Source: a virus
Lineage: Duplodnaviria > Caudoviricetes
Direction: 5' to 3' (one strand)
Virus record (IMG/VR): IMGVR_UViG_3300036770_008730
Length of the DNA stretch: 64,000 bases
In this document: piece after piece, positions 1 to 64,000 of the stretch
Position numbering within the stretch: the first letter of the stretch is position 1
Layout: every line of letters starts with the position of its first letter
Notes under the pieces: generated by a model
Told to the model about the DNA's origin: nothing
The model's input: only the letters and a program-made list of their open reading frames with translations
Database searches by the model: none
Translations under genes and position numbers: made by a program

Positions 1-59
1 TTCTAAATGTCGTTGGAATAAGAAATTAAATAAACCAATTTATTGTAAATCTTGTAAAT

Positions 60-719
60 CTAAGTTACCTTAATTGATTTGAAATCTAAAGTTGGTAAAA
101 CTTCTTTTATTACCTTAGTTGCTTTTTTGATATATTTTGCTTTATCATCATAAAAGATTGCTTTCTGAAATCCTGTTTCTTTTATAATCTCAACTATCTT
201 TTCTCCTTTCCAGTGTCCTGCATTTTTTCTACCAACTGGCATCATATGTAGTCCATATTTAGGTAATTCTAATCCTAATGTTTTTAAAGTCTGAGATACT
301 TTATCTCTCATAGTTTCAACTCTTGCTGTCACAATACACTTCTCTTCTACTGATTTGTATAATTTTACCATTTCGTCTTTAACTGTTGTTGGTAAGCTAA
401 TATTTGACAAATAAAACTCATTTGGACTTACCATATAGATTCTCTTACCTTTTCTAACCCAATAATCTTGTATCTCTGGTATAGACATTTCTGGATCTTC
501 GATAAAGATTCTTCCATTTTCCCATTTCAATTCTTGCTGACTTCTCTTAATTTTTTTCAATGATAGGTCTATGATTTCACCTACGGTGAGATCCTCCTTT
601 AAATATTCGATTGCTAATTCTTCAAAATCCGGACTTTCAACTAAAGTATCATCAAAGTCAAAAATATAGAGAGTGTCTTTATTCTCTACAAATTCAAAAT
701 ATTTTTTAATCTTTGTCAT
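60..719 (-). CDS. HAD-superfamily phosphatase-like protein with N-terminal capsid-targeting-like motif
   Basis: FDFDDTLV (HAD motif I DxD), VTAR (motif II), K...FYDD (motifs III/IV); N-terminus MTKIKKYFEFVE. Confidence 0.7.
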   Translation of the reverse strand: MTKIKKYFEFVENKDTLYIFDFDDTLVESPDFEELAIEYLKEDLTVGEIIDLSLKKIKRSQQELKWENGRIFIEDPEMSIPEIQDYWVRKGKRIYMVSPNEFYLSNISLPTTVKDEMVKLYKSVEEKCIVTARVETMRDKVSQTLKTLGLELPKYGLHMMPVGRKNAGHWKGEKIVEIIKETGFQKAIFYDDKAKYIKKATKVIKEVLPTLDFKSIKVT

Positions 720-888
720 TGAAAAACTCGTCTATAAGACCACTATAATTTGTTCCAAAGTGTTCTATACACTTATTATATATTTCTTCTTCAAGTTCGA
801 TTCCTTCTTGAATTAGTCTTTTTACAAAATTTTCAATATCTTCAACTGAGTTGTAGATGTTGAATTCGTCATAGTCGTGAATTAGCAT
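706..888 (-). CDS. hypothetical protein (start refined from 936 to the ATG at 888)
   Basis: ORF track 706..936; the AAATATATAAG element lies inside the longer ORF upstream of ATG 888 (MLIHDYDEF). Confidence 0.55.
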   Translation of the reverse strand: MLIHDYDEFNIYNSVEDIENFVKRLIQEGIELEEEIYNKCIEHFGTNYSGLIDEFFNDKD

Positions 889-997
889 GGTGGTTGGATT
901 ATTTTTATAACTTATATATTTATAAAAAACCAACAAAAAACCTATTTTTCAAACTAAAACAGAAAAAAAAATATAAATTTTAGAAAAAAAATTATAA

Positions 998-2668
998 TTG
1001 ATGTCATTAAAAAAAGATTTAGCTAAATACAAGCCTAGAAAAGAACAAAAAGAGGCTCTTAATTTCATTGAAACTGAATATCAGAAAAATAAACTTAACA
1101 AGTTTTTTTTACTTAATTTACCCGTTGGAGTTGGTAAGTCACACTTAGCACTTATGATTGCTGATTGGTATCGTAGGAATATAAATAAAACCGCTAAGGT
1201 TGATATTATTACTAACAGTAAGATATTGCAAGACCAATACTCAAATACTTATCAATCTGTCTGTGATTTAAAGGGTAAGGAAAACTACGAATGTGATTCT
1301 TATTCTACTTCCTGTGCTCAGGGAGCTGAGTTTAATAGACTTAACAAAACAAGTTGTGAGAATTGTCCTTATACTTATGCTAAAGATTCTTTTATTGCTG
1401 GTGATATTTCATTAACTAATTTTTATCTTTTTATACTTTATGCTATCTATAATCCTAAATTGATGGAGAATAGAGATTCTAGAGTTTTGATAGTTGATGA
1501 AAGCCATGAGTTTGATGATGTGATGTCTGATTTTATCACTATAAGAATTACTGAAGGTGTTGTAAAAAAATTCAAATTTTCAAATGAATCTGATATACTT
1601 AAAAGATTAAAAGCTGTAACTACCATAAGTCAATATATCGACTTTTTGAGATACTTGAATACTGAGATTGCTGATACTATAGAAGATATGGAAAAAGGCA
1701 TGGGTAGTCAATCAAGAAGTGTTAGACAGGATAAAAGAGACTTGAAGATTTCTAAATTACTGAAAAGTAAAAATTCCGATGTTAAGATTATGCAATTAGC
1801 ATCTGATCTTCGCCAGTATCAATTAAAAATAGAAATCTTCTTAAAAGAATATAAAGAGAATCCTAATAATTGGGTATTGGAGTCTGGTTATAATGAGAGA
1901 ATGAAACAAAAAGAACTATCATTAGAGCCAATATGGGCTTATGATTATTTAGATAAGTATGTTTTTAGTAAGTACGATATGGTTTTTCTAATGTCTGGAA
2001 CCATCCTAGATAAAAGTTTATTTTGTCAACTTAATGGACTTGATGTCACTAAGGCGGTTTATTATTCAATTGGTTCTCCATTTCCTCTTAAAAATAGGAT
2101 GATATACTATATGCCTTTGGGCAAGATGTCTTATAAAAGTAAAGAAGATACATTTCAAAGATATATCCCTTATATCAAAAAACTATTGGATAAATATAAA
2201 AACAAAAAAGGTATCATACATACCAACTCTTTTGAATTGGCTAGATGGATTGAAGAAAAAATTAAAGATCCAAGGTTAATTTTTCATGATTCTTCAAATA
2301 AAGATGAGATGTTGAAGATGCATAAGGAATCCGAAGAAGCTACAGTAATAGTTAGTCCTTCTATGGATACTGGCGTTTCGTTTGATAATGATGATGCTAG
2401 ATTTCAAATTATTGCAAAAGTTCCTTATCCTAGTTTAGCATCACAGAAAAACAAATTAAGACAATCTAATAATCCTGAATGGTATTCTTGGAAAACAGTT
2501 TCTGGATTGATACAAATGACTGGTAGACCTGTTAGATCTCATTTAGACTATGCTGATACTATTATCTTAGATGGTTCTTTTGGAGATGTGATGAAGCATT
2601 CTTCAAAGTTTTTACCTGATTGGTTACAGGAGGCAATAAAAAGAATTAATGTAAAAATAGAAGCATAA
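998..2668 (+). CDS. DinG/XPD(Rad3)-like SF2 helicase
   Basis: Walker A-like PVGVGKS, DESH motif II, SGT motif III, Cys cluster C..S..C...C..CPY (possible Fe-S), C-terminal G.SF...ARFQII.K.PYP and QMTGRPVR typical of helicase_C_2. Confidence 0.85.
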   Translation: MMSLKKDLAKYKPRKEQKEALNFIETEYQKNKLNKFFLLNLPVGVGKSHLALMIADWYRRNINKTAKVDIITNSKILQDQYSNTYQSVCDLKGKENYECDSYSTSCAQGAEFNRLNKTSCENCPYTYAKDSFIAGDISLTNFYLFILYAIYNPKLMENRDSRVLIVDESHEFDDVMSDFITIRITEGVVKKFKFSNESDILKRLKAVTTISQYIDFLRYLNTEIADTIEDMEKGMGSQSRSVRQDKRDLKISKLLKSKNSDVKIMQLASDLRQYQLKIEIFLKEYKENPNNWVLESGYNERMKQKELSLEPIWAYDYLDKYVFSKYDMVFLMSGTILDKSLFCQLNGLDVTKAVYYSIGSPFPLKNRMIYYMPLGKMSYKSKEDTFQRYIPYIKKLLDKYKNKKGIIHTNSFELARWIEEKIKDPRLIFHDSSNKDEMLKMHKESEEATVIVSPSMDTGVSFDNDDARFQIIAKVPYPSLASQKNKLRQSNNPEWYSWKTVSGLIQMTGRPVRSHLDYADTIILDGSFGDVMKHSSKFLPDWLQEAIKRINVKIEA

Positions 2669-2670
2669 AA

Positions 2671-2700
2671 AAATCCACCTTAAAGGTGGATTTATTTTTT
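2671..2700. terminator. bidirectional intrinsic terminator
   Basis: AAATCCACC-ttaaa-GGTGGATTT flanked by A and T runs between convergent genes. Confidence 0.8.
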
Positions 2701-3538
2701 AGTTTAGACTGGGTTTTGCTACATTTCCAGTATTTATTTTAGATTTTATAAAGTCTAAGTATTTAATAACATTTTCTGGTTTTTTAACTTTTTGACCTTT
2801 TACTAAATTACTTAGTCTATCGACTGCATCATAAGCTGTTGTTCTTTTTAAAGTTTTCAAATCAGTTTCTACATCTTTAGTTTCGTCAAAGTTTAATTCC
2901 GATTTGGCTTGATTCATTAGTCTTGTTCTTGTTCCTTCTCCAGGAGAATCATTTTTACCAAGTTTTTTTTGTTGAACTTTCCAAGCTGTAACTAATTCTT
3001 TGTATCTTTTTTCTACTTCGGGATTGGTTTTTTGTTGATTTTTTGATACTTCGGACTGTGCTTGTTTCATTAATCTAGCTCTCGTACCTTGTCCAGGAGA
3101 TTCGTTCTTTCCAAGTTTTTTTTGTTCAGCTTTCCATTTTGATACTAACTCTTTATACTTTGCATCTACATCTGAATTTAGTTTAGAATTTCCATCAACC
3201 CCGGGGGTTTCTTGTTTTGAATTTTCAGATTCTGCTTGTGAATTTACCTCTTCTGGCTTAACATCCTCTGGCTTAACATCCTCTGGCTTAGACTCAGATG
3301 GTTTGTTATTCTGATCTTTTTTAGGATCTTTCCATCCTTTGACCTCTCCTTTTTTACCTACAAACATTTTTCCAATGGGTTTTCCAGTTTCATCAACCTC
3401 TTGAAATTTCAATACTTGAGGATTTTGAGGAATACTTCCCACAACTTTAACTTTTTTACCATTAATTAACCAGAACTTACCTTTTTCAAAAAAGTTTACC
3501 GCCTCATTGAACATTTCGTATTTATTCAGATACTTCAT
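2699..3538 (-). CDS. hypothetical protein with internal repeats and capsid-targeting-like N-terminus (start refined to 3538)
   Basis: MKYLNKYEMFNE; KPEDV x3; two copies of YKELV..WK..QKKLGKN.SPG.GTR.RLM.QA.SE. Confidence 0.7.
   Translation of the reverse strand: MKYLNKYEMFNEAVNFFEKGKFWLINGKKVKVVGSIPQNPQVLKFQEVDETGKPIGKMFVGKKGEVKGWKDPKKDQNNKPSESKPEDVKPEDVKPEEVNSQAESENSKQETPGVDGNSKLNSDVDAKYKELVSKWKAEQKKLGKNESPGQGTRARLMKQAQSEVSKNQQKTNPEVEKRYKELVTAWKVQQKKLGKNDSPGEGTRTRLMNQAKSELNFDETKDVETDLKTLKRTTAYDAVDRLSNLVKGQKVKKPENVIKYLDFIKSKINTGNVAKPSLN
3252..3290. repeat. 15-nt tandem repeat, about 2.6 copies, encoding KPEDV repeats
   Basis: tctggcttaacatcc tctggcttaacatcc tctggctta. Confidence 0.9.
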
Positions 3539-3542
3539 AATG

Positions 3543-4055
3543 TTATTTTTTCTTTTTTGCTTCAATAGCTTTTAATAAAGCTGGTGGTAATTTTTTCTTC
3601 TGTTTATCTGAGGCCTTAGAATCTTTTTCATCTTTTTTACCACCTTTTTTCTTATTCTCTATTGCAGCTGCAATAAAGTCACCTTTTGTGATTTTATTTT
3701 CTGGTGGATATTTTTTTGCTAATTCCTTTTCTTTTTCATTTTTTGGATTTTTTCCTTCTGATTTTTTCTCAAGAAAAGAATTGAATTTTTCAACATATAC
3801 CGGATTTCCCATACTTGGTGTTGAAGGATCATTTTCTGAACCAATTACTTCATCTCCCCAAAAACGGTCTTCTTCCTCCTCATATCCTTCTTCATCTTCA
3901 CCGGTTCCACAAGGTTTACATTCTTCTTCCTTTTCCTCTTCTGGTGTGTTTGGTCTAGTTAAATTTGGAAATCCATTAGGATTTGTTTCTTCTTCACTAA
4001 ATCTACCATAGTCTGGTTGATTGAGGAAATTTTCGAATGCTTTTATGTGTCTCAT
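3543..4055 (-). CDS. hypothetical acidic/basic low-complexity protein with capsid-targeting-like N-terminus
   Basis: MRHIKAFENFLN; TAATATATA upstream; Glu-rich middle and Lys-rich tail. Confidence 0.7.
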   Translation of the reverse strand: MRHIKAFENFLNQPDYGRFSEEETNPNGFPNLTRPNTPEEEKEEECKPCGTGEDEEGYEEEEDRFWGDEVIGSENDPSTPSMGNPVYVEKFNSFLEKKSEGKNPKNEKEKELAKKYPPENKITKGDFIAAAIENKKKGGKKDEKDSKASDKQKKKLPPALLKAIEAKKKK

Positions 4056-4111
4056 GTTTAAGTGATAATTTTTATAAAGTATATATTATTTTTTTATTTT
4101 CATTTTTCCTA

Positions 4112-4124
4112 TTTTAATATATAA
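4112..4124 (+). promoter_or_regulatory. phage-specific (probably late) promoter motif TTTAATATATA, representative copy
   Basis: Same or near-identical motif shortly upstream of many starts, e.g. 4055-, 5231+, 14967-, 17071+, 25464-, 26801-, 26887+, 34393+, 36753-, 37519-, 38408-, 44855+, 46809-, 52842-, 53737+, 60569+, 63306+. Confidence 0.7.
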
Positions 4125-4129
4125 GACAA

Positions 4130-5104
4130 ATGAGATTATTAAGATTTTTAGATTTTATTCTGGAAGCCGCATCTGATAAGTTACTTCCTTTCAGAGCTAG
4201 TAGTGATTTCGAAAAGAAAATAGATGAGATAGACTCTGCAATAGCTACTAAGTTTAGTCAGTATATTAGGTCTAGATACCCAAGTAAGTATACTCTAATA
4301 ACCATTTCAGATGAGGGAAATATTCAATACTCGGACTCTTATAGAGTAGATGAGTTTAAACAAAAAGAACTTGGTGAAGGATATCCTACTGATAGGTGGT
4401 TGAATTATTTCCCACCAAATCCATCAGATGAGATATTTTCTTATCGTAGGATTGAAATAGGTGTTGGTAAATTTATTAATAAAATATTCCCGGGTGATTT
4501 TAGCGCATCTGAAATAGAAAATTTTGTGAATCAATGGAGATCTTTAAGTGAAGTTCGCCCCAATTTTGAATTATGGTCTGGATATGAAATAAGAAGAGGT
4601 TATAGGTCCACTAACTATCATTATACAGATACTAATATGAATACTCTTATGAACTCATGTATGAATGATCAATTAGATTGTATAGAGATGTATGAGTATT
4701 GTCCTGAGTTAAGACTTTTGGTTTTATTGGATGATAATAATCACATACTTGGTAGGGCCCTAATTTGGAAAGACCATCAAGGTAGGTATATAATGGATAG
4801 AGTTTATTATGTTTATGATAGTGATTATCATAAATTCTTAAAATACGCTAAAGAGAATGGTTGGTGGTATAAAAAAAGAAATATAAGCGGTGGTTCATCT
4901 TTTATCAAAGATGATAAAGAAATGAGTCTCGATACAAAAGTGAGAGTTCCTGATGTATTTGATGCTGAATATAGAGGTGATAAATTTCCATATATGGATA
5001 CTTTTTTCTATGCTCAGGGAGAATGGGCATATAATAATCCACCGGATGAGGGTAGATATTTAAAATTGACCGATACCGAAGGTGGATTTGAAATATTCGA
5101 TTAG
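4130..5104 (+). CDS. conserved phage protein of unknown function, paralog of 50870..51832
   Basis: MRLLRFLDFILE; shared blocks NSCM, RAL.W, MDR.Y, PY.DTF. Confidence 0.75.
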   Translation: MRLLRFLDFILEAASDKLLPFRASSDFEKKIDEIDSAIATKFSQYIRSRYPSKYTLITISDEGNIQYSDSYRVDEFKQKELGEGYPTDRWLNYFPPNPSDEIFSYRRIEIGVGKFINKIFPGDFSASEIENFVNQWRSLSEVRPNFELWSGYEIRRGYRSTNYHYTDTNMNTLMNSCMNDQLDCIEMYEYCPELRLLVLLDDNNHILGRALIWKDHQGRYIMDRVYYVYDSDYHKFLKYAKENGWWYKKRNISGGSSFIKDDKEMSLDTKVRVPDVFDAEYRGDKFPYMDTFFYAQGEWAYNNPPDEGRYLKLTDTEGGFEIFD

Positions 5105-5230
5105 TGGATCAAAAACAAATAACGAGATACCTGTGAAAAAATCGAATACTTTGTGATTGGTCAAATGGTGCTATTCTCAAATATTTAGTGATGATAAATT
5201 TAACTCTCAAAAAAAATAATATATACATTC

Positions 5231-6214
5231 GTGCAAATAAAAAGATATAGTCAGTATTCACTTGAGGAAAGTTTAGTTGATGATTTCTTATCGTCTTTTA
5301 ATGATTTACTTGTTGAATCTAGTGGTTCTGATACTGATGAGTTACAACAACAGATAATATCGAGATTCAAAGAAAGATTTGGAGAAGTAACTCCTTCTAA
5401 TCAAGATTTTGCAGACTTTTATCACGAACTTCGAAACGAAGGTATAGATGGTATACTTATTTTTAACACTTTAGATCCATTTTTAAAAGAACCTGAAGAA
5501 AAGTCAGGAACAGGAACATTAACTGATTCATATAAAAGAGTAGAAAAAAAAGTTCTTTCTGATTTAAGACTTGATACTAAGTTAGCTTTAACATTTGGTG
5601 CAGGTATTGGTGCTATGTATCCTATAGTTTCCAAGTTGATGCAGAATATGAATATAAACTCAATCGAATTAACTACCGAGACGGTTGTCCTTTTGACAAT
5701 TGCTGCTTTAACAATAGTTTATTTAGAGGAAAAGAAAGATATATCAGTTGAAGAAAGAGAAAAACTAACAAAGGATTCTAAGTCAATGTTGGAGGAATTA
5801 AGGATGAGAAGTATAGGTGATGGTATTGTTAAAAAGATTATTAAAGCACTTACTTCGGTCAAAAATATATTCTCACTTATTGGTAAACATATAGGTGCTG
5901 TCATAGGTGGTATAATTGATATGTTTTCATATACGGCTATTCTTATTCCAATTATGAATGCTATTTTATTCTTAATAGGTAAATATGAACTAACACCAGA
6001 TACAATAGTTCAAAACTTCTTTTCACTTGGTATGGGTGTTGCGTCTAAGATAGCTAAACATGGATTGGTAGAATTAATAAGTAAGTTAAAGAATAGATTA
6101 AATATTAATAAAGATAAAGTTTTAGACGAGATAGAAACTCCAGTTATTCAAAGGTTTTCAAATTATATAGATCAAGATCCTAAACAAGATGGTGAATTGA
6201 TTAAGGAGCAATAG
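5231..6214 (+). CDS. putative membrane protein with capsid-targeting-like N-terminus (GTG start)
   Basis: MQIKRYSQYSLEE; hydrophobic segments LALTFGAGIGAMYPIV, VVLLTIAALTIVYL, IGAVIGGIIDMFSYTAILIPIMNAILFLIG. Confidence 0.65.
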   Translation: MQIKRYSQYSLEESLVDDFLSSFNDLLVESSGSDTDELQQQIISRFKERFGEVTPSNQDFADFYHELRNEGIDGILIFNTLDPFLKEPEEKSGTGTLTDSYKRVEKKVLSDLRLDTKLALTFGAGIGAMYPIVSKLMQNMNINSIELTTETVVLLTIAALTIVYLEEKKDISVEEREKLTKDSKSMLEELRMRSIGDGIVKKIIKALTSVKNIFSLIGKHIGAVIGGIIDMFSYTAILIPIMNAILFLIGKYELTPDTIVQNFFSLGMGVASKIAKHGLVELISKLKNRLNINKDKVLDEIETPVIQRFSNYIDQDPKQDGELIKEQ

Positions 6215-6277
6215 TTTTTTTGATGAAACTTAAATGGTAGATTTTATATAATATAAAAACATAAACTATTTAACATA

Positions 6278-7612
6278 ATGACTCCTCAACTTGAAAAAGT
6301 ATTTTTTTCATTTATTTTACAGAATAAAAAGTATTTTGAAATAGTTAAGCCTTATTTTTTCAGAAATTCTGAAATTCAATTTGTCTATGGTGTTATCAGA
6401 AGTTACATACTAAAAAACTCTGATACTCAAATACCAACTCCAAGACAAATTTTAGATATGGTGACTTTAGAGGATAAAGAAGGAGTTATCACCAAAGAGA
6501 TTCTTAAATCTATGCTTCAAGTTAATTTGAAAGAATATGATGAAAAGAATTTTACTGAACCTAAATTTAATGCATGGGTTCTATCTAACAGACTTAAAAC
6601 AGGAACTGTTGATATTATAGATGAAACTAGAAATTTAGATTCTATTTCCGATTTTGAAAAGGCTATTGAGGCTGCTGATAAAATCAAAGCAATTGTAGAA
6701 GAAATGTCTTCTACAAATTTTGTTCAAGATGATGATATGGGATCTGACTTTGATGAACCAGAAAATCACGTTCAAGATTCTTCAAAATTTAAAGTTAAAT
6801 GTGGATTTGAAACTATTGACCATATGTTAGGTGGTGGTTGGGATATTTCAACACTAAATGTTGTAATGGCTGAGACCAATAATGGTAAATCACTTTGGAT
6901 GCAGAATTTTGCAGTTAAATCGGCTGATATGGGTTCAAATGTTCTTTATATAACACTTGAAATGAGTGAGAGAAAGGTAATGAAACGTGTTGGTGCGATG
7001 AGGTTAAAAATTCCCATCAATGACTATGATAGATTGTCAAAAGATACTGAGATGATTAAGAAAAGAATACAAAGTCTTTCTAAGTCTGATAGCGCGGGTG
7101 GCGATCTTTTTGATAAAAAAGTTGGTAAAATAATAACTAAGTTCTGGGCAGCTGGAACTGCAACAGTTTCTGATTTTGATAATTATTTACAAAAACTTAA
7201 AGAGAAAAAAGATATAAAAATAGACCTTGTTATTGTTGATTATATAACACTGCTATCCGCTCCTAAAGGACTGGGTGCTGATAATCTTTATACTAAGGGT
7301 AAGGCTTTAGCTGAAGGATTAAGAGCGTTAGGTGCTAAATATAAACTTCCTGTGATAACAGGAGTTCAAGTGGCAAAAGATGCTTGGAACTCATCTGATA
7401 TAACATTGGAAAGTGTTCCGGAATCTAAAGCAATAGCAGAGACAGCAGATACTTTCTTTGCTATAATAAGAACAGAAGAAATGAAAAGAGTAAACTTATA
7501 TAGATTTAAGCTTTTAAAACAAAGAGATGGTGATTTTCTAAAATCTCAAGTAAAATTGAATTTGAATTCAACTTATTTGACATTAGAAAATGATCAATTC
7601 TTAGACCAATAA
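6278..7612 (+). CDS. dnaB: replicative DNA helicase, DnaB/T4 gp41-like
   Basis: Walker A AETNNGKS, YITLEM, VIVDY Walker B, Q-motif ITGVQ, K.R arginine finger LLKQRDG. Confidence 0.85.
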   Translation: MTPQLEKVFFSFILQNKKYFEIVKPYFFRNSEIQFVYGVIRSYILKNSDTQIPTPRQILDMVTLEDKEGVITKEILKSMLQVNLKEYDEKNFTEPKFNAWVLSNRLKTGTVDIIDETRNLDSISDFEKAIEAADKIKAIVEEMSSTNFVQDDDMGSDFDEPENHVQDSSKFKVKCGFETIDHMLGGGWDISTLNVVMAETNNGKSLWMQNFAVKSADMGSNVLYITLEMSERKVMKRVGAMRLKIPINDYDRLSKDTEMIKKRIQSLSKSDSAGGDLFDKKVGKIITKFWAAGTATVSDFDNYLQKLKEKKDIKIDLVIVDYITLLSAPKGLGADNLYTKGKALAEGLRALGAKYKLPVITGVQVAKDAWNSSDITLESVPESKAIAETADTFFAIIRTEEMKRVNLYRFKLLKQRDGDFLKSQVKLNLNSTYLTLENDQFLDQ

Positions 7613-7629
7613 AAAATAAGAAAAAACAT

Positions 7630-8583
7630 ATGGCTAAAAAAATTAGACATGATGAGGATGACTTTGAAGATGAATTAGAATCTGAAGAATCCGAAGAAAA
7701 TACAGAACTTGTTGAGGAAGAACCAGAAGAAGAATCTGAATCAGAGATAAAGATAGACGATGATGATGAAAATATCGATATTGTAATTGAAATTGACGAT
7801 GAAGATATTAATGATTTATCAACTAGTGATGAACCTCAGAAAGAAGAAGAGGAATCAGATATTGTTTTATCTAAACACAAAATAGAAGGTAAACACACCT
7901 TAAAATATGATTCTATTTTCAAAGGAAAAAAAGAAGATCCTTTAGATGAGAATGATCCAGATAATAATGGTTATACTGGTAATTATTTTAAAGAAACAAT
8001 AGAAGTTGATAAGGCTTCAAACTACTACTTTGAATCTATTGATAATGAGGCTTATATTAGGTCAAAGTTGGTTAAAGAAAGAGTCTATTTGGTTCTTAGT
8101 GAAAGAACTTCACTCAATTTCCTAAACAATAGAAGAAAGCCTTCAAGAGTTGACTTTAATAATTATTACTCGTTGTTAAAAACAAACCTTACAGAAGAGA
8201 GTTTTACCAACATAGAGTTATTTAATGAGTTGTCGGTTTATTTCTCTGATAATTTATTCAACATGTTCAAGTTGTTAGATAACAAATGGAGAAATTTAAT
8301 AATAACTGAGTTACAAGAGCATATTGGTAAGAGCTCTAATTCTAAAGAGATTACGAATAGAAATATTTATCCAGGAACAGAGATTGAATTTACTTATGAG
8401 GATTATGATGGACCTAAACATATAACAGGAGATGTAGTCGACTGTGATTATAAAAACTCAATGTTTAAAGTAAACTCATATGAAAGAATTTATGAAATAA
8501 ATATTGATGATATAACTAAAATTTTAAATAATACGAAATTTAAGTATAACCTCAATAAACTTAATAACATAGATTTTCTATAA
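7630..8583 (+). CDS. hypothetical protein with very acidic N-terminus
   Basis: 317-aa ORF co-oriented between helicase and nrdA; D/E-rich first ~80 aa. Confidence 0.7.
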   Translation: MAKKIRHDEDDFEDELESEESEENTELVEEEPEEESESEIKIDDDDENIDIVIEIDDEDINDLSTSDEPQKEEEESDIVLSKHKIEGKHTLKYDSIFKGKKEDPLDENDPDNNGYTGNYFKETIEVDKASNYYFESIDNEAYIRSKLVKERVYLVLSERTSLNFLNNRRKPSRVDFNNYYSLLKTNLTEESFTNIELFNELSVYFSDNLFNMFKLLDNKWRNLIITELQEHIGKSSNSKEITNRNIYPGTEIEFTYEDYDGPKHITGDVVDCDYKNSMFKVNSYERIYEINIDDITKILNNTKFKYNLNKLNNIDFL

Positions 8584-8688
8584 AAAAATTTATATTTTAA
8601 CTTATAAAAAACCTCAAAAAAATAAAAAAAACAAAATTTTCATTTGAAAATTTACACATATATAATAGACAAAAAAAATTAAAATAGC

Positions 8689-10980
8689 ATGAGAAAAGAG
8701 ATTTATGTATTAAAAAGAGATGGTCGCCAAGAGTTACTAAATTATGAAAAAATCAACAAGGTTCTTTTATGGGCAACAGAAGGTATTTCATCTGTTAGTG
8801 CATCCGATGTGGCTATGAACGCCAAATTACAAATTCATGATGGGATAAAAACCTCAGATATTCATAGAGTTTTGATACAGAGTGCTTCAGATATGATTAC
8901 TGAAGAAACACCAAACTACCAATTTGTGGCTTCTAAACTTTTAAACTATTTACTTAGGAAAGAAGTTTTTAATACCTACACAAATTTTCCAAGATTAAAG
9001 GATTTTATAAAATCAAATATTGAAAAGGGTGTTTATGATTCTGATGTTATTAATCATTATACGGAAAATGAGCTTGACAAAATTGAAGGATTTATTAAGC
9101 ATAAAAGAGATGAAGACTTGACTTATGCTGGTGTTCAACAATTAATGGATAAATATCTTGTTCAAAATAGAAAAACTGGAGATCATTATGAAACTCCTCA
9201 GTTTATGTATATGATGATTTCAATAACTCTTTTTGCTAAATATACTGGTGAAGACAGAATGGAAAAAATTAAAAGATTTTACGAGTTACTTTCTTTACAA
9301 AAGATTTCTCTTCCTACTCCTATTTTAGCTGGTGTTAGAACTCCAAACAAACAATTTTCATCTTGTGTCTTAATAGATGTGGCTGATGATTTGGATTCAA
9401 TTGGAGCATCCACACATGCTGTTTTAAGATACATTTCTAATAGAGCTGGTATCGGTCTTAACTTTAGATTAAGAGCTATTGGATCTGAAGTAAATGGTGG
9501 TGAGAAAGTTCATACTGGTTTAATTCCTTTCCTAAAAGTATTTGAATCAGCTGTTAAATCTTGTAGTCAAGGTGGTATCAGAGGTGGTGCGTCAACTGCC
9601 CATTATCCTTTCTGGCATAAAGAAATTATGGAGATCCTAGTGTTAAAAAACAATACAGGAAATGACCTTAATCGTGTTAGAAGAATGGATCATTCAATTC
9701 AATTATGTCGTTTATTCTATAAGAGATTTGTAGCTAAGGAAAACCTAACTCTTTTCTCACCAAATGATGTTCCGGATTTATATGAAGCATTTGGATATGA
9801 TAATGATAAGTTTGAATCACTTTATGCTAAGTATGAGAAAGATACTAAAATCTCTAAAGTAGTAATTCCAGCAGTTGAAGTAATGAACTTACTTCTTCAG
9901 GAAAGATTAGAGAATGGTAGAATTTACATTCAGAATTTAGATAATGCTAATACACACTCTGGTTTTATTGACAAAATCAATATGAGTAATTTATGTCAAG
10001 AAATCAATTTACCAACTACACCTTTTAAAGATGTTAATTCAGAAGAAGGTGAGATTGCACTTTGTGTACTTGGTGCTATCAATTTGGGAACTATTAAGGC
10101 TTTAGATGAATTAGAAGAAGTTTGTGAATACACGGTTAGAATGTTAGATTTTATTATTGAGATTCAAGATTATCCAGTTGCTGCAGCTAAAAAGATGTTG
10201 AAGAGAAGATCTTTAGGAGTTGGTGTTACTAACTTTGCTTATTGGTTAGCTAAAAATGGTTTAGATTACTCTAAAAACTCATTAGTTGAAATTGACCGTT
10301 TATTTGAACATATTCAATATTACTTATTGAAAGCTTCTAATAAATTGGCAAAAGAGTATGGTAAATGTGAATATTTTGATAAAACTAAGTATTCTTTAGG
10401 TCAATTACCAATCGACCATTATAACAAAAATATGGATACTCTGGTTAAAAGAGAATTTGAATGTGATTGGAATTCTCTTAGAAAAGATATTTTAGAATTT
10501 GGATTAAGAAATTCTGTTGTATCTGCTCAAATGCCTTGTGAAAGTTCTTCAGTTGTAAGTTCTTCAACTAATGGAATTGAGGCTCCGAGAAAATTAATCA
10601 CGGTGAAGAAATCAAAATCTGGCTCTCCACTTCCTGTTGTTGTTCCTGAAGTAAACAAATTAAAAAACAAATATTCAGTTTCATGGGGATTCAGTAACGA
10701 TGATATGAACAATGTTGTTGGTGTTATTCAAAAGTATTTTGACCAAGGTATTTCTGTAAATCATTACTACGATAAAAAGAAATACAAAGATGGTAATATT
10801 CCTCTTTCTGAAGTGGCTAAAGATATTATGACTTTTTACAAATTAGGAGGTAAACAAATCTATTACTCTAATTCAAAAGATTACAAATCTGACAAACTTG
10901 AAGATATTATCACAACAGAAAAGATTCATGTAATGGAAGAAGCTGGTGTAAATGATTGTGGAGATTCTTGCACAATTTAA
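8689..10980 (+). CDS. nrdA: ribonucleoside-diphosphate reductase class Ia alpha subunit with ATP cone
   Basis: N-terminal V.KRDG ATP cone, SSCVL, GGIRGG, SNLCQEI (thiyl Cys), AQMPCESSS, GGKQIYY, C-terminal CGDSCTI. Confidence 0.97.
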   Translation: MRKEIYVLKRDGRQELLNYEKINKVLLWATEGISSVSASDVAMNAKLQIHDGIKTSDIHRVLIQSASDMITEETPNYQFVASKLLNYLLRKEVFNTYTNFPRLKDFIKSNIEKGVYDSDVINHYTENELDKIEGFIKHKRDEDLTYAGVQQLMDKYLVQNRKTGDHYETPQFMYMMISITLFAKYTGEDRMEKIKRFYELLSLQKISLPTPILAGVRTPNKQFSSCVLIDVADDLDSIGASTHAVLRYISNRAGIGLNFRLRAIGSEVNGGEKVHTGLIPFLKVFESAVKSCSQGGIRGGASTAHYPFWHKEIMEILVLKNNTGNDLNRVRRMDHSIQLCRLFYKRFVAKENLTLFSPNDVPDLYEAFGYDNDKFESLYAKYEKDTKISKVVIPAVEVMNLLLQERLENGRIYIQNLDNANTHSGFIDKINMSNLCQEINLPTTPFKDVNSEEGEIALCVLGAINLGTIKALDELEEVCEYTVRMLDFIIEIQDYPVAAAKKMLKRRSLGVGVTNFAYWLAKNGLDYSKNSLVEIDRLFEHIQYYLLKASNKLAKEYGKCEYFDKTKYSLGQLPIDHYNKNMDTLVKREFECDWNSLRKDILEFGLRNSVVSAQMPCESSSVVSSSTNGIEAPRKLITVKKSKSGSPLPVVVPEVNKLKNKYSVSWGFSNDDMNNVVGVIQKYFDQGISVNHYYDKKKYKDGNIPLSEVAKDIMTFYKLGGKQIYYSNSKDYKSDKLEDIITTEKIHVMEEAGVNDCGDSCTI

Positions 10981-10987
10981 TAAAGTT

Positions 10988-11016
10988 AAAAGGAAGTTAA
11001 AACTTCCTTTTTTTTT
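10988..11016 (+). terminator. intrinsic terminator between nrdA and nrdB
   Basis: AAAAGGAAGT-taaa-ACTTCCTTTT followed by a T run. Confidence 0.7.
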
Positions 11017-11047
11017 CAACTATAAAAACTAACTCAATTAATAATTT

Positions 11048-12121
11048 ATGTTAAACATACTAAATCTCGACAACAGTGTTGACTACACTAAAATTCCAGT
11101 ATTCTTTGGTTCAAGAGGAATGTCCGTTCAAAGATATGACAAGTTCAAATATCCTGGATTCTTTGAACTTTTCAAGAAACAAATAAATGCTTTCTGGTTA
11201 CCAGAAGAATTCGACTTATCAAAAGATAGATTAGATTACAAAAATATGAGTGATAATGAGAAATTCATTTTTACCTCAAATTTGAAATATCAAATTTTAC
11301 TTGATAGTGTTCAGTCTCGTGGTATTCCTCATTTAACTGAAGATCTTTCAAATCCTGAGGTCGAAGCTTTTTGCTCAGCTTGGTCTTTTTTTGAGACTAT
11401 TCACTCTTATTCATACACTTTTATCATTAAAAATGTTTATGCTCAACCAGGTGAAGTATTTGATAATATCTTAAATGATAATGAAATTATTAAGAGAGCC
11501 TCATCTGTTACAAAGTATTATGATGATATGATTAACTCTTATGGAGAAACAGAACTAGATAAGAAAAAGAAGTTATACTTAACTTTAATGAGTGTAAATA
11601 TTTTAGAAGGTATCAGATTCTATGTTAGTTTTGCTTGTTCTTACGCTTTTGCACAGAATGGTAAAATGGAAGGTAATGCTAAAGTAATTTCTTTAATCAA
11701 TAAAGATGAAAACTTACACTTAGGGTTTACTCAAAAGATATTGAGAGATATGTCTATTAATAAGGAAGAGGGATTCTTTGACATTGCTAATGAGCTAAAA
11801 CCTAAAGTTGTTGAAATGTTTAAGTTGGCAGCAGAAGAAGAAATGGAATGGGCTGATTATCTTTTCCAAAATGGTTCTATGTTAGGATTAAATGCTGATA
11901 TCTTAAAAAAGTATATGATGTTTTTAACTAATTCAAGATTGAAAGCTATTGGTTTAGATCCTATTTTTGAAAAAGTTAATAATCCTATCAACTGGATTAA
12001 TGCTTGGACAAACTCTGAATCAGTTCAGGCAGCTCCACAAGAAACAGAAATCGAATCTTATAATAAGGCGGCTGTTAATAACGACTTAAGTGATAGTGAT
12101 TTTGGTGATTTTAATTTTTAA
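11048..12121 (+). CDS. nrdB: ribonucleoside-diphosphate reductase class Ia beta subunit
   Basis: FWLPEE, LDSVQ, FETIHS.SY, LEGIRFY.SF, DENLH diiron motifs, APQE.E..SY tail. Confidence 0.97.
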   Translation: MLNILNLDNSVDYTKIPVFFGSRGMSVQRYDKFKYPGFFELFKKQINAFWLPEEFDLSKDRLDYKNMSDNEKFIFTSNLKYQILLDSVQSRGIPHLTEDLSNPEVEAFCSAWSFFETIHSYSYTFIIKNVYAQPGEVFDNILNDNEIIKRASSVTKYYDDMINSYGETELDKKKKLYLTLMSVNILEGIRFYVSFACSYAFAQNGKMEGNAKVISLINKDENLHLGFTQKILRDMSINKEEGFFDIANELKPKVVEMFKLAAEEEMEWADYLFQNGSMLGLNADILKKYMMFLTNSRLKAIGLDPIFEKVNNPINWINAWTNSESVQAAPQETEIESYNKAAVNNDLSDSDFGDFNF

Positions 12122-12160
12122 TTAAACTTTTTTAATTTTTAATTAAACTTTTTTAATTTT
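12111..12160. repeat. 21-nt tandem repeat, about 2.4 copies
   Basis: ttaatttttaattaaactttt at 12111 and 12132, partial copy at 12153. Confidence 0.75.
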
Positions 12161-12227
12161 AATACTATAAATAATCCACCTCTGAAAAAAGAGAAATTTT
12201 AGAGGTTGATATATACAAAACAAATTC

Positions 12228-12237
12228 GTTCTTTAAC
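12228..12237 (+). promoter_or_regulatory. boxA-like antitermination element (putative)
   Basis: GTTCTTTAAC resembles the boxA consensus TGCTCTTTAACA; lies just after a GATATATAC promoter-like element and before the structured leader. Confidence 0.4.
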
Positions 12238-12253
12238 TTATTGAAACAATATT

Positions 12254-12570
12254 CCAGTAGCGAATTAAAGAGATACTTCGAGGTTTATGAAAAAAAACTC
12301 TTTAATAATTTACTCTGGTCAATATATAAAAAACAGACATAGTGATAGTTTGAGATACATCGTTTTAAACTACAATTCAAAAAAAAAGTGTCCGCTAATT
12401 AGCAAGACTACTGATGTCCGAGATTGAATACTCTGACTATAAGTGAAAAAATTCAGATAGCACTCTGTAAAAGGCTAAGGAATTCATCAAATTCCTTTAA
12501 ATAAATGGATGTGAGAGATGTACTTGTAAATATCGACAAAGTTTTGAGAGAATTCTTTGTGACAACTTAG
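12254..12570 (+). ncRNA. putative TROVE/Ro60-associated structured RNA array (Y-RNA-like)
   Basis: Non-coding; related hairpins with (A/G)TAC(T/A)T-type loop motifs (GAGATACTTCG 12270, GAGATACATCG 12352, GAATACTCTG 12426, GATGTACTTG 12517); TGTCCG...GACTA twice (12389-12410, 12415-12439); directly upstream of the TROVE gene. Confidence 0.55.
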
Positions 12571-12602
12571 ACTAAGTTTTCTTGTTTGTTAATTATTAAA
12601 AT

Positions 12603-12641
12603 GACCAGATTAAATTAATTTTTAATCTGGTCTTTTGTTTT
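12603..12641 (+). terminator. intrinsic terminator immediately upstream of the TROVE gene (possible attenuator)
   Basis: Perfect 12-bp stem GACCAGATTAAA-ttaatt-TTTAATCTGGTC followed by TTTTGTTTT, about 30 nt before the ATG. Confidence 0.75.
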
Positions 12642-12673
12642 AAAATACTTATTAATAAATAAAAATAGAAATT

Positions 12674-14125
12674 ATGGCAAAATTTAATGCAACCTTACCG
12701 AAACAAAAAACTTTAACCACTAACTTAGCTGGTGGTAAAGCTTACAAACAATCAGAAGAAATGGCTTTTCTTTCTTTGATATTAACATCTTTTGTTAATG
12801 ACCAGTTCTATCGTGGTGCTGATACCTCAATAGACGAGTTAAAGCAAATGGTCTCTAGTATCAAAGACAAAGAGTTTATGGCAAAGGCCGCTGTTTATGC
12901 TAGAGATAAGTTTGGTATGAGAAGTATTACACATGCTCTCGCTGGTGAATTATCATCTCACCTAACAGGTGCTGAATGGGGTAAAAACTTTTATGATAAA
13001 GTAGTAATCAGACCAGATGATATGACAGAAATCTTATCTTATTATTTAGAGAATAAAACTGATAAGAAAAATCCTAAGTTTCCAAATGCTATTAAGAAAG
13101 GTTTTGCTAAAGCTTTTGATAAGTTTGATAACTATCAAATAGCTAAATATAAAAACGAGAACAAAGAGTTTAAGTTAGTTGATGTTGTTAATCTGGTTCA
13201 CCCATCACCTAATACTAGAAACAAATCCGCTTTAGAATCTTTAATCAAAGGTGAGTTGAAAAATACTCAAACTTGGGAGTCTAAGTTGTCTTTAGCTGGT
13301 CAGTTAGCTGAGACAGAAGAAGATTTAACAAAGTTAAAATCGGATGCTTGGTCTGAACTGATTCTATCTAAGAAAATTGGATATATGGCTCTGTTAAAGA
13401 ATTTGAGAAATATTATTCAACAATCACCTGATTCGGTAGATTCGGCTTGTGAATTACTTACTAATGAAAGTATGATTAAATCATCAAGAGTTCTTCCTTT
13501 CCGTTTCACAACCGCTTATGAAGAATTACAAAAGTTAGATTCATCTGACCTTACTCGTAAAGTGATTATTGCACTTAACCAGGCTTTAGAAACATCACTT
13601 TGTAATGTTCCTAAGTTAGATGGTTCTACTTTGGTAGTTTTAGATGTTAGTGGTTCAATGATGGGTAAACCATCTGAGATTGCTTCACTTTTTGGAGCGG
13701 TGTTAGCTAAAGTAAACAATGCTGATGTCCTAACATTCTCAACTGACTCTAACTATCTTTCTTACAATCCAATTGATTCGGTATTAAGTATTAGAGAAGG
13801 ATTTAGATTTGCTGGTGGTGGAACAAACTTTCCATCAATCTTTAGAAAAGCGAATAAGTCCTACGACAACATAATAATTCTGAGTGATATGCAAGGTTGG
13901 ATTGGTGGTGATACTCCTGTTAATGAGTTTAATGCTTATAAGAAAAAGTATGGTTGTAATCCTCATGTATTTTCTTGGGATTTAGCGGGTTATTCAACTT
14001 TACAATTTCCCGAGAATCAGGTGTATTGTTTATCTGGTTTCTCTGATAAAGTGTTTCAAGTGATGTCTTTGTTAAAAGAAGATAAACAAGCACTTATTAA
14101 TCAGATTAAACAGATCCAGTTGTAA
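12674..14125 (+). CDS. TROVE-domain (Ro60/Rsr-like) RNA-binding protein with vWA domain
   Basis: N.AGGKAY, F.AKAAVYAR...GMRS, RPDDMTEIL, QTWE..LS, YMALLKNLRN, SRVLPFRF, MIDAS DVSGSM, GGT, IILSDMQ. Confidence 0.92.
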   Translation: MAKFNATLPKQKTLTTNLAGGKAYKQSEEMAFLSLILTSFVNDQFYRGADTSIDELKQMVSSIKDKEFMAKAAVYARDKFGMRSITHALAGELSSHLTGAEWGKNFYDKVVIRPDDMTEILSYYLENKTDKKNPKFPNAIKKGFAKAFDKFDNYQIAKYKNENKEFKLVDVVNLVHPSPNTRNKSALESLIKGELKNTQTWESKLSLAGQLAETEEDLTKLKSDAWSELILSKKIGYMALLKNLRNIIQQSPDSVDSACELLTNESMIKSSRVLPFRFTTAYEELQKLDSSDLTRKVIIALNQALETSLCNVPKLDGSTLVVLDVSGSMMGKPSEIASLFGAVLAKVNNADVLTFSTDSNYLSYNPIDSVLSIREGFRFAGGGTNFPSIFRKANKSYDNIIILSDMQGWIGGDTPVNEFNAYKKKYGCNPHVFSWDLAGYSTLQFPENQVYCLSGFSDKVFQVMSLLKEDKQALINQIKQIQL

Positions 14126-14129
14126 AAAG

Positions 14130-14157
14130 AAAACCACTCAATGAGTGGTTTTTTTGT
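14130..14157. terminator. bidirectional intrinsic terminator
   Basis: AAAACCACTC-aat-GAGTGGTTTT between convergent genes. Confidence 0.8.
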
Positions 14158-14196
14158 ATCTATTCTTCGATTCTATCTAATTCATACGAAACAAAA

Positions 14197-14967
14197 TTAT
14201 CCGTTGTAGTAGTAATTGAAGTCCTCTTCAATATACCATTCGATTGAAGCCTCTACTTCTCCCCAATCTATAGTAAAGGTTTTTGATTCATTATCATATT
14301 CACCAATTCCATAGATGTCATCTTCAGTGACAAATCCAACCATGATTATATCTTCTTGAATATTGTAATCTAAATACTTTTGTAAGTTTATACCAGTGCC
14401 AGTAACAGTTTGTCTTTTGTAATAATCTGTGAGTTGTTTTATACCTCTTTGGAATTCTGGTGTAAATTTTGATTTATTTAAATAATCGGAATATACTTTA
14501 TCTAATTCTTCCTTTTTGATAGTATCTGATTCAAACTGAATATCGAATCTATATTTGATTAGTTCATTTGATACCGTGCTTAAGTAATCGTTCTTTTTGA
14601 GTTTTATTCCTTTTTCAGAAACTCTACTAATCATAGGTTCAATAGAACCAATTATCATTGATAGCTTAGATTGTATTTGTTTGAATTGTTCGAACGTTCC
14701 GTTTTTTTCGGATAAGAATTGAATTGATATGCCATATTCAATTTTATATTGTTTATCTTTTTCTAAATCTACATTAATAATGTGTCCTCTTTCATCAACA
14801 ATATGACAACTTTTTGTGATTTCGAAATCTTTGTCATCTATTATATCCCATAAACTATCTTCAAATTCTGACCAATCTAAAGATTTAGACTTAATAAAAT
14901 CGTTTAATTCTCTGGATATACCAAATGATTCATTAATAAAAAAGTTTTCAAATCTTTTAATTTTCAT
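14197..14967 (-). CDS. hypothetical protein with capsid-targeting-like N-terminus
   Basis: MKIKRFENFFINE; TTTAATATATAC 4 nt upstream of the ATG. Confidence 0.7.
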   Translation of the reverse strand: MKIKRFENFFINESFGISRELNDFIKSKSLDWSEFEDSLWDIIDDKDFEITKSCHIVDERGHIINVDLEKDKQYKIEYGISIQFLSEKNGTFEQFKQIQSKLSMIIGSIEPMISRVSEKGIKLKKNDYLSTVSNELIKYRFDIQFESDTIKKEELDKVYSDYLNKSKFTPEFQRGIKQLTDYYKRQTVTGTGINLQKYLDYNIQEDIIMVGFVTEDDIYGIGEYDNESKTFTIDWGEVEASIEWYIEEDFNYYYNG

Positions 14968-14982
14968 AGAGTATATATTAAA

Positions 14983-15753
14983 TTACTTCCAAATTTTTTC
15001 AAGATTAATCTTTGAATTAATGTCTATAACTTTGTTTCCTTTTCTAAGAGTATATCTTTGTATAGGTGATAATCTTTTAACTATATTTGATACTTTTTTG
15101 ATTTCTGATTTATCCATATCATAATTAAATATTTGAATTAGATTTTCAATTTCACTAAAAGAAACTTGATTTTTTTGACCTAGAAAATAAGTAAAGTTAT
15201 AATTAAGATCATTATATTTTATTGCATCTGGATCTGTTGATTTACTAATCAAAAAATTAGTAAGACAGTTTTCGATGCCTATAGTTGGAAGAGTATATTT
15301 ATAACCATCTATTTTTATGTTTTTTTCTGATTTATCATATGATATTTTCAATTCTTCATCAAAAGTAAAATAGTTAAAGTGCTTAGGACTAAACTCTATA
15401 ATCTCTTCTTTACCATTTTCTTCATCGAAGTAATTTAATGATACAATCTTTCCTTTAGTGAAGTGTACTATTTCAAAAAAAATGAAAATTACATCGATGC
15501 TTTTTATATCACTGAAAGTATATCCATTAGAGAGTATTGTATTTTTCTCAACTACACTTTTCAATTTTTCAATTATTAGACCTAAGTTATCTCTAACATA
15601 TCCATACTCATATTCAATAATATCTTGTATATCGGCTTTCTTTATGAAAATTTCAAAGTCATCTTTGTAAAAAAGTCCTTGTGATGGAAGATTTTTAACA
15701 TCTAGTTTCTTCTGTATATTTAGTAAACCTTTAATTATATTAAGTAAATTCAT
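14983..15753 (-). CDS. possible baseplate hub assembly protein (T4 gp26-like); start refined to 15753
   Basis: LPSQGLFY early motif and overall size resemble gp26-type hub proteins; recognised by eye only. Confidence 0.4.
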   Translation of the reverse strand: MNLLNIIKGLLNIQKKLDVKNLPSQGLFYKDDFEIFIKKADIQDIIEYEYGYVRDNLGLIIEKLKSVVEKNTILSNGYTFSDIKSIDVIFIFFEIVHFTKGKIVSLNYFDEENGKEEIIEFSPKHFNYFTFDEELKISYDKSEKNIKIDGYKYTLPTIGIENCLTNFLISKSTDPDAIKYNDLNYNFTYFLGQKNQVSFSEIENLIQIFNYDMDKSEIKKVSNIVKRLSPIQRYTLRKGNKVIDINSKINLEKIWK

Positions 15754-15820
15754 ATGTAAATTAAATTTATATTTATATATTATTTTCCTATAAACGCTCA
15801 TGACATTTATATATAATATA

Positions 15821-16546
15821 ATGTTATTAAACGGTGATTGTTTTGAATACCTTAAAACTATAGAGTCTTCTTCTGTTGATTTGGTTTTAGTAGATCCGCC
15901 ATATGTTATTTCGAAAAAATCGTATTTTACGAAGCATTCATCTAGTGCCTCAAAAGAGATGGTTACTAAATATAACTTTTCTATTGATTTTGGAGATTGG
16001 GATAAACAAGAAATAGATTTAGATTCACTTTTTAGTGAGTATAACAGAGTGCTGAAGGATGGTGGTAGTCTAATAATATTCTATGATGTTTGGAAATCAT
16101 CAAAGATAAAACTATTTGCTGATAAGTATAAATTTAACCAGCCTCGTGTTGGTCAGTGGCAAAAAACAAATCCTGTTCCTATAAATTCAAAAGTAAATTA
16201 TCTTTCTAATTCAATAGAGTTCTTTTTTTCATTTGTTAAAGGTAAGAAACCCACATTCAATAGTTCCTATGACAATGGTGTTTATAAATATCCAATTTGT
16301 CATGGTGGTGAAAGAACAGAACATCCAACTCAAAAGCCTCTATCACTAATTAAAGATTTGGTGGAAAAACATTCAAATCCAGGAGACTTGATTTTAGATA
16401 CATTTGCTGGTTCTGGTACTACAGGAGAAGCTTGTACACTATTAAATAGAAAGTATATTTTAATCGAAAAGGATGAAAAATATTTCAAAATTTTAAAAAA
16501 TCGAATTGAAAATTTATCAACAAAATCAAATATAGATAATATATAA
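15821..16546 (+). CDS. orphan DNA amino-methyltransferase (N6A/N4C, beta class)
   Basis: GDC, catalytic DPPY before HPTQKP and SAM-binding DTFAGSGTT; no adjacent REase; start refined from 15800. Confidence 0.9.
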   Translation: MLLNGDCFEYLKTIESSSVDLVLVDPPYVISKKSYFTKHSSSASKEMVTKYNFSIDFGDWDKQEIDLDSLFSEYNRVLKDGGSLIIFYDVWKSSKIKLFADKYKFNQPRVGQWQKTNPVPINSKVNYLSNSIEFFFSFVKGKKPTFNSSYDNGVYKYPICHGGERTEHPTQKPLSLIKDLVEKHSNPGDLILDTFAGSGTTGEACTLLNRKYILIEKDEKYFKILKNRIENLSTKSNIDNI

Positions 16547-16565
16547 AAAAAAATAAAACTGTAAT

Positions 16566-16967
16566 ATGAGTATTAGAGTCAAAAATTCACAATTGACAAC
16601 TGACGCAATTCAATCAATAAATAATTTATTGGATTTGAATATAAATGCCACTGCTGCGTTTAGATTAACAAGAATAATAAAAGAATTATCTTCTATAGTT
16701 GAAGATAAGGTAAAAATGGAAAGAAGAATCTTAGATAAATATGTCGAGAAAGATGAATCTGGTAACCCCGTAAAGCCAAAAGATGAGAATGGAAATGAAA
16801 TTTCCGATTCTGTTAATATTCTAAATATGGATGAGTTCACAAAAGAAATGTCTCAATTAATGGAATTAGAAAATGAAATTGGATATGATCCTATCAAATT
16901 TGAGGACCTTCAATTAGAAACTGCAAAAGTTAAAGATTTAATGAAAATAGAATTTTTATTTGTATAA
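16566..16967 (+). CDS. hypothetical protein
   Basis: 133-aa ORF followed by a terminator. Confidence 0.7.
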   Translation: MSIRVKNSQLTTDAIQSINNLLDLNINATAAFRLTRIIKELSSIVEDKVKMERRILDKYVEKDESGNPVKPKDENGNEISDSVNILNMDEFTKEMSQLMELENEIGYDPIKFEDLQLETAKVKDLMKIEFLFV

Positions 16968-16984
16968 ATAAAAAACAATTTTTG

Positions 16985-17010
16985 AAAAGTCCGATTTTAT
17001 CGGACTTTTT
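16985..17010 (+). terminator. intrinsic terminator
   Basis: AAAAGTCCGAT-ttt-ATCGGACTTTT. Confidence 0.8.
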
Positions 17011-17070
17011 AGTTTTAAAATTAACAGAATGGTTATCAAAATTAATATATACTAAAAATTTACAGATTAG

Positions 17071-18750
17071 ATGCCAGGAACATTTAGTTTAAATATAGGT
17101 CAGCCTACAGAATCTTCAAGGAAGCAAACAATTTTTAGTGTTCTTCAGGATTTACCAAATAATACTCAAAAGTTAATTTCTCCAAAAGATGTTAGAGATG
17201 CTTTTTTATCTACTTGGTCAAATTCATCATTTAGAGTAACTACACCAGGCGTCTTATCGACCTCTGAATACATTGGGATTGATAGTGGTGATCCTTCCAA
17301 CAGAGACATAAAAAATAAGATTTTTATAGGTAAGAGAAGTTATGGTAATCTTGATATCATGACAAATACTCTACTAAATTCTGATACAGATATTTTCTTT
17401 TTTAACACAAAAGAAGATACTGCTACTCAGAGTTCAACAAAGTTGTCAATTTTAGCTGGAACTAATTCAGCTCTTTATTCTACCGCACCTTATATAGAAA
17501 GTGTAGTAAACTCATCAAATACAGGATTTGATTTGAATATTAAAAATCCATCTTTCTTTGATGGTCCTATAAATGTAACAAGTTTATCTGGAAGGGTATC
17601 TATAAATGGCATAGCTTTTCCAACTTTATCCGAGACTTCGGCTAGTGCATCTAATGGACTTATTTTAAGATATTTTGGTACCTATCCTAATGGTTATCTA
17701 CAATGGGAATTACCTACAGTTAGTGTGAGTAGTATAGGTGTTACTGGACTTCCAACTAATATTTATGGAAGTACTGTGAGTGTTAATGGATATCCTATTG
17801 AATTTATCGAAAATAATATAGTACCTATTACCTTAGGTGGTGTGACTCAAGGAGCTTCTTTTCCAGCTACCTCTTTTTATAATGGTTCTTCTTATCAGAA
17901 TTGGCCAATTGTAGAAGTTATTAGAAATATTCTATATCCTTATATTGAGCCCGATTTAACTCTTAATATTGATATTAATAATAGTGGTTCTATATATGCT
18001 GAAGTTGGAACAACTCCATCTATAACTATTACTTATTCGGTTACTCATTATGCTAGACAATCATCTGAAAATATTAGTTCTTTTATAATATCATCTAATA
18101 CTTCTGTTATTGAGGGAACAACCTACTCTGGTTCACCAACATTAAGCTTTGGTGGTATTCCAGGATCTTATTTTCATGGAACTGCTAGTGCGGCAACATA
18201 TAGTAGTGTTACCGGAACCACTGTTAGCTTTTACTCTTTTGCATCTAACTATTCTTCTGTTACTTTAGCTGGTTTCCCTTTATATTTTTCTTTTAGCGCA
18301 ACTGCTAGTATGAGATTTGTTAGCCCTGTTGTTGGTGGTTTTATATCTGGTAATACATTGAATTTTGATTTACAAACTTCTGGAAATACTAATACTCGAG
18401 AAAGTGTCGCTGCTTTAGTATATGGTCAAACTGTTTCAGTTAATAAGGCAATACTGCCATATCCTGGAGTATCTCAATCTATATTTGTATCAGCTACTGG
18501 TATCGGATACTTATATTTTGCAGTTCCTGGAGTTACGGAATATAATTTAGGTATACTTTCACAGATAAAAGATCCAAATGGGTATATTGTTCATGATTAT
18601 CAAAGTTATTCTTATTCAGCATTTACTTTTTCAAACAACGCAATATTACCTATAAGTCCATTTGATTATTACTCATCGTACAGAGTTTATAAAACTTATG
18701 CAACATGTAGTTATTATGGAGGAGGAAGTTTTGAATTAATATTTACATAA
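17071..18750 (+). CDS. putative virion structural (tail-associated) protein, paralog of the next gene
   Basis: S/T/G/Y-rich beta-type composition; TTAATATATAC upstream; many blocks shared with 18750..20243. Confidence 0.55.
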   Translation: MPGTFSLNIGQPTESSRKQTIFSVLQDLPNNTQKLISPKDVRDAFLSTWSNSSFRVTTPGVLSTSEYIGIDSGDPSNRDIKNKIFIGKRSYGNLDIMTNTLLNSDTDIFFFNTKEDTATQSSTKLSILAGTNSALYSTAPYIESVVNSSNTGFDLNIKNPSFFDGPINVTSLSGRVSINGIAFPTLSETSASASNGLILRYFGTYPNGYLQWELPTVSVSSIGVTGLPTNIYGSTVSVNGYPIEFIENNIVPITLGGVTQGASFPATSFYNGSSYQNWPIVEVIRNILYPYIEPDLTLNIDINNSGSIYAEVGTTPSITITYSVTHYARQSSENISSFIISSNTSVIEGTTYSGSPTLSFGGIPGSYFHGTASAATYSSVTGTTVSFYSFASNYSSVTLAGFPLYFSFSATASMRFVSPVVGGFISGNTLNFDLQTSGNTNTRESVAALVYGQTVSVNKAILPYPGVSQSIFVSATGIGYLYFAVPGVTEYNLGILSQIKDPNGYIVHDYQSYSYSAFTFSNNAILPISPFDYYSSYRVYKTYATCSYYGGGSFELIFT

Positions 18751-20243
18751 TGGCTACTTTTAGTTTAAACATAGGTCTGAGTACAGAAGCAACAGCTTAT
18801 CCGTTAGTATCTTATGCTGATGTGGATAACTTTTTTTATAGACTCATTGATAATGAAACTAAATTAATAAACCCTGTTGATTTGAGAGATTGTATTCTAT
18901 CTTTATATTCATCTTCTGGTTTCAAAGTTACTGATACCGCAGTCTCAACAAAAAAATACATAGGAATTGATACATTGAATCCATCAGATAGAGATGTGAA
19001 AAGGTTAATTTATTTAGGTAAAAGATCTTTTTCAGGTACATATTCTTATACGAGTTCAGATGATATATTATCAACTTTTTCTTATTCTACTACCGAAACG
19101 GATATTTACTTTTTTAACACTAAAAGAGATACTATAGATAATAATGAAACAAAGATTAGCATAATTGCTGGAACCTCACTTGGTTTGCATACCAATTCTG
19201 CCTATATCAGAACACAAAAAGTGACTTCTACATCTTCATTGTCTTTTGATTTTGTTAATCCATCTATTAATGGAAATATTGATATAAGAAGTGATTATGC
19301 CACTGTTTCTTTTAATGATATAGTTTTCCCCACAATAACTGAGTCCTTTGGATCTGCTTCTAATTTGAAAACATTCAAATGGGACAATGGTAAACTAATT
19401 TGGGATGATATCACTTATAATAATGTTGGATATATTGGTATGACCGGTGTCGACTTACAAATTTATGGACAACCTGTTAATATAAATGGATTTCCTTTAG
19501 AATTAACTGATAGTAGAAAAATGCCTATAAAGTTCAATGATATGATTCTTGGAACAACATTTAGTCAAGAACCTATAACCGATGTAATAAAAAAACTACT
19601 CTATCCTTATCTACCACCATTGTGTAGTATAAGTATACAATCTCCTTATAGCCAAGGCTTTAGTGAGGTCGGCACATCTCCTGTTCCAATTGTTCAATTT
19701 AGTATCACTAAGAGAACTTTACCAACATCGACCGCTACTCTTATCAATATGATTCCTGGTATTTACCCAAGTATTACTACTTTGGGTCAGGTAACACAAA
19801 CAAGTACTTCTACAGGAGTTGTTATTACTCCTATCACCACTGCAATAACTACATTTCAGATTAGTGTAAATGATGGTACTCAATCAGCCACCGCTAGTAC
19901 GACTATACAAGGTGTCTATCCTTATTTTTATGGGTTCAGTTCACTTTCTACTATGACTACTATTGGACTTTCTTCTCTAACTAAGTCTGTAGAAAAAAAA
20001 TCTGATAAGAATTTTGCAGTAACTGGAAATGGTAATTTATATTTTATATATGATTCTGTTTATGGAACGCTCTCAAATATATATGATTGGTTAGGAAATA
20101 CGGCATCAGCATCATTTTCACATTCTACACAAGTATTTTCTTCACCAAGTGGACTATGGGCGGCTAAGCAGTTTCATGTTTATAAATGGTCTGGTTCTCC
20201 TCAGATTGGTCCACCTGCATTAAATTTTTATTTACAGTACTAA
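18750..20243 (+). CDS. putative virion structural (tail-associated) protein, paralog of the previous gene
   Basis: TFSLNIG, LI.P.D.RD, YIGID...PS.RD.K, TDI.FFNTK.D, LYPY..P blocks shared; TAATG stop/start overlap. Confidence 0.55.
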   Translation: MATFSLNIGLSTEATAYPLVSYADVDNFFYRLIDNETKLINPVDLRDCILSLYSSSGFKVTDTAVSTKKYIGIDTLNPSDRDVKRLIYLGKRSFSGTYSYTSSDDILSTFSYSTTETDIYFFNTKRDTIDNNETKISIIAGTSLGLHTNSAYIRTQKVTSTSSLSFDFVNPSINGNIDIRSDYATVSFNDIVFPTITESFGSASNLKTFKWDNGKLIWDDITYNNVGYIGMTGVDLQIYGQPVNINGFPLELTDSRKMPIKFNDMILGTTFSQEPITDVIKKLLYPYLPPLCSISIQSPYSQGFSEVGTSPVPIVQFSITKRTLPTSTATLINMIPGIYPSITTLGQVTQTSTSTGVVITPITTAITTFQISVNDGTQSATASTTIQGVYPYFYGFSSLSTMTTIGLSSLTKSVEKKSDKNFAVTGNGNLYFIYDSVYGTLSNIYDWLGNTASASFSHSTQVFSSPSGLWAAKQFHVYKWSGSPQIGPPALNFYLQY

Positions 20244-20261
20244 AAAAATTATATATAGTTT

Positions 20262-22502
20262 ATGCCAATACAACTGATAGAAAATTTCGAGTTAAGTGTT
20301 CCAAAACCAATTGATAACAGAATTGTTGTTGGTCCTGGTTTTACATATACTGATAAAAATTCTATACCACTTCCTTATGTAGGTATGAGGATATTTGACA
20401 CTAATGATAGTTACCCCTATCTTTGGACAGGCTCTACTTGGTCTTTTGAGACTAATAGAGTTAATGTTACACATAATATAACTAGTAACTCTGATCATTT
20501 TATAAATTTTGTTTCGGCAACTGGATCACCTCAACTTTTACAGTCTAATCAAACTCTTAGATTTCATCCACTCAGAGGTCAAATTACAGCTGGTCCTGGT
20601 TCAGCTATATATCCAACCTATGGATTCACTTCTTCTAATTCATCTCAATTTATGGGTATGTGGAAAGTTTCATCAAATATTATTGGATTTTCTATTTCAC
20701 GAATATCTGGTACTGACTTTCAAATATCATCAACTGGTATCACAGCTTCTCAAAGATTTAACGTTGCTAATGATATACCAGGTTCTTTCACATTTGGTCA
20801 GGGAACAGCAAGATTTGGTAGATTGACCGGTACAACTTTTCCAAGTATAGAGTTTTACGCGACTTCTCCTAATACAGCTCTTAGAGTTTATAACTTGTCA
20901 CCAGTTAACATTGAAGCTACTAGATCTGGTGGATTGCCAGGTTATTCAAACGCCACAACTGCAACTACTGGTTTAAGTTTAGAAAACTGGACAAACTATT
21001 CTGTTTTAGCTGTCAGAGATCAACATTATATAAATACAGAATCACGTCGAGGTATATTGAGTATTGGAAATGCGGGAAATAATGACCAATTCGTATTCTT
21101 TATGAGGGATCATAGTATTGCTTCATCAAATTCATCATTTGATTATGATGGTGGTGGTCTTATCATTCAAAGAAATCTTTCAGTAAGTGGTGGTACAAGA
21201 CTTTCAGGAACTGTAAGTGTATTGTCAAATGTCACAATTAGTAAAGATGTTGCTGGTGACTACTACGGACTGGCAATTAAAAACTCATCAACTGCTGCTA
21301 CTTCTACTAAAACATCAATTTTATCTTTTTGGGGTAAAAGTACCACCGGTGTGGATCAAAGGGTTGTTGATATATATGCTCAATGTAGACCATTAAGTGG
21401 TCCAATTAATATAGGTGAATGGGCAAAATCCTCGCTAGTATTTCAAGTTATTCCGAGAGATTCATCTGGATCGACAATTAATATTGGTGGTGTTTCTGGT
21501 TGGAATGCGCACACTATTGAACTCAGAGAAGATGGTCAAGTTTATATGGGTCCAAATGTGGGATCTGGTGCCGCACCAACTACTATTATTGGTTCTTCTC
21601 CTCTATTTCCTAACTCGCTTCCTAGATTAGATATTGCTACTGGATTATCTTCCGGTGCTTATAATGATTGTATAGTATTTAGACAACCAGCTATTAGTGT
21701 TTCAGCAGTCACTAGAAGAATTGGTTTGTTAATGAAGTTGAGTGGTGAGAGTAACTCGACCGAATCTTTAAAAAGTGGTGGCATGATGGTAGAGTCGAGT
21801 GAGGGCGCTGCTAATTTCCCAAGTCTTTTTCTAGTAACTTCTGATGAAAAAAGACTTGAGATAGATGCTACTCAATATGGTGGAAACTTTATATTCAATA
21901 ATCCTACAAATAGTATTTTTAACGGTTCTACTGCAAAAATACCTGGCAAAAAGGTAATTATATCAAATAATGATATAATTACTGATATTCACAATAAAGG
22001 AACCAATGGTATAGGTGATTCCGGTAATCAAGTATCTCCTTGGGCATATCCCTCTATCGCCTCTGGTCAATTATCAGTTCCAGATGTCATTTATGATAGC
22101 GTTAATATTTCACTTAGCTCTTTACAAATTAAACCTTTAATATGGATGAGAGTCGGAAATGTTGTTAGTGTATCTGGTTCAGTTAGAATTAATATATCGG
22201 TTGCAAATGCAATAACGGAATTTAAATTACCACTACCTCTTCTAAGTAATTTTGGTTTTGGAGCTGGTAATGCCAATAATTGGCAGTTAAATGGTATTGG
22301 TAAAACTGTTGATAAGTTTGGATCAGCAACATCTCCCTCTGGTGATGTTGTTACTATTCAGGCTTATGGCTCTCCCGGATTTGCACATTTCAAATTTAAG
22401 GCAAGTTCTACCGGAGTTCAAACAATTGTATATAACTATCAGTATGTTATGGGTAACTATCCTAATGGTGCTGTTCCAGATCCACCTTCTCCAACAGATT
22501 AG
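20262..22502 (+). CDS. putative tail fibre / receptor-binding protein
   Basis: N-terminal PIDNR-type motif, G/S/T/N-rich body, C-terminal W.RVGN.V.VSG fibre-tip-like motif. Confidence 0.55.
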   Translation: MPIQLIENFELSVPKPIDNRIVVGPGFTYTDKNSIPLPYVGMRIFDTNDSYPYLWTGSTWSFETNRVNVTHNITSNSDHFINFVSATGSPQLLQSNQTLRFHPLRGQITAGPGSAIYPTYGFTSSNSSQFMGMWKVSSNIIGFSISRISGTDFQISSTGITASQRFNVANDIPGSFTFGQGTARFGRLTGTTFPSIEFYATSPNTALRVYNLSPVNIEATRSGGLPGYSNATTATTGLSLENWTNYSVLAVRDQHYINTESRRGILSIGNAGNNDQFVFFMRDHSIASSNSSFDYDGGGLIIQRNLSVSGGTRLSGTVSVLSNVTISKDVAGDYYGLAIKNSSTAATSTKTSILSFWGKSTTGVDQRVVDIYAQCRPLSGPINIGEWAKSSLVFQVIPRDSSGSTINIGGVSGWNAHTIELREDGQVYMGPNVGSGAAPTTIIGSSPLFPNSLPRLDIATGLSSGAYNDCIVFRQPAISVSAVTRRIGLLMKLSGESNSTESLKSGGMMVESSEGAANFPSLFLVTSDEKRLEIDATQYGGNFIFNNPTNSIFNGSTAKIPGKKVIISNNDIITDIHNKGTNGIGDSGNQVSPWAYPSIASGQLSVPDVIYDSVNISLSSLQIKPLIWMRVGNVVSVSGSVRINISVANAITEFKLPLPLLSNFGFGAGNANNWQLNGIGKTVDKFGSATSPSGDVVTIQAYGSPGFAHFKFKASSTGVQTIVYNYQYVMGNYPNGAVPDPPSPTD

Positions 22503-22577
22503 TGATTCTTCAAATTTATAATTTTAATTCTATCTTGATAGTATTTAGAATCATAATTACTGGAAATTAATGCATTT

Positions 22578-23255
22578 TTAATTTATTTTCTCAAACCACC
22601 AATTGAAATAAATATAGTTATCTCCTACAAGATTACAATAATCTTCTCCTATTTTGATAATTAGTTTGTCAGAGTGTGATCTTACCAATTCTATTTCGAT
22701 TCCTTTTGTTATTTTGTGCATTTTTCCAGTTTCTACAGAATAACAAACTACTTCATCGTTTATTAATTTATAAATTCCTGGTTCTGGTTTTAACCATTGT
22801 TTAATGGTTTTGATTATGAGTCCTTTTATTTTTACAACCCATTCCTTTGCTTGATATAATTCATGGTCTTTGAATACCTCAGATTTTAATTCTGGTGAGT
22901 TCATTATATTCTTTACTACTCCGAAATACTCTGTATCTGAAATAATGAAACTTATATAGACATCGTAATTAATGTTATTTGATTTTATAATTCTTAGAAC
23001 TTTTAAATTTTTAATATCTTGTTCTTCTAATGCTATTTTACTTCTTAATTTGCTATATGCAGAAGTTCCTTTAAGATTATAAAGGATATCATTTATTCTG
23101 GACATAGCAGCTCTTATCTTATCCTGGTGCTTATCAAATGCATCTATTGATAATTTTGGATCATCTACATGTACTGATGCCCTTGCTGAGTCTGGATTTA
23201 ATCTTTGAAGATTGAATTCAGTAAATTCTAGAATTAATCTATTCTTCTGTTTCAT
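22578..23255 (-). CDS. hypothetical protein
   Basis: 225-aa ORF; MKQKNRLILEFTEF; divergent TATATA element upstream. Confidence 0.7.
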   Translation of the reverse strand: MKQKNRLILEFTEFNLQRLNPDSARASVHVDDPKLSIDAFDKHQDKIRAAMSRINDILYNLKGTSAYSKLRSKIALEEQDIKNLKVLRIIKSNNINYDVYISFIISDTEYFGVVKNIMNSPELKSEVFKDHELYQAKEWVVKIKGLIIKTIKQWLKPEPGIYKLINDEVVCYSVETGKMHKITKGIEIELVRSHSDKLIIKIGEDYCNLVGDNYIYFNWWFEKIN

Positions 23256-23291
23256 ATATAAATATATATATTAAAATCATAAATTAGTATT

Positions 23292-23624
23292 ATGAAAATT
23301 AAAAGATTTAATGAATCCGAAGAAGTAACAATTAGTAATAAATCTGTTCAAGATTTAGTAAAAAGATTAGGTGAGTTTTCATCTCAGATTTCTGAAAACT
23401 TAAAAATGGTAGAGTCATTACATAATGAACTTAATAATTATAAATCACTTTCAACAAAATCAAATAATCAGATAGATGATTCAATCTCATTGTCTCAGTT
23501 GCTACAAACTTCTATAAATGATTGCAAAGACTACGCTGATAAAATTATTGAAAATCTTAACTCTTATACTCAAGAGGGAAGTCAATATCTATATACTAAA
23601 AGTAAAAAAACATCTGAAGAATGA
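23292..23624 (+). CDS. hypothetical coiled-coil protein with capsid-targeting-like N-terminus
   Basis: MKIKRFNESEE; heptad-like helical composition. Confidence 0.65.
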   Translation: MKIKRFNESEEVTISNKSVQDLVKRLGEFSSQISENLKMVESLHNELNNYKSLSTKSNNQIDDSISLSQLLQTSINDCKDYADKIIENLNSYTQEGSQYLYTKSKKTSEE

Positions 23625-24442
23625 AAATAAAAGAATCTTTAAGAGATAGAATAGTCAATACTTTTCTTTATTGTTTAAATTGGACAAGATTCAAATTATT
23701 TAGAATAAAGAAATTTGGAGAACAAGAACCGAAAACTTATAAAATGAATCTTGTTTTCTATGATAATTTCAAAAAATTTGATAATAAAAATTGGAGAATA
23801 GGTCAGCCTTGGGGTCTTTTTCATCCTGAATATCCCTATCAGTATTACTCAAAAGACGCTGTTAGTGTGAAAGATAATTCTTTAGTTCTAAGTCAATTTT
23901 ATTCACCTAAAAAATTAACATTTCAAGATAATCAACAAGTATTTGATATACCCCAAGCGGTTGGACTTGTAACTAGTTATGAATCTTTTGGTTATGGATT
24001 TTATAAGTTTGAATGTAAATTACCAAAAGGTATTGGCCTTTGGCCAGCAATTTGGCTGAGCTGTGATAAAACTTGGCCACCAGAGATTGATATATTAGAA
24101 GCATATTCTAATGAAAATGGTGATTATAAAAATCATTTGCAATCTAACTTTCATTATGATTTTGACAAAAATAAAAAACAAGCTGGTGCTAGAAACCACA
24201 CAGTTTATTCAAACAATGATATTCTTAGTTTAGGTTGTCATTTTACAAAAGATTTTATTAAAATATACTATAATGGTTATTTGGTTAGACAAATCACCAA
24301 TGATGAAATCTTAGACTTCTTTAGAGATAAGAAAATGATAATAATCTTAAACAACGCTATAAGAGCTGAATATAAAGATAAGACAGAATTAGTAAGTCAA
24401 ACTTCTAATTTTTATATTTACAATATAAGTTACTGGCAATGA
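23621..24442 (+). CDS. glycoside hydrolase family 16 (beta-glucanase/laminarinase-like)
   Basis: GYGFYKFECKLP, GLWPAIWL, WPPEIDILE (ExDxxE catalytic motif), FYYNG-like IYYNG, M.IILN. Confidence 0.85.
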   Translation: MKIKESLRDRIVNTFLYCLNWTRFKLFRIKKFGEQEPKTYKMNLVFYDNFKKFDNKNWRIGQPWGLFHPEYPYQYYSKDAVSVKDNSLVLSQFYSPKKLTFQDNQQVFDIPQAVGLVTSYESFGYGFYKFECKLPKGIGLWPAIWLSCDKTWPPEIDILEAYSNENGDYKNHLQSNFHYDFDKNKKQAGARNHTVYSNNDILSLGCHFTKDFIKIYYNGYLVRQITNDEILDFFRDKKMIIILNNAIRAEYKDKTELVSQTSNFYIYNISYWQ

Positions 24443-24573
24443 TTTGGGAAAAGATATCAGAAGAAACAAAAAACAAAATATTAAATTCTCTTAAGAAATT
24501 TTCTATCGATAAAGCTATCAGAAAAAGTAAGCGAATATTTAAAATTAAAAGACTTTTCAATGTTGTTGGGTAG
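24439..24573 (+). CDS. small hypothetical protein, 44 aa, not in the ORF track
   Basis: Translated by hand: MIWEKISEETKNKILNSLKKFSIDKAIRKSKRIFKIKRLFNVVG; ATGA overlap with the GH16 stop. Confidence 0.5.
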   Translation: MIWEKISEETKNKILNSLKKFSIDKAIRKSKRIFKIKRLFNVVG

Positions 24574-24805
24574 AAAATCAGAGGAATTAATAAATCCTGG
24601 TTATATTTTTGCTCCTTATATACCTGCTGATAATTCAGTTGAATATTCCGGTAAAAAGACAATGAGAAAATCTAAAATTAATAAGATTTTTGAACTTCAA
24701 CTTGACATAAAGTGTGAGTCTCCTATTTCAATAGTTAGTAGGTATTCTAAAAAAGTTCTTAACAATAAATATTATCAAACAATAGAAATAAAAAAATCCT
24801 CTTAA
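24560..24805 (+). CDS. small protein with a gp23-capsid-like GYIFAPYIP motif and an RKSKINKIF tag
   Basis: ORF track; motifs read directly. Confidence 0.55.
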   Translation: MLLGRKSEELINPGYIFAPYIPADNSVEYSGKKTMRKSKINKIFELQLDIKCESPISIVSRYSKKVLNNKYYQTIEIKKSS

Positions 24806-24826
24806 ATTAAGAGGATTTTATTTTTA
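24793..24826. terminator. bidirectional intrinsic terminator
   Basis: AAAATCCTCTTAA-a-TTAAGAGGATTTT between convergent genes. Confidence 0.75.
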
Positions 24827-24891
24827 TGATAATTATAATTTAGAAATAAGTTTACTCATGCTTGAGAACCGAACTTTTTAATTTCCATAGA

Positions 24892-25464
24892 TTATTTATT
24901 GTATTTTAATTTATAAAGTGTTTTGTATATTAAAGCAACCGCCTCATCAACAATATTTAATAAATGACTGTCTTCAGCTTTAATACATTTCTTTTCCGTT
25001 TTTACAAATTCAACTAATTCTTCAAAATAAGCAATCTTATCTTTTGAGCTAGTTTCTTTTGTATCTATTACTTCATATCCTTCTACTATACCATATTGTC
25101 CCTGATATACTTCAATCATCTCATCGATAAAACCTAATATACCATCGTAGTATTCACCTAAAGCTGTGTGTGCTGCATGAGAACCTGGTTCACCTTTAAC
25201 AGTTAGATGATAGATATGTGCCATTTCTCTACTCTCAAAAAGTTTAGAGAAGAATTTTACTACATCCCCACCAGAAGAAGTTGTTTCTTTTTTCTCAGTC
25301 TCTTTTTCTTCTGACTCTTCTTTCTTTTGTTCTTTATTACCAGACATCAACTTTATAAGCTCTTCTTTTGACATATCTTCATAGTTTGAAGGTAAATTTG
25401 GTTTAGCCTCATCTTGTTCGTTGATTCTTCTGTATTTTTTCTGAATATCTGAAAATCTTTTCAT
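24892..25464 (-). CDS. ferritin-like (DUF5856-type) protein with capsid-targeting-like N-terminus
   Basis: H.YHL...SHAAH.ALGEYYD, E.YQG.YG, N.VDE...LIY.T.YKL four-helix pattern; MKRFSDI...INE. Confidence 0.55.
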   Translation of the reverse strand: MKRFSDIQKKYRRINEQDEAKPNLPSNYEDMSKEELIKLMSGNKEQKKEESEEKETEKKETTSSGGDVVKFFSKLFESREMAHIYHLTVKGEPGSHAAHTALGEYYDGILGFIDEMIEVYQGQYGIVEGYEVIDTKETSSKDKIAYFEELVEFVKTEKKCIKAEDSHLLNIVDEAVALIYKTLYKLKYNK

Positions 25465-25483
25465 TTATAATGATTATTTTTTT

Positions 25484-25690
25484 TTATATATTAAAATCTT
25501 TTGTTGAATTTTCTTCTTCAACTTTACTTATTGATAAATCAGTAACTCCTTCTATTTTTTTGAATGTATCATCTGCAATAAATGAAGCTTCTCCTTCATT
25601 TGCTGCTGTGATTTCAACTTCAACCACCATTTGAACTTTAAACTTTTTCTGTTCAACTGTATTTTCCAATATTTTAGAGAATTTCTTCAT
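25484..25690 (-). CDS. small hypothetical protein with capsid-targeting-like N-terminus
   Basis: MKKFSKILEN. Confidence 0.6.
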   Translation of the reverse strand: MKKFSKILENTVEQKKFKVQMVVEVEITAANEGEASFIADDTFKKIEGVTDLSISKVEEENSTKDFNI

Positions 25691-26801
25691 CTTGTAAAAG
25701 TGCTGCTTTTATTTTTCCTATTTTTTGTTTTAGATATCTTCCATTCTTGTTGAATTGTTTTCCCCAATATTTGATAAAATCTAAACAACTCATTTTTTCA
25801 AATGTTGCCAAAGGAATGATTGGTTCTGCTTTCTGTGATGTAATTTCTTTTTTGTAGACCGCAATCCACATATCTTTAAGTTTATCTGCTATTTTATGGG
25901 AATTATCACAATCAGCAAATAAAAAATTACTGAATTTACTGAAATCATGATTATCGATTTCAGAAATCAAAGACATATAATATACCTCAGCGTCAAATTT
26001 TTCCATATATGTAGCCGTTTGCCAAATATCAAATGACTCAAGTTCCGCTTCTGGATACTTATGTAAATAATAAAACATCTCTTGAACAATAGCGTTCAAT
26101 TCAAAAGATTCGCTTATATAGATGTAATGAAGAAATGAACTTGTCCAATTTGCCCAAACCGGTTTTGGAAATTTCCATATGTTATTTTCAGCATAAGTAA
26201 GTGATGTATTGAAAGATCTATCATAGATTGGTTTTCGATATTCACCCCTTCTTGTTCCTTTTATAGTTCTTTTGTAATGTTCGAATGAGTGATTTAATTC
26301 GTGAAAAATTACAGAACCTATGCCATCTTCAAGTCTTTTTGAGTGACTCGGATTTTGTAAATCAAAGGTCACTTTATCAATTTCTATTTCTATTCCTATT
26401 TGAATTATCAAACCTATATCAGATAGTTTTTTTATAGGGTTGACTATTTTGGAATAATTTTTCCAATTTTTATGACCGAATCCCGATGCTGAACCACCTA
26501 CAACAATTGATTTATCTCCATATTTATTTTTGAATAAAGCAGTTCTCATCTTTTTGAATTCAAGAACAATTTCAAATGCAACTACTGGAAAATCCACATA
26601 AGCTGCCCAATCCGTTATATACGGTCTCAACTTTCTATAACTTATTTTTACTGTTTCATTGAAAGTCAATCCATCTGAATCAATAAATTTAAGAAATTCT
26701 TGTTTTGTTCTTAGGCTGATAGGCTCGTGTAAAAGCAAACTAGCCTTTGACACTCCTACTTTTTCATTTATTGAAAATTCTTCAAATCGGTATATCTTCA
26801 T
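25674..26801 (-). CDS. putative zinc metalloprotease-like protein with capsid-targeting-like N-terminus
   Basis: IFHELNHSFE (HExxH), downstream FELNA; MKIYRFEEFSINE. Confidence 0.55.
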   Translation of the reverse strand: MKIYRFEEFSINEKVGVSKASLLLHEPISLRTKQEFLKFIDSDGLTFNETVKISYRKLRPYITDWAAYVDFPVVAFEIVLEFKKMRTALFKNKYGDKSIVVGGSASGFGHKNWKNYSKIVNPIKKLSDIGLIIQIGIEIEIDKVTFDLQNPSHSKRLEDGIGSVIFHELNHSFEHYKRTIKGTRRGEYRKPIYDRSFNTSLTYAENNIWKFPKPVWANWTSSFLHYIYISESFELNAIVQEMFYYLHKYPEAELESFDIWQTATYMEKFDAEVYYMSLISEIDNHDFSKFSNFLFADCDNSHKIADKLKDMWIAVYKKEITSQKAEPIIPLATFEKMSCLDFIKYWGKQFNKNGRYLKQKIGKIKAALLQDEEIL

Positions 26802-26886
26802 CTGAGTATATATTAATATTTTTTTCTAAGAATAAAAAGTAGTATTTGTAATTTAATATATAATTCAACAAAAAATAAATTTTATT

Positions 26887-27246
26887 ATGGTTTATATTAA
26901 AAAATATAAAAGATTTGTTGAAGAGTTTGTGATGGCTGGGTCTCCAAGACCTGGAACAATTGAGACCCCGGTTGAAACACCTGTTACTCCGGCACTCCCA
27001 ATACCTACTGAGATTCCTGATGAACAAGATAATCCTTTAGCTTCAACTAAAACTGCTCCAAGGCCTGGAACAATTGAGACTCCGGTTGAAACACCTGTTA
27101 CTCCCGCACTTCCTATACCGACAGAAATTCCGGATGAACAAGATAATCCGTTAGCTTCTGCAGAAGATGTTATAAATAGGTTATCATCTATTTATTCCAA
27201 AGAAGATAAAAAAGGTAAATCAGAAATCGATTCTTATTTCTATTAA
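26887..27246 (+). CDS. Pro/Thr/Glu-rich protein with a duplicated 34-aa peptide and capsid-targeting-like N-terminus
   Basis: MVYIKKYKRFVEE; PRPGTIETPVETPVTPALPIPTEIPDEQDNPLAS x2. Confidence 0.7.
   Translation: MVYIKKYKRFVEEFVMAGSPRPGTIETPVETPVTPALPIPTEIPDEQDNPLASTKTAPRPGTIETPVETPVTPALPIPTEIPDEQDNPLASAEDVINRLSSIYSKEDKKGKSEIDSYFY
26944..27159 (+). repeat. 102-nt coding direct repeat (26944-27045 and 27058-27159)
   Basis: Codon-by-codon comparison: identical peptide, 11 third-position differences. Confidence 0.9.
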
Positions 27247-27264
27247 AAAATATAAGCTATAAAT

Positions 27265-28992
27265 ATGAAGTCATTCGATAAATTTCTAAAAGAAGAAGTA
27301 GATTTAAGAGGTAGTAAAGGCATTCCATCAGATTTTATGTCAAAAGCTGAACAAGAAGCTAGATTAAAAAAGGGTGTAAGACCTGACGATGAATCTCAAA
27401 TGAGAAACATTTTACCAAGATTTCAATCTTTAATGGGTGAATCTGGTAGGCTGATGGGAATGAAAAATGGTCAAAGATTGACACCTCAACAAATGGAACA
27501 AAGATCCGCTAAATTAGAGGAATTAGCAAAAAAGGTGATTTTAGAAGAGTTTGGAGATATACTAGCCGAATCATCTGTTCCTGTAGAATTAGATATAAAA
27601 TTAGTTAGAATGGGTGGAGTTGCTCAACAACTTCCTAACATTAGACAAGTTCCAAGAGCTCCTCAACCACCTCAACAGCCTCAACCACCTCAACAACCCG
27701 AGGAATGTGAGGATTGTCAACCTGGACAACAACCACAACAACAAGCTGGTGAGGATTTATCAGCAGCAATTGATAAGAAGAAGATTCTGAATATGATTGC
27801 TCAAGGTGCTGGTAAGAAAACAAAAGATATTATTAGATACTCTGAAACAGTAGAAGAAGGTTTGTCAGAAATATTTGAAAACGATGCAACAACTATTCTT
27901 AATTGTTGGGTTGGCCTTTCTGAAGAAGCTGATAAAATGGACTGGGTTATACCAATTGCATCAAAGGCAGGTATGATGTCAAGTGCTCCTGGTGGAATGG
28001 CTGGTGCTTGTGAGGTTGTTTGGGAAAGTTTGTCTGGTGAGATATATGCTTTCAAACTTATTTTAGAAAAACAAGCAACAAAAGTGATTATCAAAGCTGT
28101 TGGTGTGGATTTTCCTATGTTAATTCATGAGGCAGTTAAAGGTGTTTATACATTTTTACAATCAGTTTCAATTAAAAAAGGAGAAGCTGCAAAATCTGTG
28201 AAAAAAGCAACTTCATCATTTACTGATGAGGCTCAAGACTTTAGATATGGACCACCAGCATTGCAGATGTTAATAGATTTTACTAATAAGTTTCCAGAAT
28301 CGACAAATTACAAACAATTTCAAGCTAAGATTTATAAGTTTTTAGCACACGATAAAGAAAGACATAAAGAACAGTTGAAAAATATTGAAGAAATGGCCGA
28401 GAAGATGGAAGGCGCTCAAAAGGAACAATATAAAGAACTAATCAAAAGGATGAAGAAAAGAGTTGAATTGTATAAGACAGATGCTCAATTCTTAGAAATT
28501 ATGAAAAGTTTATTTTCTACTTTTGATCAAGTTGGTGGTGAGTTCACATTGAATGAAGATAAGTTCAACGAATCTCATGCTAAAAAAGAAATAAAAGAAA
28601 TAGTTGAATTTATTGTTAAAGAAGATGAATATTTGGCTGGTAGAGCTGCTGAATATGAAAGATATAAAAAGGAACAAGAAGAAAGATCTAAGATGTCTAA
28701 AAGAGAAGAAGAGGAAGCAGAATCTGAAATGGATAAACTAATTAAACAATCTCTTTCACGTGAGACAGAAAAGACAGAAGAGAAAGATTTTGAAAAAATG
28801 TCTGATTCTGAATTATCAAAACTTTCACAATCTGAAATACAATTAGCTATTGATAAAGCAGTCGAAGAGGAAAATTATGAGTTTGCTGATAAATTGACTA
28901 AGAAGTTCCTAAAAGGTGAAGCTAAGATAGTATGGGAAAAAGAACTTCAGAGAATTAACGAAATGTATAAATTACACACAAGAAGAAAATAA
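27265..28992 (+). CDS. large hypothetical protein with capsid-targeting-like N-terminus and C-terminal UVR-like helix pair
   Basis: MKSFDKFLKEE; PQ-rich linker; LIHEAVKG; IDKAVEEENYEFADKL. Confidence 0.75.
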   Translation: MKSFDKFLKEEVDLRGSKGIPSDFMSKAEQEARLKKGVRPDDESQMRNILPRFQSLMGESGRLMGMKNGQRLTPQQMEQRSAKLEELAKKVILEEFGDILAESSVPVELDIKLVRMGGVAQQLPNIRQVPRAPQPPQQPQPPQQPEECEDCQPGQQPQQQAGEDLSAAIDKKKILNMIAQGAGKKTKDIIRYSETVEEGLSEIFENDATTILNCWVGLSEEADKMDWVIPIASKAGMMSSAPGGMAGACEVVWESLSGEIYAFKLILEKQATKVIIKAVGVDFPMLIHEAVKGVYTFLQSVSIKKGEAAKSVKKATSSFTDEAQDFRYGPPALQMLIDFTNKFPESTNYKQFQAKIYKFLAHDKERHKEQLKNIEEMAEKMEGAQKEQYKELIKRMKKRVELYKTDAQFLEIMKSLFSTFDQVGGEFTLNEDKFNESHAKKEIKEIVEFIVKEDEYLAGRAAEYERYKKEQEERSKMSKREEEEAESEMDKLIKQSLSRETEKTEEKDFEKMSDSELSKLSQSEIQLAIDKAVEEENYEFADKLTKKFLKGEAKIVWEKELQRINEMYKLHTRRK

Positions 28993-29001
28993 ACTACTAA
29001 A

Positions 29002-31038
29002 ATGAAATTATTCAAATATAATCAGTTTTTAGGACTAAATTCAATTAATGAGAATGTTGCGAAAGCAAAATCTTATCTTAAAGAATTCTACTTGACAGAA
29101 AAGGCTGCAAGAGAATTAGGTTTTATAACCGAAGATATGGATTATGAAAAGAAAGAAGGTGAAAGAAGAGTTTTTCTTATGAAAGACTTTACATCTGAAC
29201 AACAACAACAAATCAAAAATAAAATTAAAGGAAGAGGTGAATTCGAAGGAAAAGCTTTAAGAGTTTCTGATGAAGAAATTCGTAAGATAGAACAAAGTGA
29301 AGAATTTAAATCTGTAAGAGAACTAAAAGCTGAAATTAAAGATGCTGAAGGAAAAGTAACAAAAACCTATCAATTGGATAGAGATAATGCTGGTTGGGTT
29401 TCTCATTTTACTTATTTCTACTACGCTGAGAATAGCTCACTTGAAGCACTTACCAGTATTTATGAACGATTAATTCAATATAAAGATTTATTAGATAAGT
29501 TACCTAAAAAGTTTGATAATAACTTCATTGATGAGTCAATACCTAATGAGGATCATACCCATACGAATGCTGAAGATTTATCTGATGAGTTAGATAAATT
29601 GGTTAAATATAAACAACTTTCTAAAATAAAAGAAAGACTTTTACCACATCTTAAAAGAGATTTAGAAAAAGCATCTGAATTACAGATGAAAGATATGTTT
29701 GAAATTGCTGCCGGATTTGACGAATTTGAGCCAGAAGAAAAAAGAGAAACTATTTGGAAAAACTTCTTTGGTGAAATGGCTGAAGATAGACAACCAACTC
29801 TACCTAATGGTTCTCCTAATCCTAATTTTGGTAAGGTAAGATATATGAGTAGATTAGGTTTAATTAAAGACTTGAATGATTTTATTAAATCGGCAAAAGC
29901 ACATTTAGCTGGTTCTACCAGTGATGGATATAGTGAAAGAATCGATAAGATTAACAAAACAAATGATAGATTCGGGGTTAAAGGTGCAAAAGTGGTATTT
30001 AATGAAAATGGAATTATGGTGGTTAGAGTTTATTCTTATGCTGCAAATAACTTCTTAAATAACTATTGCAGTCATTGTATTGTTAATCGTGGTGAAAATT
30101 ATTGGGATAGTTATGTTGGTGATATGAACGCTCAATATTATCTTTATAACTTTAATTTACCTTCTACCAACCCAAGATGGACTATAGGTGTTTCAATAAA
30201 ACCTGAAAGAACTTATCAAAGTGGTGCTTGTCAAGACATCAGAAATAACTATATTGGTGGTGAATTCAAAACAATGTTAAAACAATGGGAAAAAGAATAT
30301 GAAATTGAAACTGACATTTACAATCAAATTCTTAACCCTCTTACAAGAGAAGAATTAGATAAGATGCAAAGACAAAAATTGGCAGATAGAGAGATTGTTA
30401 AGAAGGGTATTACTATTCAACAAATCAAGCAATTTGTAACCGAGGATGGTGCTAATATCAATAAAGATAACGGTAAAGCCTTATTAAATGCAATAGAAGA
30501 GGATGATGTTGAAAAAATAAAATATATTTTAGATTTAGGAGCTTCTCCAACCTTAGGAACTCCAATGGCTAAGGCTAAAAGCTTAAAAGTTATTCAATTA
30601 CTTGTTGAAGCTGGTGCTCCAGTTGTGAATCAGGTTTTTGATAGTTGTTTTGGTGACTTAGATGCCTTAGAATACTTATTCAAAGCAGGACTTGATCCAA
30701 ATCTTGAACAGCAAAAACCATTTAGAAAAGCTATCAAAGGAACTTGGAGAGATTCCAAAAATCCAGGAGATCCATATTTTGAACAATTCAAAATGATTTT
30801 GAAATATGGTGGTAAAACCCAAGATGATCGTGGTAGAAATACTGTATTAAAATGGTGTGCTGAGTATGGTAGATTTGAAATACTTGACTACATGGATAAA
30901 AATGGTATTAGTAATAAATTCACTGCTGCTGAATATAAAGACTCTTTAACTTGGATAACACACGGTGTTAAAATACCTCAAGATGATTGGGAAAAAATGA
31001 AAGAATATTTAAGTTCAAAGATTGCAGAAAAATCTTAA
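29002..31038 (+). CDS. protein with C-terminal ankyrin-like repeats and capsid-targeting-like N-terminus
   Basis: MKLFKYNQF...INE; GANIN..NG.ALL.A......IKYILDLGA, VIQLLVEAGA, LEYLFKAGLDPN, LKWCAEYGRFEIL. Confidence 0.65.
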   Translation: MKLFKYNQFLGLNSINENVAKAKSYLKEFYLTEKAARELGFITEDMDYEKKEGERRVFLMKDFTSEQQQQIKNKIKGRGEFEGKALRVSDEEIRKIEQSEEFKSVRELKAEIKDAEGKVTKTYQLDRDNAGWVSHFTYFYYAENSSLEALTSIYERLIQYKDLLDKLPKKFDNNFIDESIPNEDHTHTNAEDLSDELDKLVKYKQLSKIKERLLPHLKRDLEKASELQMKDMFEIAAGFDEFEPEEKRETIWKNFFGEMAEDRQPTLPNGSPNPNFGKVRYMSRLGLIKDLNDFIKSAKAHLAGSTSDGYSERIDKINKTNDRFGVKGAKVVFNENGIMVVRVYSYAANNFLNNYCSHCIVNRGENYWDSYVGDMNAQYYLYNFNLPSTNPRWTIGVSIKPERTYQSGACQDIRNNYIGGEFKTMLKQWEKEYEIETDIYNQILNPLTREELDKMQRQKLADREIVKKGITIQQIKQFVTEDGANINKDNGKALLNAIEEDDVEKIKYILDLGASPTLGTPMAKAKSLKVIQLLVEAGAPVVNQVFDSCFGDLDALEYLFKAGLDPNLEQQKPFRKAIKGTWRDSKNPGDPYFEQFKMILKYGGKTQDDRGRNTVLKWCAEYGRFEILDYMDKNGISNKFTAAEYKDSLTWITHGVKIPQDDWEKMKEYLSSKIAEKS

Positions 31039-31044
31039 AAAAAT

Positions 31045-31074
31045 AAACCCTGATTTTTTCAGGGTTTTTTTATT
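31045..31074. terminator. bidirectional intrinsic terminator
   Basis: AAACCCTGA-ttttt-TCAGGGTTT. Confidence 0.8.
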
Positions 31075-31772
31075 ATATTCCAAATCAAGTAAGCATCATT
31101 GCAATCTTCATAAGGCTTAGGAATCGTACTTACCGATTTCAAATCACCACTCACTGATTTACAATGTTTAGCCCAATAGTCATTTAAATTCTCATTTTCA
31201 ATAATAGCTAAAGCCATATCAGTCTTTTGAAACTTACCACCAGGTATACCTATATTGTTTCTAAATTCCTCTGTAATCTTTTTCTTTTTCACTCCAGTTT
31301 CTTTTATAATTGGTTTGTAAGTCAATTTACAAGACTCTAATTTCAAAGTAGATGGTGACATCACAGTTATATCTTGACTTACTTTATCAAATAATTTCTT
31401 TCTTAAAAGAGTGGAAAAAGTTACCAAATCTATTAAATCACCAACTTGAGCACCAAAGTTATATCCTTCAATTCCTACTTTAGTGGGTAATTCAGGATTT
31501 ATTGATTCCAAAATATCACTGATTATTTGGTCAGTTATCTTATCATAATCTTTTAACTTTACCAATTCTCCTTCTGAATATCCATCAAAATTTCTATATT
31601 CAATGAATTTATATTCAACATGCTCTTCCGCCATCTTAAACCATTTAGTCATTCCAGTTTTACCATAAACTTTAGATTCTCTGCAATAGTTTATAACCCT
31701 AAAAGAATCTTTATGAGATACTACTAAGGCAGTTGAAATTAAACTTGGATCGACAGCTACTATATTATACAT
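31059..31772 (-). CDS. RuvC-like (RNase H fold) Holliday junction resolvase
   Basis: VAVDPSL.STA (catalytic Asp), IEGY, P.TLK, K..M, D..DAY. Confidence 0.7.
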   Translation of the reverse strand: MYNIVAVDPSLISTALVVSHKDSFRVINYCRESKVYGKTGMTKWFKMAEEHVEYKFIEYRNFDGYSEGELVKLKDYDKITDQIISDILESINPELPTKVGIEGYNFGAQVGDLIDLVTFSTLLRKKLFDKVSQDITVMSPSTLKLESCKLTYKPIIKETGVKKKKITEEFRNNIGIPGGKFQKTDMALAIIENENLNDYWAKHCKSVSGDLKSVSTIPKPYEDCNDAYLIWNIIKKP

Positions 31773-31807
31773 AAAAGTATATAGTAAAAAAGACTTTCTC
31801 TAAGAAT

Positions 31808-31838
31808 TTTGACTTTTACAGAACATTCCGTATATTTG
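31808..31838 (+). promoter_or_regulatory. Bacteroidota-type sigma70 promoter (-33 TTTG / -7 TAnnTTTG)
   Basis: TTTG 31808-31811, 19-nt spacer, TATATTTG 31831-31838. Confidence 0.75.
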
Positions 31839-31853
31839 TATAAATAAATCACT

Positions 31854-32309
31854 ATGAAAGGTCATAAAATTACAAATACAAAAGATTCTCTTAAATTTAT
31901 GTTTGCTGGTAAATCTATTGTTACCTTCCTAAACTCACAATCTGGTAATCGTTTTACTTTCAAAATAAAAGCCGCTAAAGATTCAAACCTATTTTTTGTT
32001 TCAGTTTTAACAAATCCTGATACTTATACATACATCGGCACTTGTATTGAAGGTCAATATAAACATGGTAAGAAATCTCATATCACAAAAGATGCTCAAT
32101 CTGTTAAAGTATTCGATTTTATGTTGAATAGACTTAAAACAAATAACTTACCTGACTTTTTAGAAGTTTGGCACGAAGGTCATTGTGGTAAATGTGGTCG
32201 TAGATTGACTGTTCCAAGTTCTATCGAGAATGGATTGGGACCAGAATGTATAAAAACTCTTAGTCTAGCAGACAAAAGAGATAAATTCTTAGAAGTGATT
32301 TTAGCATGA
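31854..32309 (+). CDS. DUF6011-like protein with C-terminal zinc ribbon
   Basis: GHCGKCGRRLTVPSSIENGLGPEC; N-terminal T..N..SGNRFTFKI. Confidence 0.7.
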   Translation: MKGHKITNTKDSLKFMFAGKSIVTFLNSQSGNRFTFKIKAAKDSNLFFVSVLTNPDTYTYIGTCIEGQYKHGKKSHITKDAQSVKVFDFMLNRLKTNNLPDFLEVWHEGHCGKCGRRLTVPSSIENGLGPECIKTLSLADKRDKFLEVILA

Positions 32310-32755
32310 TAAAAGTAATATTATCGTTAATTAATATAATACTTCTTTTTGTAACTCTCTTTCGATTCAAAAGAGATATGAGGTGGCAACTAAGGTCTGG
32401 CGCAAATTGTTATAATTGTAAAGAACCAATTGATAATGAAAATTCAAAAAGGTCTTTTTTAGATGAAGATTTTAGATTATGCCAACCCTGTGAAAGAGAA
32501 AGAAAAATAAAAATTGTAAAAAATAAGTTTTCTATTGACACTATTTATATTAAAAAATATTTCTTATCGAAAAAGTTTCACAATGTTCAGTGGTATATGA
32601 TATTTTTTATGATGGTCCTTTTATCAGTTGATTTGTTTGTCTCTATCAATTATAATTCAAATTTAGTTGGATATATTAGCACTAGCTTCAATACCATTTT
32701 TTATATACTTTGGATTTACTCGGTCAATTTAGCCAGAAAACCAAAAGGTAAATAA
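32306..32755 (+). CDS. membrane protein with CxxC-CxxC zinc finger
   Basis: CYNC...CQPC; N- and C-terminal hydrophobic helices. Confidence 0.65.
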   Translation: MIKVILSLINIILLFVTLFRFKRDMRWQLRSGANCYNCKEPIDNENSKRSFLDEDFRLCQPCERERKIKIVKNKFSIDTIYIKKYFLSKKFHNVQWYMIFFMMVLLSVDLFVSINYNSNLVGYISTSFNTIFYILWIYSVNLARKPKGK

Positions 32756-32756
32756 A

Positions 32757-32783
32757 AAACCCTCTATTTTTAGTAGAGGGTTT
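32757..32783. terminator. bidirectional intrinsic terminator
   Basis: AAACCCTCTA-tttttag-TAGAGGGTTT. Confidence 0.75.
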
Positions 32784-32833
32784 AGGGCCGACTTCTCGGG
32801 ATCCACCACTTTGTTTTTTGAAAACAAAGAAAA

Positions 32834-33037
32834 TTACTTTACCTTTTCTATATATTTTATTATTCCACGAACAAAAAGTTCTTTAATTACCGACTCACAA
32901 GTGTAAGTTTTATCAAAATAAAATTCTATGTTATCTCTAATATTTTCTAATCCTGCGTTATATAGTGTGTCAATTGCATAATTTTTAACATCTATATTTC
33001 TTTCAGAAAGAATTTCTTTTATTTTGTGTTTCATCAT
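32834..33037 (-). CDS. small hypothetical protein
   Basis: 67-aa ORF downstream of uvsX. Confidence 0.55.
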   Translation of the reverse strand: MMKHKIKEILSERNIDVKNYAIDTLYNAGLENIRDNIEFYFDKTYTCESVIKELFVRGIIKYIEKVK

Positions 33038-33051
33038 ATAGAAAATTAATT

Positions 33052-34278
33052 TTATTTGAATATATCGTCTGCGTCTGCTGAATCAACAAATCCATTTGAT
33101 TCATCATCGTCTCCTATCATTTGATTGAATTCATTTTCTACTTTATCCATTTCATCAATTGATTTGAATCTAAAATAATCATTTACAATTGGCGCCATTC
33201 TCTCAAGTACTTCTTGTGTGAAGACTTCGGAATTAAATAATTGCTTAGTAGTTAATGATTTATTTAAGTGTCTAACAAACCATCTGTTTCCGCCTGGAAC
33301 GAATTTAATTTCACCAGTTGACTTATCAACATCTTCTTTACCTTGAGCAATTCCAATTTGATTAAAATATTCTGGTCTACAGAAGGCATCTAAACCAGTA
33401 TATGGATTAAGACCATTTAAGAAAGAGATATCAAATCTTATTTTTTTAGGCTTTGCTAAACGATTCTTTTGAGTTTTGAAGAGAACTGAGATACCTGATT
33501 GACCTAAGTCCATATCGTCTTCTTCTCCTGTTTTTAATTTAGATTTAGAAAGGAATCCTAAAACTGATGCTGAATAAACAAGACCCATGCCACCTTTACT
33601 GATTTCCTTAGGGAATAAATCTTGTGTCAAATAGGTATGGTTGCAACAGATCATTGGAATATCAAGGTATCCGAGGTCAGAGCTTATACTTCTGAATAAA
33701 GCATTAAGCTGTTTAGCTCTAGTCATATCTTGTTTTATATCACCTTTTAATAAATCTGCTTTTTCTTTATTAGATGACATCATGCCGATTGAATCTAAAA
33801 CTATTAGAATTTTAGGAATTTCAAAACCACCCAGTTTAGCTTCTTTTAATTCATCTAATAATTGGGTTAAGGAAATATTGATATCTTCAACTTTATTAGA
33901 CCTAATTAGTCTGAATTTGTTAGGATCATTATCTATACCCATTTTGGTTATTCCTTCTAAATCAATTGAATTTTCAGTATCTATATAAATAACAGAGTAA
34001 CCATCTTTTTGAGATGATTTACATATTGAGTAAGCAATAAATGATTTACCAGCTCCTGATTCTCCTAATAGACCGAAAATACGACCTGCTAAGATTCCAC
34101 CGCCAACTAATTTAGCTGATAAGGCAGCGTCTAATAAATAAACACCGGTTGATATGTAGCTTCTTTCTTTAATTTCTTTTTCTATTTGAATTGGAACTGA
34201 TTTTGCTATGTTATCCAAAATAGTTCCTACTTTACTGAATTCAAATTTTTTTGAATCTTTTGATGTAGTCTTTGCCAT
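33052..34278 (-). CDS. uvsX: RecA/UvsX-like recombinase
   Basis: ISTG...LD..L, Walker A GESGAGKS, YIDTEN, Walker B IVLDSIG, NHTY, GG.G..YSAS. Confidence 0.9.
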   Translation of the reverse strand: MAKTTSKDSKKFEFSKVGTILDNIAKSVPIQIEKEIKERSYISTGVYLLDAALSAKLVGGGILAGRIFGLLGESGAGKSFIAYSICKSSQKDGYSVIYIDTENSIDLEGITKMGIDNDPNKFRLIRSNKVEDINISLTQLLDELKEAKLGGFEIPKILIVLDSIGMMSSNKEKADLLKGDIKQDMTRAKQLNALFRSISSDLGYLDIPMICCNHTYLTQDLFPKEISKGGMGLVYSASVLGFLSKSKLKTGEEDDMDLGQSGISVLFKTQKNRLAKPKKIRFDISFLNGLNPYTGLDAFCRPEYFNQIGIAQGKEDVDKSTGEIKFVPGGNRWFVRHLNKSLTTKQLFNSEVFTQEVLERMAPIVNDYFRFKSIDEMDKVENEFNQMIGDDDESNGFVDSADADDIFK

Positions 34279-34392
34279 TGTAATTATTATTTTTTATACT
34301 TTATATATTAAAAATAGACCTCCTGTTTTATAATTGTGAATAATTTTTATCATAAATATCAAATGGTAGAACTAAAATTAATATATACTATT

Positions 34393-35457
34393 ATGAAAAA
34401 ACAATCATTTTTGGAAAAAGCGAGAAATAAACACGGTTATCGTTATGAGTATATTGATTTGCCTGATATAGTTATGCAAAAAGACCTTATAAAAGTAAAA
34501 TATAATGATTCAATTTATGAGCAAAGAGTATTGAAGCATTTGAAAGGTAGTAGGCCTGAGAAAAAAACCGTAAATAAGACCACTGAAGAATTTATAAGAG
34601 AGTCTGTGAAAGTTTGGGGAAATAAGTATGATTATTCTTTAGTTGATTATAAAAATGCAAAAACTAAAGTAAAAATAATATATGATAGCATAGTCTATGA
34701 GCAACTTCCAAACTCACATTTGATTGGATGTCCAGTCGAGGGATATTTAGATCAAGAAGTTTTTATACAAAAGTCCATAAAAAAGTGGAAAAACAAATAT
34801 GGCTACTCTTTAGTAGAATTTGTAAATGCTAATACTAAAGTAAAAATTATTTTTAATGATAAGATATATGAACAAACACCACATAATCATTTAAAATATG
34901 CTCCTGAAAAAAGATTAAATAAAAAAAGCACTGAAGAATTCATAGTTATGTCTAAGGAAATTCATGATAATAAATATACTTATGAAAAGACAAATTACGT
35001 TTCAGATAGAGCAAAAGTTATAATAACATGTCCACTGCATGGAGAATTTGAACAATCATGTAATGCTCACCTCAGAGGTCAAGGTTGTCCTAGTTGTAAA
35101 GAGTCAAGAGGTGAGAAGATAATTTCTTCATTTTTGAATAAATATGATATAAATTTTGTTAGGCAAAAAACATTTCCTGATTGCAAAGATGAAAGTCACC
35201 TTAGGTTTGACTTTTATTTACCAAGTGCTCGGACTTGTATTGAGTTTGATGGTATTCAACATTTTCAACCATTGAAATGCTTTGGTGGTCATGTATCTTA
35301 CTTTAAATTAAAAAATAGAGACAAAATCAAAAACGATTATTGTGAGGATAATTACATCAATTTAGTTAGAATCAGGTATGACCAGATAGATGATATTTAT
35401 CAGATTTTGTGGGAGAATTTAAAGAATTGGATAAAAGTTAGCAATAAGGTCAACTAA
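34393..35457 (+). mobile_element. free-standing homing-endonuclease-like gene (repeated DUF723-like units plus C-terminal Vsr/PD-(D/E)XK-like nuclease)
   Basis: YDYSLVDYKNAKTKVKII-type repeats, CPLHGEF..H..G.GCP.C, LRFDFYLP...CIEFDGIQHF; opposite strand to neighbours; start refined from 34336. Confidence 0.75.
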
Positions 35458-36042
35458 TTTATCCATTAATATTCCTATATTTTCCCTGGTTTCATAATTT
35501 ATTTCAAATGATTCTTTTAGGTATTTTGATAGAAATTCTACTTGTTTGAAATCTCTGTTATCTAGTGCTATATCAATTAGGTCATTGATTTCTCTTTTGG
35601 ACATATTTTCATAGTCTAATTCTTTGAGTTGTTTCCATTCTTCGCCTTCGGAATCCATTTGTTTTTTCATATCTTGAAGAAAATCTATTAGGAAGTGTAT
35701 TGATTTTTCTACACCTTCTTGAAATGATTTATCTATGAATATTGGTCGATTGGTTTTAAGAGTTTTATCGAATTTTTCGAGAATTACTCCTTTGAATTGT
35801 TCTGATAGAGATGGATGGTTATTTACTGATCCGGCAAACATTTCGAATAGAGTGTCGATTAGGTAGTCAGCCCCTTGTTCTAGTTTTTGTTTGTTATTAA
35901 CTATTCTTACCATTTTTTCTACTATGAATACTGGTTCGAGGCTTTTTACAATAGATTTTTTAATCGCCTCGACGCTTGCTTTGAATTCGTCATCGTTGTT
36001 TATGTTTTCTAGAAATAATTTCCAGTTTAATATTTTTTTCAT
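35419..36042 (-). CDS. hypothetical protein with capsid-targeting-like N-terminus (start refined to 36042)
   Basis: MKKILNWKLFLE; DYENMSKREINDLIDIALDNRDFK motif. Confidence 0.65.
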   Translation of the reverse strand: MKKILNWKLFLENINNDDEFKASVEAIKKSIVKSLEPVFIVEKMVRIVNNKQKLEQGADYLIDTLFEMFAGSVNNHPSLSEQFKGVILEKFDKTLKTNRPIFIDKSFQEGVEKSIHFLIDFLQDMKKQMDSEGEEWKQLKELDYENMSKREINDLIDIALDNRDFKQVEFLSKYLKESFEINYETRENIGILMDKLVDLIANFYPIL

Positions 36043-36084
36043 CTCTTTTTTATGGATTTTCATTTCAGATATGAATCATTGATT

Positions 36085-36753
36085 TTATTCCTTTTTTGGA
36101 TTAATCTTATAATAAAGAATAACTCCTAAAATTAAGATGTTAGTTGCGTAATTTAGTAATAAAGGTAAATCTAATTTATCATATACATATGCTAAGGCAA
36201 ACACTTCACCGAAAGTCCAAAGTAAAATGAATCCCCAAGAAATACCTTCAGAGTTTTTGTCTTTGTATGATTGCCAAGCTTGAGGTAATCCACATATTGC
36301 TAAACATATTGATCCTAACCAACCTAAGATTTCGAATATAGTCATTGATTTAACTTTATCTGTTATGGTGGATGCTGATACTTCTTCTAATTTATGTTCT
36401 GGTATTCTATACCCATATTTATCTTCAACATGGTTTATAAGTTTGTGAGATAGTTCTATTAATTTAGCGGAATCTTTATTTCCTAGATTAGTTTCAATTT
36501 CAAAAAGTATATTAGAAAGTTGTTCGTCATTGCTTTTAGTTTTTCTGATTGTTGAGATTTCTTTTACTTTATCTATTGTTTCTTTTGCATTTAATTTAGT
36601 CTCTGAAGATTGTTCAATTTGATTTGTATTAGATGCAATTGTTTGTTGAGGTTGTGATACTGCAAGAGTTGTTCCTAAGGCAGCTGTGGTTAGTGCTTTT
36701 CTGAGGTCAATTTCTTCATTGATGAAATCGTTATATCTTTTAACCTTTTGCAT
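36085..36753 (-). CDS. PQ-loop (SemiSWEET-like) membrane protein with an N-terminal extension
   Basis: ILGWLGSICLAICGLPQAWQSYKDKNSEGISWGF... three TM helices; N-terminus MQKVKRYNDFINEE. Confidence 0.8.
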   Translation of the reverse strand: MQKVKRYNDFINEEIDLRKALTTAALGTTLAVSQPQQTIASNTNQIEQSSETKLNAKETIDKVKEISTIRKTKSNDEQLSNILFEIETNLGNKDSAKLIELSHKLINHVEDKYGYRIPEHKLEEVSASTITDKVKSMTIFEILGWLGSICLAICGLPQAWQSYKDKNSEGISWGFILLWTFGEVFALAYVYDKLDLPLLLNYATNILILGVILYYKINPKKE

Positions 36754-36767
36754 TTCTAAAGTATATA

Positions 36768-37082
36768 TTAAAATTTATGTGGAAAAATACTTCTCCATTC
36801 ATGTCCTTGTGGAACATCTTTAGTTCTAACTCCGAATATCTTTTTTTCAGGACAAGTGTCTTTACCATCCATTAGGAAGTTATTATTACAAGCCCAAACT
36901 TCGGCAGTTCTATTTAGAATTTGACCAACTGAGAAGGGAAATCTCATTCCAGAGTTATTTTCAATGCTGGTGATTCTACCGTCAGGTGTTTTTGTTACGG
37001 TTATTTCAAGTCTTGAATTTCTTTTATGAGTGAATTTAACTTCTCTAAGATTTAGAGATTCAAAGTTTTTAAGATGTTTCAT
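36768..37082 (-). CDS. hypothetical protein with capsid-targeting-like N-terminus (start refined to 37082)
   Basis: MKHLKNFESLN; ATGA overlap with the upstream gene. Confidence 0.65.
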   Translation of the reverse strand: MKHLKNFESLNLREVKFTHKRNSRLEITVTKTPDGRITSIENNSGMRFPFSVGQILNRTAEVWACNNNFLMDGKDTCPEKKIFGVRTKDVPQGHEWRSIFPHKF

Positions 37083-37519
37083 TTTATTACTCCCCAAATG
37101 GTATCAACATTTATATTGTAGTCAATTAGGATATTCTCAATCTCTTGAAAGTTGATATCATTATATCCTATTACATTTACAAGTCTATCACTATACCAGC
37201 CTTTAAATATATCCCAATTATCACAATAATCAAAATTACCATCTTCATTAGATGTTAAATATTCAACGGCATCATCTAGTGTTTCATGAACAGAAGTATA
37301 GCAACTATAATCTATATTGATCATCATATATTTTCCCATTTCGCCTGGATTTTCCCATGATGATATACTTTCTGAAAGTTCTATAAATAGGACCGAATAA
37401 ACACGGTTGATAGGTAACTTATCGACTTGTGGTGATAATTTAGATTTCATAAGAGCCAACTCTAAGGAATTTGCTTGCTGTGGACTTAGATTCTCATTAA
37501 AATTTTTCAAATGTTTCAT
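37079..37519 (-). CDS. hypothetical protein with capsid-targeting-like N-terminus (start refined to 37519)
   Basis: MKHLKNFNEN; TTTAATATATAC 4 nt upstream. Confidence 0.65.
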   Translation of the reverse strand: MKHLKNFNENLSPQQANSLELALMKSKLSPQVDKLPINRVYSVLFIELSESISSWENPGEMGKYMMINIDYSCYTSVHETLDDAVEYLTSNEDGNFDYCDNWDIFKGWYSDRLVNVIGYNDINFQEIENILIDYNINVDTIWGVIK

Positions 37520-37535
37520 AGTGTATATATTAAAA

Positions 37536-38408
37536 TTAAAGACAAGATAAATATCTTTCACCTCTATCACATAGTATAGTTATGATATTTCCATCCATAT
37601 CTGGATACTTTTCTAAAAGTCTTTCTGATGCTAATATATTGGCTCCTGAACTAATTCCAACAAATAGACCTTGTTCTTTAGCAAGTCTTTTAGCTCTCGC
37701 TTTAGCTTCTTCAGTTGAAATAATTATAATATCATCAACTTCTTTTAAATCTACTAAAAACTTGGATCCATCTCCAATACCTTGTATTCCGTGAAGACCA
37801 GGTAATCCACCAGACATAACAGGTGATTCAGCTGGTTCAACCGCCACTGTCTTCATATTATGGTTATACCACTTTAAAACACGAGAAGTACCCATAAGAG
37901 TACCTCCTGTTCCTGTTCCATCAACAAATGCAGCAATTCTGTTTGTATGTTGGTGTAAAATCTCAACAGCTGTTCCTTTTTCATGCGCTTCAATATTTAA
38001 AGGATTACTAAATTGTTTAGGATTAAAATATCCATTTTCCTCAGCTAATTTGTCTCTAAGTGCAATAGCCTCATCAAATTTACCATCTTCTACTTCAATT
38101 AGTTCAGCACCATATAATCTTAACATTTGTTTACGTTCTTCAGACATATTTCTTGGCATAACTATAATACATTTATATCCTCTTTCTGCTGCTAAGAAAG
38201 CAAAGGCAATTCCAGAGTTTCCAGATGTCGCTTCAATAATTGTATCACCTTTTCCAATAAGATTATTCTTCTCGGCGTTATTAATTATATAGGAAGCCAT
38301 TCTGTCTTTTATTGATCCGCTTGGATTTTGTCCTTCGAACTTTGCAAATATTCTATCTGATATTTTTATTAACGGGGTGTTGCCTACTTGATTGGAGAGT
38401 TGTTTCAT
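37536..38408 (-). CDS. cysK: cysteine synthase (O-acetylserine sulfhydrylase, PLP-dependent)
   Basis: GNTPL, KFEGQNPSGSIKDR (PLP Lys), EATSGNSG, GTGTGGT, H.IQGIG, GISSGAN, D.GERYLS. Confidence 0.93.
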   Translation of the reverse strand: MKQLSNQVGNTPLIKISDRIFAKFEGQNPSGSIKDRMASYIINNAEKNNLIGKGDTIIEATSGNSGIAFAFLAAERGYKCIIVMPRNMSEERKQMLRLYGAELIEVEDGKFDEAIALRDKLAEENGYFNPKQFSNPLNIEAHEKGTAVEILHQHTNRIAAFVDGTGTGGTLMGTSRVLKWYNHNMKTVAVEPAESPVMSGGLPGLHGIQGIGDGSKFLVDLKEVDDIIIISTEEAKARAKRLAKEQGLFVGISSGANILASERLLEKYPDMDGNIITILCDRGERYLSCL

Positions 38409-38444
38409 AAAGAGATTTATTTTGTAATTTATATATTAAAATGG

Positions 38445-38475
38445 TTTATTTTGACGGATAAAATTCGTAAATTTG
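38445..38475 (+). promoter_or_regulatory. Bacteroidota-type sigma70 promoter (imperfect -33)
   Basis: TAAATTTG 38468-38475; TTTA 19 nt upstream. Confidence 0.55.
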
Positions 38476-38492
38476 TATATAATATTTTAGAT

Positions 38493-39071
38493 ATGGACAT
38501 TTGGTTTATTTCAGATACGCATTATGGGCACACAAACATTACCGGGTCTGATATTTCTCGTTGGAAAAGTGGATATAGAAACTTCAAAACACTTCATCAA
38601 ATGAATAAGGTTTTGGTAGATGGTATAAACAAATATGTCAAAGAAGATGATGTGCTTTATCATTTAGGTGATTGGAGTTTTGGAGGAGTTGATAACATAA
38701 AATTATTTAGAGATAGTTTGATATGTCAAAATATACACTTGATTAGAGGAAATCATGATGATAACATAGAAGGGTCTCAGATTGATTTATTTTCATCTGT
38801 TCAAGATGTACTAACTTTGAAAATTGGTAAAATGACTATTTTCCTTTCTCACTATTCACATCGTGTGTGGTTAGGTAGTCATAAAGGTGTTATTCATTTA
38901 TATGGACACAGTCATGGTTCAATTCCGGATATTGGAAAGTCAATGGATGTTGGTGTGGATGTTGCTTATAAAATGTTTGGTGAATATCGACCCTTTAATA
39001 TATCAGATATAAATAGAATTATGGAAAAGAGAGAAATACATAAAATTGATAGTCATGTTAGAGAAGAATAA
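38493..39071 (+). CDS. calcineurin-like metallophosphoesterase (start refined to 38493)
   Basis: SDTHYGH, HLGD, RGNHD, SHY, GHSH, DVGVD. Confidence 0.88.
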   Translation: MDIWFISDTHYGHTNITGSDISRWKSGYRNFKTLHQMNKVLVDGINKYVKEDDVLYHLGDWSFGGVDNIKLFRDSLICQNIHLIRGNHDDNIEGSQIDLFSSVQDVLTLKIGKMTIFLSHYSHRVWLGSHKGVIHLYGHSHGSIPDIGKSMDVGVDVAYKMFGEYRPFNISDINRIMEKREIHKIDSHVREE

Positions 39072-39228
39072 TATAGTAAGTAAATTAGGTAAATCTAATT
39101 TGAAAATGTTAATAAATTCAATTTATGGTTCAATTCCAGGTGCTGATAATTTATGGCATAATATGTATAAAAAATATACTAGAACTGAATTTAGAAAACA
39201 AAAAATTAAAAACATTTTAAATGATTGA
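39046..39228 (+). CDS. small protein with a PolB-like KMLINSIYG motif and C-terminal RKQKIKNIL tag
   Basis: ORF track; motifs read directly. Confidence 0.55.
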   Translation: MIVMLEKNNIVSKLGKSNLKMLINSIYGSIPGADNLWHNMYKKYTRTEFRKQKIKNILND

Positions 39229-39844
39229 TATTTTTGATAAAAATAATATAGACCTAAGTAATATCATTTGTCATAGTGGTGGTGCTGTTGGTGCTGATAC
39301 TTATTGGGAAGAGATTGGTGAAAAGTTTGGAGTAAAGACAAGTGCTTATTCTTATAAGACTAAATATCACACTTCTGTAAATAAAGTTGAGATTAGTAAT
39401 GAAGATTTTATTGAAGGTATAGAGCAAGTTAATAAGGCAAATCTTAATCTTAAACGATATGGTATTCATAAGTTTATTAATTTACTTGCCCGAAATTGGG
39501 CACAGGTAAAATACTCAGAACAGATATTTGCTATTGGAACATTTTTAAAACCCGGTGAAAAAGATTCAAAGGGCTATGTTAATAAAGGAACTATTGATGT
39601 TGTTTCTGGTGGGACTGGATATGCTGTAATGATGGGTATTAATAATGAAAAAGAAGTATTTCTTTTTGACCAGGTTAGAGATTCTTGGTATAGATGGTCT
39701 TATACTTCAAATTCTTTTGTGGTATTGAAAAATTGTCCAAAAATTACTAAACAGAATTTTGCTGGAATTGGCACTAGAGAAATAAAACAAAATGGTATAG
39801 AACAGATAGAAAAGGTTTACGGACTTACTTTTAACAATGAGTGA
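39221..39844 (+). CDS. SLOG/DprA-superfamily-like protein
   Basis: CHSGGAVGAD, ARN..QV, SGGTGYAV, FAGIGTR. Confidence 0.55.
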   Translation: MIDIFDKNNIDLSNIICHSGGAVGADTYWEEIGEKFGVKTSAYSYKTKYHTSVNKVEISNEDFIEGIEQVNKANLNLKRYGIHKFINLLARNWAQVKYSEQIFAIGTFLKPGEKDSKGYVNKGTIDVVSGGTGYAVMMGINNEKEVFLFDQVRDSWYRWSYTSNSFVVLKNCPKITKQNFAGIGTREIKQNGIEQIEKVYGLTFNNE

Positions 39845-40118
39845 TTATTTTATAAAATATAAAAATTTAGCAATTTATGCTGAGGAGTCTCGCAAATTAG
39901 TGAGAAGAAATTACAAATGTCAAGTAGTTGCCACAGAGGCTGATACTTTATTTGATAAATATAAAACTAAGAATCCATATGCTCAATGTCGTAAATTAAC
40001 TATTGAAAGTGTTGAGAATTTGCTTCCGGTAAATCTAAAATTAGGCTTACTTGAACTGCCTGAAGTTCAAGCTTTAATCAGAGAAGATAAAATAAATAAG
40101 ATTATAGAAAATGATTAA
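39837..40118 (+). CDS. small hypothetical protein with C-terminal REDKINKII tag
   Basis: ORF track; overlapping operon gene. Confidence 0.6.
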   Translation: MSDYFIKYKNLAIYAEESRKLVRRNYKCQVVATEADTLFDKYKTKNPYAQCRKLTIESVENLLPVNLKLGLLELPEVQALIREDKINKIIEND

Positions 40119-40590
40119 TATAAAAAAATGGTTTAGTTATGACCCCTTTGAGTGGAAAGTAAAAGTTTCAGCAGGTGTTATAATTATTTTAAGGAATGAA
40201 AAGATACTACTTTGTCATCCAACTGGTCATCCATGGAATGATAGTTATTCTTTTCCAAAGGGTGGAGTTGATGATGGTGAGTCGAATATTGATGCAGCAA
40301 TAAGAGAATTAAAAGAGGAGACTTCTTTAGTTATTGATGAGTCTCAAATTGATAATATAAATAGACCAATAATCGTAAATTATAGAAATAAAAAAGGTCG
40401 TAAATATAAAAAGGTTATTTTATATACGGTGAGAATTTCTTCGATATCAGAGGTCGGACTTGACAGAGATATTATAGAAAGAGAAAGATTACAACTTGAT
40501 GAAGTTGATTGGTGTGGATTTCTAACTAAACAAGATGCTCATCCAAAGATATTTCATCGATTTGCTCACTTACTTGATTTAATAAAATGA
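40111..40590 (+). CDS. Nudix hydrolase
   Basis: Nudix box GGVDDGESNIDAAIRELKEET. Confidence 0.88.
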   Translation: MINIKKWFSYDPFEWKVKVSAGVIIILRNEKILLCHPTGHPWNDSYSFPKGGVDDGESNIDAAIRELKEETSLVIDESQIDNINRPIIVNYRNKKGRKYKKVILYTVRISSISEVGLDRDIIERERLQLDEVDWCGFLTKQDAHPKIFHRFAHLLDLIK

Positions 40591-40919
40591 AAAATGAATT
40601 AGATTTATCAAATCCTATATTTGTAATCTATGTAAATACACAGATTGCAACAGAACCTTCTAAATACTTAAATGAGGTTAAGAGTATGTTTGATATTTAT
40701 AATAATGTGACATTTTGGATAGTTTCTTCTGATGAAAATAGAATTGAGTGTGTTTGGGATGCTAAAGAGGGAGATAAAATTGAAGAACAAAAAAGACTAT
40801 TAAATGAGATAAATGCGAAAGTTAAATTATTTTCCGAGTCTAAAAATATCGAAGAGTTCAAAATGAACTTTAGAAACTGGACAATAGATGAATTAGTGTA
40901 TGGCGATAAAGAAGAATAA
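40587..40919 (+). CDS. hypothetical protein
   Basis: 110-aa ORF, ATGA overlap. Confidence 0.6.
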   Translation: MKNELDLSNPIFVIYVNTQIATEPSKYLNEVKSMFDIYNNVTFWIVSSDENRIECVWDAKEGDKIEEQKRLLNEINAKVKLFSESKNIEEFKMNFRNWTIDELVYGDKEE

Positions 40920-41265
40920 AATAGAATTATTAGATATTCAGTTTTTGAAAACTGAAATGGAAAATTACTATAATCATATAGAATCTCTATATGATGATTT
41001 CTATTATTATGACCTCTGTGATTACTATTGTGAATGTGATGATTGTATGTCAACTTACACTTATTTATCAACACAGAAATCAAATTTAATTTATCGAGTT
41101 GGTAGAAAGCAAATGCGTTTTGTAGGTGAACCAATACTTGGTCAAATGATTGATATGAAATCTTTTTATCCAAAGGATGTTATTAGACAACTTAGAATAG
41201 ATTATTTACTTGGAATAAAAAATGAATTTACTAAACCAACGATAGGGGATATTTTTAATAAATAG
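40900..41265 (+). CDS. hypothetical protein with Cys/Tyr/Asp-rich cluster
   Basis: CDYYCECDDC; RQLRIDYLL tag. Confidence 0.6.
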   Translation: MAIKKNKIELLDIQFLKTEMENYYNHIESLYDDFYYYDLCDYYCECDDCMSTYTYLSTQKSNLIYRVGRKQMRFVGEPILGQMIDMKSFYPKDVIRQLRIDYLLGIKNEFTKPTIGDIFNK

Positions 41266-41269
41266 TGTT

Positions 41270-42427
41270 ATGAAAAATATAGAAATTTTTGAAGGTAATT
41301 TTACAGTTGAACAAGTAAATTCAAATCCAGGTAAAATATTTGTAGTTAGTGATAATCTAATGAAAGCTGGTGTAAATCCATTTAGAGATCTTCCAAATGT
41401 GATTACATTAAAAATAAAAAAAGGATCTAGTAATAAGCCAGCCGCTTACTATTCTAGTTCCGAATGTGATTTATTTAGTAAAAATTTACTCACAGAGATT
41501 GTTAAAATAAAAATAAATTTATTACAAGATAAAAAGATAGTTTTCTCAAATGCTGGATATGGCAATGTTGAAAAAATTGATGTTTTTGGTCCTAAGATAA
41601 AAGAATTATTGAATCAATCTCTAAAGTCTAATTTTAATTTTGATAACAATGTTGGTAAAAAGTTTGTAAAAATACCATCTTATAGTGATATACAATTAGC
41701 TATTCCACTTCAATTAGACACTTTGGTTTATAACACACTCAGTTCACCACAGATTATACAGGCAATTTTACTTCAAAAAAAGTTAGCTTTTACTATAAAT
41801 AGTCAAGTTGAAGTTAATACACTAATAAAATTAATTTCTTCTAAATCTAAAGATGTTATTGTTTGTAGAGTTACTAATTGTCACTCTTGTGTAGATATAA
41901 CTCCTGAGAATTGGTCATTGTTAGAACTTAGTGATGTTAGAAATTATGATCCTAATAAATTTCAAATATTTACTGAATTTATTTGTTCAGTGAACCCATC
42001 AGGTCTTATGAATTTTAATAGTGAAATATTTGGAAATCAGAAAAAAATTCAACAAAAGACTGATGTGAAAGACCAACCTGTTCAATCCACATCTACTAAT
42101 GAAATTAATATCCCCGAAAATAAAACCGATATGGAAATTCAACCATCAAATAGTCAAATTATAGAACTTTTACAGTCTATTGAATCTAAGCTTGATTTAC
42201 TTATTGAGAAAAAAAGCTCGAAAAAGCTCAACCTATTTAACATAAAGAACTTTTTTCAAAAAAAGACACTTAATGAAATTTTATTTGATGAAAATATTTC
42301 TGGAGAAGTAAAAGATATTGGTGATGGAACATATGAAATTGTAACTGATGACAAAATACTATTTGTTAAATTAAACAAAGGTTTATTCAAAAATTCTATA
42401 AAAGTAGTTTTAACAAAGTCAAAATAG
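41270..42427 (+). CDS. hypothetical protein
   Basis: 385-aa ORF ending the operon. Confidence 0.7.
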   Translation: MKNIEIFEGNFTVEQVNSNPGKIFVVSDNLMKAGVNPFRDLPNVITLKIKKGSSNKPAAYYSSSECDLFSKNLLTEIVKIKINLLQDKKIVFSNAGYGNVEKIDVFGPKIKELLNQSLKSNFNFDNNVGKKFVKIPSYSDIQLAIPLQLDTLVYNTLSSPQIIQAILLQKKLAFTINSQVEVNTLIKLISSKSKDVIVCRVTNCHSCVDITPENWSLLELSDVRNYDPNKFQIFTEFICSVNPSGLMNFNSEIFGNQKKIQQKTDVKDQPVQSTSTNEINIPENKTDMEIQPSNSQIIELLQSIESKLDLLIEKKSSKKLNLFNIKNFFQKKTLNEILFDENISGEVKDIGDGTYEIVTDDKILFVKLNKGLFKNSIKVVLTKSK

Positions 42428-42429
42428 AT

Positions 42430-42460
42430 TTTGTAAATCTATAAATTATCCTTATATTTG
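42430..42460 (+). promoter_or_regulatory. Bacteroidota-type sigma70 promoter
   Basis: TTTG 42430-42433, 19-nt spacer, TATATTTG 42453-42460. Confidence 0.75.
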
Positions 42461-42514
42461 TATTAATTCAAGGTCCAGTTCCTTTTACGGGACCTCTAAC
42501 GGAATTTACCTATT

Positions 42515-42922
42515 ATGAGTAGAAAACTTAAAAAAATAAAAAAGTGGATTGAAAATAGTGGTTACTTATTCAAACTCGGTAATGTCGACCAGGTATGCTA
42601 CGACAATCTTGAGGTAACCATAAGTTCAAGACAAAAAGATAAAAATAAAATCTTTTCCGCACTTCACGAGTGTGGGCATATTATACTTGCTAATAAAAGA
42701 AATTATTCTAAAATGTATAAGGCTATTGAGAAATCATATTTCGATTCAAGAATAAAGAGGTCGGATTTATTTAAATATCAACATTTAAAAGAAGAAATTG
42801 ATGCTTGGCAAAGAGGATTAAAACTTGCTAAATCATTGAATATAAAAATAGACAAAGATGAATATGATAAATACGCAGCCAAATGTGTAAAAACTTATAT
42901 TCAACTTTACGGAACAAAATAA
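42515..42922 (+). CDS. small HExxH zinc-metallopeptidase-like (IrrE/ImmA-type) protein
   Basis: ALHECGHI and downstream EEIDAW. Confidence 0.6.
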   Translation: MSRKLKKIKKWIENSGYLFKLGNVDQVCYDNLEVTISSRQKDKNKIFSALHECGHIILANKRNYSKMYKAIEKSYFDSRIKRSDLFKYQHLKEEIDAWQRGLKLAKSLNIKIDKDEYDKYAAKCVKTYIQLYGTK

Positions 42923-42993
42923 GGTCTGGTGGTCGAGCGTTTAGACGGAGGATCGCAAATCCTTTTACGGTGGTTAGAATCCATCCCAGACCT
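42923..42993 (+). tRNA. tRNA-Cys (GCA), atypical C33 and T-loop, CCA not encoded
   Basis: Acceptor GGTCTGG/CCAGACC + U73; D stem GTC/GAC; anticodon stem GAGGA/TCCTT with loop TC-GCA-AA (anticodon 42955-42957); T stem GGTGG/CCATC with loop TTAGAAT. Confidence 0.8.
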
Positions 42994-43007
42994 CTAATAT
43001 AATATTT

Positions 43008-43625
43008 ATGGCTCCTGGTATGCGCGCGATGGCGACTGATAGACTCAGTAAAGAAGAACTAATTTCCGAGAATAGAAATTGGAAGTTAAAAGTTCTTCAT
43101 GGTGAAATTAAATTTGCTTTTGATAAAAAACAAATTGATAAATATATTGATAGGCTTAATTTCATTTATGAAAATTTTCCAAATGAGATAGTTAGTGGCT
43201 CATTAGCCTTAAATCTATTTGGTCTAATTAGTAGACACTCAAATGATATAGATATTCTTATATCTGATAAAAATAAATTCTCAGGATATACTCTATCAAC
43301 TTATGGTGATGAAGAAATTAAAACACCTAATAGATTGGGTTATATTGAATATAAATGGAAATCTAACATTTTTTCTGAGACTCGTCATTATGAAGTTGAC
43401 TTCTTTGAGGATCCAGAGGCTAATTTTATTGAGTTAAAATTTGGAATGCTTAATAATAAAACTTTGAAAATACATAATCCAGTTGATATTGTGGGGTATA
43501 AGTTAAAATTGGCCTTGAGTGGTCAGGGATTTTCATCAACTCGTATTAAACATAATACAGACTTAACTTATATTTTTGGTCAAAATCCTTGGCAACTTGT
43601 GTTGAAAGGAGACTTGATAATTTAA
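43008..43625 (+). CDS. nucleotidyltransferase-like protein (Pol-beta superfamily)
   Basis: VSGSLAL-x11-NDIDIL matches hG[GS]...DhD; third acidic YEVDFF. Confidence 0.55.
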   Translation: MAPGMRAMATDRLSKEELISENRNWKLKVLHGEIKFAFDKKQIDKYIDRLNFIYENFPNEIVSGSLALNLFGLISRHSNDIDILISDKNKFSGYTLSTYGDEEIKTPNRLGYIEYKWKSNIFSETRHYEVDFFEDPEANFIELKFGMLNNKTLKIHNPVDIVGYKLKLALSGQGFSSTRIKHNTDLTYIFGQNPWQLVLKGDLII

Positions 43626-43636
43626 TTTTAATTTCA

Positions 43637-43644
43637 TATATTTG
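43637..43644 (+). promoter_or_regulatory. Bacteroidota-type -7 element
   Basis: TATATTTG, with CTTG 20 nt upstream; would give a near-leaderless mRNA. Confidence 0.4.
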
Positions 43645-43647
43645 TAT

Positions 43648-44283
43648 ATGCCAAAATACGAAAATTACAGATATATCTATCCACCAAGACCTAAAAATGC
43701 CATTCCTGACTCTGAATTAGATTTTTGGGATAATGGTAGTTTAATTGCTCAGCCTAAACTAAACGGATCAAATTGTCTTATCTTCACAAATGGTCAAAGA
43801 TTTGTTGTTATGAATAGACATAGCCAGAGATTAACTAATTTTCAACTTTCTGAAAATGAGATTAAAGATATTTACAGAGGTGATGGTTGGATGATTCTCA
43901 ATGGTGAGTATTTAAATAAAAATAAAAATGATGAAACTGGTCAATCATTTAATCATAAATTTGTGATATTTGATATACTTTGTTATAATGGTGAATATTT
44001 ATTAGGAAAGACATTTTCAGAAAGAGTTGAACTACTTGATAGTTTATTTGGAAAAATTGAATCTGAAAAGAGTTATCTTTATAAGATTACTGAAAATGTA
44101 TATAGAGTGAGATCTTTTGACACAGGATTTAAGCCTTTATATGACACTTTGACACCTATTGATGTTATTGAGGGATTGGTGATGAAGAGAAAAAATGCCA
44201 GATTAGAAGTAGGTGCTACTGAGAATAATAATATAAAAAGCCAATTAAAATGCAGAAAGCCAACAAAAAATTACAAATTTTAA
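43648..44283 (+). CDS. ATP-dependent ligase adenylation-domain protein lacking an OB domain (RNA or DNA ligase-like)
   Basis: Motif I QPKLNG, Ia NRH, III LNGEY, IIIa FVIFDIL, IV EGLVMK, V LKCRK; only ~211 aa. Confidence 0.75.
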   Translation: MPKYENYRYIYPPRPKNAIPDSELDFWDNGSLIAQPKLNGSNCLIFTNGQRFVVMNRHSQRLTNFQLSENEIKDIYRGDGWMILNGEYLNKNKNDETGQSFNHKFVIFDILCYNGEYLLGKTFSERVELLDSLFGKIESEKSYLYKITENVYRVRSFDTGFKPLYDTLTPIDVIEGLVMKRKNARLEVGATENNNIKSQLKCRKPTKNYKF

Positions 44284-44337
44284 TTTTGGCACAATATTTG
44301 TTAATATATAAAAAAATAAAAAAAATAATATAAAACT

Positions 44338-44772
44338 ATGAACAACAGAAATTTTTTCGGAGACTTCGATTCATTCTTTAATGAATTCGATTCATTTTTT
44401 AATCAACCATTCAACATTATGGGTGAGACAAAAACAGAAAAAGGACAAGACTCAAAAGGTGAGTGGGTAAAACAAACTTTTACATCAAAAGATGGTTCTA
44501 TTAGAACTACTACTTTTGTAAGAACCGTAGGTTCAAATAAAACAAAAAGCGCATCTTCAGTAAAGATTGGTGATCTGAAATCAGAATTAGAAGCTTGTGT
44601 AGAAAAACAAGAATTTGAAAAAGCGGCTGAGCTTCGTGACCTAATTAAGTCAATTGAAAACAACAAACAAAAAATTGATGATTTAAATAGTGAATTAGAA
44701 GTTGCTGTAAAAAATCAAAACTTTGAAAAGGCAATTGAACTTAGAGATAAGATTAAAAAATTGCAAAAATAA
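44338..44772 (+). CDS. tandem UVR-domain protein (McsA-like C-terminus)
   Basis: CVEKQEFEKAAELRDLIK and AVKNQNFEKAIELRDKIK. Confidence 0.75.
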   Translation: MNNRNFFGDFDSFFNEFDSFFNQPFNIMGETKTEKGQDSKGEWVKQTFTSKDGSIRTTTFVRTVGSNKTKSASSVKIGDLKSELEACVEKQEFEKAAELRDLIKSIENNKQKIDDLNSELEVAVKNQNFEKAIELRDKIKKLQK

Positions 44773-44793
44773 ATCTAATCAAATATTTTTTAT

Positions 44794-44820
44794 AACCCAC
44801 TTAAAGAGTGGGTTTTTTTA
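44794..44820 (+). terminator. intrinsic terminator
   Basis: AACCCACT-taaag-AGTGGGTT followed by a T run. Confidence 0.8.
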
Positions 44821-44854
44821 TTTAATATATAAGATAAATCCTTAATATCAGAAG

Positions 44855-45424
44855 ATGGAAAAGTTTAGCAAGTTAAAACCAAAAGATGGTTTGAATATTG
44901 ATAGTAAAGACAAAGTAGTTTTTGACAGTGACCATTTTAAAATAGTTGATTTTGAGGATTGGCAAGTATTGAAGGATAGAGATTGTGTTGTTTGCATTCC
45001 ATACTTGATTGAAACAAATCAATTTGTTGTTAGATATGAATATATTCCTACCTTCAAATATGTAGATGGTCAAGAATATCATGTTACTGTTGTTGGTGGT
45101 GGTATTGAACTTGGTGAAACTCCACAGAAAGCAATGCTTAGAGAGTTAGAAGAAGAAGCCGGTATTGTTTTAAGAGAAGATTATAAATTAGAGGATATGA
45201 AACCTCTTTTTATCAGTAAGTCACACGCTAATAAGTATTATCCTTTTATTATTCCTCTTAATGATAGAGACTATCATGAGGTGATTGCGACTGGTGATGG
45301 TTCCGAAATTGAAAAGATTAGTAAATCAGTAAAAGTAGATATAAAGTATTTAAGTAATTTGAATCCTTCTGATTTAATCACTGATTATATGTTAATGAAA
45401 CTAAAAGAATACTTGAACATTTAA
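44855..45424 (+). CDS. Nudix hydrolase (ADP-ribose pyrophosphatase-like)
   Basis: GGGIELGETPQKAMLRELEEEAG; C-terminal GDGSE.E. Confidence 0.85.
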   Translation: MEKFSKLKPKDGLNIDSKDKVVFDSDHFKIVDFEDWQVLKDRDCVVCIPYLIETNQFVVRYEYIPTFKYVDGQEYHVTVVGGGIELGETPQKAMLRELEEEAGIVLREDYKLEDMKPLFISKSHANKYYPFIIPLNDRDYHEVIATGDGSEIEKISKSVKVDIKYLSNLNPSDLITDYMLMKLKEYLNI

Positions 45425-46809
45425 CGAAGTCCTGTATTGCCTTTTTCTAGATATCTTTTAAGTTCCGAAATTATTTCCTCATTTAGTTGTTTGTTATCAA
45501 CATGTCCATAATCTGAAAAGTATGGATCTAATTCATTTCTAAAGTAAGATTCATCACCCCACTCCACTAATAGAGTTCTTAATGATTTTGAGTTAATAGA
45601 ATCAGCATCAACTGATTCTAACCAATCATTAGTATATGGTAGAATATAATAAGTCATTTCTACTTTATATTCTTTCTTTTCCTTTTCACCTTCTTTATTT
45701 GTTATGAAGTAGTGTTTAGTTATTTCTTTTGTTGTCTTTTCAAAAGAACCAATATCATTACTAACTACTCTATCAAATGCTTGTACAATGTCTTTGTAGT
45801 TTTGATAAGCGTGTGCATCACACTCTGCTTGAGCAACTGCTGAAGTAACATCTCTCCAAACATCAGAGTCATTAAATTCTGTTTTAATCCATTTTTTTAA
45901 CAATTCATTGAATCTTTCATTTACAAAAAACTCAACAAGTTCTTCTTCTGTTTGAAAATCTTTTGGAAAACTATTTTTTGCTGATGTAACACTATTTTTT
46001 TCCCATTTTTTTACTTCTTCAAATCCACCAAATTCTTTAATAAGAGATTTTGCTAATAACTCTTTTGTTTCTTTATCAAATACATATGAAAACAAGCTGT
46101 TGATATCTTGCTCATAATCAACAGAGTAATAGTTGTCCCAGAAATCATCAATAGGTCCTTTGACTAATACATCTTTATAGCTTGATTTACTACTTAGTAA
46201 TATATCTGCCATATCTTCTATACTAACGTGTAGAAATACTTTATCACCTCTGAGCTCTGTATTTTCATCGATTTTTATATTGTAGTAATCTATGATGTCT
46301 TTTTCGGTCAGTTTAACTTCTTCTTTTTGTTTCACAAAAAGTGCGATATAATCATCTGCTCCTATATCTGAATCGCCACCTATTGAACTTTCATCAATCC
46401 ACAATCCACCTTTTATTCTAATTCTATCTAGTTCTAATTCACTAGATGAATCGTAAATACCTATGTCAGTGTTTGCCTCAACTGATATATAACTAACTGC
46501 AAATTTTAGGTTTGATGTTACATCTTCGTCCGTTATTTTATCTCCAGAAAATATCTTAATAAAGATGGCTGGTCTTTTATATTCACCTGCTAAAACCTTA
46601 TCAGTGAATACATCTTTACCCACATTAGATCCAAGTTTTGTCGTCATATTTCCTTTTTCAACAAATCCGAATTCAATTTCTAAAAAGTATCCTTCATCAG
46701 TAGATTCTAAAAACAATTCTTCAATGTCTTCTTTTGACATATTCCAAATTGATTTTTTAGATTCCTCAACTGATTCTTTTATGAAGTCGATATACTTTTT
46801 AAGTTTCAT
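45421..46809 (-). CDS. hypothetical protein with capsid-targeting-like N-terminus (start refined to 46809)
   Basis: MKLKKYIDFIKE; TTTAATATATA upstream. Confidence 0.7.
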   Translation of the reverse strand: MKLKKYIDFIKESVEESKKSIWNMSKEDIEELFLESTDEGYFLEIEFGFVEKGNMTTKLGSNVGKDVFTDKVLAGEYKRPAIFIKIFSGDKITDEDVTSNLKFAVSYISVEANTDIGIYDSSSELELDRIRIKGGLWIDESSIGGDSDIGADDYIALFVKQKEEVKLTEKDIIDYYNIKIDENTELRGDKVFLHVSIEDMADILLSSKSSYKDVLVKGPIDDFWDNYYSVDYEQDINSLFSYVFDKETKELLAKSLIKEFGGFEEVKKWEKNSVTSAKNSFPKDFQTEEELVEFFVNERFNELLKKWIKTEFNDSDVWRDVTSAVAQAECDAHAYQNYKDIVQAFDRVVSNDIGSFEKTTKEITKHYFITNKEGEKEKKEYKVEMTYYILPYTNDWLESVDADSINSKSLRTLLVEWGDESYFRNELDPYFSDYGHVDNKQLNEEIISELKRYLEKGNTGLR

Positions 46810-46842
46810 TATATAATATATATTAAAAATTATCAATATTAA

Positions 46843-47703
46843 ATGAAGTATTTGAAATTATATGAGGATTTTATGGAAGGTGAATCACTTCCAGGAGTTG
46901 ATATATCTCCGGATGAACAAAAAGAGCTACCGAGACCCTCAAAACAAATACTTTTAGATGGAACTTCAAGTTCTGGTAAAAGTGTAGCTTTAAAGAATTT
47001 AGGATCTGACTGGTGTGTTTTGGCGGCTGATGAGTTTTATGACTTGATTGGTGAAGATTTAGGTAAAGTTAATTTCAATAATAAACAAACTATTAGTGAG
47101 GTTTATCCAGATTGTCCTTATAAATTCTCAGAACCGGGTGGTGATAACTATGAGTTTGCTTGTAGGTGGTATATGGCTCAAGAAGTCAAATTTGGAAAAG
47201 TAAAATCTCTGGGTATGATTTCAAGAAATAAAAATATGGGTAGAAGTGATGAACAGATGAATATAATATATGATGATGTTCAGGGAACAATATTGAATGA
47301 GGTAACAAAAGCCGGACTTGCTAAACCAAAATGGATTTTAGTTCATGCTCCAATCGATCATTTAATCTCAAATATATTAAGCAGACCCGAAGGTGACCGC
47401 AGAGATCCAGAAGGTGTATTTTGTGGAGCTTATTGTTTTAAGTATGAAGCAAAACCTGAAAAAGGAGGAGTTGATCCTGAAAAATCTTGGACTATATCTT
47501 CGGTAAAAGAATTATTTAAAGATCAAAATTGGACCAATCTATTCTTAGATAAAGTCGGAATTAAAGAAGATGGTGTTGAATACTGGATGCATATTAAAAA
47601 TATGCCAGAAGGAACATATGATGTTATAGTAAATACAAGAAATGATGAAGGTGGTCAAAAGACAATTAGTGAAGTGGCTTCGGAAGTTAAAAGACATTTC
47701 TAA
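46843..47703 (+). CDS. P-loop kinase (chloramphenicol-phosphotransferase/AAA_33-like) with capsid-targeting-like N-terminus
   Basis: ILLDGTSSSGKS, LAADEF, IIYDDV, R...D.R lid; MKYLKLYEDFME. Confidence 0.65.
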   Translation: MKYLKLYEDFMEGESLPGVDISPDEQKELPRPSKQILLDGTSSSGKSVALKNLGSDWCVLAADEFYDLIGEDLGKVNFNNKQTISEVYPDCPYKFSEPGGDNYEFACRWYMAQEVKFGKVKSLGMISRNKNMGRSDEQMNIIYDDVQGTILNEVTKAGLAKPKWILVHAPIDHLISNILSRPEGDRRDPEGVFCGAYCFKYEAKPEKGGVDPEKSWTISSVKELFKDQNWTNLFLDKVGIKEDGVEYWMHIKNMPEGTYDVIVNTRNDEGGQKTISEVASEVKRHF

Positions 47704-47704
47704 A

Positions 47705-47738
47705 AAAAAGAGAGACTCAAAGGTCTCTCTTTTTATTT
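47705..47738. terminator. bidirectional intrinsic terminator
   Basis: AAAAAGAGAGAC-tcaaag-GTCTCTCTTTTT. Confidence 0.85.
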
Positions 47739-47764
47739 TATAAGCTGTTCGTCAATTTTAATTT

Positions 47765-48724
47765 TTAGATTTTAGATAATAATTCTGCCTTTTTTGATGA
47801 GAATTCATCATCTGTTAAAATGCCAGCTGAGTGTAACTCACCTAACTTTTTAATTAACTCGATTATTTCACCAGACTCTCTTTTTAAGATATCTTTTGCC
47901 ATAACTTTATTTAGACTTCCTTTTATCTCTTTGATTTCAGCTGGTTTTCTACTTTCAGGAAGTAATTGAATGATAGTAGAAGCGATATAATTCGTCTCAA
48001 AATCCATATCAACTTCTGTAAATTTTTGTGAAGATACACTACCCTTTTCTATTCTACCAGTTTCGATTGATGCTGAATTAGTTGTAATAGTTCCAGTTGT
48101 GTTATTAAAAATATCCCCATTGGTTGTTGTATATGTTCCAATTGAACCTTTAAGATCTGAGTAATTTACATTGGTTGTTGTAACGATACCACCAGTATTA
48201 GTTAAATTATATGATGATGGATTACTACACCACACAGTGAATGGTTGATAAGCTGGATAAGATGGGTAGTATACCGGATACCATCTTTCAACTATTACTC
48301 TATCAAATCTTTTTTTCCAATCTTTAATAGAGACAACATCTTCTTTATAGAAAAATACTTCTAATAATCCATTATCTGATGTTGCTTCTAAAGAAACTTC
48401 GGTGTTTTCAATTTCATATGTTTTAAATATGAATTTCTTTTTATCATCAATAAAACAATCAAGATAGATTCTTTGACCTGGTTTTATCACAAGTCCTGTT
48501 TTAGAAATTGATTGACCATTTAATTTGATATCTGCTAATACAGAAACTTTAAGAGGATTGAATAATTCTATTTCGAATTCTTCATCATTTTGTAGATAGA
48601 CTTTTCCGGATGTAGATTCAGAACGATGTCCTTCTGAACTTTTTATTGATTTTCTTCCTTTGTCTTTAGGATTTACGATCCAAGCACCTGGGCTTGAACT
48701 AGTTTGTGCAATTGTTTTTGCCAT
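47765..48724 (-). CDS. hypothetical protein with C-terminal SHOCT-like helix pair
   Basis: IKKLGELHSAGILTDDEFSSKKAELL; beta-rich N-terminal domain; T/N-rich linker. Confidence 0.7.
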   Translation of the reverse strand: MAKTIAQTSSSPGAWIVNPKDKGRKSIKSSEGHRSESTSGKVYLQNDEEFEIELFNPLKVSVLADIKLNGQSISKTGLVIKPGQRIYLDCFIDDKKKFIFKTYEIENTEVSLEATSDNGLLEVFFYKEDVVSIKDWKKRFDRVIVERWYPVYYPSYPAYQPFTVWCSNPSSYNLTNTGGIVTTTNVNYSDLKGSIGTYTTTNGDIFNNTTGTITTNSASIETGRIEKGSVSSQKFTEVDMDFETNYIASTIIQLLPESRKPAEIKEIKGSLNKVMAKDILKRESGEIIELIKKLGELHSAGILTDDEFSSKKAELLSKI

Positions 48725-48837
48725 AGTTATTCTTTTTATTTTTTTGACCTATATCATTGATTCATTTCTAAATCTCAAAGGCATCCAAATGATACCTGAC
48801 ATAAGTTAGCGAACAGCTAGATTATATATTGAAAATT

Positions 48838-49389
48838 TTAGTTTTGTTTTAATTTAGTTCCACAATTTGGACAAAATGCAAAAGAGTCATTTGGTGTTCC
48901 GCAGTTGAAACAGAATTTTATATTTGAAATAATAAGTGATTCACTCTGTTGATTTTGAGTCACTGCTTCACTTTTATTGTAGCTATTTCTTGATGCAATA
49001 ATTATGTAATTTGTAGTCTTTATTTGTGGACTTCTTAGACCCGATATTTTTATTTCAGGTGTTTCAATTGTTGAATTCCAATTCTCACCCATATATCTAG
49101 TAAAAACATTGGCTTTTTTCAAAGATTCATCTTTATCACCACTAATTAACATGATAACTCTATTACCTCCAACTTTATCCATGTGTTCTTTACATATTTC
49201 AGATAGAACTCTCATAGTTCTAAAAATTTCTATAATTGGTGCGTTTCCGGAAGGTCGTATAAATTCAATAGTCCATAGACCAGATTTATGAGATGATTCT
49301 CTCATTTTTATCATATAAGTCGCTCCGGAATCTGATGTGAATTTGTAGAGACCATCCCAACTTAAACTTCTATCAATACTATAAGCCAT
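48838..49389 (-). CDS. hypothetical protein with C-terminal double zinc ribbon
   Basis: FCFNCG...FCPNCG. Confidence 0.7.
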   Translation of the reverse strand: MAYSIDRSLSWDGLYKFTSDSGATYMIKMRESSHKSGLWTIEFIRPSGNAPIIEIFRTMRVLSEICKEHMDKVGGNRVIMLISGDKDESLKKANVFTRYMGENWNSTIETPEIKISGLRSPQIKTTNYIIIASRNSYNKSEAVTQNQQSESLIISNIKFCFNCGTPNDSFAFCPNCGTKLKQN

Positions 49390-49423
49390 ATTCTATATAT
49401 TTAATAAATAAACCTCTCAATTA

Positions 49424-49454
49424 TTTGACAATTCAAAATAATTGCTTATATTTG
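49424..49454 (+). promoter_or_regulatory. Bacteroidota-type sigma70 promoter
   Basis: TTTG 49424-49427, 19-nt spacer, TATATTTG 49447-49454. Confidence 0.75.
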
Positions 49455-49473
49455 TATTATAAATTATAATATA

Positions 49474-50661
49474 GTGATTAAAAGCAAAGATTTCATACTC
49501 AATACATTTCTAACTCTTACCTCAGAAACTTATCCTTATGGCACTGAAAGTGTTATCTTTGATAAAATGGTAAAAGAAAATCTATTACCAGAAACTGTTC
49601 AGACCGACCAACATGGAAACTATTTCTTAAAGATTGGAGAATCTCGTACAATTTTCGCATCACATCTTGATACTGTTTGTAAAGAACACACACAGGTTGT
49701 TCACCAATTTGATGGTGATCTTATAAAAACTGATGGTAAAACTACACTTGGTGCTGATGATAAAGCTGGTGTAACTATCATGCTTTGGATGATTAAACAT
49801 AATATACCTGGATTATATTACTTTTTTATAGGCGAGGAAGTTGGTTGTATTGGTAGTGGATTAGCTGCTAAATATGGTGACTTCAAAGGTAAATATGATA
49901 GAATTATTTCGTTTGATAGAAAAGGTACAAATTCGGTTATTACTTATCAATCCTCAAGTCGTTCTTGTTCTGATGATTTTGCAAAACAATTGGCAAAAGA
50001 ATTGAACAAAAGTGGTCTTTCATATAAATTAGATGATACTGGTGTTTATACCGACTCGGCTGAGTTTGTTGATGTTATACCAGAGTGTACTAATCTTTCA
50101 GTAGGTTATTATTCAGAACATACATTTAGAGAAAGTCAAGATATAAAACATTTGACTAAATTGGCAAATTCTTGTCTTTTAGTTGATTGGGAAAATTTAG
50201 TCACAAAAAGAGATATGTCCAAAATGGAATTGAAGAGTATGTATACCAATACTTACTCAACTTATGAAACTTCTGATTGGAGAAATCGTGACCATGATTA
50301 TGGATACTCTTCCGGTTCAAGAAAAAAAAGAAATAGAAGAAGTAAATCTAAAAGTAGATACCATGATGATTGGTATGACCAAAATACCAGTTACAATAGT
50401 TACAACAACAATTGGACTTCTTTTGTTCCAGCTGGTAAATCTTATTATGATGGAGTTGATGGATTAGTAGAAGTAAAAAAATCTGATGAAAAAAACTTCT
50501 CATACTACTCTTATGATTGGATCATGACTAAATTTACCAACAAAGATTTAGATTATGATACTTTAATGACTATTAAAGACCAATACTTAGATATGAATAA
50601 TCCATCTGACAAAGAGTTTTATAAATATTTGTTAGATGTTGCTAGCGAGCAAAGTCTATGA
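49474..50661 (+). CDS. M28/M20-family zinc peptidase-like protein
   Basis: SHLDTV, GADDKAG, GEEVG, SFDR, YTDS, NLSVGYYSEH. Confidence 0.8.
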   Translation: MIKSKDFILNTFLTLTSETYPYGTESVIFDKMVKENLLPETVQTDQHGNYFLKIGESRTIFASHLDTVCKEHTQVVHQFDGDLIKTDGKTTLGADDKAGVTIMLWMIKHNIPGLYYFFIGEEVGCIGSGLAAKYGDFKGKYDRIISFDRKGTNSVITYQSSSRSCSDDFAKQLAKELNKSGLSYKLDDTGVYTDSAEFVDVIPECTNLSVGYYSEHTFRESQDIKHLTKLANSCLLVDWENLVTKRDMSKMELKSMYTNTYSTYETSDWRNRDHDYGYSSGSRKKRNRRSKSKSRYHDDWYDQNTSYNSYNNNWTSFVPAGKSYYDGVDGLVEVKKSDEKNFSYYSYDWIMTKFTNKDLDYDTLMTIKDQYLDMNNPSDKEFYKYLLDVASEQSL

Positions 50662-50854
50662 TGTCTGAAATATTTATATCTTCTTCAGGTGCATTAAAAA
50701 TTTTAGATTGTTCAATATTATGAGATATTTTGTATTTTCTTTTAGAAACTTTTTCAAGTATCTTTACAGGTGTAATCATATCATTATACCAGTATTGAAT
50801 AAGAACAATATCACCTTCTTTATAAAATGATTTATACTCTAATAAAAACTTCAT
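50642..50854 (-). CDS. small hypothetical (SH3-like beta) protein
   Basis: MKFLLEYKSFY; G.IV.I...PVKILE. Confidence 0.55.
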   Translation of the reverse strand: MKFLLEYKSFYKEGDIVLIQYWYNDMITPVKILEKVSKRKYKISHNIEQSKIFNAPEEDINISDIIDFAR

Positions 50855-50869
50855 AAAACTATATATTAA

Positions 50870-51832
50870 ATGTTTACTACACTTATTTTTGATGATGAAA
50901 TGTTAGATTTCATTTGTAATTGTCCGAGTAGAAAAATTGCTGAACTTTTACTTGATGGTAATACAGAAAATGGTTTGATTAGTTTACCTGGTAATTTTAT
51001 TAGACGAGAGGATGGTCCCAATGAGATTGATGTTCTTTCATATCTTCCAAAATCAAAACAAATTGATGGTGATCAATCACCGTGGGAAAAGGGAATAGGT
51101 CGAACCAAAATAAGAATAGGTAGATTTTTAAGAAAGTTTTTATCTGAATCATCTATTCAACAATACAACATTTTAGATAAAGACATTGAACAATTTGTTA
51201 ATTTTTACAAATCATATTTCAATAGTTCAACCTCTGATATAAAAATAGTTGAAGGTTCTGAAATTCTAAATCTATACTTAGAAGAAAACTATTATAAACC
51301 AAATGGTCAGAGAAAAGGCACTCTTTGGAATTCCTGTATGAGATACAGAGATAGGAATAAGTTTATGAAATTATATGCTAATAATTCAAATATTAAAATG
51401 GCTGTTCTTTATGAAGATGGTTTAGTAAGAACAAGAGCTCTTTTATGGACTGATGTTAAAGATTCGGACGGCAATGAATACAAAGTTATGGATAGGATTT
51501 ATTCTGTTTATGACCACGATTTTTTACTATTCAAAAAATGGGCACATGAAAATGGGTATCTTCCTAAGTTTCATCAAACTGCAAAATCTGAAAAAGTATT
51601 TGATGTGGCTGGTTTTCCAGTAAATAAAGACTTAGTAGTTAAATTAGAAAACTATGACTTTAGTTATTACCCATATTTAGATACATTTAAATTCTTTAAC
51701 TTTTATAAAGGCACATTTGCGAACTCAACCTACTTTAACTATGATTATGTTCTAGTTCAAAGTAATGGCGGCTTAGAACCAGAACCCGAGCCAGAAGAAC
51801 CAGAATATTATGATGATAATGAATGGAATTAA
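50870..51832 (+). CDS. conserved phage protein of unknown function, paralog of 4130..5104
   Basis: TLWNSCM, TRALLW, VMDRIY, YPYLDTF. Confidence 0.75.
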   Translation: MFTTLIFDDEMLDFICNCPSRKIAELLLDGNTENGLISLPGNFIRREDGPNEIDVLSYLPKSKQIDGDQSPWEKGIGRTKIRIGRFLRKFLSESSIQQYNILDKDIEQFVNFYKSYFNSSTSDIKIVEGSEILNLYLEENYYKPNGQRKGTLWNSCMRYRDRNKFMKLYANNSNIKMAVLYEDGLVRTRALLWTDVKDSDGNEYKVMDRIYSVYDHDFLLFKKWAHENGYLPKFHQTAKSEKVFDVAGFPVNKDLVVKLENYDFSYYPYLDTFKFFNFYKGTFANSTYFNYDYVLVQSNGGLEPEPEPEEPEYYDDNEWN

Positions 51833-52842
51833 AGTCCGTTTTGGTATTTTAGTTTTTTATTTTGTTTAAGTATTAAATTTTCTAATAGGTATTCTTTTTT
51901 TCTTTTTTTTATCCAGATATAAAATCTATACGAGTTTTTTATAAAATCACCAAGATAAATATATTTTTCAGTTTCTTTTTTTGCGGATTCTTCGGTAATT
52001 CCTCCTCTTTTCTTCATATGTGATGTGAATTTATTAATAGATTTGAGATTTAAAAGTTTAGTATATATGCCTATATTTTCTTTTCTAAATTCTGAAAAAT
52101 CTTCATATTTATTACATATCTCCCTAATTGAATCATCACTCAATATCAATTTCGAAATCTCATTCATCTCAATTTTTATGTCGAATATTGTTTTTTCATC
52201 AATTTTTTTGAATTTTCCTATGATGTTTAGATTTTCAACCAGCTGTTGTTTTATATCTAACTCATAATTTCTATTTCGTTCTTTTATTTTAATTAATGTT
52301 ATTCCCTTTCTATAACATATATCAACTTTATTAATTTTATCATTCAAGTGCCATGCCTTTCCGTCATATTCGAACGCCAATTTTATCGATGGAAAATAGA
52401 TATCTAATTCATAGGGATTTATTATTTTTCTTGTATTATACATATAGTCATTTCCAAATATTTTTTCTAAAATTTTAGATAAAATAACTTGTGGTGTGCT
52501 TATATTTTTTCTCACCATATGATTGCAAATTGCACCAAGTATTCCCGAAGTTCTAGCGATAGTATAAGCACTTGGATCATTTTGCTGAAAATCAGATCTT
52601 GTTTCATATTTTAATGCAATTTCTTTTAGAAAGTCGAATGTTAAATTTCTTCCCACCATTTTATTTCTTTTTGATATCATTTTAGATTTATGCATTTTTG
52701 ATTTTTTCAATCCCAAACGAAAAGACTTTGATCGTATTGATTTTATTGACTTATTTAAAAATTTTGATAGTTCCAAATCTGTTTTATCTGAATAGTTCAT
52801 TTTAATGTAATCTATTTCTTCACTTGTCCAAAATGTATTCAT
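51829..52842 (-). mobile_element. free-standing homing-endonuclease-like gene (Vsr/PD-(D/E)XK-like)
   Basis: W...E..Y HTH-like N-terminus, KYETRSDF...AY..A...G.L..IC.HM repeats, ELDIYFP...AFEYDG..WH; inverted relative to flanking genes. Confidence 0.7.
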
Positions 52843-52925
52843 TTTTGTTTTTTCTTTTATATATTAAAAAAGAAAACCGAAAAACTCGCCAATGTTTAAT
52901 TTATTATATAAAAGAAAAAAGTATT

Positions 52926-53684
52926 ATGGGCAGTCGAGAAAAAAATAAAATAAATAAAGAAATTACCGAGGGTATTTCTGATTATCGAAAAAGTAAGATA
53001 ATTAAAAGAAGCTCTTTAACAAGAGAATTCTTTCAGAATACTTCAAAATCGATTATTTTAAGTGATAAACAAAATGAACTTTATAAGAGTATTAGAAATA
53101 ATATTTTGACTGTAGTTCATGGACCTGCTGGAACAAGTAAAACTTTTACAAGTTGTTATGCTGCTCTTGCCTTACTAGCTGATAAAAAAATAGAACAGAT
53201 AATAATCACTAAACCAAATATAGAGAGTGGACCTTCTTTAGGTCTCTTACCTGGAACCATAGAGGAAAAAATAGATCCGTATAAACAATCCTATTACACA
53301 AATTTTTGTAAAATATTAGATAAACAGACAATAGATTTTCTATTTGCCACAGAAGAAATAAAGTTTGAACCATTGTCCTATATGAGGGGATCCACATATG
53401 ACAATTGTTTGATGTTACTTGATGAGTGTCAGAATTCTTCTATATCACAGCTCATGCTTTGGAGTACTAGATTGGGTAAAAATTCGAAGGCTGTGATGAT
53501 GGGTGATACATCACAATATGATGTTAAGAAAAAAGATTCCGGATATGTTGATTTCATTAAAATGACGGAAGAAATGGAAAATCTATACATTTTTCAATTT
53601 CAGAATGAGGATATCGTTAGAAACAAATTTTTAATTGAATTGACGAATCGATATGATAAATATCGATTCGAAAATGAGAAATAA
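52926..53684 (+). CDS. phoH: PhoH-like ATPase (start refined to 52926)
   Basis: GPAGTSKT, LGLLPG...EK..PY, YMRGSTY, LDECQN, TRLG, GDTSQYD, DIVR. Confidence 0.92.
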   Translation: MGSREKNKINKEITEGISDYRKSKIIKRSSLTREFFQNTSKSIILSDKQNELYKSIRNNILTVVHGPAGTSKTFTSCYAALALLADKKIEQIIITKPNIESGPSLGLLPGTIEEKIDPYKQSYYTNFCKILDKQTIDFLFATEEIKFEPLSYMRGSTYDNCLMLLDECQNSSISQLMLWSTRLGKNSKAVMMGDTSQYDVKKKDSGYVDFIKMTEEMENLYIFQFQNEDIVRNKFLIELTNRYDKYRFENEK

Positions 53685-53736
53685 GTTGTTGTATATCATA
53701 AGTTTTAATATATAAACATAAATTGATTTTACAACA

Positions 53737-53952
53737 GTGAAGTCTGAAGATGATTTGATTTATGACTTAATTTTCTCAGAAAAGTCAACCTTCAATATAG
53801 ATATCTCCGAATATATTGTGGATATCTATGAGTATGAAGATTTTGTTGACCATTTAAGAAATATTCTAAAGAAGTCAAAAGTTAAAATATTAAAAAGTTC
53901 GGTTATTGTTGATAGTAAAACAGTTGTTTGGGATTTAAAAGTAAAAAAATAA
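53737..53952 (+). CDS. small hypothetical protein (GTG start)
   Basis: 71-aa ORF after TTTTAATATATA, preceding the large virion gene. Confidence 0.55.
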   Translation: MKSEDDLIYDLIFSEKSTFNIDISEYIVDIYEYEDFVDHLRNILKKSKVKILKSSVIVDSKTVVWDLKVKK

Positions 53953-53955
53953 ATT

Positions 53956-56900
53956 ATGTGGAATTATAGTACTGATTTTAATAAGTGGTTTAGTTATAAA
54001 GATGAACTAACACTAGATAATTATAATTTTTATAAACAAGAGTTACAATCGGTAAGATTTTATTCTAAATGTCTCAGTGGTGCGACTTATCTTCCTGTAG
54101 TTGATACAGATAATATTTACGACATATTGAGTAGTTATCAGCCAAGAAATTGGTATGTTAGTTTTGATGGCTCTCCATATACAAATACATTGATTCCTTC
54201 TCAATTTGCAAATCCTATAAATGCAACATCTTCATATGATTTTTATCAAAGAAGTTTAGCTGAATATGGTTTGACTTTAAAGAATCATTTCACACCGAGA
54301 AGGATAATAAAAGAATCAGCTAATAACTACATTGAGGTTGATGTTTCAACCACAACACAAATAGATTTAAATTTACCTATTTCAGTTATAGATAATGTTG
54401 CTTTGGTTACTGGACATAAAGTTTTAGTAAAAGACCAACAGAGTACTATTGTGTTGCTTAACACAGAAAATCCAAATGATTTTATACCTGGAACTTTTTC
54501 AGTTTTAGAAAGCTTTGGAGCTACTATAGAATATATTTTTTATGATAGTTCTAATGGAATTTATGAGTTTGATGGTACTAATTTAGTAAAACTTGACATA
54601 CTTGATGATTATCAGAATTGTGTAAGACTAAGTATTCTTGTGAAGTTGGGTGATACCAACAAAGAAAAGCAATTTCATCTATCAAGACTTAGAAATGGAT
54701 ATTTTCCAACCTCATTTAAACAGGAACCTATGCAATTTGTTGAGAAAAAAAATTGGTTACTAAGAAATAGAGTCGATTATAATAATCTTTTTGAAATAAA
54801 TTATTATGATGTTGTTAAATACTCTACACAGTCATATTATTTAGATGGTGTTACCTATAGCATACCAACAAGAACTATTGCAATTGGAGAATTTGGAATA
54901 ATATTAAATACTCAAGATGGAGTTTCTAATATCATAAATAATAAGTATAAAGTAAATCTTAGGTCTATATCTCAGACAGAAAAATACTACTGGATATGTG
55001 GAGATGATGGAATTCTACTTAGAGTAAGAAAACATGATTTTACAATAGAAAGGATAGAAGTGGATTGTCAGTGTCCAAGAAATTTGATTACAACTGATTT
55101 ATATTCTATTTCTTTCTTTAATGACTTGAAAGGAGTAGCGGTAGGTGAGCTTAATACAGTTTTAATTACTAAAAATGGAGGAACAATTTGGGAAAGACTC
55201 AGAATTCCTGATTTTGATGCTTTTACATTTAAACAAGCATTGTATTACTCATTAAATTCATTCTTTGTTGCTGGTAATAATGGTATATTCTTAGAGTTTA
55301 TAGAAGATATATCAGGATGGAATGCCGTCAGAAGAAGAATATCGAGATTCATAGATGATGATGATGAGTATGTATTAGTAGATAATATAAATCAGATTTT
55401 TAGAACAACTATTAATACCTGGGGCCTAAGTTATTCTTACTCTACACAAAGCACAATTGGTAGTAAAGATTTACTTTTTATTGTAGCAGATGATAGTAAA
55501 ATAATAGCATATGATATAAATGAAAGTATACCAGATCAAACATTTCTATACATTGATTTTCCAAGTCAATATGGTGATATAAAAACCATAACAAGAAAAA
55601 ATAACACAAATATTTTTTATTTTACTGGTTCTGATCCTTCTAATGATTATGATGCGATATATTCCTTTGATTTGTCAAATCACTTATACATAGGAGTTGG
55701 TAACTCATATTCAAATACCATCATTGGTATTACTCCATCAACTGAGGCTATTGATATTAGTCCGAATAAAATTTTTGATTACGAGTCTCAGAATTTTTTA
55801 TTATGTGGTAATAACTCATTATTATTGAGCTCATCTTATAGTGTTTTAAATTTAGAACTATTGGACTCGGAATTTGAATCTAAATTAAAATCAAAGATGT
55901 TATTTTTAGATTACGATATTGGATCAAAATTATCTTTTTTTACTGATTTTGGTGAATACCGATTGCCTAATTCTACAACATTTAGTTCACTTTCATTTTC
56001 TTCTGCAAGTAGTTTAATATTTTCTCCTATAATTTATTCAGCAGCTACTCCTAGTTTTTTGACTCAATCAGAGACTAACTGGTTTACATATTGGCAAGAT
56101 GTTAATAAAACATTCGAGTATTATTCTATCACACCAATGTCTGAATCTACAAAAGTTTTAATATCAACTACATTTTCATTTACTGGAATTACTTCTTCTT
56201 ACATAATAAGTCCTACTAATAGTGGTACTTGGTCGACTGCTACTTCAAGTATACTTAGTTTGGCACCGACTATTGCTAATCCAACAAGTTCTATAATCGC
56301 CTATAGTAGATTTGATGGTAATGGACTTACTCCTATAACTGCTCCTACTGCAAGTTTTGATTTCTATTTATGTGATTATATGATGATTGCACGATTTATA
56401 TCTGGTGGATTTTCAGTTGAAGTAGGTGATTTGATATATTTCCAGAGTTCTGTTGTTGATGCTAAATTATTAGTAAATAGAATAGAGACCTTCTCAGGAT
56501 TTGATTATGTTTATATGTTCAATAGTTTTAATGGTCAAATGATTAATGAAATTTCTGGTACTACTCATTCTATTAGCTTTACCAACTTAAATAGGTATAG
56601 CAATCTAAATGAACTAGTGATTAGATTTCAAGAACATCCAATATCAAACGGATATAAACTAGAGTCATTCACATCTTCAAATATTGTAGAAATATCAGCT
56701 TTGTTTAATAATCGAACAGCCTATTATAACTTAGCCACTAATGTAGAGTTGACAGGTGATTTTAAAACAATGTCATATACATCTGGATTTTTAAATTTTG
56801 GTTATACACCAACTTACAATCTTTTAGATTATTTAGAAAATATAAATGATAAAACAAGTCTGAATCCTACGTTTTTTGCAGATAAAGAATTTTATTCAAT

Positions 56901-59115
56901 GCCTGAATTTATTGCTATTCCACTTCAAGGAGTTGGAAATTTTACTTCTGATATATGTTATATTGATTATAATGGTATAACCTATTCTCAGACAACCGGA
57001 AATACAATATATTTTGGATTAAATAGAAAATTAGAATGGGAAAGTCTACTAATAAATACATTTGTTGATGTGACATTATATCACACAACAACTTGGGGAA
57101 CTTCTCCTTATTTAACAGAAAGGCTATTAATAACGAATAAGTACTATAAATCTGATGAGGGTTATTATGTAATTGAATTTCATAAGAATTTTAATTTTAA
57201 CTTGACTTTTCCTCTTTACTATGTTGATATTAGAAGTCGTAGAAAACTATGGGAGATAAGTTCTGATTTACAAGAACTTAACAATATACAAAGACCTCGA
57301 TTACAAAAAAGAAATCTTTTCTTGGGTAGTGAATTTACTAACTATGAAAGAGAGTTAAATTATAAAATAAACACGGATTCTTATGCTAAGGTTTTATTGT
57401 CAGATGTTGATGTTGTAAAAAATCTCAGTGCTGTAATCTATACCGATTATAAGAACGAGTTATCCATGAATATAACAAATCTTGGAAAAGATTATAATAT
57501 ACCTATATTAAACACATCTAATTTTGCTGGTCAGTTATTTATAACTTGTGGTGAAAAACATGAATTAACTAATGGAGAAGGTGTGGTTTTAGAATTTAAT
57601 GGAGGTACTGGCTCATCACAGGAACTTAATCAACAATATTTTGGTTATTTTCCAGTTAATGTTGTTTCTGATTATAACTTTACAATAACAATGCCTTTCG
57701 GTACAACTCCAATTGTTGGTAATGATTCTGGTTTTGTAAAATACTCTAAGAAAGATCCATTTTTAAATTATCAACCAGTTGATGTTATTGATTTGGGTAT
57801 CGACAAGAGAGGAAAACAGTCTGTAGAATTAAAGATTGAAAATGTTGTCTTACAAGATAACAAATTTAGACTTAGTGGTGTTGATTTTACAAAATATAGA
57901 TTTAGACTTGTTGATTTATTGAATGTCGAAACTCTATCTGAAAAATATCCTTGGATACTTGAGGCTGAAATTTCAGATGCTATTTTAGGACAAGATAGTA
58001 ATGGTTTGGTTTGGTATAAGGGAACTTGGGAATGTGGTAGATGGTTCGGTGGAACTTGGATATCAGGTGCTTGGATATCAGGTGATTGGTATACTGGATT
58101 ATGGAGGTCATTGACAATTAATGACAAAATTTTATCAGTTGAAATAGATGAAAAATCATCAAATACTTTGAGTTCTACTTGGTTTGGTGGAAGATGGTAT
58201 GACGGAACATGGCAAAATGGATTGTGGGTAGATGGTAGATGGTATGGTGGTACCTGGACTGATGGTCTATGGTATAACGGAATTTGGAATGATGGAAATT
58301 GGCTCAATGGAAGTTTCACCGGGGGTGTTTGGATTTTAGGAAATTGGGATAATGGAATATTCAATTGTGATAATAATCCAGCTTATTGGTTAGATGGTAA
58401 GTGGTTCGGAGGTGATTTTGAAAATGGTATGTGGTACAATGGTTTATTTGATGAGAAAGATCTTAATAATCAACGATTGATTGTTCCAAAAAAATCAAGA
58501 TTTGGAACAAAATCATACAATAGTAGAACTTCGACTTGGCATGGTGGTAAATGGGCACGAGGTAGTTTTTATTCAAGTATTAATATAAATGATGATGGTA
58601 AAGAAGATGTTAGTGATGTTCATAAATACTCGATATGGTATACTGGTCAGTGGTTAAGTGGCAATTGGTATGGTGGTATAGCTTATAATATTGATTTCAA
58701 GTCGGGAACTTGGCATGGTGGTATTTTAGATGATATTCAAATAATAGGAATGGATAGCACTGATAATTACTTTATTGCTAATGGTATTTTTAAATTTAAT
58801 ATTGGTGATGAAATTACTGTGACTGATAACAGACTTGATTCACCATTGGGTAGCTCCTATGGAACTAATTTTATACCAAAAAGATATACTGTGCTTTATA
58901 CAGTAGAAGATACTCTAAATAAATGGACAAAGATTTATGTTTCTTCAAACATAGTTGATAATGTTACAGCACCTACTTATACTGGATTATGGATAGTAAG
59001 TAGATTTAAAAATGCCAATTGGAAATCCGGAATTTGGACTAATGGTGTTTATGAGTCTGGCAATTGGGAGGGTGGTATTTGGTATAATGGTATATTTGAA
59101 GCAACTTGGATGTAA
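53956..59115 (+). CDS. large putative virion protein with BNR/YCF48-like propeller region and C-terminal WxxGx pentapeptide repeats
   Basis: GEFGIIL, GDDGILL, AVGELNTVLITKNGG.IW repeats; WYKGTWECGRWFGGTWISGAW... from ~58010. Confidence 0.65.
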   Translation: MWNYSTDFNKWFSYKDELTLDNYNFYKQELQSVRFYSKCLSGATYLPVVDTDNIYDILSSYQPRNWYVSFDGSPYTNTLIPSQFANPINATSSYDFYQRSLAEYGLTLKNHFTPRRIIKESANNYIEVDVSTTTQIDLNLPISVIDNVALVTGHKVLVKDQQSTIVLLNTENPNDFIPGTFSVLESFGATIEYIFYDSSNGIYEFDGTNLVKLDILDDYQNCVRLSILVKLGDTNKEKQFHLSRLRNGYFPTSFKQEPMQFVEKKNWLLRNRVDYNNLFEINYYDVVKYSTQSYYLDGVTYSIPTRTIAIGEFGIILNTQDGVSNIINNKYKVNLRSISQTEKYYWICGDDGILLRVRKHDFTIERIEVDCQCPRNLITTDLYSISFFNDLKGVAVGELNTVLITKNGGTIWERLRIPDFDAFTFKQALYYSLNSFFVAGNNGIFLEFIEDISGWNAVRRRISRFIDDDDEYVLVDNINQIFRTTINTWGLSYSYSTQSTIGSKDLLFIVADDSKIIAYDINESIPDQTFLYIDFPSQYGDIKTITRKNNTNIFYFTGSDPSNDYDAIYSFDLSNHLYIGVGNSYSNTIIGITPSTEAIDISPNKIFDYESQNFLLCGNNSLLLSSSYSVLNLELLDSEFESKLKSKMLFLDYDIGSKLSFFTDFGEYRLPNSTTFSSLSFSSASSLIFSPIIYSAATPSFLTQSETNWFTYWQDVNKTFEYYSITPMSESTKVLISTTFSFTGITSSYIISPTNSGTWSTATSSILSLAPTIANPTSSIIAYSRFDGNGLTPITAPTASFDFYLCDYMMIARFISGGFSVEVGDLIYFQSSVVDAKLLVNRIETFSGFDYVYMFNSFNGQMINEISGTTHSISFTNLNRYSNLNELVIRFQEHPISNGYKLESFTSSNIVEISALFNNRTAYYNLATNVELTGDFKTMSYTSGFLNFGYTPTYNLLDYLENINDKTSLNPTFFADKEFYSMPEFIAIPLQGVGNFTSDICYIDYNGITYSQTTGNTIYFGLNRKLEWESLLINTFVDVTLYHTTTWGTSPYLTERLLITNKYYKSDEGYYVIEFHKNFNFNLTFPLYYVDIRSRRKLWEISSDLQELNNIQRPRLQKRNLFLGSEFTNYERELNYKINTDSYAKVLLSDVDVVKNLSAVIYTDYKNELSMNITNLGKDYNIPILNTSNFAGQLFITCGEKHELTNGEGVVLEFNGGTGSSQELNQQYFGYFPVNVVSDYNFTITMPFGTTPIVGNDSGFVKYSKKDPFLNYQPVDVIDLGIDKRGKQSVELKIENVVLQDNKFRLSGVDFTKYRFRLVDLLNVETLSEKYPWILEAEISDAILGQDSNGLVWYKGTWECGRWFGGTWISGAWISGDWYTGLWRSLTINDKILSVEIDEKSSNTLSSTWFGGRWYDGTWQNGLWVDGRWYGGTWTDGLWYNGIWNDGNWLNGSFTGGVWILGNWDNGIFNCDNNPAYWLDGKWFGGDFENGMWYNGLFDEKDLNNQRLIVPKKSRFGTKSYNSRTSTWHGGKWARGSFYSSININDDGKEDVSDVHKYSIWYTGQWLSGNWYGGIAYNIDFKSGTWHGGILDDIQIIGMDSTDNYFIANGIFKFNIGDEITVTDNRLDSPLGSSYGTNFIPKRYTVLYTVEDTLNKWTKIYVSSNIVDNVTAPTYTGLWIVSRFKNANWKSGIWTNGVYESGNWEGGIWYNGIFEATWM

Positions 59116-59147
59116 AATTTGGTTTTCATAAAAAAATATATATCTAT

Positions 59148-59645
59148 ATGAAAAAGTTTAGCCAAATAGAAAGCCAAAATGAAGGTCTTAAAGAAAAGAT
59201 AGTTAGTGGTTTAGCTGGACTATCTATGTTAGTTTCCTCTTGTCAATCAATAACACCTGAAGAAAAACAAAGATTACAGACTGAGATTGAACATCTTAAT
59301 CAACAGCAGGATCATGATAAGAAAATGGTTAATTACTATGATGCTCAATCTAAAGATAGAATGTCGAAGGTTAGAGAACTTGAAGATGAAATAGGTGAGT
59401 TAGAAAAGAAATTAGGAATTCTAAAAACTGGAAAAAAACCTAAATTTATACTAAAGCTTCACCTTGAAGAAGGTGGATTGGACAATATTGGAAATTTTGA
59501 TAGATTACAATTTGATATTGAAATCCCTGTTGATGAAGAATATTTTAAAAAGTGTAAAGTTGGTGAGGAGCTAGCAAAAGATGTTAGACTTACAAACATA
59601 TTTCAAAACTGTAATCTGACTGTTGAAGATAAAAGAATGGAATAA
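59148..59645 (+). CDS. putative lipoprotein with capsid-targeting-like N-terminus (start refined to 59148)
   Basis: MKKFSQIESQNE then KEKIVSGLAGLSMLVSSC (lipobox-like VSSC), coiled coil. Confidence 0.6.
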   Translation: MKKFSQIESQNEGLKEKIVSGLAGLSMLVSSCQSITPEEKQRLQTEIEHLNQQQDHDKKMVNYYDAQSKDRMSKVRELEDEIGELEKKLGILKTGKKPKFILKLHLEEGGLDNIGNFDRLQFDIEIPVDEEYFKKCKVGEELAKDVRLTNIFQNCNLTVEDKRME

Positions 59646-59649
59646 CTCT

Positions 59650-60039
59650 ATGATAAAAAGATATTTAAATTTTATAGTTGAGGCTGATGAGGTTAACGTT
59701 GATAAATTGGAAACCGATCAATCTTCTTCATCCGATTTTATCGAGGTTAAGGATGAATTAATGTCGATGATTGAAGAAACTGCAAAAAAACAAAAACAAG
59801 AACCAAATTCATTTTTGAAAGAATTTCTAAAAAATCCAAAAGATGTTAAGATAGACGGTCTAGTAACAGATTCTGATGTATTTGAATTTTATAAAAAATG
59901 GGGAAATGATATTGATGAAATTTTGAATAAGATAAAATTTTTCAATGAAAGACCAAGTGATTTGAATGCAATAGGTTTATATAAATATCTAATAATTGCA
60001 ACCGAAAAGGCTATAGTAGAATTCCTAAAAACAAAATAA
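59650..60039 (+). CDS. hypothetical protein with capsid-targeting-like N-terminus (start refined to 59650)
   Basis: MIKRYLNFIVE. Confidence 0.65.
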   Translation: MIKRYLNFIVEADEVNVDKLETDQSSSSDFIEVKDELMSMIEETAKKQKQEPNSFLKEFLKNPKDVKIDGLVTDSDVFEFYKKWGNDIDEILNKIKFFNERPSDLNAIGLYKYLIIATEKAIVEFLKTK

Positions 60040-60486
60040 TCATTTCATTAAATATTGTAAGATATCGAAATGTATATGAAAGTGATTTATTATTAATAAA
60101 ATATAAGTTGAGACTTTAACGACTAAAAATGAAATTGATAATATTTTTATCAAAATATTATATCTTATGGATTTTGTAGATAGATTTATTATTAGCGAAC
60201 ATATCAAAATTGCTAAATAGACATACCAAGATTTAGTTAAAAGACCACCAAATAAAAGAAATAACTCTAAAAAATTTATAATTCTATAAGCGGAAAGTGA
60301 ATTGTATTCTTCTTCTTCTCTAAAGTCTTCTTTATTGGCTTTTTTACCTGTAACCTTCTCATATTTGTCAAACCATTCTTCAATATTTTTAATTGAAAAA
60401 AATTTTGAAATTATGCCTAAAAGTAAAAAAGATGTAAAAAGTGCGTATATGTAAAATACATGTCCCATTGGTCTGTTATATACCAA
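60040..60486 (-). CDS. putative membrane protein
   Basis: Four hydrophobic segments. Confidence 0.6.
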   Translation of the reverse strand: MVYNRPMGHVFYIYALFTSFLLLGIISKFFSIKNIEEWFDKYEKVTGKKANKEDFREEEEYNSLSAYRIINFLELFLLFGGLLTKSWYVYLAILICSLIINLSTKSIRYNILIKILSISFLVVKVSTYILLIINHFHIHFDILQYLMK

Positions 60487-60568
60487 TAATTTTTTTTGTT
60501 TAATTTTTTAAAAGTAAACAGAAAGTGTTTTTTAATATATATAGTTAATAAAATTATTTTTATTTTTA

Positions 60569-63262
60569 ATGGCATCTACACCACTTTATAAAAAAATTAA
60601 ATCCAACGGAACAACATTTTATGCTTTTCCTGGTGCGTCGGAAGACATCTCATCAGCTTATCAGAATAGTAACTACAAAATGTATTTTTCAAAATATATT
60701 TTGTTGAATCTTCCTAAGCAGAACTTAAATGCAGGAACTCAATCAAATCCTATATACTTTGATTTTGATAATTCTTTTGCTAAATCATCTGTTGCTCAAG
60801 CAGCATCTAATTATCAAGATGCTATAGTAGAGTCTCTTAGAAATTATGTAGCAAATCAAGAAGTGGTCATTCGTGAATCAAGATTAAACAATACTGATTA
60901 TTATTATGATACAAATGTTTTAGAAACATCTTCTGAGAAAATATTCTGGAAATGGTGTAAAAAATTAAACATAATTCAATTTGAACCATCTATTCCAGAT
61001 GATGAGTATTTTCCAAATTTACCTGAGTTTGGTTCTAAAAATATAAATGATGATGAATTCTTTCCTGAGATTCTTTGGAAAGAAAGAGAAGTCATTTCCT
61101 ATGATACACTTTATTATTATGAGTCCGGTGAGGTTGGATATTCTTCTAAGTTAGAAGTTGAATTTTCCGGTGTTACTAATTTTAAAGTTGGTGATACGGT
61201 AAATATATTTAATGTATCGAACTCTACCATAACCGCCAATTCAAGTTCTCCAGTGTCTTTAGCTGAAGCAGGAACTGAACAAGGTTACAATACGAAAATT
61301 TTGAAAATAATACCATCTGGTGCTACTCAAGGACAGAGAATTATATTTGATATCGAATCTTATTTACCAAAAAATTCAGAATTTGATGGTCAAGCAAAGT
61401 TAGTATATCACAGATTAGTTCAATATATAGGTGAGGTTAATGGTATTAGTAATGTTGCAGAGGCTAACAGGTCATATACTGAAGTTTATGCTCATATTCC
61501 TGACCATACTGGAATGACTCCTGATATTTTATTTCGAACAAAATATGATGTTAATTATCGACCCAATTTAACTTTCCCGATTATACCTGGACAATATCAA
61601 CCAGAAATTGTCGGAGCTGAAAATTTTAATTTTCCTATAGTTTCCACACCACAAGATTATCCTGGTTCATATTTTGGACAATTTGATACATTAGACTTTA
61701 CCTATGAGACATCAACTGGTGATGAAATAAGAAGAAGTGGTGATTATTTTGGTGTTACTGGTGATACTAATGTTCCAATAACTTACGCTACTGATCTTGA
61801 TGGATTGACTGTTGATTTCAATCCTAGTCATTATGTGAAAATGAATATTTTTAATAGAGAAGTTACAAATTTTGATCAGTTTAATGCACAAGAGGTTAAT
61901 AATGAACCACCTCGTGATTTCGAATTTAATGCCATATTATGGTATTATACTGTTGAAAATATAAACGGTCAATCTACTACTAATTTATATGGTATAACAT
62001 TTTTAGATAATCCAGATAACAATTTGATACCTGAAGAAGTGGGTTTAAGATTTCCAACATATAAGAAGTTAGTATCAAATGGTCAGCAGGATGGAACATC
62101 TTTTGCTTTTAGTTTGATGTTGAACTTTAATATTATTAATGATAACGTTCAAGATTCTTATAATCCAGAAGCTATAAATTCACTATTCTCAATGAATTTA
62201 TTCAATAATGCTATGTCAAGATTGGCATCTTTGAATGATAGCTTTTTGAATATTCTAGCTGAAAATGGGGCTCTAAGAGATGAGATTTTAAACATAAAAA
62301 GCTTATTATATACTCAGAACGATTTGAACACTATTAACACAAAGATAGCTAGTCTTGAAAATCTGTTAAAATTATACTCAACGAATCAAATTGTGAGTAG
62401 TCCAACAGTAGAAGTTTCTACTTCTTTTGGGAGTCCACCTCAAATACAATTAAATTCTATAGATACTGCTTATAGTAAAATAGACACATTATTAACTTCT
62501 CAAATGTATAATAATGTAGGTGTGATACCTATTAATGTTTCTGTTCCATTAAATAAAAGTTTTCTTGTTTCAGTTATAAATAATGATGAGGTTGAGGTAC
62601 AGTTTGCTCAACCAGAAAATCTTACAATTATATTAGATAGAGAATTAGATATAAATCAAACCTGTGAATTTTTAATTACGGCTAGTGAGTTTTCTTCTCA
62701 AAATAAAAAAATTGATATTTTAGTTAGAAATTCATTAAATGGTCAATTAACTGAGACTCTAATCTTAGGAGATATAGATTTACCAGTATTTTACAATACA
62801 ACAACTCAATTAGCAAATTCATCATTTCTTTGGAAGGATTTCAATTTTGAAATTGATTTGACTCAGCCTATAAATTTGGATGGTAATTTATTACTTGAGG
62901 TTCCTTTTGCTGGAAACACTACTATTATTAATAACTCTATAAAAGTTGGTGATGTTTTATACTTGAATAACTTTTTTGTCGGAACTGTTTCTGTTTATGA
63001 TTTTTCTGGCCAGTATGAAGTGAACTCATCTATTGGGTCTACAAGCTCATACTTTAGATTTGATATAAGTTCTAATCCAGACTTTATTGCTTATGGTAGC
63101 TCAGCATCTCTTCCTTTACAATTACACGGCACATCTTCTACACTACTTTCAAATAATCCTTATTTCTCTCTTAACAAGGGTAAGAAAATAAAGCTTTATA
63201 GAGTTAGTAGTTCAAATATATTCAGTGAAAGATACAGGATTGAAACTCAAGATATAAATTAG
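60569..63262 (+). CDS. putative virion structural protein
   Basis: 897 aa, TTTTAATATATA upstream, N/T/S-rich, internal coiled coil (LASLNDSF...NLLKL), located in the structural cluster. Confidence 0.6.
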   Translation: MASTPLYKKIKSNGTTFYAFPGASEDISSAYQNSNYKMYFSKYILLNLPKQNLNAGTQSNPIYFDFDNSFAKSSVAQAASNYQDAIVESLRNYVANQEVVIRESRLNNTDYYYDTNVLETSSEKIFWKWCKKLNIIQFEPSIPDDEYFPNLPEFGSKNINDDEFFPEILWKEREVISYDTLYYYESGEVGYSSKLEVEFSGVTNFKVGDTVNIFNVSNSTITANSSSPVSLAEAGTEQGYNTKILKIIPSGATQGQRIIFDIESYLPKNSEFDGQAKLVYHRLVQYIGEVNGISNVAEANRSYTEVYAHIPDHTGMTPDILFRTKYDVNYRPNLTFPIIPGQYQPEIVGAENFNFPIVSTPQDYPGSYFGQFDTLDFTYETSTGDEIRRSGDYFGVTGDTNVPITYATDLDGLTVDFNPSHYVKMNIFNREVTNFDQFNAQEVNNEPPRDFEFNAILWYYTVENINGQSTTNLYGITFLDNPDNNLIPEEVGLRFPTYKKLVSNGQQDGTSFAFSLMLNFNIINDNVQDSYNPEAINSLFSMNLFNNAMSRLASLNDSFLNILAENGALRDEILNIKSLLYTQNDLNTINTKIASLENLLKLYSTNQIVSSPTVEVSTSFGSPPQIQLNSIDTAYSKIDTLLTSQMYNNVGVIPINVSVPLNKSFLVSVINNDEVEVQFAQPENLTIILDRELDINQTCEFLITASEFSSQNKKIDILVRNSLNGQLTETLILGDIDLPVFYNTTTQLANSSFLWKDFNFEIDLTQPINLDGNLLLEVPFAGNTTIINNSIKVGDVLYLNNFFVGTVSVYDFSGQYEVNSSIGSTSSYFRFDISSNPDFIAYGSSASLPLQLHGTSSTLLSNNPYFSLNKGKKIKLYRVSSSNIFSERYRIETQDIN

Positions 63263-63305
63263 TTTATTAATTTTAATATATATGTTAAAATTAAAAACTT
63301 AAATT

Positions 63306-64000
63306 ATGTCTGTTTGTGGTGCATCGCTTTTTGGAAATACAAGTCAATATATTAAAATTAATAATGGAGACTTTATAGCTATCCAAGGTTCAGATACGAG
63401 AGAAAGGCTTATAACTTCTGATTTAAGAATGCCTTACAAACAAATTCTTAAAAGTAGAGTTATTCTAAAACCTGGTCAAATTAACTATCTTCTAAATCAT
63501 TTAGGTCTGGGTGATAATGCTACATTTTTAGCTCTAAGAGCTACTTACGACCCTAAATCGGTAATAGCTGAAGACAATTATATCAGTTGGTCTTATTATG
63601 ATGACTTAACAAGAATAAACAATTTTGCACAATTATTGGTATTGACTGGTAATTCTGCAAAAAGAATACCTCAATTATATCTTACCAATCCTAATACAAA
63701 ATATCAAGTTTTAATTGATGTTATGGTCGCATCAATAGATGATACGTACTCTATATTTACTGACACTTTGAATCAATCAGGTACTTCTTTTGTTGGATTA
63801 GAATATACAGATATTAAATCTTATGTAGTTGGAGAGTCAATAGTTTTCTTTGACAAAAGTTCTCCTAAGCGCCCTTTGATATATGTTGATTTGACAAATA
63901 TAGATGCAATTACTAAAAATGGAAGTATATTAGTTATAGATGATGGAACTCTTGGAACTTTATTTTTTCAATTCAAAACAGAATATGATGCTAATCAAGC
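63306..64000 (+). CDS. partial putative virion protein, truncated by the window end
   Basis: Open frame from ATG 63306 (MSVCGASLFGNTSQYIKINNGDF...) to the window edge; TTTTAATATATA upstream. Confidence 0.6.
   Translation, partial: MSVCGASLFGNTSQYIKINNGDFIAIQGSDTRERLITSDLRMPYKQILKSRVILKPGQINYLLNHLGLGDNATFLALRATYDPKSVIAEDNYISWSYYDDLTRINNFAQLLVLTGNSAKRIPQLYLTNPNTKYQVLIDVMVASIDDTYSIFTDTLNQSGTSFVGLEYTDIKSYVVGESIVFFDKSSPKRPLIYVDLTNIDAITKNGSILVIDDGTLGTLFFQFKTEYDANQ

Follow-up and report, generated by a model that had tools for sequence, protein, structure and literature searches.

The window analyzed in the present study, i.e. the whole stretch of 64,000 nucleotides, is part of an uncultured phage genome of about 0.6 Mb, and some 20 otherwise unrelated proteins encoded in it begin with a common peptide of 9–13 residues. 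The consensus of this N-terminal peptide, hereafter the tag, is M-K-x-(I/L)-K/R-K/R-(F/Y)-x-x-F-(I/L/V)-x-E, and a leave-one-out weight matrix (p<0.01) found it on 18/68 N-termini, with 0.7 expected. The genes concerned are given below, with the position of a promoter-like box, TAATATATA.

60..719 (-), tagged gene, 219 aa, starting MTKIKKYFEFVENK; strong tag, leave-one-out score 10.8; body with a HAD-type FDFDDT motif at residue 20 and weak DUF2608 and phrog_415 matches
2699..3538 (-), tagged gene, 279 aa, starting MKYLNKYEMFNEA; variant tag; family search empty
3543..4055 (-), tagged gene, 170 aa, starting MRHIKAFENFLNQ; TAATATATA at 4080-4088, 24 nt upstream
4130..5104 (+), tagged gene, 324 aa, starting MRLLRFLDFILEA; TAATATATA at 4115-4123, 6 nt upstream
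5231..6214 (+), tagged gene, 327 aa, GTG start, (M)QIKRYSQYSLEE; TAATATATA at 5217-5225, 5 nt upstream; predicted hydrophobic segments at residues 145-163 and 221-249
14197..14967 (-), tagged gene, 256 aa, starting MKIKRFENFFINES, the canonical long tag, 16.9 bits; TAATATATA at 14972-14980, 4 nt upstream; family search empty
22578..23255 (-), gene, 225 aa, starting MKQKNRLILEFTEF; atypical, kept in a relative; TAATATATA 9 nt upstream
23292..23624 (+), tagged gene, 110 aa, starting MKIKRFNESEE; short form
24892..25464 (-), tagged gene, 190 aa, two-part tag MKRFSD...RINEQDE, then a linker; DUF5856 (Dps-like) domain at residues 62-189
25484..25690 (-), tagged gene, 68 aa, starting MKKFSKILENT
25674..26801 (-), tagged gene, 375 aa, starting MKIYRFEEFSINEK; HELNH at residue 167; TAATATATA at 26807-26815, 5 nt upstream
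26887..27246 (+), tagged gene, 119 aa, starting MVYIKKYKRFVEEF; 15.0 bits; TAATATATA at 26854-26862
27265..28992 (+), tagged gene, 575 aa, starting MKSFDKFLKEEV; without its own promoter and therefore operon-internal
29002..31038 (+), tagged gene, 678 aa, starting MKLFKYNQFLGLNSINEN; gapped form, kept in a relative; ankyrin-like repeats near residues 490-640, just below the Pfam cut-off
35419..36063 (-), gene, 214 aa, start uncertain; the second ATG, at 36042, gives MKKILNWKLFLEN, a variant tag
36085..36753 (-), tagged gene, 222 aa, starting MQKVKRYNDFINEE; top tag of the window, 19.2 bits; C-terminal PQ-loop membrane domain (transmembrane segments between about residues 138 and 214); TAATATATA at 36762-36770, 8 nt upstream
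36768..37082 (-), tagged gene, 104 aa, starting MKHLKNFESLN; short form, kept in a relative
37079..37519 (-), tagged gene, 146 aa, starting MKHLKNFNENL; short form; TAATATATA at 37524-37532, 4 nt upstream
45421..46809 (-), tagged gene, 462 aa, starting MKLKKYIDFIKES (its ortholog starts MRLKKYLEFIKES); TAATATATA at 46817-46825, 7 nt upstream
46843..47703 (+), tagged gene, 286 aa, starting MKYLKLYEDFMEGE, followed by a Pro/acidic linker and, at residue 40, Walker A (GTSSSGKS); kinases of the AAA_33/zeta-toxin type suggested by an Atlas lead
50642..50854 (-), gene, 70 aa, starting MKFLLEYKSFYKEG; variant tag; ortholog 83% identical; TAATATATA 5 nt upstream
59148..59645 (+), rejected tag, MKKFSQIESQNEGLKEKIVSGLAGLSMLVSSC, a lipoprotein-type signal peptide by appearance; 6.3 bits
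59650..60039 (+), tagged gene, 129 aa, starting MIKRYLNFIVEADE; 13.2 bits

Tagged genes form arrays at 25464-31038 and 36042-37519. The first-pass annotation had placed the motif at 25 starts, all of which exist as written; about 13 are strong, eight are short or gapped variants and four fail. The strong tags (719-, 4055-, 4130+, 5231+ with its GTG start, 14967-, 25690-, 26801-, 26887+, 27265+, 36753-, 46809-, 46843+ and 59650+) are long forms containing the L/I-x-E cleavage motif of gp21 (PMC9026906), as FINE, FIKE, FILE, FVEE or SINE. The variants are 23292+, 37082-, 37519-, 25464-, 29002+, 3538-, 50854- and 36042-, and the variant form is kept in the ortholog of the relative for 23292+, 25464-, 29002+, 37082- and 50854-. 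Short forms (MKHLKNFNE...) either miss the cleavage motif or have F/N at P3, and their cleavage is doubtful because P3 is not aliphatic; those without an (I/L)-x-E site make up about a third of the claimed tags. Unconvincing were 59148+, with its resemblance to a lipoprotein signal peptide ending LVSSC, 888- and 44855+ (a NUDIX protein), which fail as tags, and 23255-, an atypical LILEFTEF form that is yet conserved in the relative.

Enrichment of the motif over background was borne out by shuffled controls. A relaxed pattern, [KR].[FY]..[FYLIM].{1,3}E beginning within the first 7 residues, matched 11/68 window N-termini versus 0.47% of internal windows and 0/313 internal-Met windows, and shuffling each N-terminus in 5000 trials gave a mean of 0.95 matches (maximum 6), while column permutation gave a mean of 2.3 (maximum 8). 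The anchored pattern occurred in 12/68 proteins of the window, 96/921 of LR745206.1, a complete relative syntenic with the window, 26/329 of the IMG/VR genome G001 and 1/234 of T4; its frequency at internal Met sites was ≤0.7%, so that enrichment was confined to N-termini. As the first-pass annotation had also held, the bodies are unrelated (no all-against-all BLASTP match at E<1e-3 after removal of the first 22 residues), and the tag is absent from replication and nucleotide genes, i.e. helicases, RNR, UvsX, ligase and methylase. The DnaB N-terminus was rejected as a tag, its matrix score reflecting chance-like resemblance with the Glu absent. Names given earlier to the bodies stood in part: PQ-loop and DUF5856 score above the Pfam cut-offs and ankyrin slightly below, while HAD, HExxH and P-loop are short motifs only (DxDxT, HELNH and Walker A, respectively). 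A family is known for few tagged proteins, most having none recognisable in profile searches including Pfam and phrog, and RNA-repair, NUDIX, cyclase and kinase-type enzymes are among the few with an assignable name.

There were 25 copies of TAATATATA in the window, 23 of them 4–27 nt upstream of a start. The claim that most tagged genes stand behind this box is only just true, because it precedes 12/22 main tagged genes. In LR745206.1 the box lies ahead of 35/64 tagged vs 106/857 untagged genes (odds ratio 8.6, p 2e-14), with an odds ratio of 7.9 in G001, and the protease-scaffold and capsid genes also have variant boxes ahead of them. Genes under host-type promoters are untagged, as had been proposed, a Bacteroidota-type promoter preceding 0/127 tagged vs 33/794 untagged genes of LR745206.1. 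Judged from the promoter-like box, the timing of tagged genes would fit late expression alongside the head genes.

Comparison of 11 ortholog pairs showed 64% identity in the tag vs 45–49% in the body. Of the conserved tag codons, 33% had changed synonymously, and K/R, F/Y and I/L/V exchanges were common; by these substitution patterns the signal is one that acts at the protein level. The tagged proteins are, as their predicted products read, modular in architecture: their bodies are unrelated, DUF5856 homologues of other phages are untagged, starting without the first ~65 residues, and the Walker A and HAD motifs are shifted downstream by tag plus linker.

The protease and capsid genes were located in relatives, outside this window. 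LR745206.1, in which 127/921 proteins are tagged, has a gp21-type protease fused to scaffold, directly upstream of a gp23-type capsid gene. Its protease domain matches Pfam S77 (Peptidase_S77) at E 1e-4, under the Pfam cut-off, the annotated protease of Tenacibaculum phage PTm1 at E 2e-25 and T4 gp21 at E 5e-4, and aligns with the latter through the NRNxRxY, xHP and SSRxxG motifs. The gp23 family (PF07068) scored 88.7 bits in LR745206.1 and was above cut-off in both complete tag-bearing IMG/VR genomes. The scaffolds of LR745206.1, G001/LR756504 and LR756501 contain a tag-like pattern, aromatic-x-x-aromatic-(I/L/V)-x-E, 11–14 times within their repeats (NIxYSEYIAENLDK), compared with 3 times in the protein that ranks next. 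A matrix built from the scaffold repeats alone predicted N-terminal tags weakly (19 vs 9 expected in LR745206.1, not significant in G001), so that scaffold and tag are linked only through a degenerate pattern.

In T4, a capsid targeting sequence (CTS) is carried by IPII/IPIII (MKTYQEFIAE), IPI and Alt and is removed by the prohead protease gp21 (Mullaney & Black 1996, reviewed in PMC9026906, PMC5694885); mutagenesis assigned residues 4 and 7 to targeting and 8 and 10 to processing (PMC9026906). The likeness to this sequence noted in the first-pass annotation is real. IPII/IPIII (MKTYQEFIAEA, from AF158101) align gap-free with the window matrix as K-x-Y-x-x-F-I-x-E, pairing T4 KTYQEFIAE with K-R-Y-N-D-F-I-N-E of the tag, and rank 6–7 of 235 T4 N-termini under that matrix. 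The conserved tag positions include all four T4 residues defined by mutagenesis, those for targeting as well as those for processing and with them the Glu. The T4 gp23 propeptide ends with the same aromatic-x-x-aromatic-(I/L/V)-x-E pattern (FGSFLTE-65).

We consider that the shared N-terminus has a somewhat better than even chance of being a capsid targeting propeptide of the T4 type, in a massively expanded variant of the T4 system, and that the protein load of the phage head is probably unusually large. The peptide would form a short amphipathic helix with hydrophobic or aromatic residues at positions 4, 7 and 10 of M-K-x-Phi-K-x-Phi-x-x-F-I-x-E, three apart, and the helix would dock the late-made protein on the scaffolding core during prohead assembly. 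A scaffold-fused gp21-type protease would then cut after the Glu of (I/L/V)-x-E, and the mature protein would be freed in the head and remain with the DNA; ejection into the next host would be the most conjectural step of all. Judged from the N-termini, the tag is spread by the clade to about one gene in seven. More tentatively, at a little under an even chance, a clade of 0.3–0.74-Mb freshwater/subsurface phages may have turned T4's rare tag into a general address label, carried by one gene in seven, with tag, capsid propeptide and scaffold repeats sharing one extended protease site; the site put forward within this same tentative reading would have an aromatic P7, an aromatic P4, an aliphatic P3 and Glu at P1. 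With the label on about one gene in seven, the virion would therefore deliver about a hundred different, mostly unknown and fast-evolving proteins with the DNA. To our knowledge one gene in seven far exceeds any known packaged set, which counts against the cargo reading.

It could be that the peptide is not a cargo address but a substrate leader for a prohead-type protease, or an assembly helper, timing the activation or removal of late proteins, most of which would never be in the virion or would not be ejected. The long form does end in the L/I-x-E motif of gp21-type proteases, 127/921 proteins are very many for a cargo, and the tag occurs on membrane proteins; indeed, the best tag of the window (36753-) is on an integral PQ-loop membrane protein, which does not fit the cargo reading well. 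This explanation is nonetheless unlikely, as T4 gp21 works within assembled proheads, ten CTS residues are enough for packaging (PMC9026906, PMC5694885), and the T4 targeting positions are conserved in the tag, beyond the cutting positions. Also unlikely is a role of the N-terminal peptide, as an amphipathic helix, in a different sorting or quality-control step (phage chaperone, membrane, replication or assembly compartment), its likeness to T4 then being convergent; such a role would suit a short, amphipathic tag and the two tagged membrane proteins of the window, but not the genome-wide finding that transmembrane segments are not enriched among tagged proteins (3/64 vs 69/857 untagged), nor a T4 match spanning all the functionally defined positions in a clade with T4-type protease, scaffold and capsid genes.

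Selection could alternatively act on the mRNA, the first codons aiding translation of late transcripts that are leaderless or have a very short leader, the host being one that does without Shine-Dalgarno pairing. Consistent with this, all 9 window genes with TAATATATA 4–9 nt before the ATG have a tag or variant, and in LR745206.1 the tagged share is 40% at short spacing vs 9% in genes without the box. However, 62/127 tagged genes there have no box within 45 nt and lie inside operons, synonymous codons vary in conserved tags while amino-acid substitutions are conservative, and the same pattern is internal in scaffold repeats and present in capsid propeptides. Moreover, PTm1 has 0/297 anchored tags, although its head module is the same, its GC content is 30% and its host belongs to the Bacteroidota, and other Bacteroidota phages of the same GC content are likewise without tags, making this explanation improbable. 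Density of the DNA pattern per 100 kb is 9–10 in the tagged clade, 0.9–1.7 in PTm1, MaF61, MA9V-2, PAU and Lak-B5, and 3.8 in pT24. Tags were absent from the cultured relatives examined, and because these have the same head genes and GC content, an artefact of composition or translation is argued against. It is more improbable still that promoter and first codons are mainly a recombination cassette spread by gene shuffling in hyperplastic regions, with a peptide of little function. Such a cassette would agree with the tagged arrays of the window, with the MKYIKEYEEFILE arrays of tagged genes in LR756500 and with the frequent joint travel of box and tag, but tags persist without the box, the tag is better conserved than the body at the protein level while its codons drift, and the consensus is kept between lineages with capsid proteins only 35% identical.

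Should the tag function as the T4 sequence does, sequence alone would be enough to read out which proteins uncultured huge phages package and probably inject. The packaged set would then be about thirty times that of T4 and consist mostly of proteins without known family, and functions in host takeover and counter-defence could therefore plausibly be found among them. Such a cargo would help account for part of the extra coding capacity of huge-phage genomes, and the tag, being short and portable, would be a means of bringing foreign proteins into very large capsids. A full-text literature search found no paper linking capsid targeting sequences with huge or mega-phages.

Among known systems, the phiKZ-like giant phages are also large phages packing many proteins (about 50 head proteins), with N-terminal propeptides of inner-body and ejection proteins cut after Glu by a gp21-related protease (PMC5694885, PMC9026906). 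Their propeptides, however, are mostly >100 residues long and do not have one short motif in common, P3 of the cleavage site is a small residue, phiKZ gp175 and SPN3US gp245 cutting S/A-x-E sites (PMC5694885, PMC9026906), and lineage and capsid genes differ. In phage P1, the first 30 residues of DarB suffice as an N-terminal packaging signal that sends this anti-restriction protein and reporter fusions into the capsid (PMC9024508), but the sequence is unrelated, no motif is common to many proteins, and loading is stepwise and needs other Dar proteins. Compared with the T4 CTS, which marks a handful of proteins, the clade tag, known from sequence alone, occurs on roughly 100 or more per genome (~20 in the window), is 3 residues longer with a basic K-x-Phi-K-K/R head, has a common short form without the cleavage motif, is found on some membrane proteins and is accompanied by a protease fused to scaffold. 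Both are nevertheless N-terminal peptides of 10–13 residues with aromatic or hydrophobic residues at a spacing of three, after which (I/L)-x-E comes in T4 and in the long tags. Both sit on otherwise unrelated proteins, which in the clade may be late-expressed as well, in a genome type that has gp21-like protease, scaffold and gp23-like capsid genes, here seen in the genomes of the relatives.

The N-terminal tag, M-K-x-(I/L)-K/R-K/R-(F/Y)-x-x-F-(I/L/V)-x-E with MKIKRFENFFINE as one example and with short or gapped variants, is best described from sequence comparison as a putative T4-type leader for capsid targeting and protease cleavage, one that a clade of huge phages would have extended to a large part of its proteome. 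All of the starts listed in the first-pass annotation read in the window as it had given them, and enrichment of the tag at N-termini over shuffled controls was confirmed with a relaxed pattern, with shuffling and with a weight matrix. The relaxed pattern matched 11 of 68 N-termini, 0.47% of internal windows and 0/313 internal-Met windows; shuffling each N-terminus gave a mean of 0.95 matches and a maximum of 6 in 5000 trials, and a leave-one-out weight matrix placed 18 of 68 N-termini at p<0.01 vs 0.7 expected. An anchored pattern (M-x-x-Phi-K/R-x-aromatic, or a form one residue shorter, then an acidic residue) was found in 12/68 proteins of the window, 96/921 of its complete syntenic relative LR745206.1, 26/329 of the tag-carrying IMG/VR genome G001, 1/234 of T4 and 0/297 of Tenacibaculum phage PTm1. 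Among the claimed tags, 13 were strong, eight were shorter or gapped variants and four were unconvincing; variants with an ortholog in LR745206.1 retained the variant form there. The candidate at 59148+ was rejected, its N-terminus reading as a lipoprotein signal peptide. The bodies of tagged proteins are unrelated, as had been claimed, with no detectable mutual similarity. Unsupervised EM (ZOOPS) on the N-termini was set aside, since it collapsed to a general "MK..." model of N-terminal composition (gamma 0.44-0.60).

The window is coding dense, with a GC content of about 30%. Gene for gene, it matches in order the 238-281 kb region of LR745206.1, an uncultured phage genome of 634,780 bp that carries no annotation, at protein identities of 30-83%. 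The capsid protein of LR745206.1 clusters with those of other uncultured phages of 0.46-0.74 Mb, its remoter matches being to Prevotella Lak phages, a few cultured phages of about 0.2 Mb from Bacteroidota and Sphingomonas, and T4-like cyanophages. Tags were present in all members of the huge-phage clade that were sampled, down to 35% capsid identity, and in several low-GC IMG/VR contigs, and LR756500 has arrays of MKYIKEYEEFILE; PTm1, MaF61, MA9V-2, PAU and Lak-B5 have none or no more than background, with pT24 intermediate. All or nearly all sampled words from 22500-31100 of the window occur in subsurface metagenome runs, from which it probably derives, and 40-60% occur in several independent freshwater studies of 2022-2025; no RNA run was among the listed matches. 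Untagged proteins of the window to which a name could be given are two helicases, ribonucleotide reductase, a Ro60/TROVE-vWA protein, an N6/N4 methylase, GH16, DUF6011, UvsX/RecA, a PLP enzyme, a metallophosphatase, NUDIX, a ligase and PhoH.

Other features of the window
12122-12673, ORF-free gap of 550 nt upstream of the Ro60/TROVE gene
12674-14125, + strand, Ro60/TROVE protein with vWA domain
17071-18750, + strand, large protein beginning MPGTFSLNIG..., first of a tandem paralogous pair downstream of a TAATATATA box
18750-20243, + strand, second of the pair, beginning MATFSLNIG...
42923-42994, + strand, tRNA-Cys (GCA) gene

Bacterial Ro60/TROVE genes often adjoin Y-RNA-like genes, and an Rfam search of the ORF-free gap gave no significant match. 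The tandem paralogues match no Pfam family; LR745206.1 also has them, conserved and duplicated, and their products are probably virion proteins.

Many tagged genes are preceded by a promoter-like box, TAATATATA, which has 25 copies in the window, 23 of them 4-27 nt before a start.

Examples of TAATATATA in the window
14972-14980, - strand
17043-17051, + strand
26807-26815, - strand
37524-37532, - strand
60533-60541, + strand

Spacing from box to start is bimodal in the window (4-9 nt or 15-27 nt), and this recurs in G001 and in LR745206.1 (191 copies), where the longer class is 17-32 nt. In LR745206.1 the 45 nt before the start contain the box in 35/64 tagged vs 106/857 untagged genes (odds ratio 8.6, p 2e-14), and the corresponding odds ratio in G001 is 7.9. 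Variants of the box also precede the protease-scaffold and capsid genes, while the Bacteroidota-type promoter TTG-N17-21-TAnnTTTG precedes 0/127 tagged vs 33/794 untagged genes of LR745206.1 (p 0.01). Late synthesis of enzymes alongside head proteins would make most sense if the enzymes were stored for the following infection. A search for the T4 late sigma factor gp55 gave no match in LR745206.1 or G001, and was uninformative.

Transcription from T4 late promoters starts just a few bases past the box. If the same held here, the short-spacing class would imply leaderless or near-leaderless mRNAs, and the possibility was therefore raised that the tag is a translational signal of such messages, consistent with the observation that all nine window genes with TAATATATA 4-9 nt before the start bear a tag or variant. 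This would not account, however, for the 62 of 127 tagged genes of LR745206.1 that have no box within 45 nt, for the occurrence of the same residue pattern internally in head-module proteins, or for the lack of tags in phages that share host phylum and GC content, and we therefore read the tag as a peptide signal. When 11 proteins of the window were compared with their LR745206.1 orthologs, identity was 64% in the tag and 45-49% in the remaining protein, one third of conserved tag residues had differing codons, and substitutions within the tag were K/R, F/Y and I/L/V.

Most tagged proteins could not be assigned a function by PHROGs or Pfam searches. About 9 of 115 in LR745206.1 match Pfam at E<=1e-5, including Sa_NUDIX and NUDIX, a PolyA_pol-type nucleotidyltransferase, a T4-type RNA ligase 1 and a 2'-5' RNA ligase-type protein, an adenylate/guanylate cyclase, Peptidase_M15 and RNase_T. 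The DUF5856 protein of the window has about 65 extra N-terminal residues vs homologues in other phages, and for the Walker A protein at 46843+ there is an Atlas lead to kinases of the AAA_33/zeta-toxin type, which are some 40-100 residues shorter than it. The top tag in the window belongs to a PQ-loop membrane protein and the 5231+ product contains hydrophobic segments; such (membrane) segments are not enriched among tagged proteins genome-wide.

Immediately upstream of the gp23-family capsid gene of LR745206.1 (PF07068, 88.7 bits) is a gene for a 707-aa protein, the first ~200 residues of which align with T4 gp21 (E 5e-4) and with the annotated "prohead core scaffolding protein and protease" of PTm1 (E 2e-25), including the NRNxRxY, xHP and SSRxxG motifs. 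The remainder is a scaffold-like region with 11 tandem 13-residue repeats, NIxYSEY(I/L)AENLDK, each containing aromatic-x-x-aromatic-(I/L/V)-x-E, a pattern present at most three times in other proteins of the genome. The fusion, with 11-14 repeats, is also found in G001/LR756504 and LR756501 and is degenerate in LR756500; across the clade clear copies number 11-14, with degenerate copies in the 462-kb phage.

Protease fused to scaffold in stretches of relatives
L085, 18043-19941
L084, 17487-19910
W01, 198546-200669

The protease-scaffold N-terminus in this clade has an I-I-E or L-I-E site at residue 9, like T4 gp21 (LIE-9), and the capsid propeptide of LR745206.1 includes SEYAEFHSINE. A matrix built from scaffold repeats alone recovered N-terminal tags in LR745206.1 at about twice the chance rate, and in G001 the excess was not significant. 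Because this matrix is weakly predictive, specific mimicry of the scaffold by the tags is unsupported beyond the degenerate pattern, and our claim is that tag, scaffold repeats and capsid propeptide would share an extended protease-site pattern. That pattern is not depleted in protein bodies (tagged, 8 vs 6.9 expected; untagged, 57 vs 40.5). Complex prediction pairing the scaffold repeats of G001 with the N-terminal 40 residues of one of its tagged proteins, run with no controls, gave no answer (score 0.00) and counts neither for nor against the reading.

The 288,572-bp IMG/VR record UViG_3300012582_000005 (L023-L037), with inverted terminal repeats and rated 100% complete by IMG/VR, has a capsid N-terminus identical to that of the 636-kb LR756504.1 (L086) and a 764-aa protease-scaffold that agrees in length and number of repeats; the record may represent part of a far larger genome or a close relative of one.

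The T4 capsid targeting sequence had been offered as the model for the tag in the first-pass annotation, and this stands in part. The likeness is supported by alignment with T4 and by the protease and capsid genes of relatives, but the scale, 127/921 tagged proteins in LR745206.1, is without precedent and fits poorly; short-form tags have no aliphatic residue at P3. In AF158101, IPII and IPIII start MKTYQEFIAEA and IPI starts MKTFKEF. By the matrix derived from the window, IPII and IPIII align without gaps (K-x-Y-x-x-F-I-x-E) and rank 6-7 of 235 T4 N-termini, these being the ORFs of the first 150 kb of the 169-kb genome. T4 gene 61.1 (L007:18966-19130, - strand) encodes a 54-aa hypothetical protein starting MKTFKEFIKED; with the window matrix gp61.1 is the highest-scoring T4 N-terminus, ahead of IPII and IPIII, and it looks like an unrecognised leader of the capsid-targeting type. 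The first ten residues of IPIII are sufficient for packaging, with residues 4 and 7 the main targeting determinants and processing hinging on 8 and 10, and gp21 cleaves after L/I-x-E (PMC9026906). Residues 4, 7, 8 and 10 of IPIII correspond to the conserved aromatic, aromatic, aliphatic and Glu of the window tag. The same pattern occurs at residues 59-65 of T4 gp23, FGSFLTE, a protein annotated as cleaved by gp21; cleavage is after Glu65.

Follow-up and report, generated by a model that had tools for sequence, protein, structure and literature searches.

Introduction

Does the long non-coding gap in front of a phage Ro60 gene encode an RNA partner of the protein and, if so, of what kind? Conservation of Ro60 and its Y RNAs extends from bacteria to humans. 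To our knowledge, Thermus phage phiLo is the only phage whose Ro60 has been studied, and its RNAs were chosen by a 4-nt motif. Bacterial and phage Y RNA genes neighbour the Ro60 gene and share its strand, in many cases preceding it (PMC4201824); in phiLo, Ro60 forms dimers and binds two Y-like RNAs encoded upstream (PMC12135203). The question is raised here by a 64,000-nt stretch of phage DNA (Caudoviricetes; IMG/VR record IMGVR_UViG_3300036770_008730), called the window below. A first-pass annotation of its sequence had placed four related Y-RNA-like units in the gap between nrdB and a TROVE gene.

Results and discussion

The gap (12122-12673, 552 nt) follows nrdB (Pfam Ribonuc_red_sm, 9e-55) and is, as first described, the longest non-coding stretch of the window, taken as the longest internal stretch without an ORF of at least 90 aa. 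The gene behind it had been read as a phage Ro60/TROVE gene and this was borne out. The product of ORF 12674-14125 matches Pfam TROVE (PF05731) at 2.9e-20 and 73.3 bits (cut-off 23), aligns over its full length with phiLo Ro60 (9KOP/9L5Y; residues 12-474, E 7e-24) and also matches Xenopus and human Ro60 (E 1e-4); the match to vWA_Ro60 is weak (20.7 bits, below the cut-off of 27.7). Judged by sequence comparison, it is a full-length Ro60 homologue. The host of the huge-phage clade to which the window belongs is presumably a member of the Bacteroidota. The features of the locus are as follows.

12174-12210, + strand: upstream hairpin, AUCCACCUCU / AGAGGUUGAU with a 17-nt A-rich loop, followed by GATATATAC; outside the stable RNA
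12228-12237, + strand: boxA-like GTTCTTTAAC, 5' of the RNA start observed in contigs
12254-12641, + strand: whole non-coding RNA, ~390 nt, comprising the U1 hairpin, the U2 handle with its enclosed domain, and the terminator
12254-12318, + strand: U1, first handle hairpin, 65 nt; CCAG, bulged U12258, AGCGA..., upper stem AAAGAG/CUCUUU
12332-12362, + strand: U2 handle, 5' strand; AACAGACA, bulged U12340, AG, U, GA, UAGUUUGAG, motif AUACAUCG (12355-12362)
12363-12565, + strand: domain enclosed by the U2 handle, ~200 nt; several hairpins, A-rich strands (GUGAAAAAG), a variable hairpin region; not tRNA-like
12566-12590, + strand: U2 handle, 3' strand; CUUAGACUA, AGUUUU, CU, UGUUUGUU
12603-12641, + strand: intrinsic terminator, GACCAGAUUAAA / UUUAAUCUGGUC + UUUUGUUUU; 12-bp stem 12603-12632 and T run
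12674-14125, + strand: TROVE/Ro60-like protein gene, 483 aa, TROVE ring and vWA
14127-14155, + strand: terminator 3' of the TROVE gene, 13 pairs and T run

Rather than four tandem units, 12254-12641 is a single structured RNA (fold z-score -2.5) with two paralogous handles, one of which encloses a large domain. The proposed third and fourth units are hairpins inside that domain, and no similarity between them and U1 or U2 was found. Over about 40 loci the RNA is conserved more than its flanks, and its conservation at the DNA level equals or exceeds that of the adjacent protein gene.

A transcript from the 12230-12600 region had been anticipated and was found in contigs of four lake metatranscriptomes from four studies (12255-12605, 12284-12591, 12297-12600 and 12342-12604). 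Within 11400-14400 the contigs from RNA libraries cover only 12255-12605, leaving the flanking genes uncovered. Expression is thus of a discrete RNA species, the evidence being assembled contigs, which carry no strand, exact ends or abundance. The longest of these, of 351 nt, begins one nucleotide within the U1 base and spans U1 and most of U2; the earlier suggestion that the leader is processed into several small RNAs is not indicated by it, although the contigs are compatible with processing.

The first hairpin of the original description, U1, is present at 12254-12318 and its structure is well above chance. In 41 homologues 96.2% of cells are paired (79.2% in shuffles) and compensatory changes occur at 15 of the 18 pairs, a level reached by none of 500 shuffles. 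Covariance model R1 gives the U1 of the window 81 bits. Its loop opens with AUACUUCG (12273-12280) and is A-rich at its end, and a conserved UC (12319-12320) follows the hairpin.

U2 is a long interrupted stem in which 12332-12354 pairs with 12566-12590, some 210 nt apart. Its basal helix covaries (GCAAACA/UGUUUGC, GAGGACA/UGUCCUC and GAAGGCA/UGCCUUC; alignment columns 102-111 with 507-515). The first-pass annotation had closed U2 as a local hairpin, 12336-12392; its 5' strand and the motif shared with U1 were confirmed but the local hairpin is probably not the pairing, the distal partner at 12566-12590 being preferred. The local alternative, AUAGUUU/AAACUAU, is disfavoured on two counts. AUAG is invariant but the 3' strand with which it would pair is poorly conserved, and of 20 sequences 13 favour the distal partner, the other 7 still favouring the local hairpin. 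The two handles have a common duplex architecture and are paralogous, sharing a basal helix, a bulged U, AGNGA/UUNCU, a covarying stem and GAG-WUACUUCG. As had been predicted for a TACTT-type motif, GAG-(A/U)UAC(U/A)UCG is nearly invariant in all homologues; WUACUUCG is often followed by A (CGA or CGAA). A literature search found no description of the handle sequence (bulged U, AGNGA/UUNCU, GAG-WUACUUCG).

The hairpins of the enclosed domain covary by eye. This applies to AGUGNN...NNC-U-ACU and AAGGAA/UUCCUU and further to GUGA/UCAC, which is replaced by GGAU/AUCC or CGUG/CACG, and CAAAG/CUUUG, replaced by CGAAG/CUUCG or AUUGGAG/CUUCAAU. RNAalifold, applied to a broad alignment (34 sequences) covering the 3' half, recovered the terminator alone and none of these helices. 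One hairpin carries GACAGCAA in most homologues, where the window reads UUAGCAA. No tRNA, tRNA-like or YrlA match was obtained in 12100-12700 at E up to 10. A DUF2828 profile search of three relatives gave no match, and its control likewise matched nowhere.

The 12-bp terminator with its T run lies before the TROVE ATG as described, ending 33 nt from it. It was found in every homologue and its inner pairs covary; its basal pairs, CCAG/CUGG and the adjoining UC, duplicate those of U1. Vertebrate Y RNAs have the word CUGGUC at their 5' end as well, a resemblance only.

Of the elements noted upstream of the RNA, the promoter-like GATATATAC is present at 12208-12216. The hairpin that precedes it is kept in the window and in loci L001 to L005, with a covarying pair set (CCUCU/AGAGG in some, CCCUU/AAGGG in others), and a promoter region or a leader are candidate roles for it. 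The boxA-like site does lie at 12228-12237 but is unconserved and outside the stable RNA. As CGTTCTTTAA it is found in about five related loci (the window, L004/L012, L017 and L038) at shifting positions, and the 10-mer is not enriched in the window (8 matches, 7.4 expected). It is probably not a functional part of the module.

The association of the RNA with TROVE was examined in related loci. The U1 handle lies upstream of each related TROVE gene examined, on the same strand, and in all loci with enough flank the RNA is 320-660 nt upstream. All 19 loci fetched by the TROVE protein alone carry it there. The neighbour on its other side varies, nrdB being found in that position only in the window; the RNA therefore travels with TROVE. 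This extends to a crAss-like phage from the human gut in which TROVE is only ~31% identical. Its gene has the handle upstream (R1, 43 bits, E 6e-9), with a compensatory basal helix, CUCAA/UUGAG, in place of CCAG/CUGG. Handle RNAs occur also in huge freshwater and subsurface phages. The existence of the RNA, its structure, its conservation, its linkage to TROVE and its expression are demonstrated by these data.

Two relatives carry the handle with a different content. In locus L289 (TROVE 53% identical) three handle units precede the gene, and one of them, unit B, encloses a T-arm, an acceptor-like stem and a D-arm in permuted order. The best Rfam match of this unit is YrlA (RF02553; 30.6 bits, E 1.3e-4), below the gathering score of 69 bits. 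Three more handle RNAs lie within tRNA arrays of LR745206.1, the nearest GenBank relative; one, with a T-arm, stem and D-arm, resembles unit B by eye (no YrlA match at E up to 0.01) and another holds a T-arm. A handle RNA with its terminator was also found as an orphan on L232, a contig of 32.8 kb that has terminal repeats but lacks a TROVE gene, so the handle may not strictly require a phage-encoded Ro.

Searches of metagenome and viral contigs with loose DNA patterns gave mostly chance matches, the true loci being one in the first scan and L159 and L232 in the second. R1 did not find the handle in the whole records of Vibrio phage phiKT1024 and csAssE-Sib, nor at the TROVE loci of Arthrobacter phage Atuin, Thermus phage phiLo and Streptomyces phage BRock. 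Rfam YrlA matched none of the five phage TROVE loci scanned with it (csAssE-Sib not among them) and so provides no positive control in these phages. The sequence UUUACUUCGG upstream in phiLo was treated as a chance occurrence, as the stretch that holds it may be coding and R1 detects no handle at that locus.

How the RNA relates to known Y RNAs was then considered. Rfam, with all families, gave only chance-level terminator matches (window at gathering score; 12100-12700 at E up to 10), and neither Y_RNA nor YrlA, the families to which the first-pass annotation had pointed, matches the window even at E up to 10. The likeness to YrlA/YrlB (RF02553; PMC4201824) lies in arrangement: the RNA is beside the Ro60 gene on the same strand, well within the ~4 kb of the YrlA definition (33 nt before the ATG), it has a long interrupted stem with a variable module, and there can be several units per locus. 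The handle of the window is, moreover, the one that in L289 unit B encloses a permuted tRNA mimic with a sub-threshold YrlA match. Unlike YrlA, the RNA of the window has no tRNA-like module (T arm, D arm, acceptor-like stem), which is present in its sister RNAs in L289 and LR745206.1, and it is ~390 nt long with two fused handles, against ~100-120 nt for YrlA. The YrlA motif GNCGAAN0-1G, which lies close to the 5' end and presumably contacts Rsr, is not conserved; the window has AGCGAAUU at 12261-12268 and homologues have AGUGAAUU or AGUAAAUU. The earlier expectation of a non-tRNA-like RNA distinct from canonical YrlA was thus correct for the window.

With the Y RNAs of metazoa and Deinococcus (RF00019) the RNA shares a bulged, sequence-conserved helix as presumed protein-binding site. 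The helix itself is different, with a conserved bulged U, and GGUCCGA/UUGACU, which joins the 5' and 3' ends of those RNAs and has a bulged C, is absent; the RNA is also much larger and ends in a bacterial-type intrinsic terminator. The tandem TGTCCG...GACTA to which Ro binding had been ascribed is present in the window, but as a signature it is peculiar to the window and unconserved, the GUCCG...GACUA pairs (12389-12439) being variable or covarying stem positions in homologues.

The closest solved homologue of the protein is phiLo Ro60 (E 7e-24), and in phiLo, too, Y-like RNAs lie in the non-coding region directly upstream of the gene and the RNP assemblies are dimeric, in keeping with the two-handle RNA of the window (PMC12135203; 9KOP, 9L5Y). 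The phiLo RNAs (Yrl1 and Yrl2) differ in being short hairpins defined by a CGAA motif, presented without conservation or expression data (PMC12135203), and R1 has no match in the phiLo locus.

The RNA is conserved and expressed, and its handle is also borne by the tRNA-mimicking Y RNAs of relatives; it is therefore most likely a new and unusually large Ro60 partner RNA. On this analysis, 12254-12641 probably specifies a stable RNA of Y-RNA type whose cognate partner is the TROVE protein, encoded 33 nt beyond it. Both handles would be docking sites for the TROVE ring and, there being two, one RNA could hold two rings. The cargo would be a small A-rich loop in U1 and, in U2, a novel domain of ~200 nt with several hairpins, in the place of the tRNA mimic of related RNAs. 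By analogy with Y RNAs, an effector, for instance a host exoribonuclease, would be recruited or gated by the U2 domain. The terminator would release the RNA and keep it far more plentiful than TROVE mRNA. That TROVE binds the RNA, that two rings sit on it and that an effector takes part is what we infer from the locus. Of the phage Ro60 module with a dedicated Y-RNA-type RNA originally proposed, the linkage to TROVE and the YrlA-like mimics on the same handle remain, while the GUCCG/GACUA signature does not. Points against such a partner are that the canonical GGUCCGA/UUGACU and GNCGAAN0-1G are absent or unconserved, that Rfam finds nothing in the window and YrlA in a relative only below the gathering score, that the handle occurs on the TROVE-less L232, and that the position of the terminator, close to the TROVE ATG and with no promoter to be seen, would suit a cis-regulatory role as well.

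That role can be formulated as a leader acting chiefly in cis, in which conditional termination controls TROVE as a Ro-sensing attenuator. GACC (12603-12606), with which the terminator stem begins, can pair either with the 3' strand of the terminator or with the conserved GGUC where U1 ends (12317-12320), the latter extending the closing helix of U2. The terminator is on the same strand as TROVE with no recognisable promoter between them, and the 3' strands of the U1 base and the terminator are the same word (CUCUGGUC / AUCUGGUC), which changes in concert, to CGGUC at both sites in L008/L015 and to CUGAUU at both in L159 (UC/GA to UU/AA). The linkers beside GGUC and GACC are complementary in several clades (e.g. 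UUUUGAAA/UUUCAAAA, GGUCAUUAU/AUAAUGACC). However, nearly all homologues have the two-hairpin state as their fold of lowest energy, and the alternative pairing, although possible in every one, is 3-10 kcal/mol worse (2.8 in the window). The complementarity of the linkers is weakly above that of shuffles (mean z -0.8; 5 of 21 below -2), and L290, L293 and L296 have CCG/CGG in U1 yet CCAG/CUGG in the terminator. Between terminator and ATG, 75-260 nt are inserted in L011, L299 and L289; handle RNAs also occur far from TROVE in tRNA arrays and on the TROVE-less contig, and the RNA accumulates as a discrete species. A mainly cis-acting leader is unlikely, and a cis role could exist beside a role in trans.

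The orphan handle and terminator on L232, the handle RNAs in tRNA arrays and the absence of known Ro-binding motifs would also fit an RNA that acts independently of phage TROVE, as a decoy or sponge (for host Rsr, RNases or tRNA-targeting defence nucleases) or as a regulatory small RNA, its synteny reflecting shared expression timing. This is decidedly unlikely in view of the strict adjacency to TROVE over ~40 loci with changing neighbours, including the crAss-like phage with its distant TROVE, and of the YrlA-type tRNA mimics on the handle, the known class of that design being Rsr-bound YrlA (PMC4201824). That the stretch holds no functional RNA and is a protein-coding remnant or a decaying or selfish repeat, for which a 46-aa ORF (12287-12427) could be cited, is hardly credible, being already contradicted by compensatory stem changes and discrete expression, and further by indels that are not multiples of three and by the DNA-level conservation.

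Conclusions

The locus offers a phylogenetically supported candidate for a Ro60 partner RNA with a defined, covarying handle. It comes with natural variants of the cargo at that handle (none, a tRNA mimic or a novel 200-nt domain) and with expression in nature. The covariance model of the handle could be used to annotate such RNAs, at present unannotated in phage genomes, including those in tRNA arrays. A bolder reading of the partner RNA, which we regard as possible but doubtful, is that the ~200-nt U2 domain is a new structured module that has replaced the YrlA tRNA mimic, that two Ro60 rings and a new effector of host or phage are assembled on the RNA, and that the CCAG/CUGG-UC shared by U1 and the terminator forms a Ro-sensitive switch for read-through into TROVE. 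If this were true, the RNA and its protein would make up a viral RNP that regulates itself, is abundant in lakes and differs in function from the known Ro-Y-PNPase machine.

Results and discussion

The window is AT-rich (G+C 30%), and the longest internal ORF-free stretch within it, of 552 nt, follows nrdB, as the first-pass annotation had held for the gap between nrdB and the TROVE gene. The motifs listed there were all present where it had placed them, and its terminator was recovered by a terminator scan. The features of the region are:

8689-10980, nrdA
11048-12121, nrdB
12254-12318, U1, the first handle, a 65-nt hairpin
12332-12354 with 12566-12590, U2, the second handle
12363-12565, domain of ~200 nt inside U2
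12603-12632, terminator (12 bp, loop of 6, T run)
12674-14125, TROVE ORF, 483 aa (Pfam TROVE, 2.9e-20, and a weak Ro60-type vWA domain)

A full-length alignment links the TROVE product to the Ro60 structure from Thermus phage phiLo (9KOP/9L5Y; E 7e-24); alignments with Xenopus and human Ro60 are weaker. In the gap Rfam gave no match, whether its gathering score or an E of 10 was the limit, and the scan for Y_RNA and YrlA proposed in the first-pass annotation came back empty; ARAGORN found no tRNA there. The boxA-like 10-mer, which had been taken for a site, occurs in about five loci at shifting distances and is not enriched.

Two further elements were seen around the gap. A tandem direct repeat (TTAATTAAACTTTTTTAATTTT, twice; 12113-12160) directly follows the nrdB stop; most relatives have instead the word AAACTTTT between the upstream hairpin and U1, 12-14 nt 5' of an ATAAAAG box, an arrangement that is a possible promoter of the RNA. 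Hairpins on the word AATCCACC...GGTGGATT recur at 2671-2701, 5035-5089 and 12174-12210. The one at 2671 is a bidirectional terminator, and the other two have long loops with TATAA(T/A)TAATCCACC in front; a regulatory or promoter-proximal element specific to the phage is one possible role for these hairpins.

In GenBank the nearest record, with 70% DNA identity across gap and gene, is LR745206.1, from an uncultured huge phage of 634 kb. Protein-guided and pattern-guided scans gave about 40 distinct IMG/VR loci with TROVE proteins 53-75% identical. Wherever the flank was long enough, the RNA region was upstream of TROVE and on its strand, and among the related loci only the window has nrdB as upstream neighbour; the RNA thus travels with TROVE and not with nrdB. 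In the alignments of homologues the gap is no less conserved than the protein gene and contains long invariant blocks. Several relatives (L290, 3001-5133; L291; L297; L036) have a TROVE gene interrupted after about residue 156-161 by a 224-aa ORF. This insert carries NUMOD3 and HNH motifs and probably encodes a homing endonuclease; no group I or II intron was detected around it by Rfam. Arthrobacter phage Atuin (L273) likewise has genes for ribonucleotide reductase immediately 5' of a Ro-like gene, the latter within a large tRNA array.

Alignment and RNAalifold defined U1. From 5' to 3', its basal helix CCAG/CUGG is followed by a bulged U, by AGYGA/UUNCU and by an upper stem that covaries freely; the loop has (A/U)UACUUCG at its start and, at its end, an A-rich strand whose last bases are ACA. 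A covariance model of U1 (R1) was built and used to align 41 homologues. In this alignment 96.2% of cells are paired; shuffles reach 79.2%, and with slid partners the figure stays below 50%. Both sides had changed in 15 of the 18 pairs and in 100 cells, which none of 500 shuffles reached. An unfitted MAFFT alignment gave the same picture.

A second copy of the motif, GAGAUACAUCG, is found at 12352-12362. U2 had been described as a local hairpin tipped by this motif, but its 5' strand probably pairs with 12566-12590, more than 200 nt downstream. The basal helix covaries (GCAAACA/UGUUUGC, GAGGACA/UGUCCUC, GAAGGCA/UGCCUUC), the pair next to it changes from A-U to G-C, and in other clades the upper 9 bp have U·G replaced by G·U, and G·U by G-C or A-U. 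In duplex folding U1 and U2 share one architecture, in which the basal helix is followed by a 1-nt bulge, 2 bp, a mismatch, 2 bp, a bulge of 3 nt in the 3' strand and 9-11 bp; they are therefore paralogous handles.

Inspection by eye shows covariation in several hairpins of the enclosed domain, which also has A-rich strands and one hypervariable hairpin. U3 and U4, the supposed array units, are hairpins of this domain. Its inner hairpin at 12388-12411 (columns 199-224 of A3, the alignment of homologues) is AGUGNN-AGC-GACAGCAA-NNC-U-ACU; GACAGCAA is present in most homologues, where the window reads UUAGCAA. The tandem TGTCCG...GACTA noted earlier does exist but is peculiar to the window, falling on this covarying stem (AGUGNN/NNC-U-ACU) and on the hypervariable hairpin.

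By indexing of public runs, the stretch was traced to metagenomes of subsurface and freshwater origin and to several metatranscriptomes of lakes. Four RNA libraries, each from a different study, supplied contigs for comparison with 11400-14400 of the window. These matched only at 12255-12605 (a whole 351-nt contig, 1 mismatch), 12284-12591, 12297-12600 and 12342-12604, and matches also came from contigs that represent close variants of this RNA. Coverage in these libraries was zero for nrdB, and zero for TROVE except for a 30-nt fragment (13094-13123) of one contig from a lake metatranscriptome (X19). As DNA carry-over would cover the flanks as well, this indicates that the RNA is a discrete and abundant species, although the contigs give neither strand nor level. 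They place the 5' end at the base of U1 and extend to the terminator stem, the exact ends not being given; the palindrome of the terminator is a place where assemblies tend to break off. The presence of U1 and most of U2 on one contig speaks for a single RNA or, failing that, one precursor.

R1 also located handles in other phages, and the features of these loci are:

L272 (crAss-like phage cr111_1), 1757-1831, handle hairpin
L272, about 2085-2105, tRNA-like stretch with perfect T arm, uncalled by ARAGORN
L272, about 2158-2198, terminator
L301, 1501-1577, handle RNA at about 343 kb of LR745206.1
L302, 1501-1647, handle RNA at about 369 kb
L303, 1501-1613, handle RNA at about 389 kb

The cr111_1 handle (43 bits, E 6e-9) lies upstream of a TROVE gene whose product is about 31% identical overall and 42% over the N-terminal 296 residues. 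It retains the bulged U, AGUGA/UUACU and GUUACAUCG, its basal helix has been exchanged through compensatory changes, and a T-arm-like GGGTTCGAATCCC follows farther downstream. The 700-nt region 5' of this gene (1500-2200) carries no annotation. In L289 (TROVE 53% identical) three tandem handle units (2400-2760) precede the gene, with about 250 nt between the last and the ATG. Inside unit B a T arm is followed by an acceptor-like stem-loop and then a D arm, a permuted order that is typical of YrlA, and this unit is the best of the Rfam hits to YrlA (30.6 bits, E 1.3e-4), under the gathering score, which is 69. The body inside unit C is tRNA-like (26.6 bits) and lacks an acceptor stem. The three additional RNAs of LR745206.1, a record without any annotation, are wedged between tRNA genes 100-150 kb from TROVE. 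One is simple, one has a T arm only and one has by eye the permuted T-arm/stem/D-arm order, with no YrlA match at E up to 0.01. At 7616-7745 of L232, an IMG/VR contig of 32.8 kb that has direct repeats at its termini, a U1-type handle without U2 domain is directly followed by the same kind of terminator, the downstream gene being convergent. The whole record has no TROVE gene, and this is an orphan Y-like RNA.

Chen et al. (PMC4201824) defined YrlA RNAs as Rsr-bound and built of two modules, a stem and a tRNA-like one; their genes lie near Ro60, in bacteria and in 22 phages. The handle is therefore best read as the putative stem (protein-binding) module of a phage lineage of such RNAs. The window RNA is a variant with two fused handles and the tRNA mimic replaced. 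Phage Ro60 genes with adjoining Y-like RNAs were already known (PMC4201824, PMC12135203), and a review of jumbo phages mentions TROVE with a tRNA-like partner (PMC7824862); in Rfam 15 and the literature searched there was no description of the handle, of a two-handle RNA of ~390 nt with a non-tRNA domain, or of its expression in situ.

It is unlikely, in our estimation, that the RNA acts as an attenuator, a role that could coexist with one in trans. The sequence lends it some support. The base of U1 has the same words as the base of the terminator and the two co-vary in two lineages, but with exceptions; GGUC after U1 can pair with GACC at the terminator start, which would extend the U2 helix, but the minimum-energy state is the two-hairpin fold and the linker complementarity is weak compared with shuffles. 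Moreover, handle RNAs also occur far from TROVE and on the TROVE-less contig. The best-supported reading, which we consider reasonably probable, is that the RNA acts in trans as a partner of Ro60: the two handles would serve as docking sites, perhaps for one Ro60 each, and the new domain would be the cargo, which may engage an effector. Such a role has precedents in the Ro-Y-PNPase machine known from Deinococcus and Salmonella and in the complexes of phiLo Ro60 with Yrl and PNPase, with their dimeric assemblies (PMC4201824, PMC12135203).
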